Shown here: piece after piece, positions 1 through 64,000 of the stretch | How positions within the stretch are numbered: position 1 is the stretch's first letter | Layout: every line of letters begins with the position of its first letter | NCBI GenBank assembly: GCA_963733375.1 | Contig: CAVTDB010000013.1 | Coordinates: 78,658 to 142,657, forward strand | Origin: Nitrospirota bacterium | GTDB taxonomy: Bacteria > Nitrospirota > JACRHJ01 | Direction: 5' to 3' | DNA: 64,000 nt | Made by a program: the position numbers and the translations under genes | The notes under the pieces: model-generated | Told to the model about the DNA's origin: nothing | The model's database searches: none | The model's input: only the letters and a program-made list of their open reading frames with translations

Positions 1-1
1 G

Positions 2-412
2 GAGGCCCTGAAGGCCCATGACGCAGCTCGCCTGTCCACGATAAGGATGGTTTTCTCAGCCGTCCGGAATAAGGAGATAGATTCCCGCAAGGATATGGAC
101 GACGAAGGTGTGCTCTCAGTGCTTGCGACTTCGGCCAAACAGCGCAGGGAATCCATAGAGCAGTACGAGAAGGCCGGGCGGCAGGACTTAGTTGACAAGG
201 AGAAGGCGGAGCTGGAAGTAATCCAGTCCTATATGCCCCAGCAGATGGGCCGCGAGGAGATAGAGGCGCTGGTGAAGGACGCGGTCGCCGAGTCCGGGGC
301 CAAAGGGCCTGGCGACATGGGCAAGGTGATGAAGGTGCTGATGCCTAAAGTAAAAGGGCGCGCGGACGGCAAACTTGTAAACGAGGTCGTCAAAGAGACG
401 TTAGGGGGATGA
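2..412 (+). CDS. yqeY: GatB/YqeY domain protein (5' end outside window)
   Basis: Frame open from base 2 (EALKAHDAARLSTIRMV...); KQRRESIEQY..GRQDL, DMGKVM, GRADGK motifs typical of YqeY. Confidence 0.9.
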   Translation, partial: EALKAHDAARLSTIRMVFSAVRNKEIDSRKDMDDEGVLSVLATSAKQRRESIEQYEKAGRQDLVDKEKAELEVIQSYMPQQMGREEIEALVKDAVAESGAKGPGDMGKVMKVLMPKVKGRADGKLVNEVVKETLGG

Positions 413-429
413 AAATCTTAAGAAAAGGC

Positions 430-578
430 AAAACCGCACTTTTCTTTGCGGAAAGAAAAGCGCCCAAAAGAAACGAGAGTAACTTCCTTATGGCAGGTCT
501 AACCCCAAAAGGGGGTTTTTTTGTCCGGTTTCTCTTTGCGTTACTTTCTCTTTCCCCAAAGAGAAAGTAACGGTTTAA
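430..578. repeat. AT-rich hairpin+mirror-tail inverted doublet, copy 1 (long spacer)
   Basis: CACTTTTCTTT-gcgg-AAAGAAAAGCG-cc-CAAAAGAAA and inverted TTTCTCTTTgc-GTTACTTTCTCTTT-cccc-AAAGAGAAAGTAAC. Confidence 0.85.
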
Positions 579-2960
579 ATGAACGAACACGCATTAAAAG
601 TACTCGAGTTTTACAAGGTCTCCGAGGCTGTTTCCACCCGCGCGGTATCCGGGCCGGGAAGGGCCGAGGCCCTGTCATTCGCCCCATCGTCCGATATAAA
701 AGAAGTCACTCTACGCCTTAAAGAGGCGGACGAGCTGAAAAAATATCTCACGTCCCGGCACGAGTTCCCCATACGCGGCCTGAAGGATATATCGGTCCAG
801 CTTAAAAAGGCGGCGGTGGAAGGGGCGGCGCTATCTCCCGAAGAGCTTTTACGGGTGCTCTCCGTGGCGCGGGCCTCCCGGCTGATGAAGTCCGCGCTCG
901 CGAAAGTAAAGCAGGAATATCCTACCCTAATCAAAAGGGCCGCGGCCCTCTCGGTCTTTGAAAACATAGAGATGGACATCGCCCGCGCGATAGGCGAGGA
1001 CTCGGAGGTGCTGGATTCGGCCTCCCCGGAGCTTAAAAGGATACGGCACGCGCTGACCCAGGTACGCTCCCGGCTGAACCGCGAATTGGAATCCATCATC
1101 CAGGGCCCGTCGTACTCGAAGGCCATTCAGGAGCCGGTGATAACCATGCGCGGCGACCGCTACTGACTCCCGCTCAAGACTAATTTCCGCACCTACCTCC
1201 AGGGCATAGTCCACGACCACTCGCAGACCGGCTCTACTGTATTCGTGGAGCCTGCGGCAACGGTTGAGCTTAACAACCGGCTGGTGGGCCTGAGAAACGA
1301 CGAGGTCCGGGAGATAGAGCGCATCCTCTGGCGGCTCACCGCTACCGTCCGGGAGAGTTGCGACCCGCTCGAAGCGTCTTATATGGCGCTCGTAAAGCTC
1401 GACGCGCTTTATGCCGTCGCGCAGTTCGCCCTGGATATAGACGGGAACCTGCCTTCGGTAAACGACAGGGGTTATGTCGAGCTGAAGGACGCACGCCACC
1501 CCCTGCTTGTGATGTCCAAGGGCAAGGGCGCGACCGTCCCCCTGGACATTAAGCTCGGGCGCGAATTCGATACGCTTGTAATCACGGGCCCCAATACCGG
1601 CGGAAAGACCGTCGTGTTAAAGACGCTCGGCCTTTTGACCTTGATGGCGCAGTCGGGTTTTCTTATCCCTGCCGCGCCGGACTCGGTTATCCCCGTATTC
1701 GAAGACGTATATTCGGATATCGGCGACGAGCAGAGCGTGGAGCAGAATTTAAGCACCTTCTCGTCGCACATGAACCAGATCGTCTCAATGCTGGGCGGCG
1801 CCAATCGCAATACGCTGGTACTATTAGACGAGCTTGGAGCGGGTACGGACCCGTCCGAAGGCTCGGCGCTAGGCGTCGCTATCATCGAGGAGCTTCACCG
1901 GCGCGGGACAAAGACCGTGGTCACGACGCACCACGGGGCGCTTAAGGTCTTTGCGGCGAACACGCCGGGCGTTATGAACGCATCGGTGGAGTTCGACCCG
2001 GAGACGCTTCTACCCACATACAGCCTGGCCATCGGAAGGCCGGGGCGGAGCAGCGCGATACTCGTCGCCTCGCGTCTCGGGATGCCGAAAGGTGTCCTGG
2101 AGCGGGCGAAAGAAGGCCGGGCGGCGGGCGAGGCGGAGCTTGACACGCTCATCGAGAAGCTGGAAAAAGAGGCGCAGGCCGCGCGTGAGGATAGAAGAAA
2201 GGCCGCACAGGAGGCACAAGGCGCGCGTGCGGAAAAGGAACGGCTTCAGGAACTGGTGCGGCGTGCGGAGGACGAGCGGCGCGAGGCGGTGCAGAAGGCA
2301 AAGGAAAAGGCGCAGAACGTCATTAATTCATTGAAGTTCAAGCTCCGGGAGCTGGAAGACCTGGCGAAGAAAGCCGCCGCGATATCGCCTGAGCGCGCGG
2401 AGGTAAAGAAGCACTCGGAAGAGGTGCAGGCGCTTGAAGCGCAGTTAAAGGACGAGTCGGTCCCGGCGGGTCCTATCAGAAGGCTTGAGATGGAGGCGCT
2501 TTCCGTCGGTGACACGGTAAAAGTCTATAAATACAACCGGCTCGGGCAGGTAATAGAAATAAAAAAAGACAAGAAAAAAGTCGTCGTACAGCTTGGCACG
2601 ATGCGGGTGACGCTATCGCCTAGCGAGCTTGAGCTGTCCACCCGCTCCGCACCCGACAGGGCCAGGACGACCGCGTTCACGGTATCGCGGGCCGAGGAAG
2701 ACGAGGACGAAACGTCCCCCGGCATGGAGTTGAATATCATAGGCCTACGGGTGGAAGAAGCTATGTCGAAGGTGCAGAAATTTTTGGAAAAGTCCATGCT
2801 TTCCGGCCTGGGCAGCGTCCGTATAATCCACGGCCGTGGCACGGGCGCACTCCGTAAAGCCATCCGGGAAGAACTGACGATTACCCCCGGCGTGAAGGAT
2901 TTCCACGACGAGGTGTTCGAGCTTGGCGGCGACGCGGTGACGGTGGTGACGTTTAAATAA
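579..2960 (+). CDS. mutS2: Endonuclease MutS2 (in-frame TGA at 1164-1166)
   Basis: ORFs 579-1166 and 1245-2960 share one frame; ITGPNTGGKT Walker A, DELGAGTDP, C-terminal Smr domain IIHGRGTGALR. Confidence 0.93.
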
Positions 2961-2987
2961 TGCCGTCTCGGTCATTAGAGTAACGCC

Positions 2988-3026
2988 TCCCCCATCCCCC
3001 TCTTAGCCTACGAGGGGGATGGGGGA
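2988..3026. repeat. Perfect GC-rich hairpin (terminator/REP-like)
   Basis: TCCCCCATCCCCCTC-loop-GAGGGGGATGGGGGA between mutS2 and the GT2 gene. Confidence 0.6.
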
Positions 3027-3044
3027 CTTCGGAAAGGATTTTGG

Positions 3045-3987
3045 ATGTCAAGTGCGATGCCCCTGGTAAGCGTTATAATACCGACATACAACGGCGAAGC
3101 CTCTATCCGTGAGGCGGTCGAGAGTGCGCTTTCTCAAACTTTTACTGACATGGAAATTATGGTCGTTAACGACGGCTCGACCGACGGCACCGGGAAAAAA
3201 CTTGAAGATTTGATAACAGATGGTCGAATAAAATACATACCTCAGATGAACGCAGGGCCGGGGGCTGCGCGGAATACCGGCATAAAAAATACATCGGGAG
3301 AGCTTATCGCCCTCTTAGACCACGACGATTTATGGATGCCGGAAAAGATAGAGAAGCAGGTCCGCTTCATGCGGGAGAATCCGTGGGCGGATGTCGTTTT
3401 CAGCGACGGCTATTGCATTGATGAAAAAGGGGGAATGAGCGCGCGCGAGAGAGAGCGCGCGCCAAGAAAATATTCGGCCCGGCCTGATTTTATAGAGATG
3501 TTCGGCCAGGGTCTTAATGCCCTGCCGACCTCGGTCATGTTCAGGCGGCAAGCAGTTGAACTAGTCGGGGATTTTAAAGAGAATAAACCGGGCGCTTGGT
3601 TGTCGGACGATTGGGACATGTGGTTCCGGATGGCGGCAAAAGGCCTGCGTTTTGCCTTTATTAGTGAACTGCTCTATATAAAAGAGGGGGCACTCGGCGA
3701 ACTTGACCATGCAAGTACTATCCAGCTCATGCACAAAGGCCCATAACGCCTGTAAGAAAATCGGAGAAGATTTCGCCGTGAGGGATTTAGCGCCTATCAG
3801 GAAAAGGTTCGCCACGGGACGCTTTGACGCCGCCCGTAAGTTCATGTACATGGGCCGCTTCAGGGACGGCCTGGCTTCCGGCATTTGTGCCGCCACGTTT
3901 CAGGGAAAATATTATTTTAAATTGCCTGGGCTCATTGTGAGATATTTTAGACTTATGCTTAAAAGAAATTTTAAGATTAATCAATAA
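3045..3987 (+). CDS. Glycosyltransferase family 2 (frameshifted near 3680-3720)
   Basis: VSVIIPTYN, VVNDGSTD, ARNTGI, LDHDD motifs; C-terminal part in ORF 3703-3987. Confidence 0.85.
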
Positions 3988-5908
3988 TCTTTCTCGCAAC
4001 GAATTAATTTTGATTGATTTTGTTATACTTATAATATAAAATAGTTAGTTTCACCGAAGGAAGGCCGTAATTTGGACGGGTTGATCCCCGATGAGGCGCT
4101 CGACAGGGTACGTTCCGCGACGGATATCGTGGAGCTTGTATCGCAGCACGTAACGCTGAAACATACCGGCGCGAACTATCTGGGGCTTTGCCCGTTCCAT
4201 CAGGAGAAGACGCCGTCATTCACCGTCAGCCCGGCTAAGCAGATATTCCACTGCTTCGGATGCGGGGCGGGCGGGGACGCCGTCGGCTTCATGATGCGCC
4301 AGGGGAACTACAGCTTCCCGGAGGCGGTGCGCTTCCTTGCGGACCGGGCGGGGATAGAACTGCCGGAGCGGGCGGAGCAGACATCCCACGAAGACTGGGA
4401 GAAGCTTTTCGCGGCGAACGAAGAGGCGGCGAAATTCTTTCAGGACAGGCTCTGGAATTCAGCCGACGGGAAAAAGGCGCTGGGCTACCTGAAAGACAGG
4501 GGTATGCCTGACGACTCCGCGAAGGCGTTTGAAATAGGATATTCACCTGCGTCGTGGGACGGGTTGACCGGCCATTTGAAGGGCCTGGGGCTCGATTTTA
4601 AAATACTGGAAAAAGCAGGTCTTATAGTAAAAAAAGCGGACGGCGCCGGTTACTACGACCGTTTCAGGGGCCGCCTGATGTTCCCGATAAGGGACATTAA
4701 AGACAGGGTCATAGGCTTCGGCGGCAGGGCGATGATTAAGGACGAGATGCCGAAGTACCTGAATTCGCCGGATACGCCGCTTTTCAAGAAGGGCGAGACG
4801 CTTTACGGCATCGGGAGTTGCCAAGGAAGCGATAAGAAAGCGGGATTTCGCCATAGTGGTGGAAGGCTACATGGACGCCATCGCCTGCCACAGGGCGGGC
4901 GTTGCAAACGCCGTAGCCACGCTCGGCACCGCGCTCACGCCCGGACATTTGCGGCTGCTGTCGCGTTTTTCAAAGAACGTGTTGCTGGTTTTCGACGCGG
5001 ACGATGCCGGTCTAAAAGCGGCGCAGCGCTCTCTGGACGTTTTTTTAAGCTCCACGCCGAAGATGGTCGGCAAAGGTGGCGCTACTGCCGGAAGGGGACG
5101 ACCCGGACAGCCTGCTCATCCGGGAAGGGGCCGAGGCCCTGAAGGAGAGCCTTAAAGGGCGCGAAAAGTTGCTGGAGTTTGTAATCAAACGCGAGGCCGC
5201 GGGCGTCTTGGATATAGACGCCAAAATCAAGGCGGTAGGTACCTTGACCGGAATCCTCGCGCGGGTGGACGACGCGGTCGAGCGCAGCTATTACGTAAAG
5301 ATGGCGGCGTCCGAGCTTAAAGTCGATGAGTCGGCGGTCAAAGAAGAGCTTGAGAAAAAGACCGCGCAGGTTCGGCAAGTACGGGCATTTACCGTTCCTC
5401 GCAAGGCGCGGGGGCTGCGGGGCTTAAGGGCAAAAATTTCGCCTCTCTGGACAAGATCGAGGCGGGGCTTATCCAGTCGGCGCTCAGGGACACGGACGCG
5501 GCGCTTTATGCGGCGGATAACTTGGGCGCGGAGGATTTTTCGGACGAGCGGCTGAAAAAAGCCGCCGATGGTATTATTTAAGATGGCCCTGGCCGGGGAG
5601 CCGGTAGAGGTCCCGAAGCTCCTTGACGCGCTCCAGGACGAGGATGCCAGGCGTGCGGTACTTGAGCTGTCCGTACGGGATACCGTTTCGGAAGACGCCC
5701 TGGCATACGCGGAGGGCGCGGTCCTCATGCTTTTAGAGGCCCGGTATAAGAAGATAGTTGAGGAAGTGCACGTCCTGCTTCAGAGGGCGGGCGCGCTGGG
5801 CGAGCCGGAGGCGGTAAAGGAAATTTCGGATTTCCGCATGAATATGATCAAGGCGCTTTCGAAGAAAGATTTTGAACTTTTAAATACATTGCAGAAGGAG
5901 CTGGCCGA

Positions 5909-7734
<1,826 letters not shown>

Positions 7735-7735
<1 letters not shown>

Positions 7736-9069
7736 TGGCCGACGTAATACCGTTTCGGGGAGTAAGGTACAACCATTCGTCAAAATTATCGAAGCTTGTC
7801 GCGCCGCCCTATGACGTAATCTCGCCGCAGTACAGGCAGGAACTCTACGACCGGGACCCTCATAACGTCGTCCGGATAGATTTCGGCATGCCCGAGGAGG
7901 GCGACTCCGCGGACAACAACCAGTACACGCGCGCGGCGAAAAGCCTGAAGCGGTGGATCGGAGACGGGGTCCTGCGGCGCGAAGAGAAGCCCGCGCTGTA
8001 CCTCTACGAAGTGGAGTACGAGACCCCGGCGGGCGAGAAGAAGTCCATGCGCGGCTTCATCTGTCTTCTTCGGCTGGAGGAGTGGGACAAGGGCATAGTC
8101 CTCCCGCATGAAGGCACTCTGAAGGGGCCCAAGGCGGACCGGTTCGAGCTATTAAAATCCGCTTCCGCCGCCGCGAGCCAGGTGTTCTCGCTGTACTCGG
8201 ACCCGGAAAAAAAGATATCGAAGGCGTTCGAGTCCGCCGCGGCTAAGCCCCCTTCCGGGGAGGCGACCGACGACGACGGCTCCGTGCACAGGATCTGGGT
8301 CGTGACAGACCCGGAGATAATCAAGGCGGTGCAAAAGGCCATGGCGGACAAGAAGGTTTTCATTGCCGACGGCCATCACCGTTACGAGACGGCGCTTGGC
8401 TACCGCGACTACAGGAGAAGCGAGGCCGCCGCATGGACGGGCGGCGAGGGCTTTAATTTCATCCCCATGTTCCTCTCCAACATGGACGAGGACGGCCTTA
8501 CGGTACTGCCTACCCATCGGCTGATAAGCGACGCGGGCGAGCTTACGCTGGACTCCGTGCTGGAGCGGTCCTCGCATTATTTCAAAGTAAAGCGGTTCTC
8601 GTTCCTCACGGAAAACGAGTATGACGCGCGGTCGGAGTTCCTTCGTTCACTTTCGGAAGCGGGAAAGAATTCCCACTCCTTCGGCTTCTGCTGGGACAGC
8701 GCCCCATGCTATTACCTCCTTACCCTTAAGGACCTGGACGACGTCGCGAAGGCGCAGTGGTGCCCGCGCTCGGATACCTATTGCAGCCTGGACGTCACGA
8801 TACTTCATTCGCTTATAGTGGAGCGCGTGCTTGGCATCGACACGGAGAAGATTGCCGTGTCCCAGCCGGTGCAGTTCGAGAAAAACGCCGACAGGGCGAT
8901 AGAGCGGGTCGCGGCCGGCGAGTTCGCCATGTGCTTCCTGCTGAACCCGACCAAGGTGCAGGAGGTGAAGGAGGTCGCGCTGGCCCATGAGATAATGCCG
9001 CAGAAATCGACTTACTTTTATCCGAAGCTCCTGACCGGCCTGGTGATAGCGGATTTGAACCATATATAA
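7735..9069 (+). CDS. DUF1015 family protein
   Basis: PPYDVIS, PHEGT, IADGHHRYETA, MPQKSTYFYPKL motifs. Confidence 0.88.
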
Positions 9070-9180
9070 ACCGTTACTTTCTTTTCGAGAAAAGAAAGTA
9101 ACACAAAGAAAAGCTGGGGTTAAAGTCTCGCTTTCTTTTGTGTTACTTTTCTTTCCCGCGAAAGAAAAGTAACGACTTTA
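9067..9180. repeat. AT-rich inverted doublet, copy 2
   Basis: TAAACCGTTACTTTCTTTT-cgag-AAAAGAAAGTAAC-ac-AAAGAAAA ... TTTCTTTT-gt-GTTACTTTTCTTT-cccgcg-AAAGAAAAGTAACGACTTTA. Confidence 0.92.
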
Positions 9181-9191
9181 AGAATTAAAAA

Positions 9192-9650
9192 ATGCCTAAA
9201 CTTACCACCATCGCCGGGATAATCAAGGAAGTCCTGAAGGCGCGGGGCCTGGGAAGCGGGGATACGCTCTCTAAGCTCCGGGGTAAATGGGCAAACGCTG
9301 TGGGAGGGAAAATCGCACAGCACGCACAGCCTCAGATGATCAGAGAGGGGCGGCTCACCTTGACCGTTGACAGCCCCGCCTGGATGTCCCAGCTCTACCA
9401 TGCTCTCCCCCGAGATTATAGAAAAAATAAACGCGGCGCTTGAAGAGGGCGCGGTCCGGGAACTGAAGTTCTGCCTGGGTACGCCCGCAAAGAATGAAAA
9501 GAGAAAAGAAGGCGGCTCCCATAAAGAAGCGTGAGATTTCGCCCGAGGAGAAAGACGCCATAGAGGCGCGCCACGGCGAAAATTGGGGACAAGGAGCTTC
9601 GGTCCTCCGCAAAGAAAATGCTGTCCAAATCATGCAGGAGGGTGAAGTAA
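9192..9650 (+). CDS. DciA/DUF721 family protein (frameshifted)
   Basis: W..AVG.KIAQHAQP..IREGRLTLTVDSPAWMSQL; continuation in shifted frames to TAA at 9648-9650. Confidence 0.75.
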
Positions 9651-10337
9651 TGGCCTGCGACTGCAAGAACTGCATCGTCAGGGGCCTCACTATTTTTTCC
9701 GGCCTCGGCATAAGCGAGCTTGAGAAGGTCGGGACGCTGATATACCTGAAAAGCTTCCGCCGCAAGAAAGTAATCTTCCTCGAAGACACGCCAAGCAATA
9801 CCGTTTACGTCCTGAAGACCGGCACGGTCAAGTGCTATAAATCGCTGCCCGACGGCCGCGAGCTGATAATCAGCATCCTCACCCCCGGCGACATGCTGGG
9901 CTTCGACTCCCTCTACGAAGACCACTACTCAAATACCGCCGAGGCCATACAGGACACGGAGCTTTGCTGCATCCGAAAAAAGGACCTGGTGGACCTCCTT
10001 CAAGAGCAGCCCCGAGGTCGGCGTCCGGTTCATCAAGAAGATGAACAAGGAGCTTCAACTCGCGCAGGAGCGCATCCGGGACCTGGGCCTGAAGGACGCG
10101 CGTGAGCGTGTGGCGACTCTTCTGATGACGCTCTTCATCTCTCGCGGAGAGGGCCAGGTGCCCAAGTTCACCCTGTCCCGGCAGGAGATCTCCGAGATGG
10201 CGGGCGTCGCCCAGGAAACGGTGATAAGGATAATTTCCGAATTCAAATCGGACGGGCTGATTAAATCGGAAGGCAAAAACATCGTAGTGCTGAAGCCGGA
10301 TGAACTGCGGAAGACGGCAGGGATATTTGAGATATAA
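9650..10337 (+). CDS. Crp/Fnr family regulator with N-terminal Cys cluster (frameshift ~10000)
   Basis: MACDCKNC N-terminus, cNMP-binding fold (LPDGRELII..GDMLG), HTH LSRQEISEMAGVAQETVIR. Confidence 0.88.
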
Positions 10338-10443
10338 TTTCTTCTTTTCTTTTACGGAAAAGAAAAGAAGCAAAAGAAAACGGGGCTAATTTAAGTCCGG
10401 CTTTCTTTTGCTACTTTTCTTTCACCCGAAAGAAAAGTAGGAG
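10335..10443. repeat. AT-rich inverted doublet, copy 3
   Basis: CTTCTTTTCTTT-acgga-AAAGAAAAGAAG-c-AAAAGAAA ... TTTCTTTTg-CTACTTTTCTTT-cacccg-AAAGAAAAGTAG; 3' end merges into the suhB RBS. Confidence 0.88.
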
Positions 10444-10447
10444 GTTT

Positions 10448-11255
10448 ATGAAAGAACTGACAGTTGCAAAACGCGCCGCAAAAGAGGCGGGAAAAATATT
10501 GCTCTCCTACATGGGGAAGCTGGAGCATGTCGAGTATAAGGGCCGGCGCGACCCGGTAAGCGAGGCGGACAAGGCGTCCGAGAAGCGGGTCGCGGAGATA
10601 ATCAGGGAGGCGTTTCCGGCGCACGGATTTCTGGCGGAGGAGAAGACCTCGTGGACAGGCCAGGACAAAAGCGCCCGCTGGATTGTGGACCCGCTGGACG
10701 GCACGGTTAATTATGCGCACGGCTATCCGCACTTCTCGGTCTCCATCGCGTTCGAGAGGGACGGAGAAGTTCAGGCGGGCGTGGTATTCGACCCGGTGAA
10801 GAAAGACCTGTTTTCCGCCGTCAAAGGCGGCGGCGCTTTTTTGAACAACACGCCGATACGGGTATCAAAGACGAGGACGTTGATAAAGTCGCTTATCGTG
10901 ACCGGCTTCCCTTACGACATCGAGAGCCGCCCGAAGGAAATCCTCGAACCGTTTAACCGGATGGTCCTGGCGTCGCAAGGGGTACGGCGTGACGGCTCCG
11001 CCGCACTGAACCTGTGCTACCTTGCCGTGCGGCCGCTTCGACGGCTACTGGGAAATGGGGCTTAAGCCCTGGGACACCGCGGCGGGAATGCTCATCCTGC
11101 GCGAGGCGGGCGGAGTAGTGACGGACTTCAAAGGCGAGCCGTTCAAGCCGGAGATGCAGGAGATACTGGCGAGCAACGGAAAGATACAGAAAGAAATGAT
11201 GGAGGACTCTGGAAAAAAAGGGGCACTAAAAATTACTCCCTCGGCCAGACCTTGA
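10448..11255 (+). CDS. suhB: Inositol monophosphatase (frameshift ~11025; 3' end uncertain)
   Basis: [32 protein letters not shown] motifs. Confidence 0.9.
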
Positions 11256-12142
11256 ACTTCTCCACCATCCGTATCGGATTATAAGACTGCTTGGATTTTT
11301 TCAGGTTCGGCTCGCCCAGGTCCTGCTCGCGGTTCACGAATTCGATATCCGGGAACTCCTGCTTTAAGAACTCGCTCGAAATATATTGATACAGCCCCGA
11401 GTATTCCTGGTTCGCTTTCTCCACGTGCACGACGACCATTTCCTCGTTTAAAAGCTCGCCCAGCGACAGCGCCTCGACAACGCCGTTTATAAGGACTACG
11501 CCGCCGATGGTGGAGAGGTCTTTCAGGTGGTCCAGCGCGTGCTGCGTCGCCTCCGCCTCGCCGAAAGTGGACGGTATGTTTACGGAGCATTTCTCGCGGC
11601 ACCAGCGATCGACCAGGTCCTTTGCCTGCGGGACAAGCTCCGGCGTGAGCCTTCTGTATTCCGGGTCATACCTCTTTAGGAATCGGTTCAGCAGGTTCTT
11701 CTTGTCGTGGAATTTCCTGCCGGAGAGCGAGATGAGTTCGGCCGTGCTGTAAACGTAATCGCTGTCGTCCTGGCTCAGTTCGTATTTATATTTAGGGTCC
11801 CCCTCGATATATTTTTTGATGAATTCCGCTGATGCCAGGTTGACCACGGGCAACTCGTCATCTCTCCCGCATGAAATCCATCTGACTGTTCATCGTTTCC
11901 GGGATTTTATTATCGCCGACGGGCGGGAAGAAGTAATATTCCCCCTGGTAGGACTTTGCGTAGAAGAGGAGGTTGCCGTTAAGAGTGCTGATTTTATAAT
12001 CGTGGACGTGCTTGAACATGAAGAGGTTCGTGAAGCAAAGCTCCGAGACCTCCGGCCTGAGGGCGCGGAATATCGCCTCCACCGGCTCCCGGTCGGAAAG
12101 CTCAATAGGGCGGAACGCTGGAAATTTCGGGAAGTCGGCCAT
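11233..12142 (-). CDS. DUF2156 / aminoacyl-transferase-like domain protein (frameshift ~11860)
   Basis: [13 protein letters not shown]...[32 protein letters not shown]. Confidence 0.85.
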
Positions 12143-12160
12143 TGAAGAAATTATAACACC

Positions 12161-12299
12161 AAAACCCTTCTTACTTTTCTTTCGCGAAAAAGAAAAGAAA
12201 CAAAAGAAAACGGGGCTGAAAAACAATTTATCGGGTTTAAACAGTCCGGCTTTTCTTTGTGTTACTTTCTTTTCACCTGAAAAGAAAGTAACGACTTTA
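12161..12299. repeat. AT-rich inverted doublet, copy 4
   Basis: Two hairpin+tail units tail-to-tail, ending GTAACGACTTTA just past the uvrA stop. Confidence 0.9.
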
Positions 12300-12303
12300 G
12301 ACT

Positions 12304-15123
12304 TTATATGTTCAACGCCTTTTTTAAGAACTGCCCCGTATACGACCCTTTGGCCTTCGCTATGTCTTCCGGCGTGCCCATCGCGACTATGCGTCCGCCG
12401 CCGTCCCCGCCTTCCGGGCCGAGGTCTATTATATGGTCCGCCGTCTTTATCACGTCCAGGTTATGCTCGATGACCACCACCGTGTTCCCCGTCTCCACCA
12501 GCCGGTTCAGCACGTCGAGGAGCTTCTGGATGTCCGCGAAGTGCAGCCCTGTGGTCGGCTCATCAAGGATATACAAGGTTCGACCGGTGCTGCGCTTCGA
12601 CAGTTCTTTCGAGAGCTTCACCCTCTGCGCCTCGCCGCCGGAGAGCGTCGTGGCGGACTGCCCGAGCTTTATGTAGCCTAGCCCCACGTCGTTTATGGTC
12701 ACCAGCTTGTTGTGTATCACCGGGATGTTCTCGAAGAAGTCCAGCCCCTCGGATACGGTCATTTCAAGCACGTCCGTAATACTTTGACCCTTGTACTTTA
12801 TCTCCAGCGTCTCGCGGTTATAGCGCTTGCCCTTGCATACGTCGCAGGTCACGAACACGTCCGGCAGGAAGTGCATCTCTATCTTTATCACTCCGTCGCC
12901 CTGGCATGCCTCGCACCGCCCGCCCTTGACGTTAAAGCTGTACCGGCCCGCCTTGTAGCCGCGCATCCTGGAGTCGGGCACCTGCGCGAACATCTCCCGT
13001 ATGTGCGTGAACAGCCCGGTATAAGTCGCCGGGTTGGAACGCGGAGTCCTGCCGATGGGCGACTGGTCGATGTCTATGACCTTGTCCACCTCGTGCAGGC
13101 CGAGCACGCCGTCGCACAGGCCCGCGCGCTCGGTGGAGCGGTAGAACTGCTGCGCGAGGGTCTTGTACAACACCTCCAGCACCAGCGAGGATTTCCCGGA
13201 GCCGGAGACGCCCGTCACGCAGGTCAGCACGCCCAGCGGTATGCGGACGTCGATATTTTTCAGGTTATTTTCACGCGCCTTCTTTATGGTGATATACTTC
13301 CTGGCGGTCCTGCGCATCAGCGGGACGAGTATCTTTCTTCTGCCGGAGAGGTATGCGCCGGTTAGCGAATCCTCGTTCTCCATTATCTCTTTAGGCGTCC
13401 CCTGCGCCACCACATATCCGCCGTGTTCCCCGGCGCCCGGCCCCATGTCGATTACGTAATCGGAGCGCAGTATCGTGTCCTCGTCGTGCTCCACGACCAG
13501 CACGGTATTGCCGAGGTTCTTAAGCGACAGAAGCGTATCCAGCAGTTTCTCGTTGTCTCTCTGGTGGAGGCCGATGGACGGCTCGTCGAGTATATAGAGC
13601 ACGCCCATGAGCGAGGAGCCTATCTGCGTCGCAAGCCTTATCCGCTCCGCCTCGCCGCCGGAGAGCGTCGCCGCGCGCCTGTCCAGCGTGAGGTAGTCCA
13701 GCCCCACGTTTATGAGGAACCCAAGCCGCTCGTTAATCTCCTTCAGGATCTTCTGCGCGATGAAAGACTCTTTCTCCGTCAGCGGCAGTTCCGTAAAGAA
13801 CTCACGCGCCCGGCGCACGGAAAGTCTCGTCGCCTGCGTGATATTTACGTCTCCCACCTTTATGGAAAGAGATTCCTTCCTCAGCCTGTCGCCTTTGCAT
13901 GCCGGGCACGGGTGCGCGCCCATGTATTCCTCTATCTCCTGGCGGATGTAGGCGGACTCGGTCTCATGGTATCGCCTGGCCAGGTTTTTCACCACGCCCT
14001 CGAACTCGCGGGTGTAGAACTGCTTCCGGCCGTCGCGCATGAACCAGAACTTTACTTCCTCGCCGCCGGAGCCGTATAAAATCGCATCTTGAGCCTTCTT
14101 CGGCAGCTTCTTCCAGGGCGCCGTGAGCGAGAACCCGAAATGGTCGGCTAACGCCTCCAGCATCTGGTAGTAGAATACCGTCGTGCGCTTCGACCACGGC
14201 TTGACCGCGCCCTCGCGTATCGATAAATCTTTATTCGGGATGACCAGGTCCGGGTCTATGTCCATCTTCGCGCCCAGGCCGTCGCACTCCGGGCACGCGC
14301 CGTGCGGGTTATTGAACGAGAACATCCTGGGCGTCATCTCCGGGTAGGATATGCCGCAGTAGATGCAGGCGAGCTTTTCGGAATAGAGTATGTCTTTCGC
14401 GCCGGCCTCGACGGGAGAGATTACGACGATGCCTTCGGAGAGCTTCAGCGCGACTTCCAGGGAATCGGCCAGCCGCTTTTCGATTCCCTCCTTTATGACG
14501 AGCCTGTCGATGACTATCTCGATGGTGTGCTTCTTGTTCTTGTCCAGGACGATATTCTCGGAGAGGTCCCGCACCGCCTTGTCTATGCGCGCGCGGACGT
14601 AGCCCTCCTTCTTCATCTGGGCGAGCTCTTTTCGATATTCCCCTTTGCGTCCGCGGACGATGGGAGCGAGCACCGAAATCTTGGCGCCGGGGGGCATCGC
14701 GGTTATCTTGTCCACCATCTGCGAGACGGTCTGGGAGGTGATTTCCTTGCCGCAGTTGTAGCAGTACGGGTGGCCTATGCGTGCGTACAGAAGGCGCAGG
14801 TAGTCGTAGATTTCCGTCACCGTGCCGACGGTACTGCGCGGGTTCTTCGAGGTGGTCTTCTGCTCGATGGAGATGGCGGGTGAGAGGCCCTCGATAGAGT
14901 CCACGTCCGGCTTGTCCATCTGTTCCAGGAACTGCCGGGCGTATGCGGACAGGGACTCGACGTATCGCCTCTGTCCCTCGGCGTATATGGTGTCGAATGC
15001 GAGGGAGGATTTCCCCGAGCCGGAAAGCCCCGTGATTACAACGAGTTTGTCCCTGGGTATCTCCAGGTCTATGTTTTTTAAGTTATGCTCGCGCGCGCCC
15101 TTGATGATAAGCTTGTCCTGCAT
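12304..15123 (-). CDS. uvrA: Excinuclease ABC subunit A
   Basis: GAREHNLKN, two ABC domains ([24 protein letters not shown]), zinc fingers. Confidence 0.98.
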
Positions 15124-15296
15124 CTGCTTTAGAACCCCTCTACTCCCCTAACCCATTATAAAACAAGACAGTGAACTCACAATTTTAACACCGGAAGGGG
15201 CGTAGCGCAAGAAGATTCAGGGCGGGCGGCCTGCGGGATGCGGAAACTGTTTTTGAGCGGTATAATTTAAAGTGTACCGTTTTATGGAGGTGCGAT

Positions 15297-15578
15297 ATGA
15301 AGTATTACGTGAGGTGGGAAGTCCAGGAGGGCAATGATGCCAAGGAAGTGATATTAAAACAGCTCGAACATATCGAGAAGTCCGGCAAGATGAAGCACGG
15401 CGGGGTGCTCCTGGGCGTCCGGGGCGGCTATTTCATTTTCGACATTGAGAAGCCCTCGGAGCTGCTATACCTGCTCGGAACGGCCATCTTTGATAACTGC
15501 CACGTAGAGAGCTATCCGGTGGTTTCATACAAGGAGCTGGGTGAATTCCTGAAGGAGGACCTGAAGAAGGCGGCTTGA
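15297..15578 (+). CDS. Small hypothetical protein (DUF3303/dimeric alpha-beta barrel-like)
   Basis: GGAGG RBS, 93 aa, GVRGGYFIFD...VESYPV pattern. Confidence 0.6.
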   Translation: MKYYVRWEVQEGNDAKEVILKQLEHIEKSGKMKHGGVLLGVRGGYFIFDIEKPSELLYLLGTAIFDNCHVESYPVVSYKELGEFLKEDLKKAA

Positions 15579-15602
15579 TCGCAGTTTCCAGAGCCGAAGG
15601 GC

Positions 15603-15635
15603 TTTACCTGTCCAGAGCGGTAGCGAAGACAGAAG
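15603..15635. mobile_element. 33-bp micro-element copy with GC/GC flanks
   Basis: TTTACCTGTCCAGAGCGGTAGCGAAGACAGAAG, near-identical to 25570-25601 and 29008-29040. Confidence 0.6.
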
Positions 15636-15699
15636 GCGAAGAAACAAGGCGGCGTAAAAGTTGCCTGTTTCCCGGGCAACATGCAAAGTGAGGGGCAAA

Positions 15700-15890
15700 T
15701 GATGAACATCGACGATTTACATGAACAGATTATGCTTTTTGAGGAATTGGAAGATTATTTTTCCCGGGTCCATGCAAAGCCTGCGGATGAGGCGCGCAGA
15801 AAACAGTTGCTGCAACAGGTAGTCCAACTGAAAGAGAAAGCAAGCGTGGAATTTCAGGCGCTTAAAGACAAAGAAGAGATAGCGGCTTAA
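15700..15890 (+). CDS. Small hypothetical coiled-coil protein (start approximate)
   Basis: GAGGGG RBS before MMNIDD, followed by a terminator. Confidence 0.55.
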
Positions 15891-15958
15891 AAGGGAATTT
15901 CATTCGGCATGGATATGGAAGCGCCCGCAGACAATGCGGGCGTTTTTTTTAATTTAAT
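15882..15958 (+). repeat. ~75-bp direct repeat copy 1 (stop codon + intrinsic terminator)
   Basis: GCGGCTTAAAAGGGAATTTCATTCGGCATGGATATGG..GCGCCCGCA...TGCGGGCG-T tract; repeated at 17571-17644. Confidence 0.88.
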
Positions 15959-16046
15959 GTTTCCGCATCCCCCGCATCGTTAAATTCTTGAAAAAGACAC
16001 ATGTATTCTGTTAAAATGAAGCAATCTCTTTTCCCGTAAGGACTCA

Positions 16047-16931
16047 GTGAAATTTAACAGCATCTCCATAATGGCAATCTTTGTCTTGCTGGTCTGCCCG
16101 GCGGCCGCGAATGCGGTGTACAGGGCGGTGTTGGAGGAGCACGTAACTTACGAGGCTGTCAAGGGTGACTATATAGAGAAGATAGCCGGCATTACCGGAG
16201 TAGAGGTGAAATGCCTTCTGGAGCAGAATCCTGAATACAAAAGGAAAAAGTTTCTGCATCCTGGCGACAGATTCAGCGCCGTGCGCCGGACTATAGTACC
16301 AGACAAGGTCGCGGACGGTACGCTTATAAACATACCGGACAGGACGCTTTACCAATTCAAGGCCGGGAATCTTGTAACGCATTACCCGGTCTGTGTTGGG
16401 ATGAGAAACCTCATCTGGCAGACGCCCATAGGAGAGTTCGTTGTGATAGGCAAGGCGAAGAACCCGACCTGGCACGTCCCCAAGCTCATACAAAAGGAGA
16501 TGGCCCGGAAAGGCGAGCCCGTGAAGGATGTAGTCCCGCCGGGCAAGGACAATCCGCTGGGCAGGTTCGAAGTCAGGCTTTCGGTCAGGGAGTACCTCAT
16601 CCACGAAACAATCTGGCCGGAATCAATATACAATTACCGCAGCCACGGCTGCATCCGCCTGAAGCCGGGCGACGCCGAGAAGTACTTTAACAGCGTGACC
16701 AAGGGCGAGAGGGTGAGCGTTATTTATGAACCGGTCAAGGTTGCCTTGACGGACTCCGGCAGGGTATTCCTGGAGGTGCACGAGGACGCGTACGGCAAGG
16801 TCGGAGACCTCTATGGGATTGCGTCCGCCGAAATAACCGGCGCGAACGCCGATAGTAAGGTGGACTGGGACAAGGTGAAAGACGTTGTCGGCAAGAAATC
16901 CGGCATCGCCGAGGACATAACGAAGGAGTAA
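16047..16931 (+). CDS. L,D-transpeptidase (YkuD) with LysM-like domain
   Basis: Signal peptide, INIP..TLY, TP.G.F, NPLG, IHET...SHGCIRL catalytic motif. Confidence 0.9.
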   Translation: MKFNSISIMAIFVLLVCPAAANAVYRAVLEEHVTYEAVKGDYIEKIAGITGVEVKCLLEQNPEYKRKKFLHPGDRFSAVRRTIVPDKVADGTLINIPDRTLYQFKAGNLVTHYPVCVGMRNLIWQTPIGEFVVIGKAKNPTWHVPKLIQKEMARKGEPVKDVVPPGKDNPLGRFEVRLSVREYLIHETIWPESIYNYRSHGCIRLKPGDAEKYFNSVTKGERVSVIYEPVKVALTDSGRVFLEVHEDAYGKVGDLYGIASAEITGANADSKVDWDKVKDVVGKKSGIAEDITKE

Positions 16932-16937
16932 TGGCGG

Positions 16938-17490
16938 ATGATTAGCAGGAGAGGTTTTATCAGGGGCTTGCTCGGCGCCGCCCTGTATATCGGGGCGTCA
17001 GGGTCTTTTGCGAGTGCCGAGAATGACGCTGGACAAACCATACGGATGTACAACACGCACACGCGCGAATCTATCTCCGTGGCCCACAGGGACGCGCGAG
17101 GATACATTCCAGAGGCGTTAGATAGGATAAACCACTTCCTGAGGTGCCACTACAACAACGAGGTGCACCCGATCGACCCCGCCCTTATTGACCTGCTCTG
17201 CAAGGTTGACAGAGCAGCACGGCGGCGGGAACGTGCTGCAGGTGATATCGGGTTACCGCTCCCCGGCGTACAACGCAATCCTTGCGAGCAATTCGTCGGG
17301 AGTTGCAAGATCGAGCATGCACATGAAAGGCCAGGCCATCGACTTTACAATACCCGGCACACCTAACCGCGACCTCTTCAGGACGGTACGCTCCCTGGAG
17401 GCAGGCGGCGCGGGCATATACCCCAAATTCGTGCACATGGACACAGGGCGCGTACGCTGCTGGGGCAACGGCGCGCAATCCTATTCGTAA
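16938..17490 (+). CDS. YcbK/DUF882 peptidase M15 family, Tat-exported (frameshift ~17205)
   Basis: SRRGF Tat signal, N.HT.E, ISGYRSP.YN, S.HM.GQAID, FVHMDTG. Confidence 0.88.
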
Positions 17491-17570
17491 CTCCAAAGTT
17501 TCTCTGCGGCCGTGCCCAAAGCTATTCCAGTTTGTGTACGATATGTGGGGAGCGGTAGCTTAAAAAGAAG

Positions 17571-17644
17571 GCGGCGTAAAAGGGAATTTCATTCGGCATG
17601 GATATGGTAGCGCCCGCAGATATGCGGGCGCTTTTTTATTTAAT
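17571..17644 (+). repeat. ~75-bp direct repeat copy 2
   Basis: Matches 15882-15958 with few substitutions. Confidence 0.88.
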
Positions 17645-17892
17645 ATAAGTAATAGGAAGTGTCAAACAAGTAAAGTGGAATTCAATACTATAAACAAGCG
17701 CACACCTCAAAATAATAAATAAACTAAAAAATATAACGAGTTAATTAAGAAAGAAGTTGTAATGTCCAGAGTATTGTGGTATTTTTCGGGAGTAACCAAA
17801 GCAGCAAATTTCATATATGCCCTGTTAAGCTATTGATTATAAAGGCGTATCGATCAACAAACAGAATTTTTTTATAAACAGCAAGGAGAAAC

Positions 17893-18986
17893 ATGAAAAA
17901 ACAAAATGCCTCATCAAAAACTGAACCACGTATAGATTCAAATAAAAAACGCGATGTAGTTAGTGAGTCCGATTTTCCACAATTGCCCTTTGAAAAAGCA
18001 ATGCGTATTGCTCAAGCCATTTGGGATAATCTGGTGGTCATCCTACGGCCCCTCATGATGTTGCTTTTGCCATAAATATGGTCCCCACAAGTGGACCTTG
18101 GAGAGGCCTCTGCGGAACTTCCATCGCCTATGGGTTAACTGTCGGTGGATATAATGCCTCAAAAATTGAACTAACTCCGCTGGGCAGGAGAATTGTTGCT
18201 CCTACTGAAGAGGGCGAAAGTACCGGTGCTATACGTGAAGCTATTCTTAAACCGAAAATCATGAATCTTTTTTTTACGAGATATGATCGTGCAAAATTTC
18301 CGCCGCAGAATATAGCAGAAAACGTATTGGTAACAACGGGGCTTCCTAAAGACCGCGTTTCCAAGGCCGTAGATATATTGGTGGCTAACGGGCGATATGC
18401 TGGTTTTTTAAGAGATACAAAAACTGGTTTATTCGTGGCATTAGATTCGCCGGCACCGACAATTACTAGCCACTTTGAAGGAACGCCCGCAGAAACGACT
18501 CCAGAAGTTTTAGAAGAAGCCCCGGTCATTCGAAAACAAGAAATAAGTCCGCGACAAATGAATAATAAAATATTCATCAGTCATGGGAAAAACAGACAGA
18601 TTGTTAATCAACTTAAGGAGCTGTTAATTTTTGGTAAATTTGAGCCGGTTTTATCTATTGAAAAGAAATCTACTGCGATTCCTGTTCCCGAAAAAGTTTT
18701 TGAGGATATGAGGGCTTGCGCGGCGGGAATAATACATGTGATGAGCGAGGGGGAGCTGTCGGACGATAAAGGAAATGCTTATCCGCAAATAAACGATAAC
18801 GTTTTAATAGAAATTGGGGCGGCAATGGCTTTGTACAAAAAAAACATAGTATTGCTCGTTCAAAAAGGCGTGGCTCTACCTTCAAACCTACAAGGTCTAT
18901 ATCGCTGTGACTATGAGGGTGAAAAGCTTGATTATGATGCGACGATGAAATTGCTTAAAATTTTTAATCAATTTCAGTTGACTTAG
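17893..18986 (+). CDS. TIR-like nucleotide-binding domain protein with winged-helix-like N-terminus (frameshift ~18030)
   Basis: C-terminal KIFISHG...NDNVLIEIG...LPSNLQG matches the PF10137/Cap12-type TIR pattern; AT-rich relative to flanks; AGGAG RBS at 17884. Confidence 0.8.
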
Positions 18987-19116
18987 TAGGAGATATTGTT
19001 GATCAAGCACAAATGGGCTTAACAGGTTAGTCCTTGTGGCTTGATTGAAAGGAGGGAATTATGCCGCCACCTGATATGTCGCGCCGGGCTTCGGCCGTTC
19101 GTGGGCGGCGCGTTAC

Positions 19117-19195
19117 AAATAAAAATTGGGGTGAATGTCCTTAGCTTCCAGGCCGGCCATTCACCCCATTCCCGCGCTAACTATTTGTTTACGCT
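19117..19195 (-). ncRNA. Candidate small RNA (~78 nt)
   Basis: Bounded by a minus-strand promoter (19202-19230) and GGGGTGAATG/CATTCACCCC hairpin + T tract; no convincing ORF. Confidence 0.45.
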
Positions 19196-19201
19196 GTTTG
19201 T

Positions 19202-19230
19202 ATTCTAGCAATAGGGCTGATAAAAGTCAA
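19202..19230 (-). promoter_or_regulatory. sigma70 promoter
   Basis: TTGACT-17 nt-TAGAAT with TG extension. Confidence 0.65.
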
Positions 19231-19244
19231 TATCTTAGGAGGCT

Positions 19245-19376
19245 ATGATGGCAAACAAAAAGGTTACCACTTTTAAAATAGGCCGGGATGCCGGAACGGG
19301 TAAATTTTTCCGGTCAAAGAGCGCACAGGCGCATAAAAAAACGGCCATAGTTCAGACGATAAAGAAGACGAAGTAA
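19245..19376 (+). CDS. 43-aa basic microprotein (GRDAxTGxF type)
   Basis: AGGAGG RBS; MMANKKVTTFKIGRDAGTGKFFRSKSAQAHKKTAIVQTIKKTK; terminator follows; below the ORF-track size cutoff. Confidence 0.75.
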   Translation: MMANKKVTTFKIGRDAGTGKFFRSKSAQAHKKTAIVQTIKKTK

Positions 19377-19403
19377 GCTAACCTCTTTATCATTCAACTT
19401 CCA

Positions 19404-19438
19404 ACCGGCCCTGGCATAAGCCTCGGCCGGTTTTTTTT
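19404..19438 (+). terminator. Intrinsic terminator
   Basis: AACCGGCC...GGCCGGTTTTTTTT. Confidence 0.75.
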
Positions 19439-19452
19439 GTCTGCTCACTTCT

Positions 19453-19539
19453 TAATAGCCACTCTCGATTCCCGCGCCAACACATCGTCGGGTAACGCTT
19501 AATCATATATAAATGGCTTTATGGACGAATTTTACCGGG
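19453..19539. repeat. 87-bp direct repeat copy 1
   Basis: Near-identical to 19901-19987. Confidence 0.9.
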
Positions 19540-19594
19540 TATCGAAATCCGGGCGGGTCAATTCCAGCCACACATTATACCCCGGCCCCGGCGC

Positions 19595-19789
19595 TCACCA
19601 CTTGAAAAGCCAGGACAGGACAAACCAGCCGACCGTGAGCCCCGCCGCCAGGAAGATCATCGAGCGGTGGCCGTGTATCACGGCTGCAACGCTTAACATT
19701 TTACCGGGCTTCGACTCTCCGTTGCAGGAGGGACATGCCTCGTCGAAGACATCCATCTTTACTCCGCAGTGCGGACATTTGCGTTCCAT
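19595..19789 (-). CDS. Small zinc-ribbon membrane protein
   Basis: CPHC-x10-CPSC then a C-terminal TM helix; upstream TTGACT-17-TAGTAT at ~19834-19862. Confidence 0.7.
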   Translation of the reverse strand: MERKCPHCGVKMDVFDEACPSCNGESKPGKMLSVAAVIHGHRSMIFLAAGLTVGWFVLSWLFKW

Positions 19790-19900
19790 CTCATTCTCCC
19801 GGTAATAGTGGTATGCCAATAGACTTAAGAGATAATACTACAGGCGGCATTTTAGTAAGTCAAGAAAAGCCGACGTGACACTTGCCCGTCCTTCCATTCC

Positions 19901-19987
19901 TAATAGCTTCTCTCGATTCCCGCGCCAACACATCGCCGGTTAACGCTTAATCATATATAAATGGATTTATGGACGATTTTTACCGGG
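19901..19987. repeat. 87-bp direct repeat copy 2
   Basis: Near-identical to 19453-19539. Confidence 0.9.
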
Positions 19988-20247
19988 CGTCATTACATGG
20001 GGTGTTTAACGGCGTTACGAGGCCATTTTAGGGGGTCAGGGGCGGGTTTTGGAGCGTCGTTTTTAAAGGCATTTTATGCCTATTTACCTTTTTATTTCAA
20101 TATGTTAAGGCTTGAAAATAGCGCAACTGAAAATCGCGTTTCGGTTTCCGCAACCGATTGATAAATAAAGATATTTTTTTCGAAATTCGCCGAATTCCCC
20201 CGGCCCGGCTCCTTAAATAAAGAATTTTTTATTTGAACACAGCTAAC

Positions 20248-20625
20248 TCACTTAATCGAGTGCAGCCCCAGCCTGTTCCCTTCGCTGTCCTGGAAATGCG
20301 CTATGAAGCCGTACGCGCCTATCGACGTCTTCGGCATGAGCGTCTTGCCGCCGCTCCCGTCCACCTTGTCCAGCGTCTCCTCGACATCCTCCACATTCAT
20401 ATAAATCAAAACCCCTCTATGCGACGGGATATGGACCTCGCCCTTCACCAGCGCCCCCGCCGCCCCGTACGATGCGGAACTCATAGGGAAAAACGCCATC
20501 TTCACCAGCCCGAAATCGCTTACGGAAAGCTCGACATTAAACACGGATTCATAAAACAACCTGGCCCTGTCCAGGTCATGGACCGGGATCTCGAACCAAT
20601 CCGCAATGTTAATTTCGCGAGCCAT
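20248..20625 (-). CDS. VOC/glyoxalase family protein
   Basis: WFEIPVHDLDRA..FY, GG..LMPKT.IG.YG..A.F.DSEGN. Confidence 0.9.
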   Translation of the reverse strand: MAREINIADWFEIPVHDLDRARLFYESVFNVELSVSDFGLVKMAFFPMSSASYGAAGALVKGEVHIPSHRGVLIYMNVEDVEETLDKVDGSGGKTLMPKTSIGAYGFIAHFQDSEGNRLGLHSIK

Positions 20626-20825
20626 ATTTCCATGCCTCCAGTATAAAGCGTTGCTATCTATAATTGTAATCTTTAGAAACGATTACGGCAACCCGCCCTG
20701 AAAAATCGGGCTTCCAAAAATAGGGGATCGTCAAGGGAGAAAGAGACCCGGCCGGAGCAGGCAAAAATCAGCCGTTTGCGGTATAATTGATATATGAAAA
20801 GATTTACGAAATACTGGGGTGGGAT

Positions 20826-21053
20826 ATGAAAAGATTAACTAAATACTGGGTCGCGCTGGTCCCGTTGGCGCTTACCGCGCTATATGCCGGGCTTACCATA
20901 ACCTCCGAGCCGCAGGTGCAGGGCTTGCAAAACGGCATATACGATTTCATATACGACCGATGGATATTAATCGGCCTGGTGGTAACGGTAATCGTGCTGA
21001 TTGCGGATGCAGCCGGCGACATAAGAAATACGTGGCATAGACGGCACTACTGA
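20826..21053 (+). CDS. Small membrane protein
   Basis: Two hydrophobic segments, 75 aa. Confidence 0.55.
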   Translation: MKRLTKYWVALVPLALTALYAGLTITSEPQVQGLQNGIYDFIYDRWILIGLVVTVIVLIADAAGDIRNTWHRRHY

Positions 21054-21086
21054 TCGACCGCAGGTGCGCAGGAAATAAGGGAAATA

Positions 21087-21476
21087 TTACTCCAATATTT
21101 TCTCGCCGCTGTCGGTGAACGTGAAGTCCAGGAACCTGTGCGGGGGCGGGCCGCTCTCTATAACTACGCAGCTGAACGGTCTTTTTAGGTGATGGCCCGC
21201 TTTACCGGCAAAGTCCGCTTCGCCGTCGATTTTATAGAACTTGCAGCCGTAGGTGTTTTTCTCGATGCTGATATTTTTTATCCGCGTCCCGGAAAGCGAT
21301 TCCGGCTCCGTTCCGGCCCGGCTTTTTAAGTGGTTGATTATCCTGCCTTCTACGAACCTGACTATCTCGCGGTTGACGTAAATCTCATGTATTGAGACCG
21401 CCGCAATCAGAATAGCCGCCGAAACAGCTGATATTATAATGAATTTTCGCGCTTTCAATACTCCCCCCTCGCTCAA
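21087..21476 (-). CDS. Hypothetical membrane-anchored protein
   Basis: N-terminal TM helix followed by a soluble domain. Confidence 0.5.
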   Translation of the reverse strand: MSEGGVLKARKFIIISAVSAAILIAAVSIHEIYVNREIVRFVEGRIINHLKSRAGTEPESLSGTRIKNISIEKNTYGCKFYKIDGEADFAGKAGHHLKRPFSCVVIESGPPPHRFLDFTFTDSGEKILE

Positions 21477-21587
21477 GTTCGCCCCCCGCTTTCATACTTT
21501 ACCACTTTTACCATGACATTTTAAAACATTTGTTTTATTGTTTAATATGGACGTTGCTTACTACAAAAATACGTGAAGGAGTACCTG

Positions 21588-22835
21588 ATGCGAAACTATG
21601 ACGTGGCGATAATCGGCGCTGGCATAAGCGGGCTCTCCTTTGCCCATTACTGTGCAAAAAGCGGCCTGGAGACCGTCGTCCTGGAGAAATCGGAGAGAGT
21701 CGGCGGCTGCTTTCATTCGCACCGGTTCGGCGCGGACCCGAAGCCGGCCGGCCAGCCGGAAGACTTCTGGCTGGAGCTTGGCGCGCACACCTGCTACAAC
21801 TCATATGCCTCACTCATAAACGTAATAGAAGAGGCCGGGATAATAAAAGAGCTCATCCCTCGGGAGAAGGCGCCGTTTAAAATGCTCTCCGGCGGAAAAT
21901 TGAAGTCCATCCCCTCGATGCTCAATATTATGGAGCTGATACTCTCCGCGCCCAGGATGCTCTACGCAAAAAAGGCCGGCGAGACGATGGAGTCCTATTA
22001 CTCAAAGGTTGTCGGGAAAAAGAACTATTCACGGGTTTTCGGCCCGGTGTTCGACGCGATAATATCCCAGAACGCGAACGATTTCCCGGCGGACGCTCTA
22101 TTTAAGAAGCGCCCGCGCAGGAAAGACATATTAAAGAGCTTCACCCTCTCCCACGGCCTGTCCACGATAACCGACGCTATCGCGGGAGAGCCGGGCATAA
22201 CCGTCCTGACGGGGCGCGAAGTTATCTCGGTTGCTAAAGACTCTGGCGGCTATCTGGTTACGGCCGCGGGAGGGGAGGAAATAAGGTCAAAATATTTGAC
22301 CTTAGCCGTCCCGCCGCCAGCCGCGGCAAGGGCGCTTCACGCGGGCTTCCCTGATTTATCCGCGATTCTTGCAAAAATAAAAGTAAAGTCGGTGGAGACG
22401 GTGGGCGTACTGCTCCCGAAAGAGGCGTGCAAGCTGGAGCCGGTGGCCGGGATCATTCCGGCTATCTCATCCGGCCCGTCGGGCGCACCTGGCGAGGGCT
22501 TCTTCTCCGGCGTCTCCCGCGACGTCGTAAAAGACAGCCGGTACCGAGGCTTTGCATTTCATTTCCGGCCTGGGCTCCTGGACTTAAGCCAGAAGATTGA
22601 TAAGATTGCGCGGACAATAAATATAAAGCCGGAGCAGATATTAAAGACCGTGGAAAAGAAAGATAACGTGATCCCGTCTCTGACGCTTGGCCATGACGCA
22701 TGGGTATTGGAAACGGACAGGCTCCTTTCGGGAAGGAGCCTGTTTATCACCGGCAATTACTTTAACGGAGTTGCAATAGAGGACTGCGTGACGCGCTCCG
22801 CCTTGGAGTTCGCGCGTTTACGCCGCTCTGCGTAA
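21588..22835 (+). CDS. FAD-dependent oxidoreductase (protoporphyrinogen oxidase-like)
   Basis: IIGAGISGL, E...RVGG, ELGAHT, GNYFNGVAIEDCV. Confidence 0.8.
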   Translation: MRNYDVAIIGAGISGLSFAHYCAKSGLETVVLEKSERVGGCFHSHRFGADPKPAGQPEDFWLELGAHTCYNSYASLINVIEEAGIIKELIPREKAPFKMLSGGKLKSIPSMLNIMELILSAPRMLYAKKAGETMESYYSKVVGKKNYSRVFGPVFDAIISQNANDFPADALFKKRPRRKDILKSFTLSHGLSTITDAIAGEPGITVLTGREVISVAKDSGGYLVTAAGGEEIRSKYLTLAVPPPAAARALHAGFPDLSAILAKIKVKSVETVGVLLPKEACKLEPVAGIIPAISSGPSGAPGEGFFSGVSRDVVKDSRYRGFAFHFRPGLLDLSQKIDKIARTINIKPEQILKTVEKKDNVIPSLTLGHDAWVLETDRLLSGRSLFITGNYFNGVAIEDCVTRSALEFARLRRSA

Positions 22836-23303
22836 CTTCTCCACCTCTTCCACTACCTCAGGCTTTGTTGCCGGAGGACTGACCGCGACCCCTTCGACAT
22901 ATACCATCTCGCCGCCCAGCCAGCCGGAAACCAGAAGCGCCGCGATGCCCGCTATGGACAGGATAAACGGCGTAACCGCGACCGGCGTGCCTATCGTCCG
23001 CAGATAGAAGTTGACGACGAACAGGACCGTTATCGACAGGTTCAGCCCGAGGTGCCAGTATCCTATCGTCCTCGCCCGCGTCCCTTGCGGGATGGCAAAC
23101 AGGTCAATCAGGCCGAAAACGGCGGCAGTCAGGGCGCCGATTATGCCGATGCCCATGGCGTAATATGCCGCCGGAGCCCATGCCGCGCCCCCGCCGGCCC
23201 TTAAGACTATGTCGCAAACCAGAGAAAACACCCACATGCCTATCGGCAGGGCGACAAGCATCGTGTGGATGGGGTGCTTTGCAATTGTTGCCCTCGCGTA
23301 CAT
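22818..23303 (-). CDS. DUF2231 membrane protein
   Basis: HPIH.MLV..PIG, H.GLN, GWLGGEMVY..G. Confidence 0.85.
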   Translation of the reverse strand: MYARATIAKHPIHTMLVALPIGMWVFSLVCDIVLRAGGGAAWAPAAYYAMGIGIIGALTAAVFGLIDLFAIPQGTRARTIGYWHLGLNLSITVLFVVNFYLRTIGTPVAVTPFILSIAGIAALLVSGWLGGEMVYVEGVAVSPPATKPEVVEEVEKLRRAA

Positions 23304-23480
23304 CTCATGGCTCCTTTTGTAAAGAAAGGGTTTAAAATGCCCCTTTACAAGGGCTTACCTATAAATTATAGCATTTATTATTAATAAGTGCAGGAGGCGG
23401 TGAGTGCATAACTTTCTTGTTTAATTCCGGAAAATAGGTTAATATGGTCGTCTGATCGCCACTTAACATTAACTCAGGGA

Positions 23481-24206
23481 GTGGAAATGAAGCGTATTTT
23501 TTTCTTAATCGTGTGCATGACGGCTGTTTTATTTTTTTCAACGTCTGCCTTCTGCAAGGTGACCTCAAAGAAGGCGCCCGTCAATCCCGTCGCTAAAAAG
23601 GGTGTGCCCGTCCTGTCCGGAAAAGTGGTCGAGACCATGGACGCCGGCGGATACACATATGCGAAGATAGAGTCCGAGGGCAAGAGCCTCTGGCTGGCCA
23701 TGCCTACGACCAAGTTGAAAGTCGGGCAGGATTATACCTTCAATCCCGGGCAAGAGATGCAGAACTTCAAAAGCGAGGCATTGAAGCGGACTTTCGACAA
23801 GATAATATTTACCAATGGGCTTTTGGTCCTCCCCGGCACGGAGGAGTACAGGGCCAAAAATAAAGCAAAAACTTCCGTAAAGGTAAAGGTAGAGAAGGCC
23901 AAGGGTTCCGAGGCCCATACGGTAGCCGAGCTCTATCGGGATAAGGCGTCCCTTGGCGGGAAGAAGGTTTCGGTACGCGGGAAGGTAGTAAAGGTATCGA
24001 TGCAAATAATGGGGAAGAACTGGGTGCATCTCCAGGATGGTACTGGCTCCCCGGAAAAAGGCACGAATGACTTGGTCGTTACGACAGACCAGACCCCCAA
24101 CATCGGCGATGTCGTTACCGCGACCGGCATGGTCGCCGCGGACAAGGACTTCGGGTACGGTTACAAGTATGAAGTGATAATGGAGCAGGCAGAAATAAAG
24201 AAGTGA
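23481..24206 (+). CDS. Exported OB-fold protein (NrfJ-like)
   Basis: Signal peptide, GKVVETMDAGGYTY, IMGKNWVHLQDGTG, DKDFGYGY. Confidence 0.75.
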   Translation: MEMKRIFFLIVCMTAVLFFSTSAFCKVTSKKAPVNPVAKKGVPVLSGKVVETMDAGGYTYAKIESEGKSLWLAMPTTKLKVGQDYTFNPGQEMQNFKSEALKRTFDKIIFTNGLLVLPGTEEYRAKNKAKTSVKVKVEKAKGSEAHTVAELYRDKASLGGKKVSVRGKVVKVSMQIMGKNWVHLQDGTGSPEKGTNDLVVTTDQTPNIGDVVTATGMVAADKDFGYGYKYEVIMEQAEIKK

Positions 24207-24210
24207 AATC

Positions 24211-24258
24211 TTTTGTTACTTTCTTCACCTGGGAGTAACAAAAAAATAGCACGGTTTA
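24211..24258. repeat. Degenerate copy of the AT-rich repeat
   Basis: TTTTGTTACTTTCTTCACCTGGGAGTAACAAAAAAA...CGGTTTA. Confidence 0.55.
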
Positions 24259-24370
24259 CCTTCGACTGCATCTCGTCTCCGATACCGGGCCCGGTATCGG
24301 AGACGGTTATTGCCGCAATCCCCCCGTCCGGCGTTTCCGCTTTTACCTTCACCTTACCGCCCTGAAGATG
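24259..24370 (-). pseudogene. Histidine kinase HATPase fragment
   Basis: GGKVKV....ITVSDTGPGI (G1 box) with no rest of the kinase. Confidence 0.6.
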
Positions 24371-24447
24371 GGTTTGACGCATTACCTCAGTCGGCTATAC
24401 TCTTAAATTGTGACATGTATTATCTTCGTCCGACAAGGGGAAAATCC

Positions 24448-25509
24448 ATGCGTATCGCCCAGGTTTCACCGCTTTACGAGAGCGTGCCGCCCAAGCTTTA
24501 CGGGGGGACCGAGCGTGTCGTATCGTATCTGACCGAAGAACTCGTAAGGCAGGGGCATGACGTTACCCTCTTTGCCAGCGGGGATTCCGTTACCTCCGCC
24601 AGGCTCGTCTCGCCGTGCAAAAAGTCGCTCCGGCTGGATACATCCTGCCTGGACTATATCTCTCACCACGTGCTCATGCTTGAGCAGGCGCTAAAGATGC
24701 AGGACGAGTTCGATATCATACATTTCCATATCGATTACATCCACTACCCGACCGTCCGGAGGACGTCCGTCCCTACTGTCACCACGCTCCACGGAAGGCA
24801 GGACCTGCCGGACTTGAAGGCCCTCTACGAGGAGTTCGACGACGTGCCGGTAATATCCATCTCCGATTCTCAAAGGCGTCCGATACCGCACGTGAACTGG
24901 CAGGGCACGGTCTATCACGGCCTGTCCCCGTCGCTTTATTCATTCAGCCGGAGCCCGGGGAAATATCTTGCTTTTTTGGGCAGGATATCGCCGGAGAAGC
25001 GGCTCGACAGGGCGATAGAGATCGCGCGGCGCGCAGGCATGGAGCTTCGGATTGCGGCCAAGGTGGACAAGGCGGACCAGGCTTATTTCGACCGCGAGAT
25101 AAAGCCTCATCTGAACCACAGAGGCGTCATTTTCCTGGGCGAGATAGGGGAGGACCAGAAGGAGGATTTCCTTAGCAACGCCCTGGCGCTTCTTTTCCCC
25201 ATAGACTGGCCGGAGCCCTTCGGGCTTGTGATGATAGAGTCCTTCGCTTGCGGGACGCCCGTAATCGCTTACCCGCAGGGTTCAGTCCCGGAGGTTATAG
25301 ACGACGGCGTTACCGGGTTCATCTGCGAGGATATCGACCAGGCGGTGGCCGCGGTGCAGCGCGCGGCGGATTTCGACAGGCTCTCCTGCAGGAAGCGCTT
25401 CGAGGAGCGGTTCTCATCAGGCAGGATGGCGGAAGATTATTTTAAAATTTATCAGCGGCTGGCCGCGCCGGCCAGAAAGCAAACCGTTACCTTTTTTGGA
25501 AAAAGGTAA
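24448..25509 (+). CDS. Glycosyltransferase family 4
   Basis: MRIAQVSP..ESVPPKLYGGTERVV, EPFGLVMIE..ACGTPV; stop codon lies inside a repeat. Confidence 0.92.
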   Translation: MRIAQVSPLYESVPPKLYGGTERVVSYLTEELVRQGHDVTLFASGDSVTSARLVSPCKKSLRLDTSCLDYISHHVLMLEQALKMQDEFDIIHFHIDYIHYPTVRRTSVPTVTTLHGRQDLPDLKALYEEFDDVPVISISDSQRRPIPHVNWQGTVYHGLSPSLYSFSRSPGKYLAFLGRISPEKRLDRAIEIARRAGMELRIAAKVDKADQAYFDREIKPHLNHRGVIFLGEIGEDQKEDFLSNALALLFPIDWPEPFGLVMIESFACGTPVIAYPQGSVPEVIDDGVTGFICEDIDQAVAAVQRAADFDRLSCRKRFEERFSSGRMAEDYFKIYQRLAAPARKQTVTFFGKR

Positions 25510-25611
25510 CACCAAAAACTTTTAAATTTTTCCGCTTTCTTTTGGTTACTTTTCTTTCACGTGAAAAGATTTATCTGTCCAGAGCGAAGCGAAGACAGAA
25601 AGAAAAGTAAC
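25481..25611. repeat. AT-rich inverted doublet, interrupted by micro-element
   Basis: Type-2 unit GTTACCTTTTTT-gg-AAAAAGGTAAC-ac-CAAAAAC plus type-1 unit split at 25570-25601. Confidence 0.9.
25570..25601. mobile_element. 32-bp micro-element with GA/GA flanks
   Basis: TTTATCTGTCCAGAGCGAAGCGAAGACAGAAA; removing it with one GA restores a perfect host hairpin. Confidence 0.7.
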
Positions 25612-25621
25612 AGGGATTTAG

Positions 25622-27790
25622 ATGAAAGACCTGATACAGGTAGGCGACCAGTTCTACGTGCTGGCGACCTCCGCCATGGCGGACGACCGCACGCGGGTAC
25701 TGAAGGAAGGCGACACCTTCGCCGTCTTCGACCGCTACGGCGATATCTCTCCGCTTGGCCGGGGAGAGCAGGGGCTCTACCACGAGAGCACACGTTTCTT
25801 AAGCCGCCTGGAGCTGCGCCTCGGGGCGTCCAGGCCGCTTCTGCTCGAATCCACCGTCCACGCGGACAACAGCCAGCTCACCGCCGACATGATGAATCCG
25901 GACATAAATATAGGCGAGGGGCTCCTCGCGATAAGGCGCGGCATGATACACCTCTTCCGCCAGAAGTTCCTCTGGAAGGGGACGTGCTTCGAGCGCTTCC
26001 GTTTGTTAAACCACGGCATGGACACGGTGGAGATACCGTTCATACTGTATTTCGGCGCAGACTTCACTGACCTGTTCGAGGTGCGCGGGATGAGGCGGGA
26101 GAAAAGGGGCGAGATATACCCGCCGGAAGTGGAAGGCGGGGCGGTCAAGTTCCGCTACTTAGGCGTGGACGGAGTGACAAGGACGTTGTACCTGGAGCCG
26201 TCTTTCAAGCCCGAACAGTTGACCGCCTCTCATCTGGAGGCGGACCTGAAGCTTGCCCCGCAGGAGCAGACCGAGATGATGGTGACGTACCGCTGCGAGA
26301 CGGGAGGCAGGGTTTTCCCCCGCACCACCTTCAGCCATGCGTTCCGGGAAGCGGAGGAGCGACGGGTTGCGGTAAACTCCAACTTCAGCTCCATCGAGAC
26401 TTCCAACCAGCAGTTCAACGACCTGCTCGGGCGCTCACTTGCGGACACTCAGATGCTCATTACCGATACCGAACACGGCCCGTACCCGTACGCCGGCGTC
26501 CCGTGGTACAGCACGGTCTTCGGCAGGGACGGGATTATTACCGCGATGGAATGCCTCTGGCTGAACCCTCACGTCGCGCAGGGCGTGCTGGGCTACCTTG
26601 CCGATACCCAAGCAGACAAAGACGACCCGGAGAAAGACGCGGAGCCGGGCAAGATACTGCACGAGACGAGGATAGGCGAGATGGCCGCCGCCGGAGAGAT
26701 ACCTTTCGGCAGGTATTACGGAAGCGTGGACTCGACTCCGCTCTTCGTGATGCTTGCCGGGGCTTATTACCAGCGGACGGGGGACAGGGATTTCATATCG
26801 AGGATATGGCCGAACATAGAGCGGGCGCTGGAATGGATTGACTCTTACGGCGACGCCGACGGGGACGGCTTTGTCGAGTATCTCCAGCGCTCCAAAATGG
26901 GCTTGGGCAACCAGGGCTGGAAGGACTCCCCCGACAGCGTAATGCATGCGGACGGGAAAAAGGCCGAAGGGCCTATCGCGCTCTGCGAGGTTCAGGGATA
27001 CGTTTTTTCCGCGAAACGCGCGGCGGCGGAAATGGCCGCGCTGCTGGGCCTGAATTCGCGCGCGGAGCTTCTGAGACGTCAGGCGAAAGCCCTGAAGCGG
27101 AACTTCGAAAAAAGCTTCTGGATACCGGGACTTAATACCTATGCCCTCGCGCTGGACGGGAAGAAAAACCAGTGCCGGGTGAAGTCCTCGAACGCCGGAC
27201 ACTGCCTGTACTCTAAGATTGCCGACGCACAGCACGCGCGGAAGGTGGTCGAGGTGATGTTCGCGGAGGACATGTTCACCGGCTGGGGGATAAGGACGCT
27301 CTCCTCGTCCGAGACCCGCTACAACCCGATGTCTTATCACAACGGCTCCATCTGGCCGCACGACAACGCAATGGTAGGCGCGGGGCTCGCGTATTACGGG
27401 TTTAAGGAGCAGGCGGTGGCGGTGCTTACCGGCCTTTTCGAGGTGAGCCAGTCTATCGAGCTCTCCCGCCTTCCGGAGCTTTTCTGCGGGTTCCACAGGA
27501 GGCAGGGCCAGGGGCCTGTGCGGTATCCGGTCGCCTGCTCGCCCCAGGCATGGGCGGCAGGGGCCATATTCCTGCTCCTTCAGGCCTGCCTCGGCATGAC
27601 TATTGACGCCCCCAGGGGCCGCGTCCGCTTCGACAACCCCCTGCTCCCGGACTGGATTGAGCTGATGAACGTGCGGGGCCTGAAGGTCGGCTCCTCTTCG
27701 CTGGATTTGATGTTCCAGAGGCGGGACAAGGACGTCTCGGTGAACGTCGTGTCCCGCAAAGGCCCGGTCGAGGTTATCGTCGTGAAATAA
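25622..27790 (+). CDS. Amylo-alpha-1,6-glucosidase / glycogen debranching family
   Basis: AGVPWYSTVFGRD, EPGKILHE, YYGSVDSTPLF, NQGWKDS, YHNGSIWPHDN, ACSPQAWAA. Confidence 0.92.
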   Translation: MKDLIQVGDQFYVLATSAMADDRTRVLKEGDTFAVFDRYGDISPLGRGEQGLYHESTRFLSRLELRLGASRPLLLESTVHADNSQLTADMMNPDINIGEGLLAIRRGMIHLFRQKFLWKGTCFERFRLLNHGMDTVEIPFILYFGADFTDLFEVRGMRREKRGEIYPPEVEGGAVKFRYLGVDGVTRTLYLEPSFKPEQLTASHLEADLKLAPQEQTEMMVTYRCETGGRVFPRTTFSHAFREAEERRVAVNSNFSSIETSNQQFNDLLGRSLADTQMLITDTEHGPYPYAGVPWYSTVFGRDGIITAMECLWLNPHVAQGVLGYLADTQADKDDPEKDAEPGKILHETRIGEMAAAGEIPFGRYYGSVDSTPLFVMLAGAYYQRTGDRDFISRIWPNIERALEWIDSYGDADGDGFVEYLQRSKMGLGNQGWKDSPDSVMHADGKKAEGPIALCEVQGYVFSAKRAAAEMAALLGLNSRAELLRRQAKALKRNFEKSFWIPGLNTYALALDGKKNQCRVKSSNAGHCLYSKIADAQHARKVVEVMFAEDMFTGWGIRTLSSSETRYNPMSYHNGSIWPHDNAMVGAGLAYYGFKEQAVAVLTGLFEVSQSIELSRLPELFCGFHRRQGQGPVRYPVACSPQAWAAGAIFLLLQACLGMTIDAPRGRVRFDNPLLPDWIELMNVRGLKVGSSSLDLMFQRRDKDVSVNVVSRKGPVEVIVVK

Positions 27791-27830
27791 TTAATCCACC
27801 CTCCATCCCGATAAATTTGCAAATTCAATC

Positions 27831-27859
27831 TTGACAGATGCGGTTATTTTAATTATCTT
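27831..27859 (+). promoter_or_regulatory. sigma70 promoter upstream of cysK
   Basis: TTGACA-17 nt-TATCTT. Confidence 0.6.
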
Positions 27860-28015
27860 TTATTTCATGACCAAATAGATCGGGATTACTTCCACTCGCG
27901 CGAAATGCGCAAAGTTATGATAACCTTTACACTTGAGGGAAGCGCTCCTGGAAAGAAAAGGCGGGGGCGGCAAAAGGAGGAAACGATGGAATTATCCGTT
28001 GCCGGAGGAAAGACG

Positions 28016-28973
28016 ATGGGAATTTACGCCGATAACTCGCTGACGATAGGAAATACGCCGCTTGTAGAGCTGAACAAGATCGTATCCGGCTGCAAGGCGA
28101 GGATATTAGCCAAAATCGAGGCCAGGAACCCGTCCTTCTCCGTCAAGTGCCGCATAGGGGCGGCTATGATATGGGATGCGGAGGAAAGGGGAATATTAAA
28201 GCCCGGGCGTCGAGATAATCGAGCCGACATCCGGCAATACCGGTATCGCGCTGGCGTTCGTCGCCGCCGTCCGGGGCTATAAGCTGAGCCTGATGATGCC
28301 GGAGACGATGAGCCTCGAGAGGCGGCGGGTGCTGGCCGCGCTCGGCGCGAACCTCATCCTTACCCCGGGCGCGGAGGGCATGCCCGGCGCGGTGCGTCAC
28401 GCCACGGAGATGGCGGAAGGCGACCCGGAGCGGTGGTTCATGCCCCAGCAGTTCAAGAACCCCGCGAACCCCGCCATCCATGAGAAGACTACCGGCCCGG
28501 AGATATGGGAGGATACCGGGGGCCAGGTGGACGTCCTGGTTTCCGGCGTGGGGACGGGCGGCACAATCACGGGAGCGTCCCGGTATATAAAGGGCATAAA
28601 GGGGAAGAAAATTCTGTCCGTGGCCATCGAGCCCGCAACCAGCCCCGTGATAACCCAGCACCTCTCCGGCCAGGAGATAAAGCCGGGTCCGCACAAAATT
28701 CAGGGCATTGGCGCGGGTTTCATCCCGGACACGCTGGACCTGTCCCTGGTTGACAGGGTGGAACTGGTCGAGGACGCCGAGGCAATCGAGTACGCCAGGC
28801 GGCTGATGAAGCAGGAGGGAATACTCTGCGGGATATCCTCCGGCGCGGCCGCGGCTGTCGCGGTGCGTCTTGGCCGGATGGACGAGTTCGAGGGCAAGAT
28901 TATCGTCGCCGTGCTCCCGGACGCGGGAGAGAGATACCTCTCGACGCTGCTTTTTGAGGGGATAGGAATTTAA
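28016..28973 (+). CDS. cysK: Cysteine synthase A (frameshift ~28205)
   Basis: [48 protein letters not shown]. Confidence 0.95.
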
Positions 28974-28980
28974 GGCAAAT

Positions 28981-29066
28981 TCGTCAGTTTTTTCTTTAGG
29001 GAAATGATTTATCTGTCCAGAGCGATAGCGAAGACAGAAAGAAAAGTAATCAAAAGAAACCGGGAC
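28981..29066. repeat. Degenerate AT-rich repeat with 33-bp micro-element at 29008-29040
   Basis: ..TTTTCTTT..GA-[TTTATCTGTCCAGAGCGATAGCGAAGACAGAAA]-GAAAAGTAATCAAAAGAAA. Confidence 0.8.
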
Positions 29067-29107
29067 TGTCCGGCTCTCGCCGCAATAATCCTGACCCCAG
29101 CGCAAAC

Positions 29108-29137
29108 AAAAAAGGGGAGGCCAATCGGCCTCCCCTT
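29108..29137 (-). terminator. Intrinsic terminator of cytochrome operon
   Basis: AAGGGGAGGCC-gatt-GGCCTCCCCTT followed by T tract on minus strand. Confidence 0.8.
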
Positions 29138-29154
29138 CGAGTATATCACAAGGA

Positions 29155-30450
29155 CTATCTGTTCTTGACCGGGTTTACCCTGTCGTAACCTCTCTGCACG
29201 TGGCAGCCGACGACGCACGACCCGCCGTTTGGCGTCTTGGTGTATCGTATCGGGTAGCTCAGCTTGCCGAACGGCACCCTCTCGCGGATATGGTTCGCCT
29301 GCTTGCCCGCGTGCACTTCATGGCAGGCCCTGCATGTGCGGCCCTTGGGGTTTTTGTTTACGTGCACGAAGTGCAGGTTCTTGTCCCCGTTCCTGAAGCC
29401 GGTGAGCGTGGTGGTGAATTCCTCCACCGCGAGGTCCTTGTTATGGCAGGTAAAGCATAGTCCGTATTTGTCGGTCGAATACGCGGTATAAAAATCCTGC
29501 GGGAAGGTGTTTATCAGTATTCGCCGGTAGTCGGAGCCGTGCGGGTTGTGGCAGCCGGTGCAGTCGCCGCTGCGTACCGGGCCGTGCTTGTCCGGATTGT
29601 CGTCAAGCCACGCCTTCATGTTGATCAGGTTGCCGAGCGGCTTGTTATGGCAGCTCAGGCAGAGGTCCTTGCCGCCCGCCTTCAAGAGGGGCTCGAAGTT
29701 CGAGACGTGAGGCTCGTGGCAGTTCAGGCAGGAGCCTTCCATCTGTACGGGCTTATGCGGGAACTTCACCTTGCTGATATATTCCTTCTTATCCTGGTGA
29801 CATTTATAGCAGAGGTCCGGCGGCGCCAGCAACAGCTGGTATTTGTATGGCGAGCCGTGCGGGCTGTGGCAGTTCGTGCAGCGGTCCGCCACCGGCGGGT
29901 GTATCTCTTTTCCCGCCGCGAACTCGTCCTTCTTGTCCACATGGCAGGTGTAGCACAGGTCGTTCCCCGCAGCGATAAGCTGGTACTGGTTCGGGGAGGT
30001 ATGCGGGTCATGGCAGGCGATGCAGTCGCCGGCCGCGGCCGGGCCGTGAACGAACTTCTGCTTTACCTTTTCGTCGTCGTGGCACTTGAAGCAGAGGTCG
30101 GAGCCTTCCGCCAACAACTGGAACTTGAAAGGAGAGCTGTGCGGACTATGGCAGGCCGTGCAGTCCCCGGAAGCGACGGGCCCATGGACGTGGGCCATCG
30201 TATTTTTCTTGTCGTGGCACTGATAGCAGAGGTCGGAGCCCTCCGCCGCCAACTTGAACTTATGCTTGCCCGGCGCCGCTACGTGGCAGTCCTCGCATTC
30301 ATATGACGCGGTCGGGCCGTGCACGAACTTGTTGTCTATTAACTTGGCGTGGCAATTCTTGGCGATACAGCTCTGGTCCGCGAACGCAGGATACGCCATC
30401 GCCGCAAAAAGCGCGGCGGACATGGCCAGGACGGCCAGCTTTCCCCTCAT
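29155..30450 (-). CDS. Periplasmic multiheme cytochrome c (~15 hemes)
   Basis: Signal peptide; 13 CxxCH plus one CX4CH and one CX3CH; paired-CXXCH repeats. Confidence 0.93.
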   Translation of the reverse strand: MRGKLAVLAMSAALFAAMAYPAFADQSCIAKNCHAKLIDNKFVHGPTASYECEDCHVAAPGKHKFKLAAEGSDLCYQCHDKKNTMAHVHGPVASGDCTACHSPHSSPFKFQLLAEGSDLCFKCHDDEKVKQKFVHGPAAAGDCIACHDPHTSPNQYQLIAAGNDLCYTCHVDKKDEFAAGKEIHPPVADRCTNCHSPHGSPYKYQLLLAPPDLCYKCHQDKKEYISKVKFPHKPVQMEGSCLNCHEPHVSNFEPLLKAGGKDLCLSCHNKPLGNLINMKAWLDDNPDKHGPVRSGDCTGCHNPHGSDYRRILINTFPQDFYTAYSTDKYGLCFTCHNKDLAVEEFTTTLTGFRNGDKNLHFVHVNKNPKGRTCRACHEVHAGKQANHIRERVPFGKLSYPIRYTKTPNGGSCVVGCHVQRGYDRVNPVKNR

Positions 30451-30508
30451 CTTAATACTCCCTTTCTAAAATAAATCCTGAAGCGACTTCATGAAACGCC
30501 TGCAAGCA

Positions 30509-31576
30509 TCAACCGGCGCCGCCATACGAGTGGAGGCCGGAGAGCAGGAGGTTAACACCCAGATATGTAAATATTACGGCCAGGAAACCAACCATCGAAA
30601 GGACTGCCGCGCGCTTGCCCTTCCAGCCGCGGGTAAGCCGGGCATGGAGATAGGCCGCATAGACGAGCCATGTAATAAGCGACCAGGTCTCTTTCGGGTC
30701 CCAGCCCCAGTAGGTGCCCCATGCCTTGTTCGCCCAGACGGCGCCCGTGATGATGCCCACGGTCAAAAGCGGGAAGCCCATCATGATAGTCTTGTAGCCG
30801 ACGTCGTCCAGCGTATCGGCCGTGTTGGCAAGGCCCAGTATCCTGTTGCGGATACTGGCCCCGAAAAGCCAGCATAGAAGCACTATGACAAAAGTTCCGA
30901 TATAGCTCAGGACCCTTACTACCGGAATACCGCTCCTGAAGGTGCCTTCCAGCATGTGCTGGCCGCCTGACATCGGAAGGACAACGAAGTCTATCCCCAC
31001 CGCCACGATGACCGTTATCAGAAGGCCGACGCAGACGGTCCAGAATACATAGACCGGCTCTTTTTTGTCCGTAGTGATGATCAGGTACATCAGGCTTACG
31101 CCGAAGGAGACGGCGAACGCGGCGTAACCAAGGAAGGAGGTGATGACGTGGATGGCCAGCCAGTAGCTTTTCAGGGCCGGCACGAGCGGCTCGATGTCTT
31201 TGGAGATGTTCGGCGCGACGAATATGTACGTCATGGCCAGGAAGGCCACCGGCATGACGAACGCCCCGAAGGTCCTGTTCTTGTAGCGCCACTCGACTAT
31301 GATGTAGATGAGGATGATGGTCCAGGCCCCGAACGACATGGACTCGAACAGGTTCGAAACTGGAATATGCCCTATGTCCGCGCCTATCTGGTAGGACTCC
31401 CACCACCTGATGCCGATGGAGGCGGTATGGGACAGAAAGCCGAAGTAGGTTATCCCGGAGGCGATCTTACCCACCGTCTGGCTCTTGAACACCAGGTAGG
31501 CCAGGTAGAAGACCATCGCGAACAGATAGGACATGGTCGCAATCTTGAAAAAAGTGATGTTTATCTCATATGTCAT
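30509..31576 (-). CDS. ccsA: Cytochrome c biogenesis protein CcsA/ResC
   Basis: WL.IHV, GAVWAN.AWG.YWGWDPKETW (WWD domain), GLHSY. Confidence 0.93.
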   Translation of the reverse strand: MTYEINITFFKIATMSYLFAMVFYLAYLVFKSQTVGKIASGITYFGFLSHTASIGIRWWESYQIGADIGHIPVSNLFESMSFGAWTIILIYIIVEWRYKNRTFGAFVMPVAFLAMTYIFVAPNISKDIEPLVPALKSYWLAIHVITSFLGYAAFAVSFGVSLMYLIITTDKKEPVYVFWTVCVGLLITVIVAVGIDFVVLPMSGGQHMLEGTFRSGIPVVRVLSYIGTFVIVLLCWLFGASIRNRILGLANTADTLDDVGYKTIMMGFPLLTVGIITGAVWANKAWGTYWGWDPKETWSLITWLVYAAYLHARLTRGWKGKRAAVLSMVGFLAVIFTYLGVNLLLSGLHSYGGAG

Positions 31577-31613
31577 GATGAATAACCCTCCGGAAATACT
31601 TCAGCCTTTTCGA

Positions 31614-33094
31614 CTACTGCTTCGATTCCAGTTTATCTATCAGGCGGCCGAACTCGACCTCGAACGCCCCCCGGTTCTTGTTCGTGCTACCCGCCGCCGT
31701 TACCGTTACCTGTCCCTTATCGGACCGGATAACCCGGACCCATACCCGCTTATGGAATATGAAGAAGGCGACGAGTATCCCGAGTACCAGCAGCGTGCAG
31801 CCCAGCCAGACTACAAGGACGCCAGGGTCGTGAGTCGCCTGGAGTCCGGTATAGTAGGGCCCGCCATAGCCCGTTATGCCTAAGATATAAGGCACCTTTC
31901 TCGGCTGGGAATACGGGTCCTGGTTCAGTATCACGGCCTGCTCGATCAAGCTTCCGTCCGGGGCCGTAAAGTTGACGATGGCCACGCCTCTGCCGTTGAA
32001 CTGGTCGCCCTGGGCTATAAGCTGGTGGTTCGGGCCGATCACCACGTCCGGCGACATGTCCGCGAGCGTCATGCTTATGTCGCTGCCCTGAAGAGCCGTC
32101 CTCTCGCCTCTGTGGAGGGTGTAGTCGTGAACATTTGACCCCTGTCCCTTTAGCTGCCACGCGAATGGTCATGGCCGCCTGGCTTGGCGATATGCCGTAG
32201 GAGGACTGGAAGAACCGGATGCCCTTGTATTCGAGCGGGTCGTTAACCCGGATGGTCTTGGTCAAAACTTCCTTGCCGCCGTCGATAACCGTCAGGGTGC
32301 TTAAGTAGTCGGAAGGCATCCCGCTCGGGTAGAGCTTCAGCGTAAACTTGTCGCAGCGGACCTGGAAGGGGAGCGGCATCTCGGGGCCGACCTTCAGAAG
32401 GAGCGGCGGTTGCGTCAGCCCTATTCTATCTGCGAACCCCGCCCTCGTTAATCTGGACCCAGCCCTTGTACCCCCAGAAGGTGCCGATGAGCGCGCCGGC
32501 GAATATGAGGAGGACGCTCAGGTGCGCGATATATACGCCCAGGCGCGAGAACTTCCCCTTCTCGGCGAAATACTGTATTTCCTCGCCGGTCCTGTGCTCG
32601 CTGGGGGAGTATCCCATAGCCTTGACCGCCCCTTTTGCCATCTGCGCCGCGGCGTCGATATCGCCCGCCACCATTATTTCTTTCCGGAGCGCCATGTTCT
32701 TGATGGTGGCGTCGGTCAAGGGCTCCTGCTTCTTCATGACCATCTGGATGACCCTGGGGAGCCTCTCGAGGGTGCAGATAGCAATGTTGGCGGAGAGCGT
32801 CAGGAGCAGGAGGACGAACCACCAGGAGTGGTACATGTGGGTGATGCCCAGGGCGATCATCAGGTTAAGCGCACCCGGAGCCTTCTGTGGGCCGAACAGT
32901 CCAACCATCATGGACATGTTCTTCATGGGGTCGTCCTGAGCGACGACCGTGCCGATGATGGATACCAAGGCAAGGATGATGAGAAGTATTACGGTGAGTT
33001 TAAGCGAACTGAAAAAATTCCATACCGACTTTAAAGGGCCGCCCCCGGCCTTTGGGGCTGGGGTTTTGGTCCCGGCGTCCTTTTGCTCTGCCAA
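31614..33094 (-). CDS. resB: Cytochrome c biogenesis protein ResB (two frameshifts)
   Basis: FFSSLKL...SIIGT..Q, MYHSWWF, G.YIAHLS, I.VNDPL.YKG..FFQSSYG, YTGLQ..HDPGV. Confidence 0.9.
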
Positions 33095-33157
33095 TTTTGC
33101 CCTACCTCTTTTTCTTGGTTTTTAAATTCCCTGAACCGGATGGGTTCAAGCCATGAA

Positions 33158-33187
33158 TTTATAACATTTATGCGGAGTTTGTGTCAA
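33158..33187 (-). promoter_or_regulatory. sigma70 promoter for resB operon
   Basis: TTGACA-18 nt-TATAAA with TG extension. Confidence 0.55.
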
Positions 33188-33206
33188 GATAATAATCCTT
33201 CGGGCC

Positions 33207-33845
33207 TCAGGGTTTAATGCCCGGAAAAACCCGTTTTATTAAATCCTTGGAGAGGGCGCCCTCCCTGATAAGGTAGGGCGGAGAGACGGTCATGTCCAGG
33301 ATGGTGGAAACCGGCGCGCCGTGAGTTGTGCCGCCGTCTAAAACCAGGTCGACCGAGTGGGGAAACGCGGCCGCCACCTCTGTCGCCTCAGTCAGCCCGG
33401 GACTGCCGGAAATATTCGCGGAGGTGGCGGTCACGGGGCCGCCGAAGGTAAGGGCCAGTCTCGACGCGACCTCGTGTTTCGGCACGCGGATCCCGATTTT
33501 GCGGGTCTTCGCCGTAAGCACTTCCGGCAGGTCTTCGGACGCATAAAAAATCAAGGTAACCGGGCCGGGCATCAGCTCTAGGACCGCCTTTTTCGCCTCC
33601 TCGGAAAGAAAGGCGGTAAGCTCTTCAATCAGGCCTACGTCTCCCGCGATAACCGGCAGGGGCTTCCCCGGCCAGCGTTTTTTGGCCGTAAAGACCTCCC
33701 TTACCGCCCGCATGTTCATCGCGTCCGCGCCGATAGCATAGTACGATTCCGTCGGGTATGCCACCAGCCGCCCGGAACGCAGGACCTCCGCGGCTTCCCT
33801 ATACGCCTCGTCTAAATTCTCCTTTGTCAGGTCTATAATCCGCAT
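33207..33845 (-). CDS. tsaC: L-threonylcarbamoyladenylate synthase (Sua5/YrdC)
   Basis: VAYPTES.YAIG, K.R..GKPL, PGPVT, TATSANISG, STILD. Confidence 0.92.
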   Translation of the reverse strand: MRIIDLTKENLDEAYREAAEVLRSGRLVAYPTESYYAIGADAMNMRAVREVFTAKKRWPGKPLPVIAGDVGLIEELTAFLSEEAKKAVLELMPGPVTLIFYASEDLPEVLTAKTRKIGIRVPKHEVASRLALTFGGPVTATSANISGSPGLTEATEVAAAFPHSVDLVLDGGTTHGAPVSTILDMTVSPPYLIREGALSKDLIKRVFPGIKP

Positions 33846-33852
33846 GATACCC

Positions 33853-33948
33853 CTATCTCTTCCGCGCGTTTCCCAGCACTCTGCCGCCGAAGAGGAAAAC
33901 CACGACGAGGAAAAGTATCAGCAAAATTTCCGACGGGGTCACGTCCAT
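33853..33948 (-). CDS. 31-aa TatA-like micropeptide
   Basis: GGGAG RBS; MDVTPSEILLILFLVVVFLFGGRVLGNARKR. Confidence 0.55.
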   Translation of the reverse strand: MDVTPSEILLILFLVVVFLFGGRVLGNARKR

Positions 33949-34072
33949 AAATTTCTCCCAAGTCTCGCGATTAAACGGTTACTCTTATCTGTTGCAAGAA
34001 AAAACGGCTGATGCTAGACTACGACAATTATACTAAAACAAGGCCTGAAAGGCCAGGCGGATTTATTCTACA

Positions 34073-34975
34073 ATGAGCAGAAGAGAAAACGCGCTGAAAC
34101 ATATCAGCAAAAAAGGGCCCGGCCTGGAAATCGGCCCCAGCATGAACCCCATGGCCCCCAAGAAAGACGGCTATAACGTCCACATCCTCGACCACGCAAG
34201 CCGCGAGCAGTTGCTCGATAAGTACAAGAACCACAACGTTAAACTCGAAAAGATAGAAGAGGTTGATTTCGTCTGGCGCGGGGAAGGCTATGCCGAACTG
34301 ACGGGCAGAAAAAATTATTACGAATGGATCATAGCCTCACACTTAATCGAGCACGTGCCGGATTTAATCGGCTTTTTGCAGGACTGCGACGGCGTCCTGA
34401 AGGAGGACGGGGTAATATCGCTCGTCATTCCCGACAAACGTTACTGCTTCGACCGTTTCCGGCCTGTTACCGGGATCTCGAAGATCATCGACAGCCACTT
34501 AGGTAAAAACAAGTCCCATACTCCGGGCACCATTGTGGAACAAATTTTAAACGCGGTATCCAAAGACGGAAAGATCGCCTGGGACCGCAAGAATTACGGG
34601 TCGTATAATCTCAGTAATAAATTAAGTGTCGCGCAAGAGGCGTTACGGTCCAAGGCTGCCGGGTACAGGGACCGTCATGCCTGGGTCTTCGTCCCCCACT
34701 CCTTCAGGCTTATAATCCACGACCTCTTTTGTCTCGGGCTTATTCCGTTTCAGGAAGTGGGCTTCTCGCCTACCGAAGGCTGTGAATTCTATATGACATT
34801 GGGCCGGAGGGGCAAGGGGATTGACAAATCGCGGCTGGAAATGCTGCGGATTATAGAATCAGAATGCAGCGTGAGCGAGTATCCGGCGGCGGTTTATAAG
34901 GCACTGAAAATGATCGACCGCCTGGCAAAACCAATCTATAAAGCAAAACGCTATATTAAAAAGCACTACGCCTGA
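34073..34975 (+). CDS. SAM-dependent methyltransferase
   Basis: GLEIGP, IIASHLIEHVPD, LVIPDKRYCFD. Confidence 0.85.
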   Translation: MSRRENALKHISKKGPGLEIGPSMNPMAPKKDGYNVHILDHASREQLLDKYKNHNVKLEKIEEVDFVWRGEGYAELTGRKNYYEWIIASHLIEHVPDLIGFLQDCDGVLKEDGVISLVIPDKRYCFDRFRPVTGISKIIDSHLGKNKSHTPGTIVEQILNAVSKDGKIAWDRKNYGSYNLSNKLSVAQEALRSKAAGYRDRHAWVFVPHSFRLIIHDLFCLGLIPFQEVGFSPTEGCEFYMTLGRRGKGIDKSRLEMLRIIESECSVSEYPAAVYKALKMIDRLAKPIYKAKRYIKKHYA

Positions 34976-34979
34976 CCTG

Positions 34980-35651
34980 CTATTCGCCCGCCTCCTTAAA
35001 CCCTTTTTCTCTTAGCAGACAGCTATCGCACTTCCCGCAGGGAGCGCCGTCGGGCGCGGGGTCGTAGCAGGAATGGGTCATCTCAAAATCCACCCCGAGT
35101 TTGCGCCCCAGCTTCACTATCTCCGCCTTCGTCATTTTAATGAGCGGGGCGTGGATCTTGAATTTTTCTCCCTCCACCCCGGCCTTCGTGCCCAGGTTTG
35201 CAGTCCTTTCGAATGCGCGTATGAACTCAGGGCGGCAGTCCGGATATCCGGAGTAGTCAAGCGCGTTCACGCCTATGAAGATGTCGCGTGCGCCCGCAGC
35301 TTCAGCCAGCGCAAGCGCGAGCGAGAGGAACACGGTGTTCCTCGCCGGGACGTATGTGGCGGGTATGCCTTCTCCGATTTTTTTTGCGGAGCGTCCCTTT
35401 GGAACGGGCATGTCGGACGTTAGCGCGGAACCGCCGAACTTCCGGAGGTCGATTTTTATCACCAGGTGCCGGATAGCGCCCAGCGCTTTAGCGACTTTCT
35501 TCGCGGCCTTTATCTCAACCTTGTGCCGCTGCCCGTAGTCGAACGTGATGGCTTGGCACTCATAGCCTTTTGATACGGCGTACGCGAGCGTCGTCGCGGA
35601 GTCCAGGCCGCCGGAGAGAAGAACGATGGCTTTTTTTATTTCAGAAAGCAT
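34980..35651 (-). CDS. queC: 7-cyano-7-deazaguanine synthase
   Basis: [37 protein letters not shown]. Confidence 0.96.
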
Positions 35652-36051
35652 ATTTAAATTTAAAAATTGTAGAAAAGTACCAATACAAAAAGTGAACCTG
35701 CCATACAAATAAACCGACTAATGGAATTAAAAATAGCCTCTTTTTTCTTTTTATGGCAAACCATATGAAAAAACCAATTAATCCATAAAGTAAACAATTT
35801 ATCATTATTAGTAAAATTACTATTGCTATATAAAGTGGATCAAACTTTGAAAGTGAAACAAGTAAACCTGTTGGCCAGAAAATAATTTGAATAGAAATCA
35901 CCAAGAAGCCAATGGCTACATTGATTGTTCTGTGATTATATGTAAATGGAAGAGTAACAGGGGGGAATAAATTTATAGTATATGTAACGAACAGAAAAAA
36001 TATGGGTATTAAAAATCCCGCTAGCATAAATTTCAGAACAAATTTCTTCAT
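35641..36051 (-). CDS. AT-rich integral membrane protein
   Basis: Very hydrophobic 136 aa, markedly low GC, overlaps queC start. Confidence 0.6.
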
Positions 36052-36098
36052 GTTATTTGTCCCGGCATAAAACAGCCCGATAAATCGGGCAGCTACAG

Positions 36099-36329
36099 CT
36101 AAATCTCCTTTAACAACTCAAAATATTCATCCCGCGAAATTCCCGCCGTCCGCAGGTTGTTCTTTATGATGAATACCGGCACTTCAGGCCAATCCGGGAT
36201 TACAACCGGCCTGTGGGTTCCCGGCTTTGTGAAAACGAAATGGTCGCCCTCAGTTCTGACGCAGGTGAACCCCGCCTTCTCAAAAATCTTCTTCAGCTTA
36301 CCTGCGGGAAGAGGGTAGATTTTGGGCAT
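36099..36329 (-). CDS. hicA: HicA family toxin
   Basis: KAGF...RTEGDH...PVVIP....LRTAGIS. Confidence 0.85.
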   Translation of the reverse strand: MPKIYPLPAGKLKKIFEKAGFTCVRTEGDHFVFTKPGTHRPVVIPDWPEVPVFIIKNNLRTAGISRDEYFELLKEI

Positions 36330-36593
36330 TCATTTTGTGGACGCGAGTTCTGTAGCGACAAGCCTGGGAGCAGTCCAATTGCCGTCTTTTTTGTGGTATC
36401 CGCATTCTTCGAGGATGTCTTCGAGGGTACCTATCTTTTCCGATTCCTCAAGGAAAAGTCGCACGGCTGTCCTCAGCATCCCCCTTGCCTGCTCAATACT
36501 GCTCCCGCAGCTTGAGAGGTCGAGTTCGGGGCAGTAGGAGATGAAATTATCGCCTTCTTTGAAGATCAGTATGTCGTAATCTATTGCAAGCAT
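36330..36593 (-). CDS. hicB: HicB family antitoxin (short, upstream of toxin)
   Basis: KEGDNFISYCPELDLSSCGSSIEQA..ML.TAV.LFLE. Confidence 0.85.
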   Translation of the reverse strand: MLAIDYDILIFKEGDNFISYCPELDLSSCGSSIEQARGMLRTAVRLFLEESEKIGTLEDILEECGYHKKDGNWTAPRLVATELASTK

Positions 36594-36633
36594 AGTTAAA
36601 TTATATGGAAAGAAGAGACAAATTGCAATTGGA

Positions 36634-38145
36634 TTATTCCGCCTTCCCCGCTTCTGGCGGCTTCGGATGCCTTCTGCGCCTACCGGGCTTCTTTGCCGCA
36701 TCGCCGGGCTGGTCCTGAGCCGTGCCTGGATTGCCGGGGGTTTGCGTAAGCGGCTTTGCCGCAACCTTTGGCGGTTCACCCGCTGGTCTATCGGACGGCC
36801 CTCGGGATGGCCTGGCGCCTGATCTCTCTGGCGGTCTGCCGCCGGATCTCTCAGGAGGTCTGCCGCCGGGGCCGCCGCTTCTCGCGCCACCCCTGCCCCC
36901 TCTGCCGCCGCGTCTCGCCTCCAGCTCCGCGCGCTCTTCGCGCCTGACCCGGTCGCGCTCCTCCGAGGCCTTTTTCTCCTCCGGCGTGCGTCTCTTCTCC
37001 TTCGCGAACATATCTTCGTCCGGCCATGCGACCGGTATCTTCATCCCGATATATTTCTCTATCGGCTCAAGTCCGAATACGTACTGCTCGTCCGCGAAAG
37101 AGTATGCCTTGCCCGTCGCGCCAGCACGGGCGGTGCGGCCTATCCTGTGGACGTAGTCTTCCGGGTCCTGCGGGAGGTCGTAGTTGAATACGTGCGTGAC
37201 GCCCTCGACGTGCAGGCCGCGCGATGCAACGTCCGTGCCGATGAGTATCGGGAGGTCGCCGGCCTTGAACTCGTTCAATATCCTGAGCCTCTTATTCTGC
37301 GGGATGTCGCCGGAGATCATGTTCGCGGGATAGCCGTTACGGTTCAGGCGCTCGACCAGCTTCTCCGCCTCGCGCTTCGTGTTCACGAACATCATGCTCC
37401 GCTCCGGGTTTTCCTTCTTCAGGAGTCCCAGGAGCAGGCTGAATTTTTCCTGCCGCCCGACATGGAAAAGAGACTGTTCCACCTTCTCTACCGTGACCTG
37501 CTCCGGGCTTATCTCTATCTTCACCGGGTTATTCATGTGCTCGTAAGCGAGTTCCATGACCCGGAAGCTGAGCGTCGCGGAGAAGAGCATCGCCTGACGT
37601 TTGTCGAACGGGGGCATCCGCCGCAGCATATAGCGAATATCGGCGATGAAGCCCATGTCGAACATCCGGTCGGCTTCGTCGACCACAGCGATTTCGATAT
37701 ATTTAAGCGAGAGCGCCTTCTGTTTGAAGTAATCTATCAGCCTGCCCGGCGTACCCACCAGAAAATCTACCCCTTTGTCCAGGTCGTCTTTCTGCTTCTG
37801 GTAGTCCACACCGCCATAGACGGCGAGCATCTTGAGCCCGGTATGCGCGCCAAGCGTCTTCGCGTCCTCCAGGATCTGGACCGCGAGCTCGCGAGTCGGC
37901 GCGATTACCAGCGCTCTTGGAGCGCGGCCTTCGGCTATCTCTCCGGTAATGGGTTTCAGGCGGTTGAATATGGTGATAAGAAATGCGGCGGTCTTGCCGG
38001 TGCCGGTCTGTGCCTGCACGGCGGCGTCCTTTCCGGCAAGCGTTACCGGGAGGGCGGCTTCCTGCACCGGGGTCAGGTATTTAAACCCTGCTTCCCGGAT
38101 GCCTTCAAGCAGGTTATTGTCGAGGTTCAGTTGGTCGAATTCCAT
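36634..38145 (-). CDS. rhlB: DEAD-box RNA helicase (RhlB-like)
   Basis: AQTGTGKT, PTRELA, DEADRMFD, SAT, HRIGRTARAG; RGG/low-complexity tail. Confidence 0.88.
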   Translation of the reverse strand: MEFDQLNLDNNLLEGIREAGFKYLTPVQEAALPVTLAGKDAAVQAQTGTGKTAAFLITIFNRLKPITGEIAEGRAPRALVIAPTRELAVQILEDAKTLGAHTGLKMLAVYGGVDYQKQKDDLDKGVDFLVGTPGRLIDYFKQKALSLKYIEIAVVDEADRMFDMGFIADIRYMLRRMPPFDKRQAMLFSATLSFRVMELAYEHMNNPVKIEISPEQVTVEKVEQSLFHVGRQEKFSLLLGLLKKENPERSMMFVNTKREAEKLVERLNRNGYPANMISGDIPQNKRLRILNEFKAGDLPILIGTDVASRGLHVEGVTHVFNYDLPQDPEDYVHRIGRTARAGATGKAYSFADEQYVFGLEPIEKYIGMKIPVAWPDEDMFAKEKRRTPEEKKASEERDRVRREERAELEARRGGRGGRGGARSGGPGGRPPERSGGRPPERSGARPSRGPSDRPAGEPPKVAAKPLTQTPGNPGTAQDQPGDAAKKPGRRRRHPKPPEAGKAE

Positions 38146-38325
38146 ATGCGATAGACATTTTACACTAATGGCGGATTATTGCAAGTGCCATATGATATTG
38201 AACTTGCTTGTCATTCCGAAGACTTCTACGCAAAGGACAGGTTCCGGCGTCAATATATCGCCTTATTCCCATTTGAAAAGGTTTTACATTCGTGGTATTT
38301 TAAAGTAAACCATCAGGAGGGCCCT

Positions 38326-38658
38326 ATGAGAATAGCGGTTTCCACCTTTGACGGCAGGACGGTATGCGGGGAGCTCGGAAAATGCAACCGTTTCATGATC
38401 TTCGATGCGGACAACCACGGAATTTTAAGGCGCGGTCTCAGGTTCTTCCCCGGACCTGCCCGCCAGAACCTCCTGGAGGACTGCCAGGCAGTGATAACCC
38501 AGGGCATGGGAAGGGGGATGTACGACGGCCTGATGTCCGCCGGCATCATCCCAGTGCTGACCCTCGAGGAGGACCCGGAGGCGGCGGTGCTTCAGTTCCT
38601 GTCCGGGGGCGTTTTAGAGAGCGTTCAGGAGAACTGGTACTCCAGGGAAGACAATTAA
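38326..38658 (+). CDS. NifB/NifX (FeMo-co binding) family protein
   Basis: MRIAVST.DG.TV...G.C..F.I, L.DCQAVI..GMG. Confidence 0.75.
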   Translation: MRIAVSTFDGRTVCGELGKCNRFMIFDADNHGILRRGLRFFPGPARQNLLEDCQAVITQGMGRGMYDGLMSAGIIPVLTLEEDPEAAVLQFLSGGVLESVQENWYSREDN

Positions 38659-38667
38659 AAGAGTCCC

Positions 38668-39321
38668 ATGAAAGACGACGAGCTTCCAAAGGCAATCTCT
38701 CTCATTAAAAAAGCCGTAGCCAAGTGGAAGACCCCGGCGGTTACGGAAATAGCAAAAGATAAAAATCCGTACCGGGTGCTGGTATCCTGCATCTTAAGCC
38801 TTCGGACGCTGGACAGGACGACGGCGGAGGCGTCGGCAAAATTATTCAAGCTCGCCGACTCGCCTGGCGAGATGTCCGGCCTGCCGGAGGAAGAGATTGA
38901 GCGCGCGATTTATCCCGTCGGCTTCTACCGTACCAAGGCGAAGGTAATCAAAGAGATAAGCGCCCGGCTGCAGGGGGAATACGGGGGGCGCGTGCCGGAT
39001 TCCATCGAGGAACTGCTAAAGCTTCCGGGAGTTGGCCGGAAGACGGCGAACTTAGTTGCGACGATGGGCTACGGCCTGCCCGGGATCTGCGTGGACACCC
39101 ACGTCCACCGCATCACCAACCGCTGGGGATACGTCAAAACAAAAACGCCAGACGAAACCGAAACGGCCCTCCGGGCCAGGCTGCCTAAAAAATACTGGAT
39201 AGAGATAAACGACCTCCTGGTGACCTTCGGGCAGAACCAGTGCAGGCCCATCTCTCCGATATGCTCCACATGTCCGGTGTCGAAATTCTGCGACCGGGTG
39301 GGGGTAACGGTATCGCGCTGA
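38668..39321 (+). CDS. nth: Endonuclease III
   Basis: Hh[20 protein letters not shown]-x6-C-x2-C-x5-C cluster. Confidence 0.95.
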
Positions 39322-39642
39322 CTATATTTCCAGGGATATGGAATCGTCGGAGCTTTCAGAGTATTTCGGCGTTTCAGGCTTGTGATGCGGGAAAAGGGAA
39401 ACCCTGGCCATGGACTCCCGGACGGCCATCTCTATTAAAATCCAGGGAGAGCCAAGCTCTTCGGAGCGGCCAGGGCCGTCCGTCTTGACGAAGTAGTGCG
39501 GGGGCAGGGTGTTCAGGGCGAGAGCCGCGACGTCCAGCCTGCACTGCTTGCAAGGGCAGAACCTTTCCGTCTCCGACAGGACCTTGTCGATGAAGTAAAG
39601 GACCTTGTCGTAGTTTGCGTTCTCAATCCTGGCGCCGCTCAT
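39322..39642 (-). CDS. ComFB family protein
   Basis: C.C..C.LDVAALALN.LPP.Y...PHH. Confidence 0.82.
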   Translation of the reverse strand: MSGARIENANYDKVLYFIDKVLSETERFCPCKQCRLDVAALALNTLPPHYFVKTDGPGRSEELGSPWILIEMAVRESMARVSLFPHHKPETPKYSESSDDSISLEI

Positions 39643-39964
39643 GCGTTCATCTCAGGCTTCCCCGTATAGCGGTTATAAAAACTCGCATCGTGCTTTATAA
39701 ATCTCTGTAGTTACAATTCAATTAAGTAAGCAAAATTCATACCATAATTCAAGCGCGGCTGAAACAGGCGTAACGGCCTGAATTTAAAAGGCTTACGAAA
39801 AGTTACGCCGCAACCGGCGAATAACCGATGAGTGAAAATACTCACATCAACCATCAAAAAAGAAAGCTTTTCCTCAGGGTATTTATAAATAGCCATGCGG
39901 GGGGCGGTATGATAAAATCTATTGCTGACGATAGTTTCCGCCTTTAGCGCTAAAGTGGAGGGAT

Positions 39965-40708
39965 ATGGATAAGCCAGAGAAAAAGAAGGCGCTGGACGAG
40001 CTTGCGGGGTTCATGGAGCGCGCATACGGAGAAAACCTTATTGCGCTCTATGAGTTCGGCGAAAGCGCGTGCGTGGACTGGGAGGGGAACGGACTGAAAA
40101 TCCTTGCCGTGCTGGCGACACTGGGGACGAAGGAACTCAGGGTCATCTCGGAGGACCGGCGCAAATGGGAAAAAAACGGACTGCCCGCGCCGCTCATGCT
40201 GACGAAAGAGACCGTCCTCACCTCTGCGGACGTGTTCCCTATGGAGTTCCTGGAGATGAAGGAGGCAAATCAATTCATCTGCGGGAGCGAGGACGTGCTG
40301 TCTGGTCTTGAAGTGCCGCTTTCCAACCTGCGCCGCCAGCTGGAGGAGCAGGCGAAAGGAAAGCTCATACACCTGCGGCAGTCCTATATCGAGGCCGCCG
40401 GGGACAAGAAGAAACTCGGGCACCTTATCGCCGTCTCAATAGAGCCGTTCACCGAGGTGATGCGGAACGCGCTCCGGCTTTACGGCAAGCCCGCGCCCGT
40501 GGCAAAGGAAGAGATTATAGGCCGGTTTTGCGCCGAGTCCGGGATAGACCCGGTGCCGTTCAACCAGGCCCTGGAGCTCCGGCGGCAGGGAGTGGGGGGT
40601 TTAAAGGGGCCGGTGAAGACAGACCTGGACGGCCTCGAAGCACTGTTTTCCAGCTACCTTGAAGAGATAGTCAAAATCGCGGAAAAAATTGACAAGAACT
40701 TCAGTTAA
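39965..40708 (+). CDS. Nucleotidyltransferase-fold protein of LemA/TPM clusters
   Basis: YGENL.ALY.FG.SA, SADVFPMEF, LRRQLE...KGKLI.LRQ. Confidence 0.65.
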   Translation: MDKPEKKKALDELAGFMERAYGENLIALYEFGESACVDWEGNGLKILAVLATLGTKELRVISEDRRKWEKNGLPAPLMLTKETVLTSADVFPMEFLEMKEANQFICGSEDVLSGLEVPLSNLRRQLEEQAKGKLIHLRQSYIEAAGDKKKLGHLIAVSIEPFTEVMRNALRLYGKPAPVAKEEIIGRFCAESGIDPVPFNQALELRRQGVGGLKGPVKTDLDGLEALFSSYLEEIVKIAEKIDKNFS

Positions 40709-40718
40709 GTATAGATTG

Positions 40719-40834
40719 TAAAGTCGTTACTTTTCTTTTGGGTAAAAGAAAAGTAACACAAAAGAAAACCGGACTTAAAAACAAACTTACAAGTTTTTGG
40801 CGTTACCTTTTTACCAAAAAGGTAACAGGCTTAA
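40719..40834. repeat. AT-rich inverted doublet (type1+type2)
   Basis: TAAAGTCGTTACTTTTCTTTT-gggt-AAAAGAAAAGTAAC-ac-AAAAGAAAA ... GTTTTTGGC-GTTACCTTTTT-acc-AAAAAGGTAAC. Confidence 0.92.
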
Positions 40835-40842
40835 AGGTCTCT

Positions 40843-41601
40843 ATGCTCAAAGTATTTAAATACCTCCTGTTCCTGCTTCTGATTTTCGCGCCGCTTGCGG
40901 CGAACGCGGCCTATGGCGAGCTTCCGAAGCCCAGGGGATTCGTAAACGATTTCGCGGGGGTGCTCTCCCCGGAGCAGGCAAGCTCTATGGAGGAGTCTCT
41001 GCGGGCGCTTAACCAGCGCACTACCGCCGAAATCGCGGTCGTTACCGTCCCGGACATGGACGGCTATGCCGGGCCCGAGGAGTACGCAAACGACCTTTTC
41101 GCCGCATGGAAGATCGGCAAGAAGGGCCAGGACAACGGCGTCCTGGTGTTGCTTGCCATGAAGGAGAAGAAGGTCCGGATAGAGGTCGGCTACGGGCTTG
41201 AGGGCGCGATAACCGACGGCGCCTCCGGCATGATAATCCGGCAGGTGATGGCGCCGTACTTCCAGCAGGGCCGCTTCGGAGACGGGCTCTCCGCGGGCGT
41301 CCAGGCGCTGGCATCCAGAATACCTCCAGAGGGCGTTAAAAAAGCTTCTAAGGGCGGTACAAAAAACTATTCCGGCTTCCTGTTCCTTGCGTTTCTCGCG
41401 TTCTTAGTCATCCAGTTCGTCCTGCCCGGCGGAGGCTTATGGGGCCGCAGGCGCGGCGGCATCGGCGGCCCGTTCATCGGCGGCGGCTTTGGAGGCTTTG
41501 GGGGCGGGTTCGGAGGCGGCGGGGGTGGCGGCTTCGGAGGAGGCTTCGGAGGATTCGGCGGTGGCGGCTCCGGCGGCGGCGGGGCGAGCGGGGGCTGGTA
41601 A
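40843..41601 (+). CDS. TPM domain protein
   Basis: VNDFAGVL, W.IG.KG.DNGVL, RIEVGYGLEG..TD, Gly-rich tail GGGGASGGW. Confidence 0.92.
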   Translation: MLKVFKYLLFLLLIFAPLAANAAYGELPKPRGFVNDFAGVLSPEQASSMEESLRALNQRTTAEIAVVTVPDMDGYAGPEEYANDLFAAWKIGKKGQDNGVLVLLAMKEKKVRIEVGYGLEGAITDGASGMIIRQVMAPYFQQGRFGDGLSAGVQALASRIPPEGVKKASKGGTKNYSGFLFLAFLAFLVIQFVLPGGGLWGRRRGGIGGPFIGGGFGGFGGGFGGGGGGGFGGGFGGFGGGGSGGGGASGGW

Positions 41602-41736
41602 CATAGGAAACCCTGGAATCGTGAAAAAAAATAATTCTACCGATACTGACGAATAATGTATTCAAAAATAAATAAGCCGTTAATTTGGTTTGAAACAGTA
41701 ACTGCCAGTCTTTAAACGCAACGAAAGGAAAATGAT

Positions 41737-42615
41737 TTGGAAGACCGTAAAATAGAAGAATCACAGAAGAAAAACGAGGAGGGCCGGGAACTCCTTATGA
41801 AGCGCGAATACAGAAAGGCCAGGCAGGCATTCGATGAGGCGATACGTCTGGACCCGAAAAACGCCCGCGCCCATTCGGGGAAGGCAAACGCGCTGTTCGG
41901 GCTTGAGGAGCTTGAGAAGGCCGTCAAGGAAATGGAGAAGGCGCTGGAGCTTGCGCCGGACGATAAGGAAATACTGGACAACTACGGCGCGTATCTCTTC
42001 AACATGGGCAAGCACAAAGAGGCGCTGGGCGTGGCCGAGCGTTTGACTGACATGATGCCTGACGATGCGGATGCATGGTTCAAGCTCGCCTCCGTTCGGG
42101 AAGAGCTGGGCGAAATGGACGCCGCGCTGGAGGCGTATGACAAGTCGCTCGCGCTGGAGCCGGATTTCCTGGACGCGCTGAAGGACAAGGCGGCGCTCCT
42201 TGAGAAGGCGGGCAGGCTTCCGGAGGCGGCGGAGGTATTTAAAGTCGCGGCCGAAAAAGCCCCGACCGTAGCTTTTTTCCAGAACTGCATCGGCCAGATA
42301 ATGGGGCGCTTAAATAAGTTCGACGAGGCGCTCGCGGCGTTCGAGAAGGCGGAGGTTGCCGACCCCGAAGGCGAGTACGCCAAGAACGGAAAGGCGGCGG
42401 CGCTTGCGAAACTGGGCAGGCTCGACGAGGCGCTCGCGGCGTTCGAGGACAGGATCCGGCTGAATAAGGACGACCCCTTCGCGTGGGACGGAAAGTCCTT
42501 CGTCCTGAAAACCATGGGGCGTAAGGAAGAGTCCGACACGGCCAAGTCGGAGGCGATAAGGCTTTTCCGCATTCTCGACAGCAATGACCATGGGACGTTC
42601 AGTTCTAAAGAATAA
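41737..42615 (+). CDS. Tetratricopeptide repeat protein
   Basis: Multiple 34-aa TPR units. Confidence 0.85.
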   Translation: MEDRKIEESQKKNEEGRELLMKREYRKARQAFDEAIRLDPKNARAHSGKANALFGLEELEKAVKEMEKALELAPDDKEILDNYGAYLFNMGKHKEALGVAERLTDMMPDDADAWFKLASVREELGEMDAALEAYDKSLALEPDFLDALKDKAALLEKAGRLPEAAEVFKVAAEKAPTVAFFQNCIGQIMGRLNKFDEALAAFEKAEVADPEGEYAKNGKAAALAKLGRLDEALAAFEDRIRLNKDDPFAWDGKSFVLKTMGRKEESDTAKSEAIRLFRILDSNDHGTFSSKE

Positions 42616-42724
42616 ACCGTTACCTTTTTGGAAAAAGGTAACGCCAAAAACTTTTGGACAGGTTTAACCAGTCCAGCTTTCTTTTGTGTTACTTTTCTTT
42701 CTCGAAAGAAAAGTAACGACTTTA
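42613..42724. repeat. AT-rich inverted doublet (type2+type1)
   Basis: Begins on the TPR gene TAA, ends GTAACGACTTTA adjoining the lemA RBS. Confidence 0.92.
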
Positions 42725-42734
42725 GGAGAATCCT

Positions 42735-43311
42735 ATGAGTAAAGGTCTGATTGCGGCGTTAGCTGTACTGGGCGCGATTGTTCTGGTCGTGCTTATGGTA
42801 GGCGGCAGCGTGATCGCCACCCGGAACCGCCTGGTCACGATGGACGAGGCAATAAACGGGCAGTGGAGCCAGGTGGAAAACCAGACTGCAGAGACGAAAC
42901 GACCTCATCCCGAACCTTGTCAATACCGTTAAAGGTTATGCCTCGCACGAAAAAGAGATATTCGAGAACATTGCCGCGGCGCGGGCGAAGATGGCGGGGG
43001 CCAGGACTAAAGACGACACCATAGACGGCGCAAACCAGATGAGCGGGGCGCTCTCCAGGCTGCTGATGGTGGTGGAGAGGTATCCGGACTTAAAGGCCAA
43101 CCAGAACTTCTCCCAGCTCATGGACGAGCTGGCGGGGACTGAGAACAGGCTTTCCGTCGAGCGCAAGCGCTACAACGACCTCGTCCGCGACTACAACGCA
43201 TCGCTAAGACGGTTCCCGGACAATATGATCGCCTCAATGTTCAACCTGCACCCTGCGACGTATTTCAAGGTGCCCGAGGAAGCGAAGGCGGTGCCGAAGG
43301 TGCAATTTTAA
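42735..43311 (+). CDS. lemA: LemA family protein (frameshift ~42885)
   Basis: [42 protein letters not shown]. Confidence 0.92.
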
Positions 43312-43812
43312 ATGGGAAAGGTGGCGATATATCCCGGCACGTTCGACCCTATAACCAACGGACACGTGGATTTAATCAGACGTTCCCTGACCCTTTTCGA
43401 TAAGGTCATAGTCGCCGTCGCCCCAAGCCCCAAGAAGAAACCCCTCTTCTCCGCGAAGGAGCGGGTGAAGATGATACGGGAAGCGACGGCAAACCTGGGC
43501 GATCGAGTCGAGGTGGAGCTTTTCGAGGGCTTGCTTGCCGAACATGTCAAGCGAAAAGGTGCAAACGTCGTGGTTCGTGGACTCCGGGCGGTCTCGGATT
43601 TCGAGTTCGAACTGCAGATGGCCCTGATGAACAGGCGGCTCTCCGACCAGGTGGAGACGGTCTTCATGATGCCTTCAGAGGAATATTCCTACACTTCTTC
43701 AACGGTCATAAAGGAAGTCGCCGCCCTGGGCGGCGACGTCTCCGGACTGGTGCCGGACTGCATACTGCCCTACCTTAAGAAGCACCTGGTCCCCAAATGC
43801 AGGGTAAAATAA
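43312..43812 (+). CDS. coaD: Pantetheine-phosphate adenylyltransferase
   Basis: YPGTFDPITNGH, RGLRAVSDFEFE. Confidence 0.97.
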   Translation: MGKVAIYPGTFDPITNGHVDLIRRSLTLFDKVIVAVAPSPKKKPLFSAKERVKMIREATANLGDRVEVELFEGLLAEHVKRKGANVVVRGLRAVSDFEFELQMALMNRRLSDQVETVFMMPSEEYSYTSSTVIKEVAALGGDVSGLVPDCILPYLKKHLVPKCRVK

Positions 43813-43867
43813 CACTTTTCTAATACTCCGGTGGGAGTTTTTCCCCGCTTTCCATAATAAAAATATT

Positions 43868-44908
43868 CTAGTCGAAAACCACTACCGCCTTTAGCGACTC
43901 GCCCGCCTTCGCGGTCAGCCGGAATGCCTCCCCGGCGTCCTTCAGGGGGAATTTATGCGTGATGATTTTATCCGCCGGGACTGCACCTTCGGAGATTAGT
44001 CTTAGCGCTTCGCGAGTGTCGTCGGGGCCGCAGGAGTAGCTCTGGACGATGGTTATCTCTTGAAAATACAGCCTGTTCGGCTCGATTTGCAAAATATCGC
44101 CCGGCGGCGGCGGGGTGAAAAATAAAACAGTCGCACCCGGCGCGGCGCACGATATACCCTGGGCCATCGCGGGGATGCTCCCCGGCCCCACTACCACCCT
44201 GTCCGCCCCGCCCCCCCCGCCGTCTCCGTCGCCAAATAGCTCCGTCAGCCGCTCTTTCGCATTTTCCCGCCTTACGTCCACAACTTCGTGCGCACCGATT
44301 TCAAGCGCCTTCTGAAGGCGGTACGGCACCATGTCCAGGCCGATTACCTTCGACGCCCCCATGTGCCTCGCTAACACCACGAAGAGCGCGCCCATGACGC
44401 CGAGGCCGATTACCAGCACCTTATCGCCGGGCTTCACGCCAAGCCGCCGCATCCCTTTCACCACGCAGGCCAGCGGCTCGACAAGCGTTCCGGCCAGATA
44501 GTCCACCTCCGGGGGTAGTTTCAAGGTGTCCTGCTTCAGGTTTATGGCGGGGATTTTTACATACTCGGCCAGGCCTCCCGGGAAGATGCGCGAGCGCTTC
44601 CATGTCTCGCACAAGACGTAATCGCCGCGGTCGCAGTAATGGCAGCTCATGCACGGCGCGTGGTGGTGGACGAATACCGGGTCGCCTATCTGAAAATCCG
44701 TAACTCCTTCACCCAGCGCGACAATCTCCCCGGCCGGCTCGTGCCCAAGGACCAGTGGCGCCTTCTTCTCGATGTACCACGGCATCACGTCGCCTGAGCA
44801 TATGCCGCAGGCCTTCATCCTGATAAGCGCCTCACCACGCTCCACCTCCGGGACGCGCCAATCCTCTATGCGGATGTCGTTAAAGCTATGTAATACGGCG
44901 ACTTTCAT
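43868..44908 (-). CDS. Zinc-dependent alcohol dehydrogenase family
   Basis: CGICSGD, GHE, structural Zn Cys cluster, GLGVMG. Confidence 0.9.
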   Translation of the reverse strand: MKVAVLHSFNDIRIEDWRVPEVERGEALIRMKACGICSGDVMPWYIEKKAPLVLGHEPAGEIVALGEGVTDFQIGDPVFVHHHAPCMSCHYCDRGDYVLCETWKRSRIFPGGLAEYVKIPAINLKQDTLKLPPEVDYLAGTLVEPLACVVKGMRRLGVKPGDKVLVIGLGVMGALFVVLARHMGASKVIGLDMVPYRLQKALEIGAHEVVDVRRENAKERLTELFGDGDGGGGGADRVVVGPGSIPAMAQGISCAAPGATVLFFTPPPPGDILQIEPNRLYFQEITIVQSYSCGPDDTREALRLISEGAVPADKIITHKFPLKDAGEAFRLTAKAGESLKAVVVFD

Positions 44909-44909
44909 C

Positions 44910-45068
44910 TCACCTGTATCTACGGTTTATTTCCGCCCCGACATACCAGCCGACGCCGCTCCCGACGAGGCTGACTATTATTGCGGTAGTTGTCCCGATG
45001 AGATCGCCAAGCCACCAGCCCATCCACCCGCCAAGCGTCGAGGTCATTAAGGTAAGAAGAGTTTGCAA
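44910..45068 (-). CDS. 52-aa two-TM membrane protein
   Basis: TTG start; ...LGGWMGWWLG...SLVGSGVGWYVG; below the ORF-track size cutoff. Confidence 0.65.
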   Translation of the reverse strand: MQTLLTLMTSTLGGWMGWWLGDLIGTTTAIIVSLVGSGVGWYVGAEINRRYR

Positions 45069-45083
45069 AAAAGAGTCCCTTTC

Positions 45084-46707
45084 CTAAGACTTCCTTTTAA
45101 AAATCATACAGCTGGGTTCGGAGCCCGGCGAATACCCGCTGGCGTCATCCCCCCAACGATAGACGGTCCCGTTTTGGAGGATAACGGCGACACCGTCCAG
45201 TTCATAATTTTGAGTCAGATAGGTTTTTGCCCAGTTAAAAATCATGGTTTGCGAATCCGGCCGAACCAGCCATGAGGTACTTACGTTAACCATCACAATG
45301 AATTTAGGTTTATTGGCTTCTATTTCCCTGGCCAATTCCTGCTGCATGAGGAGGGAATACTTCTGGTTTTCCATCAAGCCATACATGTAAATATGGCCAG
45401 TCGCCGAAATCCGGTCGGCATAAAAGAATATTTCCGGCTCCGAACCAAGTACCGCAATGTAATCGGCCGCCGAGGTCCGTTCTTTTATATACTTTGCTAT
45501 TGTATACGCTTCTGGAAACGGGTTGGCTCCATAGAGTATGCGGCTTGCCTCGGTCGGCCCTACAACAAAGAAAAACTCCCTTTCCGCATAAACACTGTAG
45601 CAGATTACCGTAATAAGTATCAATCCCGGAATAACCTTTGAATAAACCATTGCGTTCCAGCGCATCAACAGATTCCTTGTCGAACAGACGGCTATGCCGC
45701 TCAGCAGAGCGACAGCCGGGAGTAGCAGCACAAAATAATGTTCACGAAAATAAAAGCCCGGACAGATTGCCAGAAAGGAAAAAACGGCAAAGCCCCCGGA
45801 AAATTGTCTGGCCTTCTTCGGGGTAAGGTTTACAAACAAAAAAATTGTCCCGACGCCCGCCAGGGCCCATAACAAAAAAGACTGGCGTGTTATTAAATAT
45901 GCCTGCGATAAAAAGATCTGGGCCCCCATGTCGGGGGAAACGGAAGATGCATATTCACTCGCGTATTTAAAAGTCCAGAACCAGTATTTGCCGAATACTC
46001 CGCACATTAACATGAAAAGGCTGAAAAATGAGAAAGGGATTACCAGAACCTGCCAGAAATAAAACTACACTGCCCGCGGTCCGGCGAAATTCTTTGAATA
46101 GCTTTTCCCTCTCTACCCATAGTAGATACATCAGCGCAAATAGCGCAAAGAATACCCCATGCTGTTTCATGAGAAAAGCCAGGCCGAACAACAAGCCGCT
46201 CCAGAGATAGAGGCTCATCCGCCTGGAATTTACGGCTTTAAACAAAACCAGGTATCCCGCGAGGGCGAAAAATATGACGAAATTAGTCGCATGGGCAAAA
46301 ACGCCGAGAACTTCGGGGCCAAGGGAGAGCACCGCAAAAACCGCCGCCGCGGACAAGCCGGCTACCCGGTCGAACAGGCTTTTGGCCAGCAGATAAACCA
46401 TTATGATGGTCAGGGCGTTTACGATGAGCAGGCCCAGATGGATCGCGGACGCCGACTGGCCGAAGACCAGCATAAACAACGCGTACAAAACTGAGACGCC
46501 GGGGAGCTTCATGGTGTATGCGTGGACAAAAGGAGGTATGCCCCGGAGGATAAGCTGGGCAAAATACGCGAATTCACCCTCGTCCCGTTCAAGCGGGACC
46601 GGCAACAGGCGGACCCTGACGATCGAGGTAAATAATAAAATTATAAATAGGGCCGCGTAATCCAGGTAATTTTTAACGGGGCTGGCGTTTGGTTGATTGA
46701 CGGCCAT
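45084..46707 (-). CDS. ArnT/PMT-type (GT-C) glycosyltransferase (frameshift ~46030)
   Basis: PLERDEGE.AY, K.PG, LAFL.KQ, HYF; multiple TM helices. Confidence 0.82.
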
Positions 46708-46785
46708 AATATACCTCAAAAAACGTCGCGATTACATGCCTGGAAGAACCAAACCCCGCTTGTAGAGGTGGGGCGTTAAATATTT

Positions 46786-47260
46786 CTACCCCTGCTCCTT
46801 ATGCCGGCTGCGGACGGCGCGCTCCACTTCGCGCTTTGCCTCTTTCTCTTTGAGGCTCTCGCGGACGTCGTAGAGTTTTTTGCCCTTGGCTAGGCCTATC
46901 TCGACCTTGGCCTTGTTTCCCTTGAAATATAGCTTGAGCGGGATGAGCGTGTATCCCTTCAGGGTGAGCGAACCCTGGAGACTTTTGATCTCTTTTTTGT
47001 GCAGGAGCAGTTTTCTCGTGCGCTCGGGGTCTAGGTTCCAGATGTTCCCGTGAGAATATGGCGAGATGTGACAGCCGATAAGCCAGGCTTCTTCACCCTT
47101 TATCTGGACATATGAGTCCTTCAGCCTGCGCGCGCCCCTCCCGGAGGGACTTCACCTCCGTCCCGGCAAGGGCAAGACCTGCCTCCAGAGTCTCCTCTAT
47201 GAAGAAGTCGTGATAGGCCTTCCTGTTTGAAGTTACGAGCTTGAAATCGTCTTTCGGCAT
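46786..47260 (-). CDS. smpB: SsrA-binding protein (one extra base ~47125)
   Basis: Read manually: [54 protein letters not shown]; absent from ORF track. Confidence 0.93.
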
Positions 47261-47390
47261 AAGGGAAATTTAACACAGGGGGAAGATTTTATAAAGAGGT
47301 AAATACAGATGGGGGGAATGGTCTCACGTGCAGAGGCCCCGCCAATAGTGGCGAGGCCCTGTCAAAACCCACCGAGATGTCAGTGCCGGA

Positions 47391-47984
47391 TTACGCCGCC
47401 AGAGGCATTCCTCCGGCAAGTTCGCCTTCTTTTTTGTCCTGCGACATGACGGAAAGGGCCAGCCAGGTTAGTCCTTCGACCGCGTCCCCGCCGAGCCGGA
47501 GCGATTTTCTGAAGCTCACCTGGGCTTCGCCGAACCTGCCCAGGGCCATCAGGCAACGCGCCTTCTGGTAATGTCCCGCACCGTCCCACGGCGCGCGGGC
47601 CAGATAGCCGTCAAGGACTTTTATGGCGTCAGCAGGTTTTCCGGATTTATAAAGACAGGCGCCTTTAATAAGCATAAAGAAGGGCGTTTCGGGGCAGGTT
47701 TTTATTGCTTCCAGGCATTTAAGGTACTCCTCCGAAAGCAGGAGCGACGCGGCGAACATTTTCTTGTACTTGGTAGACGCCGGCTTCAGGGAGCAGGCCT
47801 TCTCAAAATCGGAGGCGGCTTTTTTGTTCATCGAAAGGAGCATATATGCTTTTCCGCGGAGGTAGAAAAATTCAGGCAGGGTCTTTCCACGGTCAATCTC
47901 TTTAGTTAAGACGCAGACTGCATTTGAGCATTTAATGGCATTGAAACGCTTGATCTTAGAGAATTGAGTACTCATGGACAACAC
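47391..47984 (-). CDS. TPR-like protein
   Basis: Helical repeats FYLRGKAY...A..DFEKA; ends LAA. Confidence 0.6.
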   Translation of the reverse strand: MLSMSTQFSKIKRFNAIKCSNAVCVLTKEIDRGKTLPEFFYLRGKAYMLLSMNKKAASDFEKACSLKPASTKYKKMFAASLLLSEEYLKCLEAIKTCPETPFFMLIKGACLYKSGKPADAIKVLDGYLARAPWDGAGHYQKARCLMALGRFGEAQVSFRKSLRLGGDAVEGLTWLALSVMSQDKKEGELAGGMPLAA

Positions 47985-48090
47985 CTCGTCTTTAGGATGT
48001 GGAGAGAACTATGCCCGATTGGATTTTAGGCGCTCCTTTTTAATATAGCATTAAAAACCGCCCTGTCAAATTTGAGGGCCTTTTTCTTCG

Positions 48091-49654
48091 TTATTCCCAT
48101 TCGATAGTGGCGGGCGGCTTACTGGAAATATCGTAGCAGACGCGGTTTACGCCCTTGATTTCGTTGATTATGCGGTTCGATATGGCCCCCAGGAGTTCGT
48201 AGGGGAGGTGCACCCAGTCGGCGGTCATGCCGTCCTTTGAGTGTACGGCCCGAAGCGCCACGACGCTCTCGTATGTGCGCTCGTCTCCCATCACACCCAC
48301 CGTTTGTATCGGCAGGAGCACGGCAAACGACTGCCATATCTCCCTGTAAAGCCCCGCCTTCTTTATCTCGTCCAGGACGATTGCGTCCGCCTCCCGGAGG
48401 ACCTCCAGCCGTTCCTTCGTCACCTCGCCCAGTATCCTTATGGCAAGGCCCGGCCCGGGGAAAGGCTGCCGCCAGATGATATCTTCCGGCAGGCCCAGTT
48501 CCGCTCCCAGCTCACGTACCTCGTCCTTGAACAGCTCCCGGAGCGGCTCGACGAGCTTCAGCTTCATCTTCTCCGGCAGGCCGCCGACGTTATGGTGGCT
48601 CTTTATTATCGCCGACGGCCCCTTGAACGATACGCTTTCTATAACGTCCGGATAGAGCGTCCCCTGCGCCAGGTATTCCGCGCCGTCGATTTTGACCGCC
48701 TCGGCGTCGAATATGTCGATGAAAGTGTTCCCGATGATCTTGCGCTTTTTCTCCGGGTCTTCCACTCCCGCAAGCCGGGACAAAAACGTCTCCGAGACGT
48801 CCACGTATATGAGTTGAAGGCCCATCGTGGAAAGAGTCTGCCGGACTCGCTCCGCCTCGCCCTTCCTCAGCACCCCGTTATTTACGAATATGCAGGTAAG
48901 CTGGTTCTCCTATGGCCTTATGGACGAGAGCGGCGACGACGGTGGAGTCCACGCCGCCTGAGAGGGCGCAGATCACATTTTTGCTTCCGACCTGCTTTTT
49001 GATTATGTCCACGGAATATTCGATAAAAGACGCCATCGTCCAGGACGGCGTGCAGCCGCAAATGGCCAGGAAGTTCTTCAGTATCTGGAAGCCCTGCGGG
49101 GTATGGGCGACCTCCGGATGGAACTGCACCCCGAAGAATTTTTTTGAATGGTCCGCCATGGCGGCGGTGGGCGAATTATCGGTATGGGCAATGACGGAGA
49201 ACCCGTCCGGCATCTTCTCGATCCTGTCTCCGTGGCTCATCCAGACAATGGTGGTGTTCTCAGGCGAGTCGCCCGTGCCGCCTGCATATTTCAGGAGGTC
49301 GCTTTCGTCGTCAAGCGCCAGTTCCGCCCTGCCGTACTCGCGTTTATTCGCTTTCGCGACGATCCCGCCCAGAAGGTGGGTCAAAAGCTGCATACCGTAA
49401 CATATTCCCAGCACCGGCACGCCAAGTTCCAGGTGGTCTCTGCCGATTAACGGCGCGCCTGCGTCATAAACGCTCGACGGCCCGCCGGAGAGGATTATGC
49501 CCTTGGGGTTGAATTCCTTTATCTTTTCCATGCCCGCGTTGTAGGGGAATATCTCGCAATAGACCTTAGCCTCACGCACGCGACGCGCGATAAGCTGGGT
49601 GTACTGCGAGCCGAAGTCCAGGACTAAAACTTTTTGCTGATGAATGTCGGACAA
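48091..49654 (-). CDS. guaA: GMP synthase (frameshift ~48895)
   Basis: [49 protein letters not shown]. Confidence 0.97.
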
Positions 49655-49817
49655 TTTTATCTCCCTTTAAAGCGTTGACGGGGAAAAGAAGCTTCATTCA
49701 TAAAATCGTCTAGTTATTTTAACAGTTAGCCGGTGGCGTTTCAAGGCAAATCAATTTCATAGCTCCTCCTGCCCCTGCCGCTTATCTTAATAGCGCGGGG
49801 ACGAGAGAGGGCGCAAT

Positions 49818-49847
49818 AAAAAAAAGGCGCCGCGTATACGGCGCCTT
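49818..49847 (-). terminator. Intrinsic terminator downstream of rpsU
   Basis: AAGGCGCCG...CGGCGCCTTTTTTTT on minus strand. Confidence 0.8.
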
Positions 49848-49925
49848 CATAATTTTCAACCTGAGGGATTCTTGCTGCCGAAATCGCCGGCAACCCGAAA
49901 ATAGATTTACATGAACCCCGGCCCC

Positions 49926-50102
49926 TTACTTTTTCCCGGCCCTCTTCTTGCGGGCCTCCTGCTGTTTCCTCTTTTTCTTTACGGACGGTTTCTCGTAGAA
50001 CTTCCGTTTCTTCAGTTCCTTGAGGAGTCCCTCCTTGGCCATCTGGCGCTTGAGGATTTTAAGCGCCTTCTCGACCTGTCCGTCGTGTACTTTAACTTCC
50101 AG
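49926..50102 (-). CDS. rpsU: 30S ribosomal protein S21 (CTG start)
   Basis: EVKVHDGQVEKALKILKRQMAKEGLLKELKKRKFYEKPSVKKKRK; absent from ORF track. Confidence 0.92.
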   Translation of the reverse strand: MEVKVHDGQVEKALKILKRQMAKEGLLKELKKRKFYEKPSVKKKRKQQEARKKRAGKK

Positions 50103-50308
50103 GCTTAATCACCCCAATTCGGATTTGATTTAAAGGTTCGTCGGGAAAATGAAGGGACTGCCCCGACCGCATACGTGCCCATCTGCCCGGAAGAATGTCC
50201 ACTTCCAGAGTATCGTAATGTTTAGCATGGAAGTTAAGTAACTGTCAAGTTATTTTTGTGGTTGCGCTATCCACATACCCCGCCATATATACATTGCGCG
50301 AAGCGGGC

Positions 50309-51685
50309 CTAAGAAAGTTTGGCTTCGGAGAGCTCTATCCCCAGGGCGGCGATTTTCCTGTGCAGGTTGCTCCGCTCGATCTTCAGCACCTCTGCGGTGC
50401 GGGAGATGTTCCAGTCGTTCTCACGGAGCTTGCGCAGTATGAAGTCCCTCTCGAACGCGCTTCTGGCCTCCCGCAGCGATTCATATGAGCCGTATGCGCC
50501 GCCGTTTTCCGCGCAGGACGCGGGCGGGGCCGTTATCGGCGGCGGCACATGGCAGGCGTCTATCTCGCTGCCCGGCGTCATAATCACCAGCCGCTCGATT
50601 ATGTTCTTCATCTCCCGGACGTTGCCCGGCCACAGGTAGCCCGCGAAAAACCGCATCGCCTCCTGAGAAGTTTTCTTGACCCTGCTCCCGTACTCGGCGG
50701 CAAACTCGCCCAGGAAGTACTCGACCAGAAGCGGTATGTCCTCGCGCCGTTCGCGCAAAGGTGGGACCTCGATGGGTATGACGTTCAAGCGGTAGTATAA
50801 ATCCTCGCGGAAGCGGCCAGCCGCTATTTCATTTTCTAATATCTTATTGGATGCTGCGATTACCCGAACGTCCACCTTTATCGTCTTCGTTCCGCCTACC
50901 CTCTGTATCTCCTGTTCCTGGAGCGCGCGCAGGACTTTCGCCTGGGTACTGAGGCTCATGTCCGCGATCTCGTCAAGGAATATCGTGCCGCAGTGGGCCA
51001 GCTCGAACTTGCCTTTCCTCTGGGCGATGGCCCCGGTGAAGGAGCCTTTTTCGTGGCCGAAAAGCTCCGACTCGATCAGCTCTTCCGGGATGGCGGCGCA
51101 GTTGACCGTCACGAACGGACCCGCCGGGCGCAGCGATAATTTATGTATGGCGCGCGCGACGAGTTCCTTGCCGGTGCCGTTCTCGCCGAAGATGAGCACG
51201 CGGCCGTTGGTCGGACCGGCGAGCATAATCTGCTCCCGGAGCACCTTTATCCTGGGCGATTCGCCGATTATCTGTGAGTTTCCCTCGACCTTCTCCTTTA
51301 AGCTCCGGTTCTCCTCTTCGAGGCGGGATTTTTCCAGCGCGTTCTTCACGGTAAGAGAGAGCTTGTCGAGCGAGAGCGGCTTCTCTATGAAGTCGTACGC
51401 GCCAAGGCGCACGGCCTTCACCGCCGTGTCGATGCTCCCGTGCCCGGACATCACGATAACGGGCAGCCGCGGGGAGATGTCGCGCATCCTCTTGAGCGCC
51501 TCCAGGCCGTCCATCCCCGGCATCCAGACGTCAAGGAGGACAAGGTCCGGCAGCGTGTCCTTCATGGCTTTAAGCGCCTCCGTCCCGCCTTCGGCGGCGG
51601 ACACTTCATATCCCTCGTCCATGAGGATGTCACGGACGGACTGGCGGATTGCTTTTTCGTCGTCAACTATCAGGATGTGTGACAT
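50309..51685 (-). CDS. ntrX: Sigma-54-type response regulator NtrX
   Basis: REC domain, GENGTGKE, ELFGHEKGSFTGA, Fis HTH; downstream of NtrY-like kinase. Confidence 0.88.
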   Translation of the reverse strand: MSHILIVDDEKAIRQSVRDILMDEGYEVSAAEGGTEALKAMKDTLPDLVLLDVWMPGMDGLEALKRMRDISPRLPVIVMSGHGSIDTAVKAVRLGAYDFIEKPLSLDKLSLTVKNALEKSRLEEENRSLKEKVEGNSQIIGESPRIKVLREQIMLAGPTNGRVLIFGENGTGKELVARAIHKLSLRPAGPFVTVNCAAIPEELIESELFGHEKGSFTGAIAQRKGKFELAHCGTIFLDEIADMSLSTQAKVLRALQEQEIQRVGGTKTIKVDVRVIAASNKILENEIAAGRFREDLYYRLNVIPIEVPPLRERREDIPLLVEYFLGEFAAEYGSRVKKTSQEAMRFFAGYLWPGNVREMKNIIERLVIMTPGSEIDACHVPPPITAPPASCAENGGAYGSYESLREARSAFERDFILRKLRENDWNISRTAEVLKIERSNLHRKIAALGIELSEAKLS

Positions 51686-51686
51686 G

Positions 51687-51800
51687 TTAAGACTGCTTCC
51701 ATTTTAGAGATGGTTTTTTTTGAGAGGCGCTGTTCTGCCTTTTCACTTTTGTTGCGTAAGGATTCTTTTTGCCTTTTGAAAAATCGTATTCTCTTCTCAT
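51687..51800 (-). pseudogene. Internally deleted BrnA-like antitoxin
   Basis: MRREYDFSKGKKNPYATKVKRQ joined to SASQKKPSLKW; central RHH part missing. Confidence 0.65.
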
Positions 51801-51875
51801 ATGTTTAGCCGTTTCCGTCGTCAACGATTAGGATGTGGGACAATTAAAATTCTTGCAAAACTGTTTCTGATTTCA

Positions 51876-53627
51876 TTAATACCATGTGTTATTTTTTTTT
51901 ACAACATCATCAAATGCAACTTTTATTTCTCTAAACCTTTCTAATGATCCGCCGAAAAGACCAAGCTTCAATAGTAACCAATCGGCACCGTCCTTATCGC
52001 TTTCCTTTGAAATTACATCCATTATATTTTTTTCTGGATAATCTTCATTTCTCCAGACATAACAACCCCAGGGACCGTAAGCATGTCCTCGTAATTTTTG
52101 GCTATAATCAGCATGAACTAAAGATAATAAATATTCAAACCTATCGAAGTAATTCTCAAATCTAAAATCCTGAGGCAATAAATCCTTGAATGAATTTCTT
52201 AAAGTGTTGAAAAGATATTCGCTAAATGGCGTGGGTCGGTCTAGCATGCCTGGGATATGTTTAGCGTAGTCCTGTTTAAGAACTTTGACATTATTTATCT
52301 TGAAGATTAAGGGCTGATCCTCACCTGTATCTTTTTTAATTTGTCTAGTAATTAAGAAAGCGAAGGTCTCATATCTACCTGCGGCTAAGGCAGCTATACA
52401 TCCACTATATAAAAGCAATAGAGCTGGATATTTTCGTAATTCATTCCAAATTACATGGCCACCGGTATTCTCAGGCGGATTAGCTATTCGGTCAAGACAT
52501 TTACTCCATAATTTGTCTTGCACTTTAGTGCCGTGATAACATCCATTCATAATAAGCTGCAAAAGAATATCTGAAAGAGCTTCATATTGTTGAAGTTGTT
52601 TTATAAGTTTCCCTGAATCATATGGGATATATAATGAAGAACTATCTGAAAATAGTTGTATATAAAGCTTTTCTGTCTCGTAAGTTAGCAAATCATGTAA
52701 ATTTATCCTATGCCTGTCCTCGACAATGTATTTTTTCAAACTAACGACAGCGGCTTTTGCAGATAATGGGTGCGGGCGTGAGTATTCTTCTAAGGCAGAC
52801 ACCTTCTCGGCAAGCTCTTTAAAGAACCCATCCGAGTTAAAAATTGTAATAGTTTGAGCACGTCTTAATTCGACAAGTTTTTTTGATACTTCTCCCAACT
52901 CTGCTCTAGTGGTCCAAAAAGTAGTAAACCTGTGGTTCTTGCACCTCTCTATTGCTCCCCGTAATGCTGTATCCCACACACCTGACCAACCACAAACGAT
53001 TAAACCGAATTCGTCTAGAACCCTATCCAGTAGAGCGTTTATACGCTCGTCATAATCGGCTAGTTCCTCCGGCGTGTTTTTTATGCGAACATCGAGATAA
53101 TCGCCGTTTATTTTGATTACGGTGCAAGTAGAATGCATAAGCGGCAAAGCACCGTCCACGGCATCTGGCGTACTGATAACTGTCGGGACTATACCAACAG
53201 AATGCAAGGCTTCTTCTAACAGCTTATCAAAGTTCGTTGTAATTATGACTTTGATAAAACCGCCGACAACTAACTGAGCAATCGCTTTATGACTTTCGGT
53301 CGGTATTTTTAAACCAGCTTCCCTATCTGCCTCCGTTGGTTCAAAATAGCTCCTCAGCAACTGATTGCGTTCGGCAGCGGTTTTTGCAATATCATCTAAT
53401 AATTTCGAATAGTCAGGATCTTCACCAAATGTGTCTTTATACCATGCTGCGGGGTCTGGCTCACAATCCAAGCCTTTAATCGCGGCTAATTTGCGGATAA
53501 GGTCTAATACAATATCCCAGCCTGTCGGAATACCTGAAGCACGAGATACGCCAGAACCAAGCAAGAGGGCATAAACTCCCTTGCTTGACTGCATCGAAAA
53601 TGCTAACGATAAAATGGGTTCAATCAT
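51876..53627 (-). CDS. SIR2-family domain protein
   Basis: LLGSGVSR..GIP.GW, ITTNFD, KINGDY, L.VCGWS..D; AT-rich. Confidence 0.88.
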   Translation of the reverse strand: MIEPILSLAFSMQSSKGVYALLLGSGVSRASGIPTGWDIVLDLIRKLAAIKGLDCEPDPAAWYKDTFGEDPDYSKLLDDIAKTAAERNQLLRSYFEPTEADREAGLKIPTESHKAIAQLVVGGFIKVIITTNFDKLLEEALHSVGIVPTVISTPDAVDGALPLMHSTCTVIKINGDYLDVRIKNTPEELADYDERINALLDRVLDEFGLIVCGWSGVWDTALRGAIERCKNHRFTTFWTTRAELGEVSKKLVELRRAQTITIFNSDGFFKELAEKVSALEEYSRPHPLSAKAAVVSLKKYIVEDRHRINLHDLLTYETEKLYIQLFSDSSSLYIPYDSGKLIKQLQQYEALSDILLQLIMNGCYHGTKVQDKLWSKCLDRIANPPENTGGHVIWNELRKYPALLLLYSGCIAALAAGRYETFAFLITRQIKKDTGEDQPLIFKINNVKVLKQDYAKHIPGMLDRPTPFSEYLFNTLRNSFKDLLPQDFRFENYFDRFEYLLSLVHADYSQKLRGHAYGPWGCYVWRNEDYPEKNIMDVISKESDKDGADWLLLKLGLFGGSLERFREIKVAFDDVVKKNNTWY

Positions 53628-53635
53628 CGTGGATT

Positions 53636-55840
53636 TTACCCTCCCGCCGGAAGCTCGATGACGAACTTCGCGCCGTGCGGGTTATTGCCTTCCACGCGGA
53701 TGTAGCCGCCGTGGTCGGCGACGATGCGGCTCACTATAGCGAGGCCAAGGCCGGTGCCGGATTTCTTCTTGGAAAAATAGGGCTGAAATAACTTCTCCCT
53801 GTCCTCCGGCAGAATCCCAGGGCCAACGTCTGCGACCGTAATCCGCGCTATCCGGGCGCGCTTGTCGTAGGCCGTCGCCACGCTGACTTTGCCGCTTCCG
53901 TCCATGGCGGTAACAGCATTATCGAACAGGTTAAGGAAGACGCGTTTTAACTGCTCTTTGTCCACTTTTATCGCGGGCATATTGATGTCGAACTCACGCA
54001 GTATCTCGATGTCCTTGTGCGCTCCGCCGAAGAGCGTAGCCACCTCGTCGATGATGCCGTGCAGGTCGTTCGGCACAGGCGAGCATTCCGGCATCCGGGC
54101 GAAGCGGGAGAACTCGTCCACGAGGTTTTTCATCCCCTCCACCTGATTTATAATCATGGATGTACACTCGTCCACGATGTTGCCGTAGTCCCCCGTCCCT
54201 TCAAGATACCGCTTCCGTAACCTCTGCGCGGAGAGCTGTATCGGCGTGAGCGGGTTCTTCACTTCGTGGGCTATCCTTCTCGCTACTTCCTTCCAGGCCG
54301 CCGCGCGCTGCGCCCTTATCAGTTCCGTCATATCGTCGAACACCACGAGCGTACCAAGGTATCCGCCTTGCGCGTCTTTCAGGGGCGAGACGAAAAGCCT
54401 TAAGTTAAGGGCCCTGCGTCCGACCGTCGACTGGATTTCTTTCTCCATGCCTGAGCCGTCTTCCGCCATGGGACCTATCTGTTCGCGTATCTCCTCAAGC
54501 TGATGGAACTCGAAAATATCACGGTAGTTCTTGCCGACGCCGTCTTCCGCGCCCATCTCCAGGATGCGCTGGGCCGCGCCGTTGAACGTGCTTATCCTGC
54601 CCCCCCGGTCGATGGTCAGCACCCCGGTATTTACGTTCTCTAACACGGTCTCTATGAACTGCCGCCTCTGCTCCAGGAGTTCGTTTGCGCGGCTTAAGGT
54701 TTCGTTGGCCTGGTTCAGCCTGTGCCGGGAGAACTTCAAATCCCGCGTCATCCTTTTAAAGGAGTCCACGAGCACCCCGATCTCGTCGCTGGCGACCACA
54801 TCAATTTTAACGTCGTAATCGCCTTTGGATATCGTATCCGTGGCCTCGGCAAGCGAGGTGATGGGCACGGTAATGATGCGCGAGAGGTACAGCCCGAACC
54901 AGAGCGCGGCGAAGAGGATGACCAGGGTTATCAGCATGAAGGAGAGCAGGTAGCTTTCCTTGAGTGGGTTCTTGAACGTGCGCAGGTTCCAGTATTCCTC
55001 ATAGAACCTGGAGACGTCCGCAAGGTTCGCGGATACCACGGGCGAGATGAAATAGCTCGCCACGACGACACCGCCTGGCCGCCCGGAGCGGTCTTTGAAT
55101 ACAGCCGCGCCGCTTATGACCTCTCCCATGCGCCTTGTCTCGGACGCCGAAACCGGCTTGCCTTTATCCAGGGCCTCACTGAAGATGTCTTCGCCTGAGG
55201 AGAGCGCCCAGGCAAACTTACCCCGCCCAGCCGCGGCCAGAATTTTCTTATCCCTTGAATAGACCTCGACCAGGTCCAGCCGGTATTCGTCCCGCGCGGT
55301 CCGGGAGAAGGTTTTCATATCGGCCGGCTTTTTATTTTCAGATAGCCGCTGGGCCATCACCCGGGCGTAGTGCAGGGCGTCCTTTGTTTTTTCCGCCCTG
55401 TACTCCCGCGCAATGGAGATGGAGTCCAGCACCGCGCCCTCGATGCGCGGGCCGAACCAGTATTTTACACTGCCGGTCAGCAGTCCGGAGGCTACGATAA
55501 ACAAAAGACCCGCCGGGACGATCGACAGGGCTATGAAGGCTGTGACTAATTTAGTCTTGAAACCGGCGCCGAAGGGGCTTTTCTTCTTCTCGAAATATAT
55601 CTTGGCCAGCTGGCGGCCGAGCAGGAGCAGGAGGACGACGAGCAGGATGACGTTGATATTTAAGAGGCCGAGCGCCATCACGTTGCCCATCAGAGGCCTC
55701 TGCTGATGGGATTTTACTAGGATCTCCACCACGGTCGCCGCGATGGTCAAGAGTAAAAAACCGGCGATAACCAAGAGCGTCCTGCGGCTCTTGGATGGTC
55801 CGGAAACAGGTGGGCGGGGGGATGCGTCCTTCTCGGGCAT
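53636..55840 (-). CDS. ntrY: PAS/HAMP sensor histidine kinase NtrY
   Basis: TM helices, HAMP, PAS, AWKEVARRIAHEVKNPLTPIQLSA, GTGLGL. Confidence 0.9.
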   Translation of the reverse strand: MPEKDASPRPPVSGPSKSRRTLLVIAGFLLLTIAATVVEILVKSHQQRPLMGNVMALGLLNINVILLVVLLLLLGRQLAKIYFEKKKSPFGAGFKTKLVTAFIALSIVPAGLLFIVASGLLTGSVKYWFGPRIEGAVLDSISIAREYRAEKTKDALHYARVMAQRLSENKKPADMKTFSRTARDEYRLDLVEVYSRDKKILAAAGRGKFAWALSSGEDIFSEALDKGKPVSASETRRMGEVISGAAVFKDRSGRPGGVVVASYFISPVVSANLADVSRFYEEYWNLRTFKNPLKESYLLSFMLITLVILFAALWFGLYLSRIITVPITSLAEATDTISKGDYDVKIDVVASDEIGVLVDSFKRMTRDLKFSRHRLNQANETLSRANELLEQRRQFIETVLENVNTGVLTIDRGGRISTFNGAAQRILEMGAEDGVGKNYRDIFEFHQLEEIREQIGPMAEDGSGMEKEIQSTVGRRALNLRLFVSPLKDAQGGYLGTLVVFDDMTELIRAQRAAAWKEVARRIAHEVKNPLTPIQLSAQRLRKRYLEGTGDYGNIVDECTSMIINQVEGMKNLVDEFSRFARMPECSPVPNDLHGIIDEVATLFGGAHKDIEILREFDINMPAIKVDKEQLKRVFLNLFDNAVTAMDGSGKVSVATAYDKRARIARITVADVGPGILPEDREKLFQPYFSKKKSGTGLGLAIVSRIVADHGGYIRVEGNNPHGAKFVIELPAGG

Positions 55841-55951
55841 GAAAATTCTCTTGGGGTGAATAAAAAGTGTGTCTAAAATACCACACTCATAATATAAAAT
55901 CAAGGTAAAGGCGGGGTCCTAAGGGCCAGGCTGGCAGGCAAAAAAAAGGGG

Positions 55952-56539
55952 TCAGGCCAGGCGGCGGAAATACTCGGCTATCTCTTCATCGGGGCTGACG
56001 AACCGTTCCACCTGGCATATTAAGGCGGTCCGGTTATGTTCCCGGATGGCCGTCTCAAGCTGCGGAGTCAGGCCGGGCGCCCGTGAGAGCCGGACCGCTG
56101 GAGCGTTTAAAGCGACAATGTCGCATTTTTTAAGGTTTTCCAGCGCGCCCGGCTTCATCTCCTCGAGGCTCTCTCCCGCGACGAAAAAAGCCAGGTCCGC
56201 CTTTAGAATCCTTGCCGCGGCATTCCCCTCGATGATTACGCCCGGAGCGCCCGATTTATAGACCATATCAAAGGCAATCGAGAGGGCGTCGGAGAGGTCG
56301 CGCTCCCCGGCGCGTATCCATATCACTTCCCTGGCCCCGGCCTGTCTCATCAGGGCGGTGTCCTTGCCGGGTGTCAAAATTTCGGCCTCGTCGTCCGTAA
56401 CGCAGACGAGGAGGTCGTCATGCGTCACCTTTATCGCGGCATAACCAGGCAGGCTCCTGCTAAGGAGCGTCGCCAGGTACGTCTTCCCGACGCCGCTATG
56501 GGAGCCGGATATTGTGATTACGCGAGGGTGCAAAGTCAA
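55952..56539 (-). CDS. MobB-like P-loop protein
   Basis: ISGSHSGVGKT, AIK, GKDT....AGA..V.W, IIEGN. Confidence 0.7.
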   Translation of the reverse strand: MTLHPRVITISGSHSGVGKTYLATLLSRSLPGYAAIKVTHDDLLVCVTDDEAEILTPGKDTALMRQAGAREVIWIRAGERDLSDALSIAFDMVYKSGAPGVIIEGNAAARILKADLAFFVAGESLEEMKPGALENLKKCDIVALNAPAVRLSRAPGLTPQLETAIREHNRTALICQVERFVSPDEEIAEYFRRLA

Positions 56540-56543
56540 TCCC

Positions 56544-56652
56544 TAAAACCGTTACTTTTCTTTCACGGGAAAGAAAAGTAACACAAAAGAAAGCGGGGCT
56601 GTTAGTCCAAAAGTTTTTGGCGTTACCTTTTTTCAAAAAGGTAACGGTTTTA
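56544..56652. repeat. AT-rich inverted doublet (type1+type2)
   Basis: TAAAACCGTTAC...GTAACGGTTTTA; overlaps the ptb 3' end. Confidence 0.92.
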
Positions 56653-57592
56653 TCCTGTATCCCGCCTCGTTTATATGCTCGCCGTAGAGCACCGCGAGCG
56701 CCAGGGCGTTTATCTTCTCAGCCGGGGGGTCGGAGCGCGAGGTGAGGATTATCGGGCAGCCCGCGCCGACTACTATACCCGCGCCCTCCGCATTCGCGAA
56801 ATGCCTGAGCGCCTTGTATATCACGTTACCCATCTCTATATTCGGCGAGACCAGGACATCGGCCAATCCGGCGACGGCCCCGGTTATCCCCTTCCTCGAA
56901 GCTGCGTCCACGGAGACCGCAACGTCGAGCGCGAGCGGCCCTTCCACGTCAGCCTCCGGTATCGCCTCCTTCGCCCATACAGCCAAATCATTCGCGTCCA
57001 CCGTTGACTGGATTTTCGGATGCACCTTCTCGGTCGCGGACAGAAGCGCGACTTTCGGCCTTTCTATCCTCAAAAGCTTCCGGGCTACGAAGACCGCGTT
57101 CGCGATTATCCCCTTTTTCATCTCGAGGTCCGGGGCGATATTAATCCCGCCGTCCGTCTGGATGATAAGCCTGTCGAACCCCGGGACCTGCAAGACCCCG
57201 CAGTGGCTTATGAAGAACCCCGTGGACAGGCCGTTCTCCTTCCTGAATATCGGGCTCAGGAATGTGGAAGTCGGCACCATGCCCTTCATCAAAATATCCG
57301 CTTCCTTCGTGCGTATCAGCTTCACGCCCAACTCCACCTTCTCGTCCTCGCCGCTTATGTCCACCAGCTCGAAAAGTTCCGGGTCGAAGCCCCGCTCTTT
57401 TATTATCTCAAGTATACGCGCCCGCTCGCCGATAAGGATGGGCCTTGCCAGCCCGAGACGGGCGGCGGTGTCCATCGCGGTTAGCGCGCTTTTGTCCTCC
57501 GCCGCGCATACCGCCACCCTGTAAGGCGTGAGACACTCCCTCGCCTGCTTCGCCGCGGCCATCAGTTCGCTGAAGTTCCTAATCCCGCCCAT
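56633..57592 (-). CDS. ptb: Phosphate butyryltransferase
   Basis: ADILMKG.V.T, TDGGINIAP, GPLALD.A, P.ILTSRSD; next to buk. Confidence 0.88.
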   Translation of the reverse strand: MGGIRNFSELMAAAKQARECLTPYRVAVCAAEDKSALTAMDTAARLGLARPILIGERARILEIIKERGFDPELFELVDISGEDEKVELGVKLIRTKEADILMKGMVPTSTFLSPIFRKENGLSTGFFISHCGVLQVPGFDRLIIQTDGGINIAPDLEMKKGIIANAVFVARKLLRIERPKVALLSATEKVHPKIQSTVDANDLAVWAKEAIPEADVEGPLALDVAVSVDAASRKGITGAVAGLADVLVSPNIEMGNVIYKALRHFANAEGAGIVVGAGCPIILTSRSDPPAEKINALALAVLYGEHINEAGYRIKPLPF

Positions 57593-58666
57593 AATGAAGC
57601 ACCCGTTCCTCTCCTGATAGCGCCGCCTGTGCATGCCAGGCCAGCGCCTCCATCTCCGCCTGCCCCGGATATACGAGCACCTTTGCTATAAACTCCACCC
57701 GCCCGGAAACCTCTTTTGCCACCCTTGCCGAGAATGCCACGCCGCCGGTCACGATAATAGCGGAAACCCTGCCTGATAGCGCCGCGGCCATCGCGCCTAT
57801 TTCCTTCGACACCTGGTACGCCATAGCCGACAGCACCATCTCCGCCGTCTTATCCCCGGCCTCGATGCGCCTCTCGATTTCCCGCACGTCGCCCGTGCCC
57901 AGGTAACCTTTCAGGCCGCTTTCAAAAACCAGTTTGCGCTGAAGCGACGGCTTCGTGTATTCGCCTGAATATGCCATTTCCAGCAGGTCGCCCGTCGGAA
58001 GCGCCCCGGCCCTTAAAGGCGAGAAAGGACCCATGCCGAGTAGCGCGTTATTTACGTCAACTATCCTTCCGCGCCTGATTGCCGCGACGGTCGTCCCCCC
58101 ACCCATGTGGACTGCTATGAAATTAGCCTCATCTGCTTTAAGCCCCAGGTCGCGCGACGCGCGGCGGATGCGCTCCTTGATATTCAGCGCGTGCAGGAGG
58201 CTTTGCCTCTTTATCTCGGGCACTCCCGAAACGCGTGCTATATCGTCCATCTCGTCGACCGTGACCGGGTCCGCCGTGAATGCGGGGATGCCGTATTCCT
58301 CAGTCAGTCGTAGCCCCATTAGAGCCCCGAGGTTCGAGGCGTGCTCCCGGCCCCAGAGGTCCTTAGAGTCCCGTAAGTCCTCCACCATCTCCTTTGTCAC
58401 CCGGTAAACTCCGCTTTTGACGGGCCGCATCAGTCCGCCGCGCACCGCCACGGCGTCCAGTTTCGAATATCCACCGCCCTTCGCCGCAGGGCGTCCATCA
58501 GCGTCTCCATGCGGAAGGCAAGTTGCGAGGGGATGTCCTTGAATTTCCTTAATACTTCTTCGGGGTGGACAACGTCTTCCTGGAATACCTTTTCATCGCC
58601 GGTAAAGAGCGCGATTTTCGTCGAGGTGGAGCCGGGGTTGATGACGAGGATGGTTGAGGGGGCCAT
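57579..58666 (-). CDS. buk: Butyrate kinase (frameshift ~58460)
   Basis: ILVINPGSTSTK, RGGL, HASNLG, DPVTVDE, HALN, HMGGG. Confidence 0.93.
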
Positions 58667-58730
58667 AGCACTCTATCATAACAGAGGGAGGGGCTATGTT
58701 CAAGGAAAGTAACGCCCTGAACCGCATTAA

Positions 58731-58815
58731 CCCTCTCCCTGGCCCCTCTCCCAGCGACGGGAGAGGGGTGGAAGATTTTAACCCTCGCCCCATGTGGGAG
58801 AGGTAGGGAGAGGGG
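58731..58815. repeat. G/C-rich triplex-motif inverted doublet (boxC-like)
   Basis: CCCTCTCCC-tgg-CCCCTCTCCC-agcgac-GGGAGAGGGG and an inverted partner ending GGGAGAGGGG. Confidence 0.8.
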
Positions 58816-58817
58816 TA

Positions 58818-61050
58818 TTAGAAGAAATACGTCAGCGAGGTAAACACCGAATGGGCCTCGTATGGCTGGTACAGGGTGCCCATGTTCAGGAGATCGACAG
58901 CCCCGGCGGCGTTGGTTTGGACGTTCGTGAGGCCGTCGCGCTGGTAGTCGCTTATGCTCCACTTTTCATACCTGTATCCAAGAGACGCCGAGATGGATTT
59001 GGTCAGCTTCACCCGGAGCGTCACAATCGCCCTCCAGAACTCATTGGAATCGAGGTTATTGAAGTTGTCGGGGATGAACGCGTTCAGGTCCGGGTTAGGG
59101 CCAGTCGTGAGGCCGAGCGGACTTGAGAAGAAGGCCTTGCCTTGCACCTTCGACCAGGTCCCTTCAGCTTTTATACTGATGAACTCCGGCACGACCTGCA
59201 TGTCCGTCCCCAGGCCGACGGTCTGGATATTCGACCTTGTGCGCAGGTTCCAGTTGCTGGGGCTACTGGGGTCTGTCAGAAATGCGGCGGTCGCGGGAGT
59301 AGACTGCCTGTCCTCCTGGCCCTGGCTGTTGTATTCATAGGTGTAGAAGGCGTTCACCGATACCCATTTGGCGAGCTGCAGGTCCAGTGTCCACCGTCGC
59401 CGTCTGGAACTTGTTCAGTTGCAGGCCAAAGTAGGAACTGTCATAGCGGTCCCTGCCGTAAGTGTACTCCAGCGAGAACGAAAGCGGGTCGATGGGCATC
59501 ACCGTCACGATGGCGTCGGCTTGCATAGCGGTCTTTGTCCGCCATGTCGAATTTCCTGAGTAACGGGGGCTGACCGCCGGCGGTGTCCTCGTCGCCATAG
59601 TTCGATTCCCTGTCCGCATGGAGGAAGCTGAGCTTGGCTGTGAGCCAGTCCATGTTCCGGGTGTCGACGAAGAACTTTTCGGTGTTTTCCACCTCCGTCA
59701 TCCTCCCGGTGATCTCGTAGAAGTAGGTCTGGTCTGTGTACTGGTAGTTCACGCCCACGTTGGTCTTGGGCAGGATCTCATACGCCGCCTCGCCCTCCGC
59801 GGTGCGCGAAACCCAGCTGTTGTATTCGGGAGTCGAAAGCGAAGAGGTCGCGGAATCATACTGAAAGGCGGTGAAAGTCTGCACCGGGGTGTTGTTTATA
59901 TGGTCGAAGTACCTGAAGTCCGCCTTCAGGGACAGCTTCTCTACCGGCGAAGAGGTAGCCCGCACTCTAACTGCTTCGACTCCACCTCGCAGTCCGCCTT
60001 CGCCCTGGGCAGGGGGCCGAATACCGCCGCCGGGTTTGCCGACGGGGCCTGGAGGTTCTCGTTCTGGTTTTCCCAGGCGTAGCTCCCTATGAAGAGCACG
60101 CGGGTGCGCATGGGCAGGTTCACGCCAAGCGCGCCGTTTATGTCATCGTATAAGTTGCTGGGGGGCAGGGAGGTCCTTTCCAGGCCGGCCGCGAAGGGAT
60201 TCTCCCACGTTAAGGACTGGATATTGTTGTCGAAGGTGGAGTGGTAAAAATTCAAGCGGGCGAATACCAGTTTGTCGGCGTATTCCAGTCCCGCCTTTGC
60301 GTTATAGGTGTCGTAGTTTATAGGCTCGGCTATCTCCACCGGGGCCCCGAAGCCCAGGGATCCACCCAAGGGACGGGCGCCGTCCCGGTTCTCCCAGGTG
60401 AAACCGAGGTTTAAATCCACGGGCCAGAACATGTCCAGGTCGAGGTCCGCGCCGAGCTTGTCCCGCCGGAGGAGCAGGTCAACGGTATTCGCATCAGCCT
60501 CCGCTGCCTGGAACGTCCCTGCATTCGCCGCCGCCGTCGGGAGACCCAGGCCCGGTTTCAGGGTAAGGTTCCCTGTGCCGACCCCGTCAAAGACGGATTT
60601 CACGCCGTAGGCGAAAACATGCCCCATCCTCTGAAAGCCGAAGTCGAACTTGTACAGCCCGTAGGTTTGGCTCGTCAGGTCGACATCGAGGTCCTCCGGG
60701 CTCCTGTAGTCGATGGAAAGGTCCATCCTGTGCGACCCGTCCGGGGATATGACGTACGCGTTCAGTCCGCCGAACCCGCCCCAGGGCTCGGACTGTTTGT
60801 AGCGGTACTCGTTAAACTTCGCGCTGCCGCTGTCTTCCCAGAAGTATTCGCCTCCGCCCGTTATACTCCCGTGCGCTATCCATCCGGGGGCCCCTCCTTC
60901 GGGGGCAGGAGGCGGAGCGGGGGCGGGAGCCTCCGCGTTGGCTGGAGGTGCGATTGCTGGAGGGGCGGTGGCATCCTGGGCCATAACCGGGAGCGCAGTC
61001 GTGCCGGCCAGAAGCAGCAGGCATGACGTTATCAACATGAATTTTTTCAT
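58818..61050 (-). CDS. MtrB/PioB family outer-membrane beta-barrel (about 3 frameshifts)
   Basis: Signal peptide, SAKFNEYR, PINYDT, LPPSN, LRKFDMAD, C-terminal aromatic; directly after decaheme gene. Confidence 0.88.
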
Positions 61051-61065
61051 AGTAGACCCCTCCTC

Positions 61066-61998
61066 CTATCTTAAGAAAAATTCGCCAGACGGGCTGTTGG
61101 ACCCGTGGATGTCTGAGTGACAGTTCAGGCAGTCTCTGTAAATTGCCTGTACGGCCAGGCTCCTGGAGGGATTGTTCGGCACGTTCGTCGACGCGCCCAT
61201 GGCGTACAGTGTTCCGGGATGCCTCGAGCCGGAATGGCACGACTGGCAGAGGTAGATACTCTTACGGGCCAGGAGCTTGGTATGGTTCGAGCCGTGCGGC
61301 GTATGGCAATTCATGCAGTCCTCTACCACCGGCTTGTGCTCGAACAGAAACGGCCCGCGCTTCTCCGCGTGGCACTCGAAGCACTTGTCGTTTATCGTGA
61401 GGGCGTCAACTAACTTCGGGGCTATCGTCCCGTGCGGGTTATGGCAGTTCGTGCAGGTCAGCTTGCCCTCCCGGACCGGATGGTGGCTGGAGCGCCATAA
61501 CTCGGCCCGGATGTCGCCGTGGCAGCGCGCGCAGAGATCTATCTCGCTGTCCATCACTAAAAGATGCCTGTAGCCGTGGTGTACGGAGTGGCAGTTCGTG
61601 CATGCGAGGCTCCTGGTTTCGTGCGTGCTGCCTTTCCAGAGGGCAAGCTTTCCCCTTAAATGGCAGCCCAGACATATCTCGTTCATGGCCGGGGAGTCCA
61701 GTTTCTTCGGGTTCCGGATCTTGGTGGGGTCGCCCTCTTTCGCGTGGTTTGCGCCGGGGCCGTGGCAGGTTTCGCATCCCTGGAACGTCGTGAAGAATTT
61801 CCCGGCCTGCATATGGATGTTCGTCTGGAAATTCGCCGCCTCGTCCGGATGGCACCCGGCGCAGACGTTGTTGCCCACGTAACCGTTGTCGTCCGGAGCG
61901 CCGGCTGCGCCATCGGCCGCATAGGCCGAAAGGCTGGTGATAACCAGCAGGAATAAAGCAGCGGCTGCCGCCTTAAAAAAGGTAATCTTCCCGTACAT
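61066..61998 (-). CDS. DmsE/MtrA family decaheme cytochrome c
   Basis: Exactly 10 CxxCH; CHAEKRGPF.FEH.PV.EDC, CHSDIHGSN.PSG. Confidence 0.95.
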   Translation of the reverse strand: MYGKITFFKAAAAALFLLVITSLSAYAADGAAGAPDDNGYVGNNVCAGCHPDEAANFQTNIHMQAGKFFTTFQGCETCHGPGANHAKEGDPTKIRNPKKLDSPAMNEICLGCHLRGKLALWKGSTHETRSLACTNCHSVHHGYRHLLVMDSEIDLCARCHGDIRAELWRSSHHPVREGKLTCTNCHNPHGTIAPKLVDALTINDKCFECHAEKRGPFLFEHKPVVEDCMNCHTPHGSNHTKLLARKSIYLCQSCHSGSRHPGTLYAMGASTNVPNNPSRSLAVQAIYRDCLNCHSDIHGSNSPSGEFFLR

Positions 61999-62311
61999 TG
62001 ACCCCTCCTTCCGGGGGATGAGCTATCCTCCCCGACTGATTTGCGCCGCCCGCGGAATGGCGCGGCAAGTGAATTGCTCTTTACTTCTGGATTGCTTTAT
62101 ACTTTGGAAAAGAAGAAATTTACGGATTGCCTAAGGCTGGGAAAAGATGCGCGCTATTTCTTAACTCTTAACAAAATAACCAAATTTTGTCAATCATACC
62201 CCGCAAATAAACGGGTGTGGCCGGCTTTTGCCAAGTAACGATTCCAGCTTCGCTCAAATCCATGATAGTTTATGCTTGCCAACGGTTTGCAGGGTGATGT
62301 AATATCGCCTG

Positions 62312-63628
62312 ATGGAAATAATTACCTTAATCGCTTCGATAGCGACGCTTTTCCTTGCGGCCGTCATCCTTCTGCGCAAAAGCGGGGCCGACCGGGAGGC
62401 GCAAAAGGTTCAAGACCTTTTTAACCAAGGCCGATCCGAGACTGCCGACACGTTAAGGAAGGTATCCTCCGAGCTCTCCGAGAGGATTGCCGCGTCTTCC
62501 GCCGGGGTGCGCGAGGGGGTCTCGGACAGGTTAGCTGACGCCCTGACCGTGATGCAGGACAGGCTCTCCCTGAACTTGGGCGAGATACGGGACAAGGTGG
62601 ATGCGGAACTCAAGGCGGGGCGCCTTGAATCCGCCAAGGCGGGGACGGCGGCCACCGAAGCCATTATTAAAAGACTTGGCGAGTTCGGGCAGAACACCGC
62701 TTTATCCCTTGACTCCATACGGGAGAAGGTGGACCTCCGGCTGATGGAGATCGGAAACCAGGTGCAGGCGAAGCTGGACGAGAACATCAAGGAAGGGTTC
62801 GCTCATTTCGAGAAAGTCCAGGAGCACCTGAAGAAGGCGGAGATTCAGCTTGCCGGCCTGTCCGCGGTCGGAGTGTCCGTGAACGAGCTGAACAGCCTGC
62901 TGAAGCTGCCGCACCTCCGGGGCGGCTTCGGGGAGGCGGCGCTGGAGCTTTTGCTGTCGGAGTTTTTGCCGTCGGACCTATACGAGCTTCAGGCCCAGAT
63001 AGGCGCCAACCGGGTTGACGTCCTGGTGAAACTCCCCGGCGCGTCGCTCCCCATAGACAGCAAGTTCCCGCGCGAGCAGGTCCTGCCGCTGTTCGACAGT
63101 TGCGACCAGGGAAAAATCGCCGAGGCCAGAAAGGCGCTGTGCGCTGTCGTGAAGGCCCAGGCGAAGGACATATCGGAGAAGTACGTCCGTCCGGAGCTGG
63201 GCACGACTAACATGGGCCTTATGTTCCTGCCGTCCGAGCTGCTTTATTTCGAGATCGTCCGGGATACGGAGCTATGGGCCGCGCTCACGAAGCTGAAAGT
63301 ATTTCCGGTATCTCCCAATACCCTGGCCGTGACGTTAAACGGCGTCCGCATCTCGTATGACTACTACCAGATGGCCAAGGGCGTGGAGCAGACGGTGGAG
63401 AATATAAGGAAGGCGCGGAAGCATTTCGGCGATTTCGAGAGGAAGTTCGAAGACGTCGGGAAGTCCATCACAAAAGCGCAGGACGCCTACCACACCGCCT
63501 CCACCCACATCGGCAGGTACAGCACTTCCGTCAACCGCTTGACCGGCGGAGCTGCCCCATCGAAGAGATACCAGAATAGCAAACCTTTTCCACCTTTTTG
63601 GGAAAAAGGTGGAGCCAAAAACTTTTAA
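62312..63628 (+). CDS. rmuC: DNA recombination protein RmuC family (3' end runs into repeat)
   Basis: N-terminal TM, coiled coil, RG.FGE, PIDSKFP, I.EKY, MFLPSE, SPNTL. Confidence 0.88.
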   Translation: MEIITLIASIATLFLAAVILLRKSGADREAQKVQDLFNQGRSETADTLRKVSSELSERIAASSAGVREGVSDRLADALTVMQDRLSLNLGEIRDKVDAELKAGRLESAKAGTAATEAIIKRLGEFGQNTALSLDSIREKVDLRLMEIGNQVQAKLDENIKEGFAHFEKVQEHLKKAEIQLAGLSAVGVSVNELNSLLKLPHLRGGFGEAALELLLSEFLPSDLYELQAQIGANRVDVLVKLPGASLPIDSKFPREQVLPLFDSCDQGKIAEARKALCAVVKAQAKDISEKYVRPELGTTNMGLMFLPSELLYFEIVRDTELWAALTKLKVFPVSPNTLAVTLNGVRISYDYYQMAKGVEQTVENIRKARKHFGDFERKFEDVGKSITKAQDAYHTASTHIGRYSTSVNRLTGGAAPSKRYQNSKPFPPFWEKGGAKNF

Positions 63629-63685
63629 ACTGTCCAGCTTTCTTTTGTGTTACTTTTCTTTCTCGAAAGAAAAGTAACGACTTTA
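63581..63685. repeat. AT-rich inverted doublet (type2+type1)
   Basis: TCCACCTTTTT-ggg-AAAAAGGTGGA-gc-CAAAAAC ... TTTCTTTTgtGTTACTTTTCTTT-ctcg-AAAGAAAAGTAACGACTTTA. Confidence 0.92.
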
Positions 63686-64000
63686 CCCGCATTTCTCTTC
63701 GGAACATTTTTCGAGTATCTGCGCGAGCAGCGCCGCCGCAGCCTCGTGCGGCCCCTCTGTCTCGCATCCAGCAATGCCCAGTCGCGTCCGCAGCTGGCCC
63801 ACGAAAACGCCGCTCTTAAATGCCGCATCGAAAACCTTCTCCGCTATCGCGTCATGCAGCTCCCGGTACTGCGGCGCGCCGAACGGGTTCGCGAAATAGT
63901 GGTGCGTGAGGCCGGTCGCCTGGGTCGTGCCCTTGGACATAGCGGCGCCTTCCCGGAAAACCCGAAGCGCGCTCCCGGCTGAATTGAACCTCTCGATTAT
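63683..64000 (-). CDS. C-terminus of a hypothetical protein entering from beyond the window
   Basis: Frame stays open from the window end to TAA at 63683. Confidence 0.55.
   Translation of the reverse strand: MIERFNSAGSALRVFREGAAMSKGTTQATGLTHHYFANPFGAPQYRELHDAIAEKVFDAAFKSGVFVGQLRTRLGIAGCETEGPHEAAAALLAQILEKCSEEKCG

What the first reader, a model, noticed from the sequence alone, without database searches (positions are those of the whole stretch)
430..63685. Dispersed inverted-doublet repeat family whose co-variation spells an intrastrand triple helix
Seen: about 11 intergenic loci (430, 9067, 10335, 12161, 24211, 25481, 28981, 40719, 42613, 56544, 63581), most with two units tail-to-tail. 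Each unit is pyrimidine arm, variable loop, purine arm, short linker, purine tail. The tail changes with the stem as its MIRROR image: arm AAAGAAAA has tail AAAAGAAA; arm AAAAGAAA has tail AAAGAAAA (9067 left unit, 12161 right unit); arm AAAGAGAAA has tail AAAGAGAAA (~530-570); arm AAAAAGG has tail CCAAAAA (type 2). Established: a hairpin plus a mirror-repeat homopurine/homopyrimidine third segment is the geometry of an intrastrand Hoogsteen triplex (T.A-T, C+.G-C on the pyrimidine-rich strand). Inference: structure rather than sequence is under selection, so this is a triplex-forming REP/REPIN-like element family at roughly 1 locus per 6 kb, acting in ssDNA or mRNA.
Basis: partly seen in the sequence, partly recalled or inferred. 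Interest (0 to 1): 0.8.

Follow-up and report, generated by a model that had tools for sequence, protein, structure and literature searches.

The report
Dispersed hairpin-plus-mirror-tail triplex-type repeat
A short intergenic repeat found hundreds of times in this genome keeps a hairpin and a neighbouring tail in exactly the mirror relation a three-stranded helix needs, making it an A/T-rich cousin of the triplex-forming BoxC repeats of E. coli.

Summary
All 11 window loci exist. Genome-wide there are 238 cleanly parsed units: 147 type 1 and 91 type 2, forming 90 tail-to-tail doublets and 58 singles.

The purine tail mirrors the purine arm in 136 of 142 parsable type-1 units. About 13 allele classes across five genera obey the same rule, including length changes.

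A second, unreported covariation links loop position 2 to the base after the tail (paired in 40 of 41 cells: G:C 24, C:G 16). This fits a small pseudoknot clamp.

The two units of a doublet are systematically unlike, so Watson-Crick pairing between units does not explain the tail.

Between two genomes about 95% identical, tails never changed (0 of 361 sites). About 8 of 59 orthologous units switched allele in arm, arm and tail together, and 37 of 96 sites differ by insertions or deletions.

No RAYT, TnpB or linked transposase was found. The same unit occurs at low copy in genomes of at least five phyla.

The architecture matches the known intrastrand-triplex repeats (BoxC/PIT/TMECO). I therefore call it a new A/T-rich variant of a known kind. 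Triplex folding is inferred, not shown.

The parts
436..575 (.). Spaced two-unit locus. Left unit: hairpin 439-460 with purine tail about 466-473. Right unit 529-572: arms AAAGAGAAA with an identical, self-mirror pyrimidine tail.
9073..9173 (.). Doublet. Unit 1a (9073-9113, purine tail on the 3' side) plus unit 1b (9131-9173, pyrimidine tail on the 5' side), tail to tail and heterotypic.
   Evidence: Conserved in G001 and G002, but other content at the same site in other genera.
10341..10440 (.). Doublet 1c + 1b. It ends 9 nt before the start codon of the next gene.
   Evidence: Replaced by an 826-nt ORF-bearing segment in G001.
12174..12292 (.). Doublet: degenerate 1b-like unit plus 1a unit.
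   Evidence: At the same site G006 has a 1b unit.
24209..24240 (.). Decayed single unit; the purine arm is mostly deleted.
25486..25612 (.). Doublet: type 2 unit (25486-25518) plus a 1b unit whose hairpin carries a nested insertion of about 30 nt.
28984..29061 (+). Single type-1 unit with the same nested insertion in its hairpin. The tail still mirrors the arm.
40726..40826 (.). Doublet 1c (40726-40768) + type 2 (40794-40826).
42618..42717 (.). Doublet type 2 (42618-42650) + 1b (42677-42717).
56551..56646 (.). Doublet 1b (56551-56593) + type 2 (56614-56646). The whole doublet is absent from the syntenic site of G002.
63589..63678 (.). Doublet type 2 (63589-63621) + 1b (63638-63678). In G002 the type-1 unit at this site is the other allele: arms, tail, loop and post-tail are all switched.

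Best explanation
This is a dispersed intergenic repeat that turns over rapidly. Its building block is an autonomous folding unit of about 45 nt, made of four parts:
- a perfect 13-14 bp hairpin (a 4-5 bp foot plus a 9-10 bp homopyrimidine/homopurine core);
- a polar G-rich loop;
- a 0-2 nt linker;
- a tail as long as the core.

The tail is kept as the reverse of the purine arm. The most economical reading is that single-stranded nucleic acid folds the tail back into the groove of its own hairpin as a third strand, one tail base per base pair. Two Watson-Crick pairs between the loop and the bases just after the tail then clamp it.

On the pyrimidine-tail strand every triplet belongs to the parallel code: T.A-T, C+.G-C at isolated G, and G.G-C next to the foot. 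On the purine-tail strand the core triplets are A.A-T and G.G-C.

Units sit tail to tail in deliberately unlike pairs. The pair therefore cannot collapse into one long perfect palindrome.

What is shown: the sequence rules, the conservation and the turnover.
What is inferred: the triplex itself, its strand, and whether it acts as DNA or RNA.

I favour transient single-stranded DNA, for two reasons. The stems contain no wobble pairs, and there is no orientation bias relative to transcription. The likely consequence is local genome instability and copy replacement, as reported for E. coli TMECO.
For: 1. Mirror rule in the own genome.
- 136 of 142 parsable type-1 units obey it; 126 of 131 informative ones; there are no a-arm/b-tail chimeras.
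- In a second genome, 58 of 60 type-1 units obey it.
- On alignment A1, 578 of 659 mirror cells are identical. Slid registers give 39-55%, a direct-repeat register 68%, and the shuffle maximum is 523.

2. About 13 allele classes in five genera obey the same rule. They include mirror-pair alleles in the type-2 class and length covariation: A4GG with CCA4, A5GG with CCA5, A6G with CA6, and A5GA3 with A3GA5.

3. The loop and the post-tail covary.
- Columns 20:49 are G:C in 24, C:G in 16 and unpaired in 1.
- Columns 21:48 are G:C in 61 of 66.
- 0 of 500 shuffles reach the observed values.
- The covariation holds in both the 1a and the 1b background.

4. Core allele and loop/post class occur in all combinations although they are interleaved along the unit. 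Simple descent therefore cannot explain both rules.

5. Pairing between the two units of a doublet does not explain the tail.
- a/b doublets are heterotypic in 18 of 18 cases (G000) and 12 of 12 (G002).
- The post-tail class is the same in the two units in only 3 of 25 and 2 of 14 doublets.

6. Differences per site between orthologous units of G000 and G002:
- tail 0 of 361;
- purine arm 1 of 386;
- loop 27 of 147;
- centre 95 of 450;
- coding flank 192 of 4500.

7. Singles and low-copy units in other phyla keep the tail without any partner unit.

8. The same architecture, in G/C-rich form, folds into a triplex in vitro by CD and NMR (PMC4666352, Results read).
Against: - No experiment or tool here shows a triplex.
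- The foot helix covaries strongly and lies between the purine arm and the tail, with only a 0-2 nt linker. A third strand cannot reach the mirror register unless the foot opens and becomes the 4-5 nt triplex loop.
- On the purine-tail strand, the C opposite the foot-proximal G is not a known antiparallel triplet.
- A-rich purine-motif triplexes are weak, and C+ needs protonation.
- The zero change in tails could partly reflect homogenisation by copy replacement rather than selection at each site. About 8 of 59 orthologous units were replaced wholesale.
- Doublets in an Oscillospiraceae genome are homotypic.
- For TMECO, in vivo DMS footprinting did not detect a stable triplex (PMC4666352, Discussion).
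Confidence: 0.5

Rival explanations
1. RNA reading. In the transcript, the 3' unit of every doublet (pyrimidine tail, pyrimidine arm, loop, purine arm) folds into an H-type pseudoknot. Its U-rich first loop forms 9-10 major-groove triples (U.A-U, C+.G-C). This would be a MALAT1-sized triple helix that blocks exonucleases or ribosomes between genes of an operon.
For: - The topology fits a classical H-type pseudoknot, with covariation in the 2-bp stem.
- Pyrimidine-motif intrastrand triplexes form in RNA whereas purine-motif ones do not (PMC4666352, Introduction).
- Natural RNA triple helices use U.A-U, C.G-C and, in SAM-II, G.G-C (PMC4836648, passages).
- Doublets fill the gap between stop codon and ribosome-binding site in co-directional gene pairs (64 of 83). 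In most, the stop lies 2-11 nt before the hairpin.
- A doublet presents one such unit whichever strand is transcribed.
Against: - Wobble pairs are essentially absent from the stems. There is 1 G:U among the cells of the 14 hairpin pairs in 66 distinct sequences, no cell with a one-sided change, and no G.T among the 2 internal mismatches in 3094 cells. This is unusual for an RNA under structural selection.
- Single units show no orientation bias relative to transcription (22 versus 18), nor do mixed doublets (27 versus 17).
- 9 of 83 doublets lie between divergent genes.
Confidence: 0.2
2. Protein-recognition module. Hairpin plus tail is the end of a non-autonomous mobile element, read by a trans-acting single-strand DNA enzyme (HUH-type or other). 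The mirror relation reflects how that enzyme, or an intramolecular guide contact, reads the end, not a full triplex.
For: - Turnover is rapid: 37 of 96 syntenic unit sites differ by 15 nt or more between two genomes about 95% identical.
- Whole units are replaced at fixed sites.
- Distribution is patchy and low-copy in at least five phyla.
- The outer flanks are inverted and conserved.
- Loop polarity is fixed.
Against: - No Y1_Tnp was found in 0 of 3 genomes of the genus that holds the most copies.
- The Y1_Tnp genes of other genera have no unit nearby (0 of 6 loci).
- No TnpB and no DDE_Tnp_1 were found. The single IS630-family ORF is not flanked by units.
- No known protein reads two strands as mirror images.
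- Target-site duplications are not clean.
Confidence: 0.2
3. Plain Watson-Crick palindrome. The doublet is a cloverleaf-forming MITE or a bidirectional terminator (A-tract, G/C-rich central stem, U-tract). The mirror relation is then an accident of a few co-propagating subfamilies of low-complexity sequence.
For: - Watson-Crick-only folding gives an outer stem, two hairpins and a central arm. In it, 324 of 742 tail-1 bases pair with tail 2.
- Central stems followed by the T-rich tail score as terminator-like.
- The a and b alleles dominate the counts.
Against: - Tail-to-tail pairing is systematically mismatched (30 of 30 a/b doublets are heterotypic).
- The central stem carries a built-in mismatch: the post-tail class is the same in only 5 of 39 doublets.
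- The post-tail base covaries with its own loop, not with the partner unit.
- Singles and units in other phyla keep the tail.
- About 13 allele classes obey the rule.
- Most doublets sit inside apparent operons directly before a ribosome-binding site.
Confidence: 0.1

Closest known systems
E. coli BoxC = PIT elements = TMECO intrastrand triplex motif (Hoyne and Maher 2000/2002, as cited in Holder et al.; Holder et al. 2015, PMC4666352)
   Same: - Dispersed intergenic repeat.
- Same order of parts: pyrimidine arm, loop of 3-6 nt, purine arm, short second loop, purine tail mirroring the arm (class II, with a pyrimidine-motif class on the other strand).
- Occurs also as inverted ('palindromic') pairs.
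- No associated gene function.
- Loci are unusually variable between close strains.
   Different: - G/C-rich rather than A/T-rich, with no sequence similarity.
- TMECO has no foot helix between arm and tail.
- No loop-to-post-tail covariation, no a/b allele system, no heterotypic pairing rule and no cross-phylum identity is reported in the sections I read (Abstract, Introduction passages, Results parts 1-2, Discussion part 1).
- TMECO has CD and NMR proof in vitro. This family has none.
REP/BIME and REPIN-RAYT systems
   Same: - Hundreds of short palindromic intergenic units.
- Units pair in inverted orientation as two unlike types, as the Y and Z REPs do in BIMEs.
- Located at gene ends within operons.
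   Different: - No RAYT in the genus.
- No GTAG-type head.
- REPs have no mirror tail.
- REP families are lineage-specific, whereas this unit recurs across phyla.
- The BIME Y/Z comparison and the GTAG head are recalled, not tested here.
MITEs such as Correia, RUP and ERIC
   Same: - About 115 bp with inverted ends.
- Folds into a long stem-loop.
- Presence/absence polymorphism between close genomes.
- Abuts stop codons and ribosome-binding sites.
   Different: - No parent insertion sequence found.
- No clean target-site duplication.
- The internal three-way covariation has no counterpart that I know of in those families (recalled).
Major-groove RNA triple helices (MALAT1/PAN ENE, telomerase RNA, SAM-II and preQ1-II pseudoknots)
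   Same: - U-rich Hoogsteen strand, U-rich Watson-Crick strand and A-rich strand in the same order.
- An isolated C+.G-C among U.A-U triples.
- H-type pseudoknot topology.
- 9-10 triples would equal MALAT1, described as the largest natural example (PMC4836648).
   Different: - Those are single-copy functional RNAs with experimental structures.
- Here there are hundreds of copies, no evidence of transcription-level function, no wobble pairs, and both strands are equally represented.

Membership tests
Intrastrand triplex motif repeats (PIT/BoxC/TMECO kind) | Three consecutive blocks on one strand: pyrimidine block, complementary purine block, and a third block that mirrors the purine block, separated by short loops. 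| tested here: met
   136 of 142 type-1 units. On alignment A1, 578 of 659 mirror cells are identical, against at most 55% when the register is slid.
Intrastrand triplex motif repeats (PIT/BoxC/TMECO kind) | Second loop of a few nucleotides that lets the third block fold back in register. | tested here: inconclusive
   The linker is 0-2 nt. The register is reached only if the 4-5 bp foot opens and serves as the loop, yet the foot covaries as a helix.
Intrastrand triplex motif repeats (PIT/BoxC/TMECO kind) | Sequence homology to the TMECO consensus. | tested here: not met
   The unit is A/T-rich and unrelated in sequence to the consensus quoted in PMC4666352. The window doublet has no match in E. 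coli genomes.
Intrastrand triplex motif repeats (PIT/BoxC/TMECO kind) | Triplex formation of the isolated strand in vitro. | not testable with these tools
   Needs CD, UV melting or NMR.
REPIN/REP with RAYT | A Y1 (RAYT) transposase gene in the genome, typically flanked by the repeats. | tested here: not met
   PF01797 has 0 matches in G000 (81% complete), G001 (97%) and G002 (94%). The Y1 genes in other genera have no unit in 0 of 6 loci.
MITE | Terminal inverted repeats, target-site duplication, and a related autonomous element. | tested here: inconclusive
   Inverted ends are present. Empty sites in G002 are not clean. No autonomous element was found.
Intrinsic (bidirectional) terminator | G/C-rich stem directly followed by a U-tract. 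| tested here: inconclusive
   Unit hairpins are A/U-rich. Central stems carry systematic mismatches. A few score as terminator-like. Most doublets lie inside apparent operons.
Rfam RNA families | A match to any of 4227 covariance models. | tested here: not met
   No hit at gathering score in the window. Only chance-level hits in 12 loci from other phyla.

The most novel reading that the evidence does not exclude
The pyrimidine-tail strand of each unit, as RNA or transient single-stranded DNA, folds into a 9-10-triple major-groove triple helix locked by a 2-bp pseudoknot. This would be the first natural triple helix backed by multi-allelic three-way covariation. It would be a portable module spread horizontally through at least five bacterial phyla. 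Its two mirror alleles would be exchanged at fixed loci by an unknown copy-replacement mechanism that needs no RAYT.
Probability: 0.3. Interest if true: 0.85.

Novelty: new variant of a known kind. Interest (0 to 1): 0.65.

Why it matters
Intrastrand triplex repeats are known in bacteria, but their biological reality rests on in vitro folding of one G/C-rich motif. This family adds what that case lacks, namely evolutionary evidence:
- many alleles in which arm, arm and tail change together;
- a clamp pair that covaries;
- tails that do not change while neighbouring bases change at about 20%.

It also yields an immediate, cheap test. Native and allele-swapped oligonucleotides should differ in a third-strand melting transition.

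If the fold is real, three things would follow:
- it would be a natural triple helix the size of MALAT1's in bacteria;
- it could explain why these loci turn over so fast;
- it would raise the question of what moves an identical 45-nt module between phyla without a recognisable transposase.

Tried and rejected
- RAYT/REPIN model: rejected for the genus.
- IS630 parent: one DDE_3 ORF at G000:C13:2071-2499, G/C-rich and not flanked by units.
- TnpB and DDE_Tnp_1: no match in an 81%-complete genome.
- Rfam: nothing.
- Integron attC idea (a doublet in almost every intergenic gap in some stretches): dropped, because doublets are scattered over all contigs among ordinary genes.
- Parallel-complement reading of loop versus post-tail (loop 1:t1, loop 2:t2): rejected. 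It fails for all loops that start with A, about 40 units. The antiparallel reading fails only for the GGAA loops, about 10 units.
- Cross-unit pairing (the tail of one unit with the pyrimidine arm of its partner) as the primary rule: rejected, because units paired with type 2, and singles, keep the intra-unit mirror.
- Inversion as the a/b switch mechanism: rejected by inspection of the alignments.
- Gene neighbours of the unit in other phyla: ordinary genes (GmrSD, glycosyltransferases, SpoU, PEPCK), no transposase.
- Phage origin: no match in viral contigs.
- Plasmids and E. coli genomes: no match.
- Expression: no RNA holder was listed for the stretch, and read laying was not used.
- Literature: no paper in the searchable library prints the unit's 14-mers apart from an unrelated human-gene paper. 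Searches for triple helix plus bacterial repeat terms found only PMC4666352 as directly relevant.
- PMC102562 is not held. The (T,C,G)-motif third-strand precedent is recalled, and the one paper I opened did not confirm it.


Full report
**What is there**

The window lies on contig 13 of a 2.39-Mb, 26-contig, 55% G+C assembly that is 81% complete. Relatives carrying the same repeat are labelled Nitrospirota or Nitrospirae MAGs in their record titles.

Reading the listed coordinates confirms all 11 loci:
- nine two-unit loci;
- one decayed single unit (24209-24240);
- one single unit with a nested insertion (28984-29061).

A genome-wide scan for homopyrimidine/homopurine hairpins gave 296 merged hairpins. 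Of these, 238 could be parsed with exactly one tail: 147 type 1 and 91 type 2. They form 90 adjacent pairs, all tail to tail, plus 58 singles. The hairpin pattern occurs 69 times per strand in the genome. The same pattern read backwards occurs 0 times.

**Anatomy of a unit**

In the orientation with a purine tail, a unit reads as follows:
- a conserved outer flank of about 7 nt;
- a 4-5 bp foot, GTTAC with GTAAC in 80 units, and several compensated variants;
- a 9-10 nt pyrimidine core;
- a loop of 2-4 nt that is always G-rich in this orientation, never reversed;
- the complementary purine core and the foot;
- a linker of 0-2 nt;
- a tail as long as the core;
- a short G/C-rich post-tail.

The stems are essentially perfect. 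There are 2 internal mismatches in 3094 cells, and neither is G.T.

**The mirror rule**

| Allele | Purine arm core | Tail | Units |
|---|---|---|---|
| 1b | A3-G-A4 | A4-G-A3 | 73 |
| 1a and 1d | A4-G-A3 | A3-G-A4 | 52 |
| 1c | A4-G-A4 | A4-G-A4 | 10 |
| rare | A5-G-A3 | A3-G-A5 | 1 |
| rare | AAAGAGAAA | identical (self-mirror) | 2 |

- In all, 136 of 142 parsable units obey the rule, and 126 of 131 informative ones. No a-arm carries a b-tail or the reverse.
- Ten thousand shuffles of tails among units gave a mean of 59 matches and a maximum of 79.
- The six exceptions are single uncompensated changes.
- In 400 kb of a second genome of the genus, 58 of 60 type-1 units obey the rule.
- On a 71-sequence alignment (66 distinct rows), 578 of 659 mirror cells are identical. 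The only non-identical column pair is the foot-proximal G, which faces C in 65 of 66 rows.
- Sliding the register by 1-3 columns gives 39-55%. A direct-repeat register gives 68%. The maximum in 1000 shuffles is 523.

Sampled regions of four other genera add further alleles that obey the same rule (tail = reverse of the arm, with the foot-proximal G or GG replaced by C or CC):
- AAAGAAGG with CCAAGAAA;
- AAGAAAGG with CCAAAGAA;
- A4GG with CCA4;
- A6G with CA6;
- A3GA3 with itself;
- two longer forms.

Together this makes about 13 allele classes. Several are mirror pairs or length variants. The rule is therefore not the accident of two subfamilies.

Loop position 2 covaries with the second base after the tail. 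Loops of the form xGGx go with CC and loops xCGx go with CG. This holds in the 1a background (17 of 17 and 10 of 10) and in the 1b background (25 of 26 and 29 of 30). One GCAA loop goes with TG.

The pair-counting tool gave the following:
- columns 20:49: G:C 24, C:G 16, unpaired 1, gap 25;
- columns 21:48: G:C in 61 of 66;
- 0 of 500 shuffles reached the observed values, and every slid control was far lower.

The best reading is two antiparallel Watson-Crick pairs between the loop and the post-tail. That is an H-type pseudoknot contact, which the tail can only make by running the full length of the stem.

Core allele and loop/post class occur in all combinations although their segments are interleaved. 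One crossover cannot reshuffle them. At least one of the two rules must therefore be maintained by selection or by a templating process.

**Doublets**

- Watson-Crick-only folding makes a doublet a cloverleaf: an outer stem, two hairpins and a central arm. In that fold, 324 of 742 tail-1 bases pair with tail 2.
- Yet the two units are systematically unlike. All a/b doublets are heterotypic, 18 of 18 in G000 and 12 of 12 in G002. This builds a G.T plus A.C mismatch into tail-to-tail pairing.
- The post-tail class is the same in only 3 of 25 and 2 of 14 doublets. This builds a mismatch into the central stem.
- The tail and the post-tail therefore answer to their own hairpin and not to the partner unit.
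- Singles keep the tail as well.

**Evolution between close genomes**

Ninety-six G000 units have syntenic flanks in the fetched 400 kb of G002, which is about 95% identical.
- At 37 of these sites the two genomes differ by 15 nt or more. The causes are absent doublets, extra genes and nested insertions. The empty sites are not clean.
- Of the 59 length-conserved pairs, 14 have three or more changes in arms plus tail.
- About eight of those 14 are allele switches at the same locus. Pyrimidine arm, purine arm and tail are all switched while the flanks and the partner unit stay unchanged. One of them is the window unit at 63638-63678.
- These are copy replacements, not serial point mutations.

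In the 45 unswitched pairs, differences per site were as follows:

| Segment | Differences / sites |
|---|---|
| tail | 0 / 361 |
| purine arm | 1 / 386 |
| pyrimidine arm | 7 / 386 |
| foot | 15 / 334 |
| loop | 27 / 147 |
| centre | 95 / 450 |
| coding flank | 192 / 4500 |

Pairs with three or more arm or tail changes were excluded beforehand. Single tail changes would have been kept, and none occurred.

At wider distance the doublet sites are not conserved. Other genera have other content at the three window sites examined. At one of them, G006 has a 1b unit where G000 has a 1a unit.

**Distribution**

- The exact hairpin occurs in 9 of 11 other genomes of the same family (four genera). It occurs in 0 of 19 genomes of eleven other families of the phylum.
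By record title these are several Stenotrophomonas species and MAGs of Oscillospiraceae, Clostridia, Eubacteriales, Bacteroidales, Chryseobacterium, Thiotrichaceae, Desulfobacterales and Bacillota.
- Copy numbers there are 1-5 per genome.
- Distribution is patchy: 6 of 81 sampled genomes in the family of one Oscillospiraceae genome.
- The neighbouring genes are ordinary.
- None was found in viral contigs.

**Context**

- Of 83 doublets with two flanking predicted genes, 64 lie between co-directional genes, 10 between convergent genes and 9 between divergent genes. The background intergenic proportions are 65%, 17% and 17%. The gene calls come from my own crude ORF filter.
- The upstream stop codon lies 2-11 nt before the hairpin in most cases. 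The downstream start lies 4-35 nt after it.
- There is no orientation bias relative to transcription. Mixed doublets are 27 versus 17, and singles are 22 versus 18.

**Enzymes**

- No Y1/RAYT gene was found in the three genomes of the genus.
- Y1 genes in other genera have no unit nearby, 0 of 6 loci.
- No TnpB and no DDE_Tnp_1 were found.
- One IS630-family ORF exists, unrelated to the units.

**Interpretation**

A tail that is the reverse of the adjacent purine arm, equal to it in length and joined to it by a short turn, places like opposite like in an antiparallel fold-back. This is the purine-strand pairing of a triplex and of nothing else I know. On the complementary strand the tail lies parallel to the purine arm, with T opposite A and C opposite isolated G.

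The foot-proximal exception (C on one strand, G on the other) fits a known code only on the pyrimidine-tail strand, where it gives G.G-C. That mixed T, C, G third-strand motif is recalled from the triplex literature and was not verified here.

In the class terms of Holder et al. (PMC4666352):
- the purine-tail strand is class II;
- the pyrimidine-tail strand is class IV;
- according to that paper, only the pyrimidine motif forms in RNA.

The absence of wobble pairs and of any transcriptional orientation bias makes me favour single-stranded DNA over RNA, but weakly.

The main structural objection is the foot. It covaries as a helix, yet it sits between arm and tail with only a 0-2 nt linker. 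The mirror register therefore needs the foot to open and act as the triplex loop. Hairpin-with-foot and triplex may be two states. In A-form RNA a very short linker can cross the deep groove, which I recall from pseudoknot geometry.

**Comparison with what is known**

The layout is that of E. coli BoxC/PIT/TMECO: a C-rich block, a loop, a G-rich block, a 3-nt loop, and a mirroring G-rich block. According to the sections of PMC4666352 that I read:
- TMECO folds into a triplex by CD and NMR in vitro;
- it occurs also as inverted pairs;
- it has no promoter or terminator activity;
- it marks loci that vary between strains;
- it was not seen as a stable triplex by DMS footprinting in vivo.

The present family shares the kind but not the sequence. 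It adds the allele system, the clamp, the heterotypic pairing rule and the cross-phylum spread. It fails the REPIN test, and the MITE test is inconclusive.

**Verdict**

It is a new A/T-rich variant of the known intrastrand-triplex repeats. The triplex fold is well motivated by covariation but unproven, the mobilising mechanism is unknown, and the function is open.

Noticed in passing
window 25565-25597 and 29003-29037; also near 15596; 27 copies genome-wide: A nested element of about 30-40 nt, with short inverted ends CTGTC and GACAG, sits inside hairpin loops. It is found in the triplex-type units and also in unrelated G/C-rich hairpins, as if it targets hairpin tips.
   Followed up: partly
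G000:C11:5654 and the G001 site orthologous to window 12174-12210: A second nested insertion of about 55-60 nt, holding a small G/C-rich stem-loop, interrupts the purine arm of type-1 units at the same position in two genomes.
   Followed up: partly
G003:C4 (for example 37123-37165, 119600-119640) and G004 (for example C14:66044-66088, C19:3443-3488): Relatives also carry G/C-rich repeats with a C-rich arm, a loop, a G-rich arm and a G-rich tail. These are TMECO-like intrastrand triplex or G-quadruplex candidates.
   Followed up: no
L106:6290-6560 and L105:6165-6400 (Stenotrophomonas genome G031): In Stenotrophomonas the unit forms one end of a G/C-rich non-coding element of about 230-280 nt. 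It is present at two loci and is conserved across several named species. It has no Rfam match and no plasmid match.
   Followed up: partly
window 19449-19539 and 19897-19987: Two 91-nt direct repeats, 92% identical and 448 nt apart.
   Followed up: no
window 15874-15948 and 17563-17637: Two 75-nt repeats, 83% identical, each ending in a G/C-rich hairpin plus a T-run (terminator-like). No Rfam hit.
   Followed up: no
window 29430-30260 and 61288-61476: Periodic repeats whose reverse complement encodes CXXCH-type motifs. These are probably multihaem cytochrome c genes on the minus strand.
   Followed up: no
outer flanks of most units, for example window 9066-9072 and 10332-10340: The conserved outer flank often contains the stop codon of the upstream gene, and in reverse that of a convergent gene. 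The element therefore begins within 2-11 nt of the stop.
   Followed up: partly
G000:C13:2071-2499: The only IS630-family (DDE_3) ORF of the assembly. It is G/C-rich and has no unit nearby.
   Followed up: yes

Follow-up and report, generated by a model that had tools for sequence, protein, structure and literature searches.

A dispersed intergenic repeat with a mirror-image purine tail, a potential intrastrand triplex element, in an uncultured Nitrospirota bacterium

A whole-genome scan of an uncultured Nitrospirota bacterium revealed a dispersed family of intergenic hairpin repeats, arranged mostly as inverted doublets. In 231 of the 258 units parsed, the purine tail that follows the hairpin mirrors the hairpin's purine arm exactly over its whole length, C residues included. 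Such mirror order is what an intrastrand triplex requires of its sequence, and we infer from it that the units may adopt such a structure. The family is best described as a REP/BIME-like intergenic repeat that is specific to one family-level Nitrospirota clade, and as a potential intrastrand triplex element of the BoxC/TMECO kind, a reading to which we assign a probability slightly better than even (approximately 0.55).

Architecture and distribution of the units

Pyrimidine-loop-purine hairpins numbered 306 genome-wide. Removal of 43 tail-less, 3 ambiguous and 2 head-like hairpins left the 258 units with a tail, located at 149 loci across the 2.39-Mb genome (approximately 108 units per Mb). 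The original prediction had placed one locus in roughly every 6 kb; this spacing holds in the 64-kb window (the whole stretch of DNA that was analysed), with one locus per 5.8 kb, but not genome-wide, where there is one per 16 kb.

Each unit spans about 45–55 nt. A short head (AAA-A/G-C/T-C) is followed by a hairpin of pyrimidine arm, loop and purine arm, which is closed by a Watson–Crick 'foot' of 4–5 bp, and then by the purine tail; in all 258 units a single strand carries first the pyrimidine stem, then the purine stem and lastly a further purine stem. The arms are A/T-rich (A7–8 G1–2) and the hairpin loops mostly 2–6 nt long. The 3′ half of the foot also constitutes the fold-back turn, which measures 3–5 nt between its closing G:C pairs in 246 of 250 units; one or two such pairs were present in 249 of the 250. 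At the one or two stem-proximal positions an arm G always lies opposite a tail C, a contact that corresponds to no purine-motif triad and looks like a Watson–Crick closing pair. The foot is conserved in its Watson–Crick pairing and shows compensatory variants within units: GTTAC/GTAAC, GCTAC/GTAGC, CCAC/GTGG, GTAC/GTAC, GTTC/GAAC and TCCAC/GTGGA. Unlike unit types pair tail-to-tail, with their heads inverted (AAAACC...GGTTTT); doublets of types 1a and 1b comprised 25 of unlike units versus 1 of like units. As judged by eye, no clear target-site duplication of the kind expected of a MITE was found at sites filled in one species only. A search of the window against Rfam gave no matches at the gathering score; sub-threshold hairpin look-alikes were seen at 8900–12400.

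All 11 loci named in the original prediction exist. The window contains 18 units in nine tail-to-tail doublets, and two degenerate singles occupy the other named places. In the first doublet, a type-1 unit (436..473, + strand; arm AAAGAAAAG, tail CC-AAAAGAAA, one A.C mismatch in the foot) is separated by a long spacer from a type-1 variant (529..572, − strand; arm AAAGAGAAAG, tail C-AAAGAGAAA). A type-1b unit (9073..9113, +; arm GAAAAGAAAG, tail C-AAAGAAAAG) is paired with a type-1a unit (9131..9173, −; arm GAAAGAAAAG, tail C-AAAAGAAAG), and a type-1c unit (10341..10380, +; arm AAAAGAAAAG, tail C-AAAAGAAAA, foot CTTC/GAAG) with a type-1a unit (10401..10440, −; foot CTAC/GTAG), after which come a ribosome-binding site and start codon. 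The next doublet joins a type-1 unit with a partly degenerate stem (12171..12210, +; tail C-AAAAGAAAA) to a type-1b unit (12250..12292, −; arm GAAAAGAAAG, tail C-AAAGAAAAG). The unstranded degenerate hairpin at 24215..24239 has the foot GTTAC/GTAAC and lacks a mirror tail.

Type-2 units first appear at 25486..25518 (+; arm AAAAAGG, tail CC-AAAAA), opposite a type-1a unit (25535..25611, −) into whose loop a second small repeat is inserted as a 39-nt copy. The same insertion is found in the loop of the lone type-1a-like unit at 28983..29059 (+), which has a long loop, a degenerate 5′ arm and the tail C-AAAAGAAA. The four remaining doublets all combine type 1 with type 2: a type-1c unit (40726..40768, +; arm AAAAGAAAAG, tail C-AAAAGAAAA) with a type-2 unit (40794..40826, −); a type-2 unit that starts a few bases past a TAA stop (42618..42650, +) with a type-1a unit that ends 7 nt ahead of a GGAG ribosome-binding site (42677..42717, −); a type-1a unit (56551..56593, +) with a type-2 unit (56614..56646, −); and a type-2 unit with the compensated foot TCCAC/GTGGA (63589..63621, +) with a type-1a unit (63638..63678, −). 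The arm and tail sequences given as examples in the original prediction were likewise correct, namely arm AAAAGAAAG with tail AAAGAAAAG at 9073 and 12250, arm GAAAGAAAAG with tail AAAAGAAAG in the common type, AAAGAGAAA in both arm and tail at 529, and AAAAAGG with CCAAAAA in type 2.

The tail is a mirror image of the arm

The proposed co-variation of the tail with the stem, in mirror order, is borne out by the genome-wide copies. Among the 155 tails that are not self-mirror, 144 were mirror copies and 1 was a direct copy of the arm, counts that overstate the number of independent events because arm and tail are inherited together. A mirror run of at least 7 positions was present in 250 of 258 units, and tail length equalled arm length in 197 counted units, as (10,10), (7,7) or (9,9). 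When tails were shuffled among 165 type-1 units, 1000 trials gave 65 matches on average and never more than 83, versus 153 observed. A scan that used no family model identified 311 asymmetric purine 8-mers with an upstream Watson–Crick partner and a mirror copy 3–9 nt downstream; a direct copy alone accompanied only 4, and the locally shuffled genome yielded none. No mirror tails were found on unrelated hairpins of the same variant scan.

Three-way covariation, which the original prediction had put forward as a check, was counted in 28 in-register units (23 distinct rows). Hairpin pairing held in 99.4% of 314 cells. The tail matched the pyrimidine arm in parallel register in 100% of 84 cells, and both sides had changed in all four pairs tested; registers slid as controls gave 54–67%. 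In ordinary antiparallel pairing the tail fitted 88% of cells, leaving 23 unpaired.

These data bear on a rival explanation, that the family is a plain REP/BIME-like hairpin repeat, either selfish or a transcript stabiliser, in which the tail is co-inherited flank and the mirror order a frozen accident of a few low-complexity founders. Arm and tail both lie within 45 nt and are copied jointly, and the two main types exchange the same two 9-mers, as this explanation would have it. It is difficult to reconcile, however, with the tracking of stem length by tail length, or with the diversity of the pairs: those found, at least 14 asymmetric ones and 8 self-mirror, all conform to the mirror rule and none is direct. 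Several of the asymmetric pairs are singletons or private to another genus, including AAGAAGG/CCAAGAA (six copies), AAAAGGG/CCGAAAA (three) and AAAGAGG/CCAGAAA (two), found only in genome G003.

The mirror order might instead reflect a double-stranded site at which a symmetric protein recognizes groove shape, i.e. weak versus strong base pairs. E. coli BIMEs bind gyrase and IHF. Written in weak and strong letters, the purine arm and tail form a perfect palindrome around the 3–5-nt centre in 246 of 250 units, which would account for G lying opposite either G or C, and the orientation of type 1–2 doublets relative to genes is random (23 versus 31, summed by hand). Shape reading would nevertheless permit A-to-T swaps, and there are none; all 231 exact-mirror tails are purine-only. 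The foot, free in sequence yet complementary, points to base pairing rather than protein contact, and there is no known candidate protein. A protein site is regarded as quite unlikely.

Divergence between species

Divergence was determined for 40 units at 23 orthologous loci in two species of one genus (genomes G000 and G002). The tail was the least divergent part, differing at 8 of 295 positions (2.7%), as compared with 4.0% for the foot, 4.4% for the purine arm, 9.1% for the flanks, 14.1% for the loop and 16.2% for the spacer. The difference between the tail and the loop plus spacer is highly significant (Fisher p = 1.3e–9), and the tail also evolves more slowly than the mostly coding flanks (9/361 versus 146/1608, p = 4e–6). 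It is apparent that purifying selection holds the arms, foot and tail while loops and spacers drift. Together with the many arm/tail pairs that obey one rule, this upholds the earlier proposal that structure, rather than a fixed sequence, is conserved.

Units have been gained, lost and even inverted, such that the architecture differs at 13 of the 36 family loci compared between species. This turnover would suit a plain hairpin repeat, as would the steric exclusion of hairpin and triplex by one another, but a tail that is the slowest-evolving part of the unit, below even its mostly coding flanks, would not; we consider the plain repeat unlikely. In one orthologous unit, C, G and G were inserted at matching places of the pyrimidine arm, purine arm and tail. 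A single gene conversion could have produced this triple change by drawing the unit to the consensus: the more distant ortholog in G004 has the variant pre-tail, so that G002, with the consensus form, may show the derived state.

Searches for an associated transposase

A hairpin with a flank is also the architecture of a non-autonomous partner of a single-strand transposase (HUH/Y1, RAYT or IS200-like), an enzyme that would recognize the hairpin and read the flank by non-canonical base contacts. The variation in unit presence between species is consistent with this idea, as is the landing of the second mini-repeat in hairpin loops. However, the Y1 domain PF01797 had no matches in G000, G001 or G002, the three genomes of the genus (81, 97 and 94% complete, respectively) and the most copy-rich ones, and stems are constant while loops differ between copies, which argues against recent copying. 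Such a partnership is most improbable.

Five of the 12 genomes in the family had matches to PF01797; the four matches examined, all in other genera, were not flanked by units. A REP/REPIN-RAYT system was rejected on these grounds, G000 being 81% complete. The TnpB-type domain PF07282 was not found. The search for an IS630 element flanked by units, which the original prediction had put forward, was negative: the single IS630-like gene is unlinked to them and its flanks are unrelated. REPINs were also rejected, since the doublets consist of unlike units and their predicted fold is three separate stems, not one long hairpin. The original designation of the family as REP/REPIN-like thus survives with respect to its dispersal and its mostly inverted doublets, and not with respect to REPINs and RAYT.

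A potential triplex and its setting

According to the triplex reading, the mirror rule would reflect a third strand, formed by the third segment along the helix of the hairpin. The purine-tail strand would form A.A-T and G.G-C triads (class II, in DNA only); the complementary strand would form the pyrimidine motif, open to DNA and RNA alike, with T.A-T (or U.A-U) and C+.G-C triads. Purine-motif triplexes rich in A.A-T are weak, and the pyrimidine motif here depends on two protonated C residues. The turn uses the 3′ half of the foot, so that triplex and complete hairpin would be mutually exclusive and compete; the element may alternate between two states, one with the hairpin paired throughout and one with a shortened hairpin plus the third strand. 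PMC4666352 gives the class II layout as two arms, pyrimidine then purine, and a mirror tail of purines, with its complement as the pyrimidine-motif layout. ITxF/PIT elements are defined by two short loops (1–6 nt in ITxF) and by a third block that lies antiparallel to the purine stem and matches it, A with A and G with G, at 6–8 positions or more. In sequence, the triplex geometry originally proposed agrees with these layouts, and departs from them in the foot that doubles as the turn and in the stem-proximal G opposite C.

The most likely setting is single-stranded nucleic acid. The elements fill gaps between co-directional genes and are therefore probably transcribed. Any benefit to the cell may lie in transcript stability, translation coupling or DNA topology. 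An RNA intercistronic element has also to be weighed, in which unit, central stem and unit form three hairpins in a row, tail–tail and tail–spacer pairing giving a weak bidirectional terminator or processing site. RNAfold predicts a central stem formed from the tails between the two hairpins (z = −4.35; −6.1 for DNA), and a terminator scan lists a spacer stem with a T-rich pre-tail at 10383 and 12231. At 50 of 109 co-directional loci the element starts 2–11 nt past the upstream stop, and it ends shortly ahead of the next start; stem mismatches on the sense strand favour G.U over A.C (10 versus 2). Yet the tails of these unlike doublets mismatch each other, and type 1–2 doublets allow only 4–5 A:T tail pairs. 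Moreover, 40 of the 149 loci hold single units, the spacer evolves fastest, and canonical G+C-rich terminators occur elsewhere in the window (15917 and 17609). Tail–tail pairing would also leave unexplained the mirror relation of each tail to its own unit's arm, and we regard this arrangement as very unlikely. Intrinsic terminators as such were rejected: the unit stems are A/T-rich and followed by A-rich tails, rather than G+C-rich and followed by a U run, with some spacers resembling weak terminators.

On the mRNA, the downstream unit of a tail-to-tail doublet reads pyrimidine tail, turn, pyrimidine arm, loop and purine arm. It might, though we think it quite unlikely, be a selected two-state switch, the foot of which would open into a U.A-U/C+.G-C RNA triple helix before the next ribosome-binding site.

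Comparison with known elements

The closest resemblance is to the BoxC/TMECO/PIT elements of E. coli and other Proteobacteria. As characterized in PMC4666352, these are likewise dispersed and strictly intergenic without strand bias, have the class II order (pyrimidine stem, loop, purine stem, short loop, purine stem) and stems less variable than their loops, and have no tie to known mobile genes; TMECO has two unit types whose inverted pairs are always unlike, much as in the 1a/1b doublets. However, BoxC/TMECO is G/C-rich, whereas the Nitrospirota units are A/T-rich and show no likeness to CCCTCNCCC...GGGNGAGGG. The consensus given there, CCCTCNCCC N3–6 GGGNGAGGG N3 GGGNGAGGG, is not matched, and membership of that sequence family was rejected: the two are of the same kind and of different families. 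Relative to BoxC/TMECO as presented in that source, the Nitrospirota units add the Watson–Crick foot, whose 3′ half necessarily serves as the second loop, their turn is closed by G:C pairs, and their arms are asymmetric, so that a mirror can be distinguished from a direct repeat. They are also abundant, at approximately 108 per Mb versus 23 BoxC/TMECO copies in the E. coli K-12 genome. In vivo work related there found no promoter, terminator or polymerase effects of TMECO/PIT.

REP/BIME elements of enterobacteria, outlined in part in PMC4666352, are also imperfect palindromes (20–40 bp) between genes, with several unit types in alternating orientation, set linkers and positions often just past stop codons. 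In contrast, no RAYT was found in the Nitrospirota genus, the conserved mirror tail has no REP counterpart, and the doublets do not form the single long hairpin of REPINs. The purine arm, the 3–5-nt centre and the tail together have the homopurine mirror sequence that H-DNA requires in supercoiled duplex, as described in PMC4666352; the halves are only 7–10 bp, however, and a third, inverted copy (the pyrimidine arm), unneeded for H-DNA, is always present. If transcribed, the pyrimidine strand would offer seven U.A-U and two C+.G-C triads in parallel register. Triads of both types have been shown to stabilize the MALAT1/ENE-type helix (PMC4836648; PMC7583470). There, a U-rich internal loop clamps a 3′ A-rich tract, whereas the Nitrospirota element would be a simple fold-back of three consecutive blocks; it is bacterial, occurs in hundreds of copies and is known from sequence alone.

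Significance

In the triplex-capable repeats of E. coli the third block is almost self-mirror, so that sequence alone could never show that mirror order, rather than repetition, is kept. The Nitrospirota arms are asymmetric and exist in many variants in several genera. They amount in effect to a natural mutant series, in which both arms and the tail change in concert. Comparative evidence of this sort, for selection on a three-stranded contact or on something of the same symmetry in a living lineage, is rare. The element, some 45 nt long, would also make a compact object for testing, with its natural variants, built-in competing hairpin, and DNA and RNA versions. Were the RNA switch real, it would be the first dispersed, genome-wide bacterial RNA triple-helix element, acting on cistron stability or translation, and the natural three-way covariation would be its proof. 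Should the tail prove irrelevant to folding, the family would still be an unreported BIME-like repeat of the Nitrospirota, filling the stretches in operons between a stop codon and the ribosome-binding site that follows.

Anatomy of the repeat family

The window lies in a genome of 2.39 Mb (26 contigs, approximately 55 % G+C), and its genes are an ordinary chromosomal set, e.g. RpoD, UvrA, MutS2 and multihaem cytochromes. The repeat sequences of the original prediction were present at all 11 of its loci, and the window was found to contain 18 units in nine doublets, together with one long-loop single unit and one decayed hairpin. A genome-wide scan for hairpins composed of a pyrimidine arm, a loop and a purine arm returned 306 examples, and in 263 of these a C-plus-purine run adjoined the stem. 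When three ambiguous and two head-like cases were set aside, 258 were parsed as oriented units. The 43 hairpins lacking such a flank were mostly sequences unrelated to the family.

Read 5′ to 3′, a unit comprises a short head, AAA-(A/G)-(C/T)-C; a foot of 4–5 nt, mostly GTTAC; the pyrimidine arm; a loop of 2–6 nt; the purine arm; the complementary foot (GTAAC); a linker of 0–2 bases; one or two C's; and a purine tail. There are four main types: 1a (arm GAAAGAAAAG, tail C-AAAAGAAAG), 1b (arm (G)AAAAGAAAG, tail C-AAAGAAAA(G)), 1c (arm AAAAGAAAAG, tail C-AAAAGAAAA) and 2 (arm AAAAAGG, tail CC-AAAAA).

The tail is a mirror image of the purine arm

The proposal that the tail mirrors the stem was borne out genome-wide. 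With tail C's read as partners of G, the whole tail exactly mirrored part of the arm in 231 of the 258 units. Of the 155 tails that are not self-mirrors, the arm contained 144 in mirror order against one in direct order; for the 55 distinct arm/tail haplotypes, the corresponding numbers were 44 and 1. Independent variation of tail and stem, named in the original prediction as evidence against it, was not what was observed: re-dealing the tails among 165 type-1 units gave a maximum of 83 matches in 1000 trials, compared with 153 in the real data. A scan made without reference to the family detected 311 asymmetric purine 8-mers having an upstream Watson–Crick partner and a mirror copy 3–9 nt downstream, with a direct copy alone in only four, and none in the locally shuffled genome.

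Further variants were sought in 1.07 Mb of G002 (a genome of the same genus), 390 kb of G008 and 80 kb of G003 (other genera), and 40 kb of the more distant G004. Together with the window's own genome (G000), these sequences yielded at least 14 asymmetric arm/tail pairs that obey the mirror rule, among them AAAAAGAAAG/CAAAGAAAAA, GAAAGAAAAGG/CCAAAAGAAAG, AAGAAAGG/CCAAAGAA and AAAGAAGG/CCAAGAAA, as well as AAAAGGG/CCGAAAA and AAAGAGG/CCAGAAA, both from G003 only. Eight self-mirror pairs are also in accord with the rule. Unrelated hairpins picked up by the loose scan that gave these variants lacked a mirror flank. No new arm/tail variants were found in the 390 kb of G008, which contained only about 15 units.

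Covariation was counted in the 28 units of identical geometry (23 distinct rows) among 56 collected type-1 units, because a MAFFT alignment of all 56 placed the tails out of register where foot or linker lengths differ. The rows are related sequences, so the following figures are not probabilities: in the hairpin, 99.4 % of 314 cells were paired and five pairs had changed on both sides; with the tail set parallel to the pyrimidine arm, an arrangement equivalent to the tail mirroring the purine arm, agreement was 100 % over 84 cells and 4/4 tested positions showed change on both sides; agreement in slid controls was 54–67 %, and 0/500 shuffles reached the observed cell number. The tail was also considered as an alternative, antiparallel Watson–Crick partner of the pyrimidine arm, and this was rejected (88 % of cells, with 23 unpaired, versus 100 % in the parallel register).

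Geometry of the proposed fold

A mirror run of at least 7 was present in 250 of the 258 units, and in 246 of those 250 the innermost matched pair enclosed 3–5 bases. The sequence of this turn was TAACA in 75 units, TAACG in 51, TAAC in 35, TAG in 18 and TAC in 15, with others making up the remainder. The innermost matched pair is an arm G facing a tail C, occurring once in 153 units and twice in 96. Arm tract and tail are equal in length: (10,10) in 101 units, (7,7) in 81 and (9,9) in 15. From the turn size, the G:C pair and the equal lengths, it is inferred that the third segment would fold back across a short turn closed by a Watson–Crick G:C pair and, past the turn, would match like bases (A to A, G to G) up to the top of the stem. 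A shape-reading protein acting on duplex DNA would account for a G facing either G or C, but would leave the absence of A-to-T swaps in the tail unexplained.

The turn is also the 3′ half of the foot, and the feet are complementary within units (GTTAC/GTAAC, GCTAC/GTAGC, CCAC/GTGG, TCCAC/GTGGA, GTAC/GTAC, GTTC/GAAC and CTAC/GTAG). With the foot paired, helix geometry suggests that the tail, beginning 0–2 nt past a helix of 4–5 bp, would be out of reach of the covarying register. Since the turn would thereby be occupied and that register blocked, the fully paired hairpin and the third-strand fold would be alternatives, not a single structure. An outer-stem model, in which a doublet would pair through its outer feet and heads and use its inner feet as turns, was rejected, as foot variants are complementary within a unit and not between units (e.g. 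CCAC/GTGG beside GTAC/GTAC at C8:20853).

Doublets and gene setting

The 258 units are distributed over 149 loci, as 109 doublets and 40 single units. Every doublet except one is arranged tail-to-tail, and each strand of a tail-to-tail doublet carries one unit of each polarity. Type 1 is followed by type 2 in 40 doublets and type 2 by type 1 in 33; type 1 is joined to type 1 in 34 tail-to-tail pairs and one head-to-tail pair, and type 2 to type 2 in a single case. Doublets of 1a and 1b units were unlike in 25 cases and alike in one. The unit frequencies (89 and 57) predict about 48 % unlike, and by our own arithmetic the chance of at least 25/26 is near 1e–7. This preference for unlike partners contradicts the idea that the tails pair with each other within an RNA element of three hairpins. 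A scheme in which each tail pairs with the partner unit's pyrimidine arm fits the 1a/1b doublets only, not the 73 doublets of types 1 and 2, and was rejected as a general rule.

Gene context was assessed from crude ORF calls. The flanking genes were co-directional at 109 of 146 loci (background 66 %), convergent at 21 and divergent at 16. In 50 of the 109 co-directional loci the element starts 2–11 nt past the upstream stop codon; TAA occurs within the head in 142/258 units, and the head often provides the stop TAA. The element ends no more than 35 nt from the next candidate start, with a ribosome-binding site between, in 78/109 co-directional loci, the start being taken as the first in-frame start codon past the element, a choice biased toward short distances. 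Orientation relative to the genes was about even for type 1–2 doublets (23 versus 31, summed by hand). Transition-type stem mismatches were G.U, not A.C, on the sense strand in 10/12 cases (one-sided binomial approximately 0.02, by hand), in a small sample in which several cases share one foot variant; the bias is at most a hint of selection on the transcript.

The spacer of the 436/529 doublet is unusually long and contains, at window positions 501–523, a small hairpin resembling a terminator (CCCC aaaa GGGG, then T7). Canonical terminators, with a G+C-rich stem and a T-run, occur at 15917–15957 and 17609–17642; intrinsic terminators of the ordinary kind are thus available to the organism, and the repeat family would not be its form of them. 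A search of the window against Rfam gave no family at gathering score, and below threshold only weak miRNA-like hairpin look-alikes.

Distribution and divergence

Beyond the window's own genome, a strict type-1 hairpin pattern matched nine of 11 further members of its taxonomic family and 0/29 genomes from 12 other families of the phylum. The window's genome itself gave 69 matches, the rest of the genus 31 and 56, and genomes elsewhere 2–7; the reversed-pattern control gave 0. G002 shares about 91–94 % nucleotide identity with G000 in syntenic blocks. Of 41 G002 hairpin loci mapped via both flanks, five were not family units, leaving 36, at which the architecture was the same in 23 (40 units) and different in 13. 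The differing loci include units found in one species only and a 35–38-nt loop insertion present in one and absent in the other. At one intergenic site (G000 C9:100874–101059; G002 C2:106228–106398), doublets of types 1 and 2 lie in opposite orientations, which could mean either that the entire element was inverted or that the site was filled again independently.

Divergence between G000 and G002 at the 23 architecture-conserved loci was highest in the spacer (58/357, 16.2 %), head (42/289, 14.5 %) and loop (21/149, 14.1 %), followed by the flanks (146/1608, 9.1 %), pyrimidine arm (31/425, 7.3 %), purine arm (18/410, 4.4 %), foot (8/198, 4.0 %), tail purines (8/295, 2.7 %) and tail C (1/66, 1.5 %). 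The difference between the tail and loop plus spacer is significant (Fisher P=1.3e–9). This low divergence points to arms, foot and, most of all, tail being constrained or homogenised, with loops and spacers free, and the copies appear not to be recent duplicates. The view that the tail is merely a co-inherited flank, its order a frozen accident, sits poorly with at least 14 concordant variants and with a tail that evolves more slowly than any other segment.

In one orthologous unit, both arms and the tail each show a single-base insertion at matching places, with TTCTTT/AAAGAA/AAGAAA in G000 versus TTTTT/AAAAA/AAAAA in G002. At this site G001, of the same genus, has a different insert, and G004 has a decayed element retaining the variant pre-tail. 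Because this more distant orthologue retains the variant, the triple change may represent conversion to the consensus and not three separate mutations.

Copies are patchy along the genome, with one 177-kb copy-free stretch where approximately 0.003 such gaps would be expected. The G+C content of this stretch (G000 C3:35000–211000) is 51.8 %, versus 56.1 %, and contig C20 (80 kb) has no unit anywhere. These regions may be acquired DNA or binning contamination (estimated at 5 %).

A second repeat in hairpin loops

A second, tiny repeat of approximately 33–38 nt, with a CTGTC...GACAG inverted pair, was observed at window positions 25559–25597 and 29003–29040 and elsewhere in the genome (e.g. C1:5948, C3:211402 and C26:22916). 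The genome has 28 copies of its 13-nt core, 11 of them in type-1 unit loops, abutting the arm. As the repeat is missing from some orthologous G002 units, it resembles a mini insertion directed at hairpin loops. Outside the window, it also sits in the loop of a hairpin repeat distinct from the other two (GTCATTCCCG...CGGGAAT) at C2:43304, C25:142171 and C3:274786 of G000, and it occurs in tandem at C10:67866/67901, C16:42430/42466, C17:22341/22364 and C25:151796/151845.

Candidate mobilising enzymes

The suggestion that a RAYT or IS630 enzyme might be flanked by units found no support. The Y1/RAYT domain was not found in G000, G001 and G002 (81, 97 and 94 % complete, respectively); 5/12 genomes of the family do have it, and no units flanked the four of these hits that were examined. 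A search for a TnpB-type domain gave none. For IS630-like (DDE_3) transposases the genome has a single match, at C13:2071–2499, approximately 76 kb upstream of the window, and this match has neither units nor matching inverted ends nearby. None of these gene types could be linked to the units as a mobiliser.

Relationship to known triplex repeats

According to PMC4666352, the block order pyrimidine stem, purine stem, mirror purine stem defines a class II intrastrand triplex, and its complement is the pyrimidine-motif layout. The same source describes BoxC (=PIT=TMECO) as a dispersed triplex repeat with 23 copies in Escherichia coli K-12 and 3610 in 262 genomes. As characterised there, TMECO resembles the Nitrospirota family in being intergenic, in having no strand bias and in having loops more variable than stems; its inverted pairs are always of two different types, as are 25 of the 26 Nitrospirota 1a/1b doublets. 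With regard to RNA, PMC4666352 holds that purine-motif triplexes do not form whereas pyrimidine-motif triplexes do, the review PMC7583470 gives the evidence on the purine motif in RNA as mixed, and PMC4836648 shows the MALAT1 RNA triple helix to be stabilised by U.A-U and C.G-C triads.

The Nitrospirota family belongs neither to the BoxC sequence family nor to the REP–RAYT systems. From the block order of the unit and the traits held in common with TMECO, we read it as a putative new A/T-rich, foot-bearing variant of the BoxC/TMECO kind, with a BIME-like layout.
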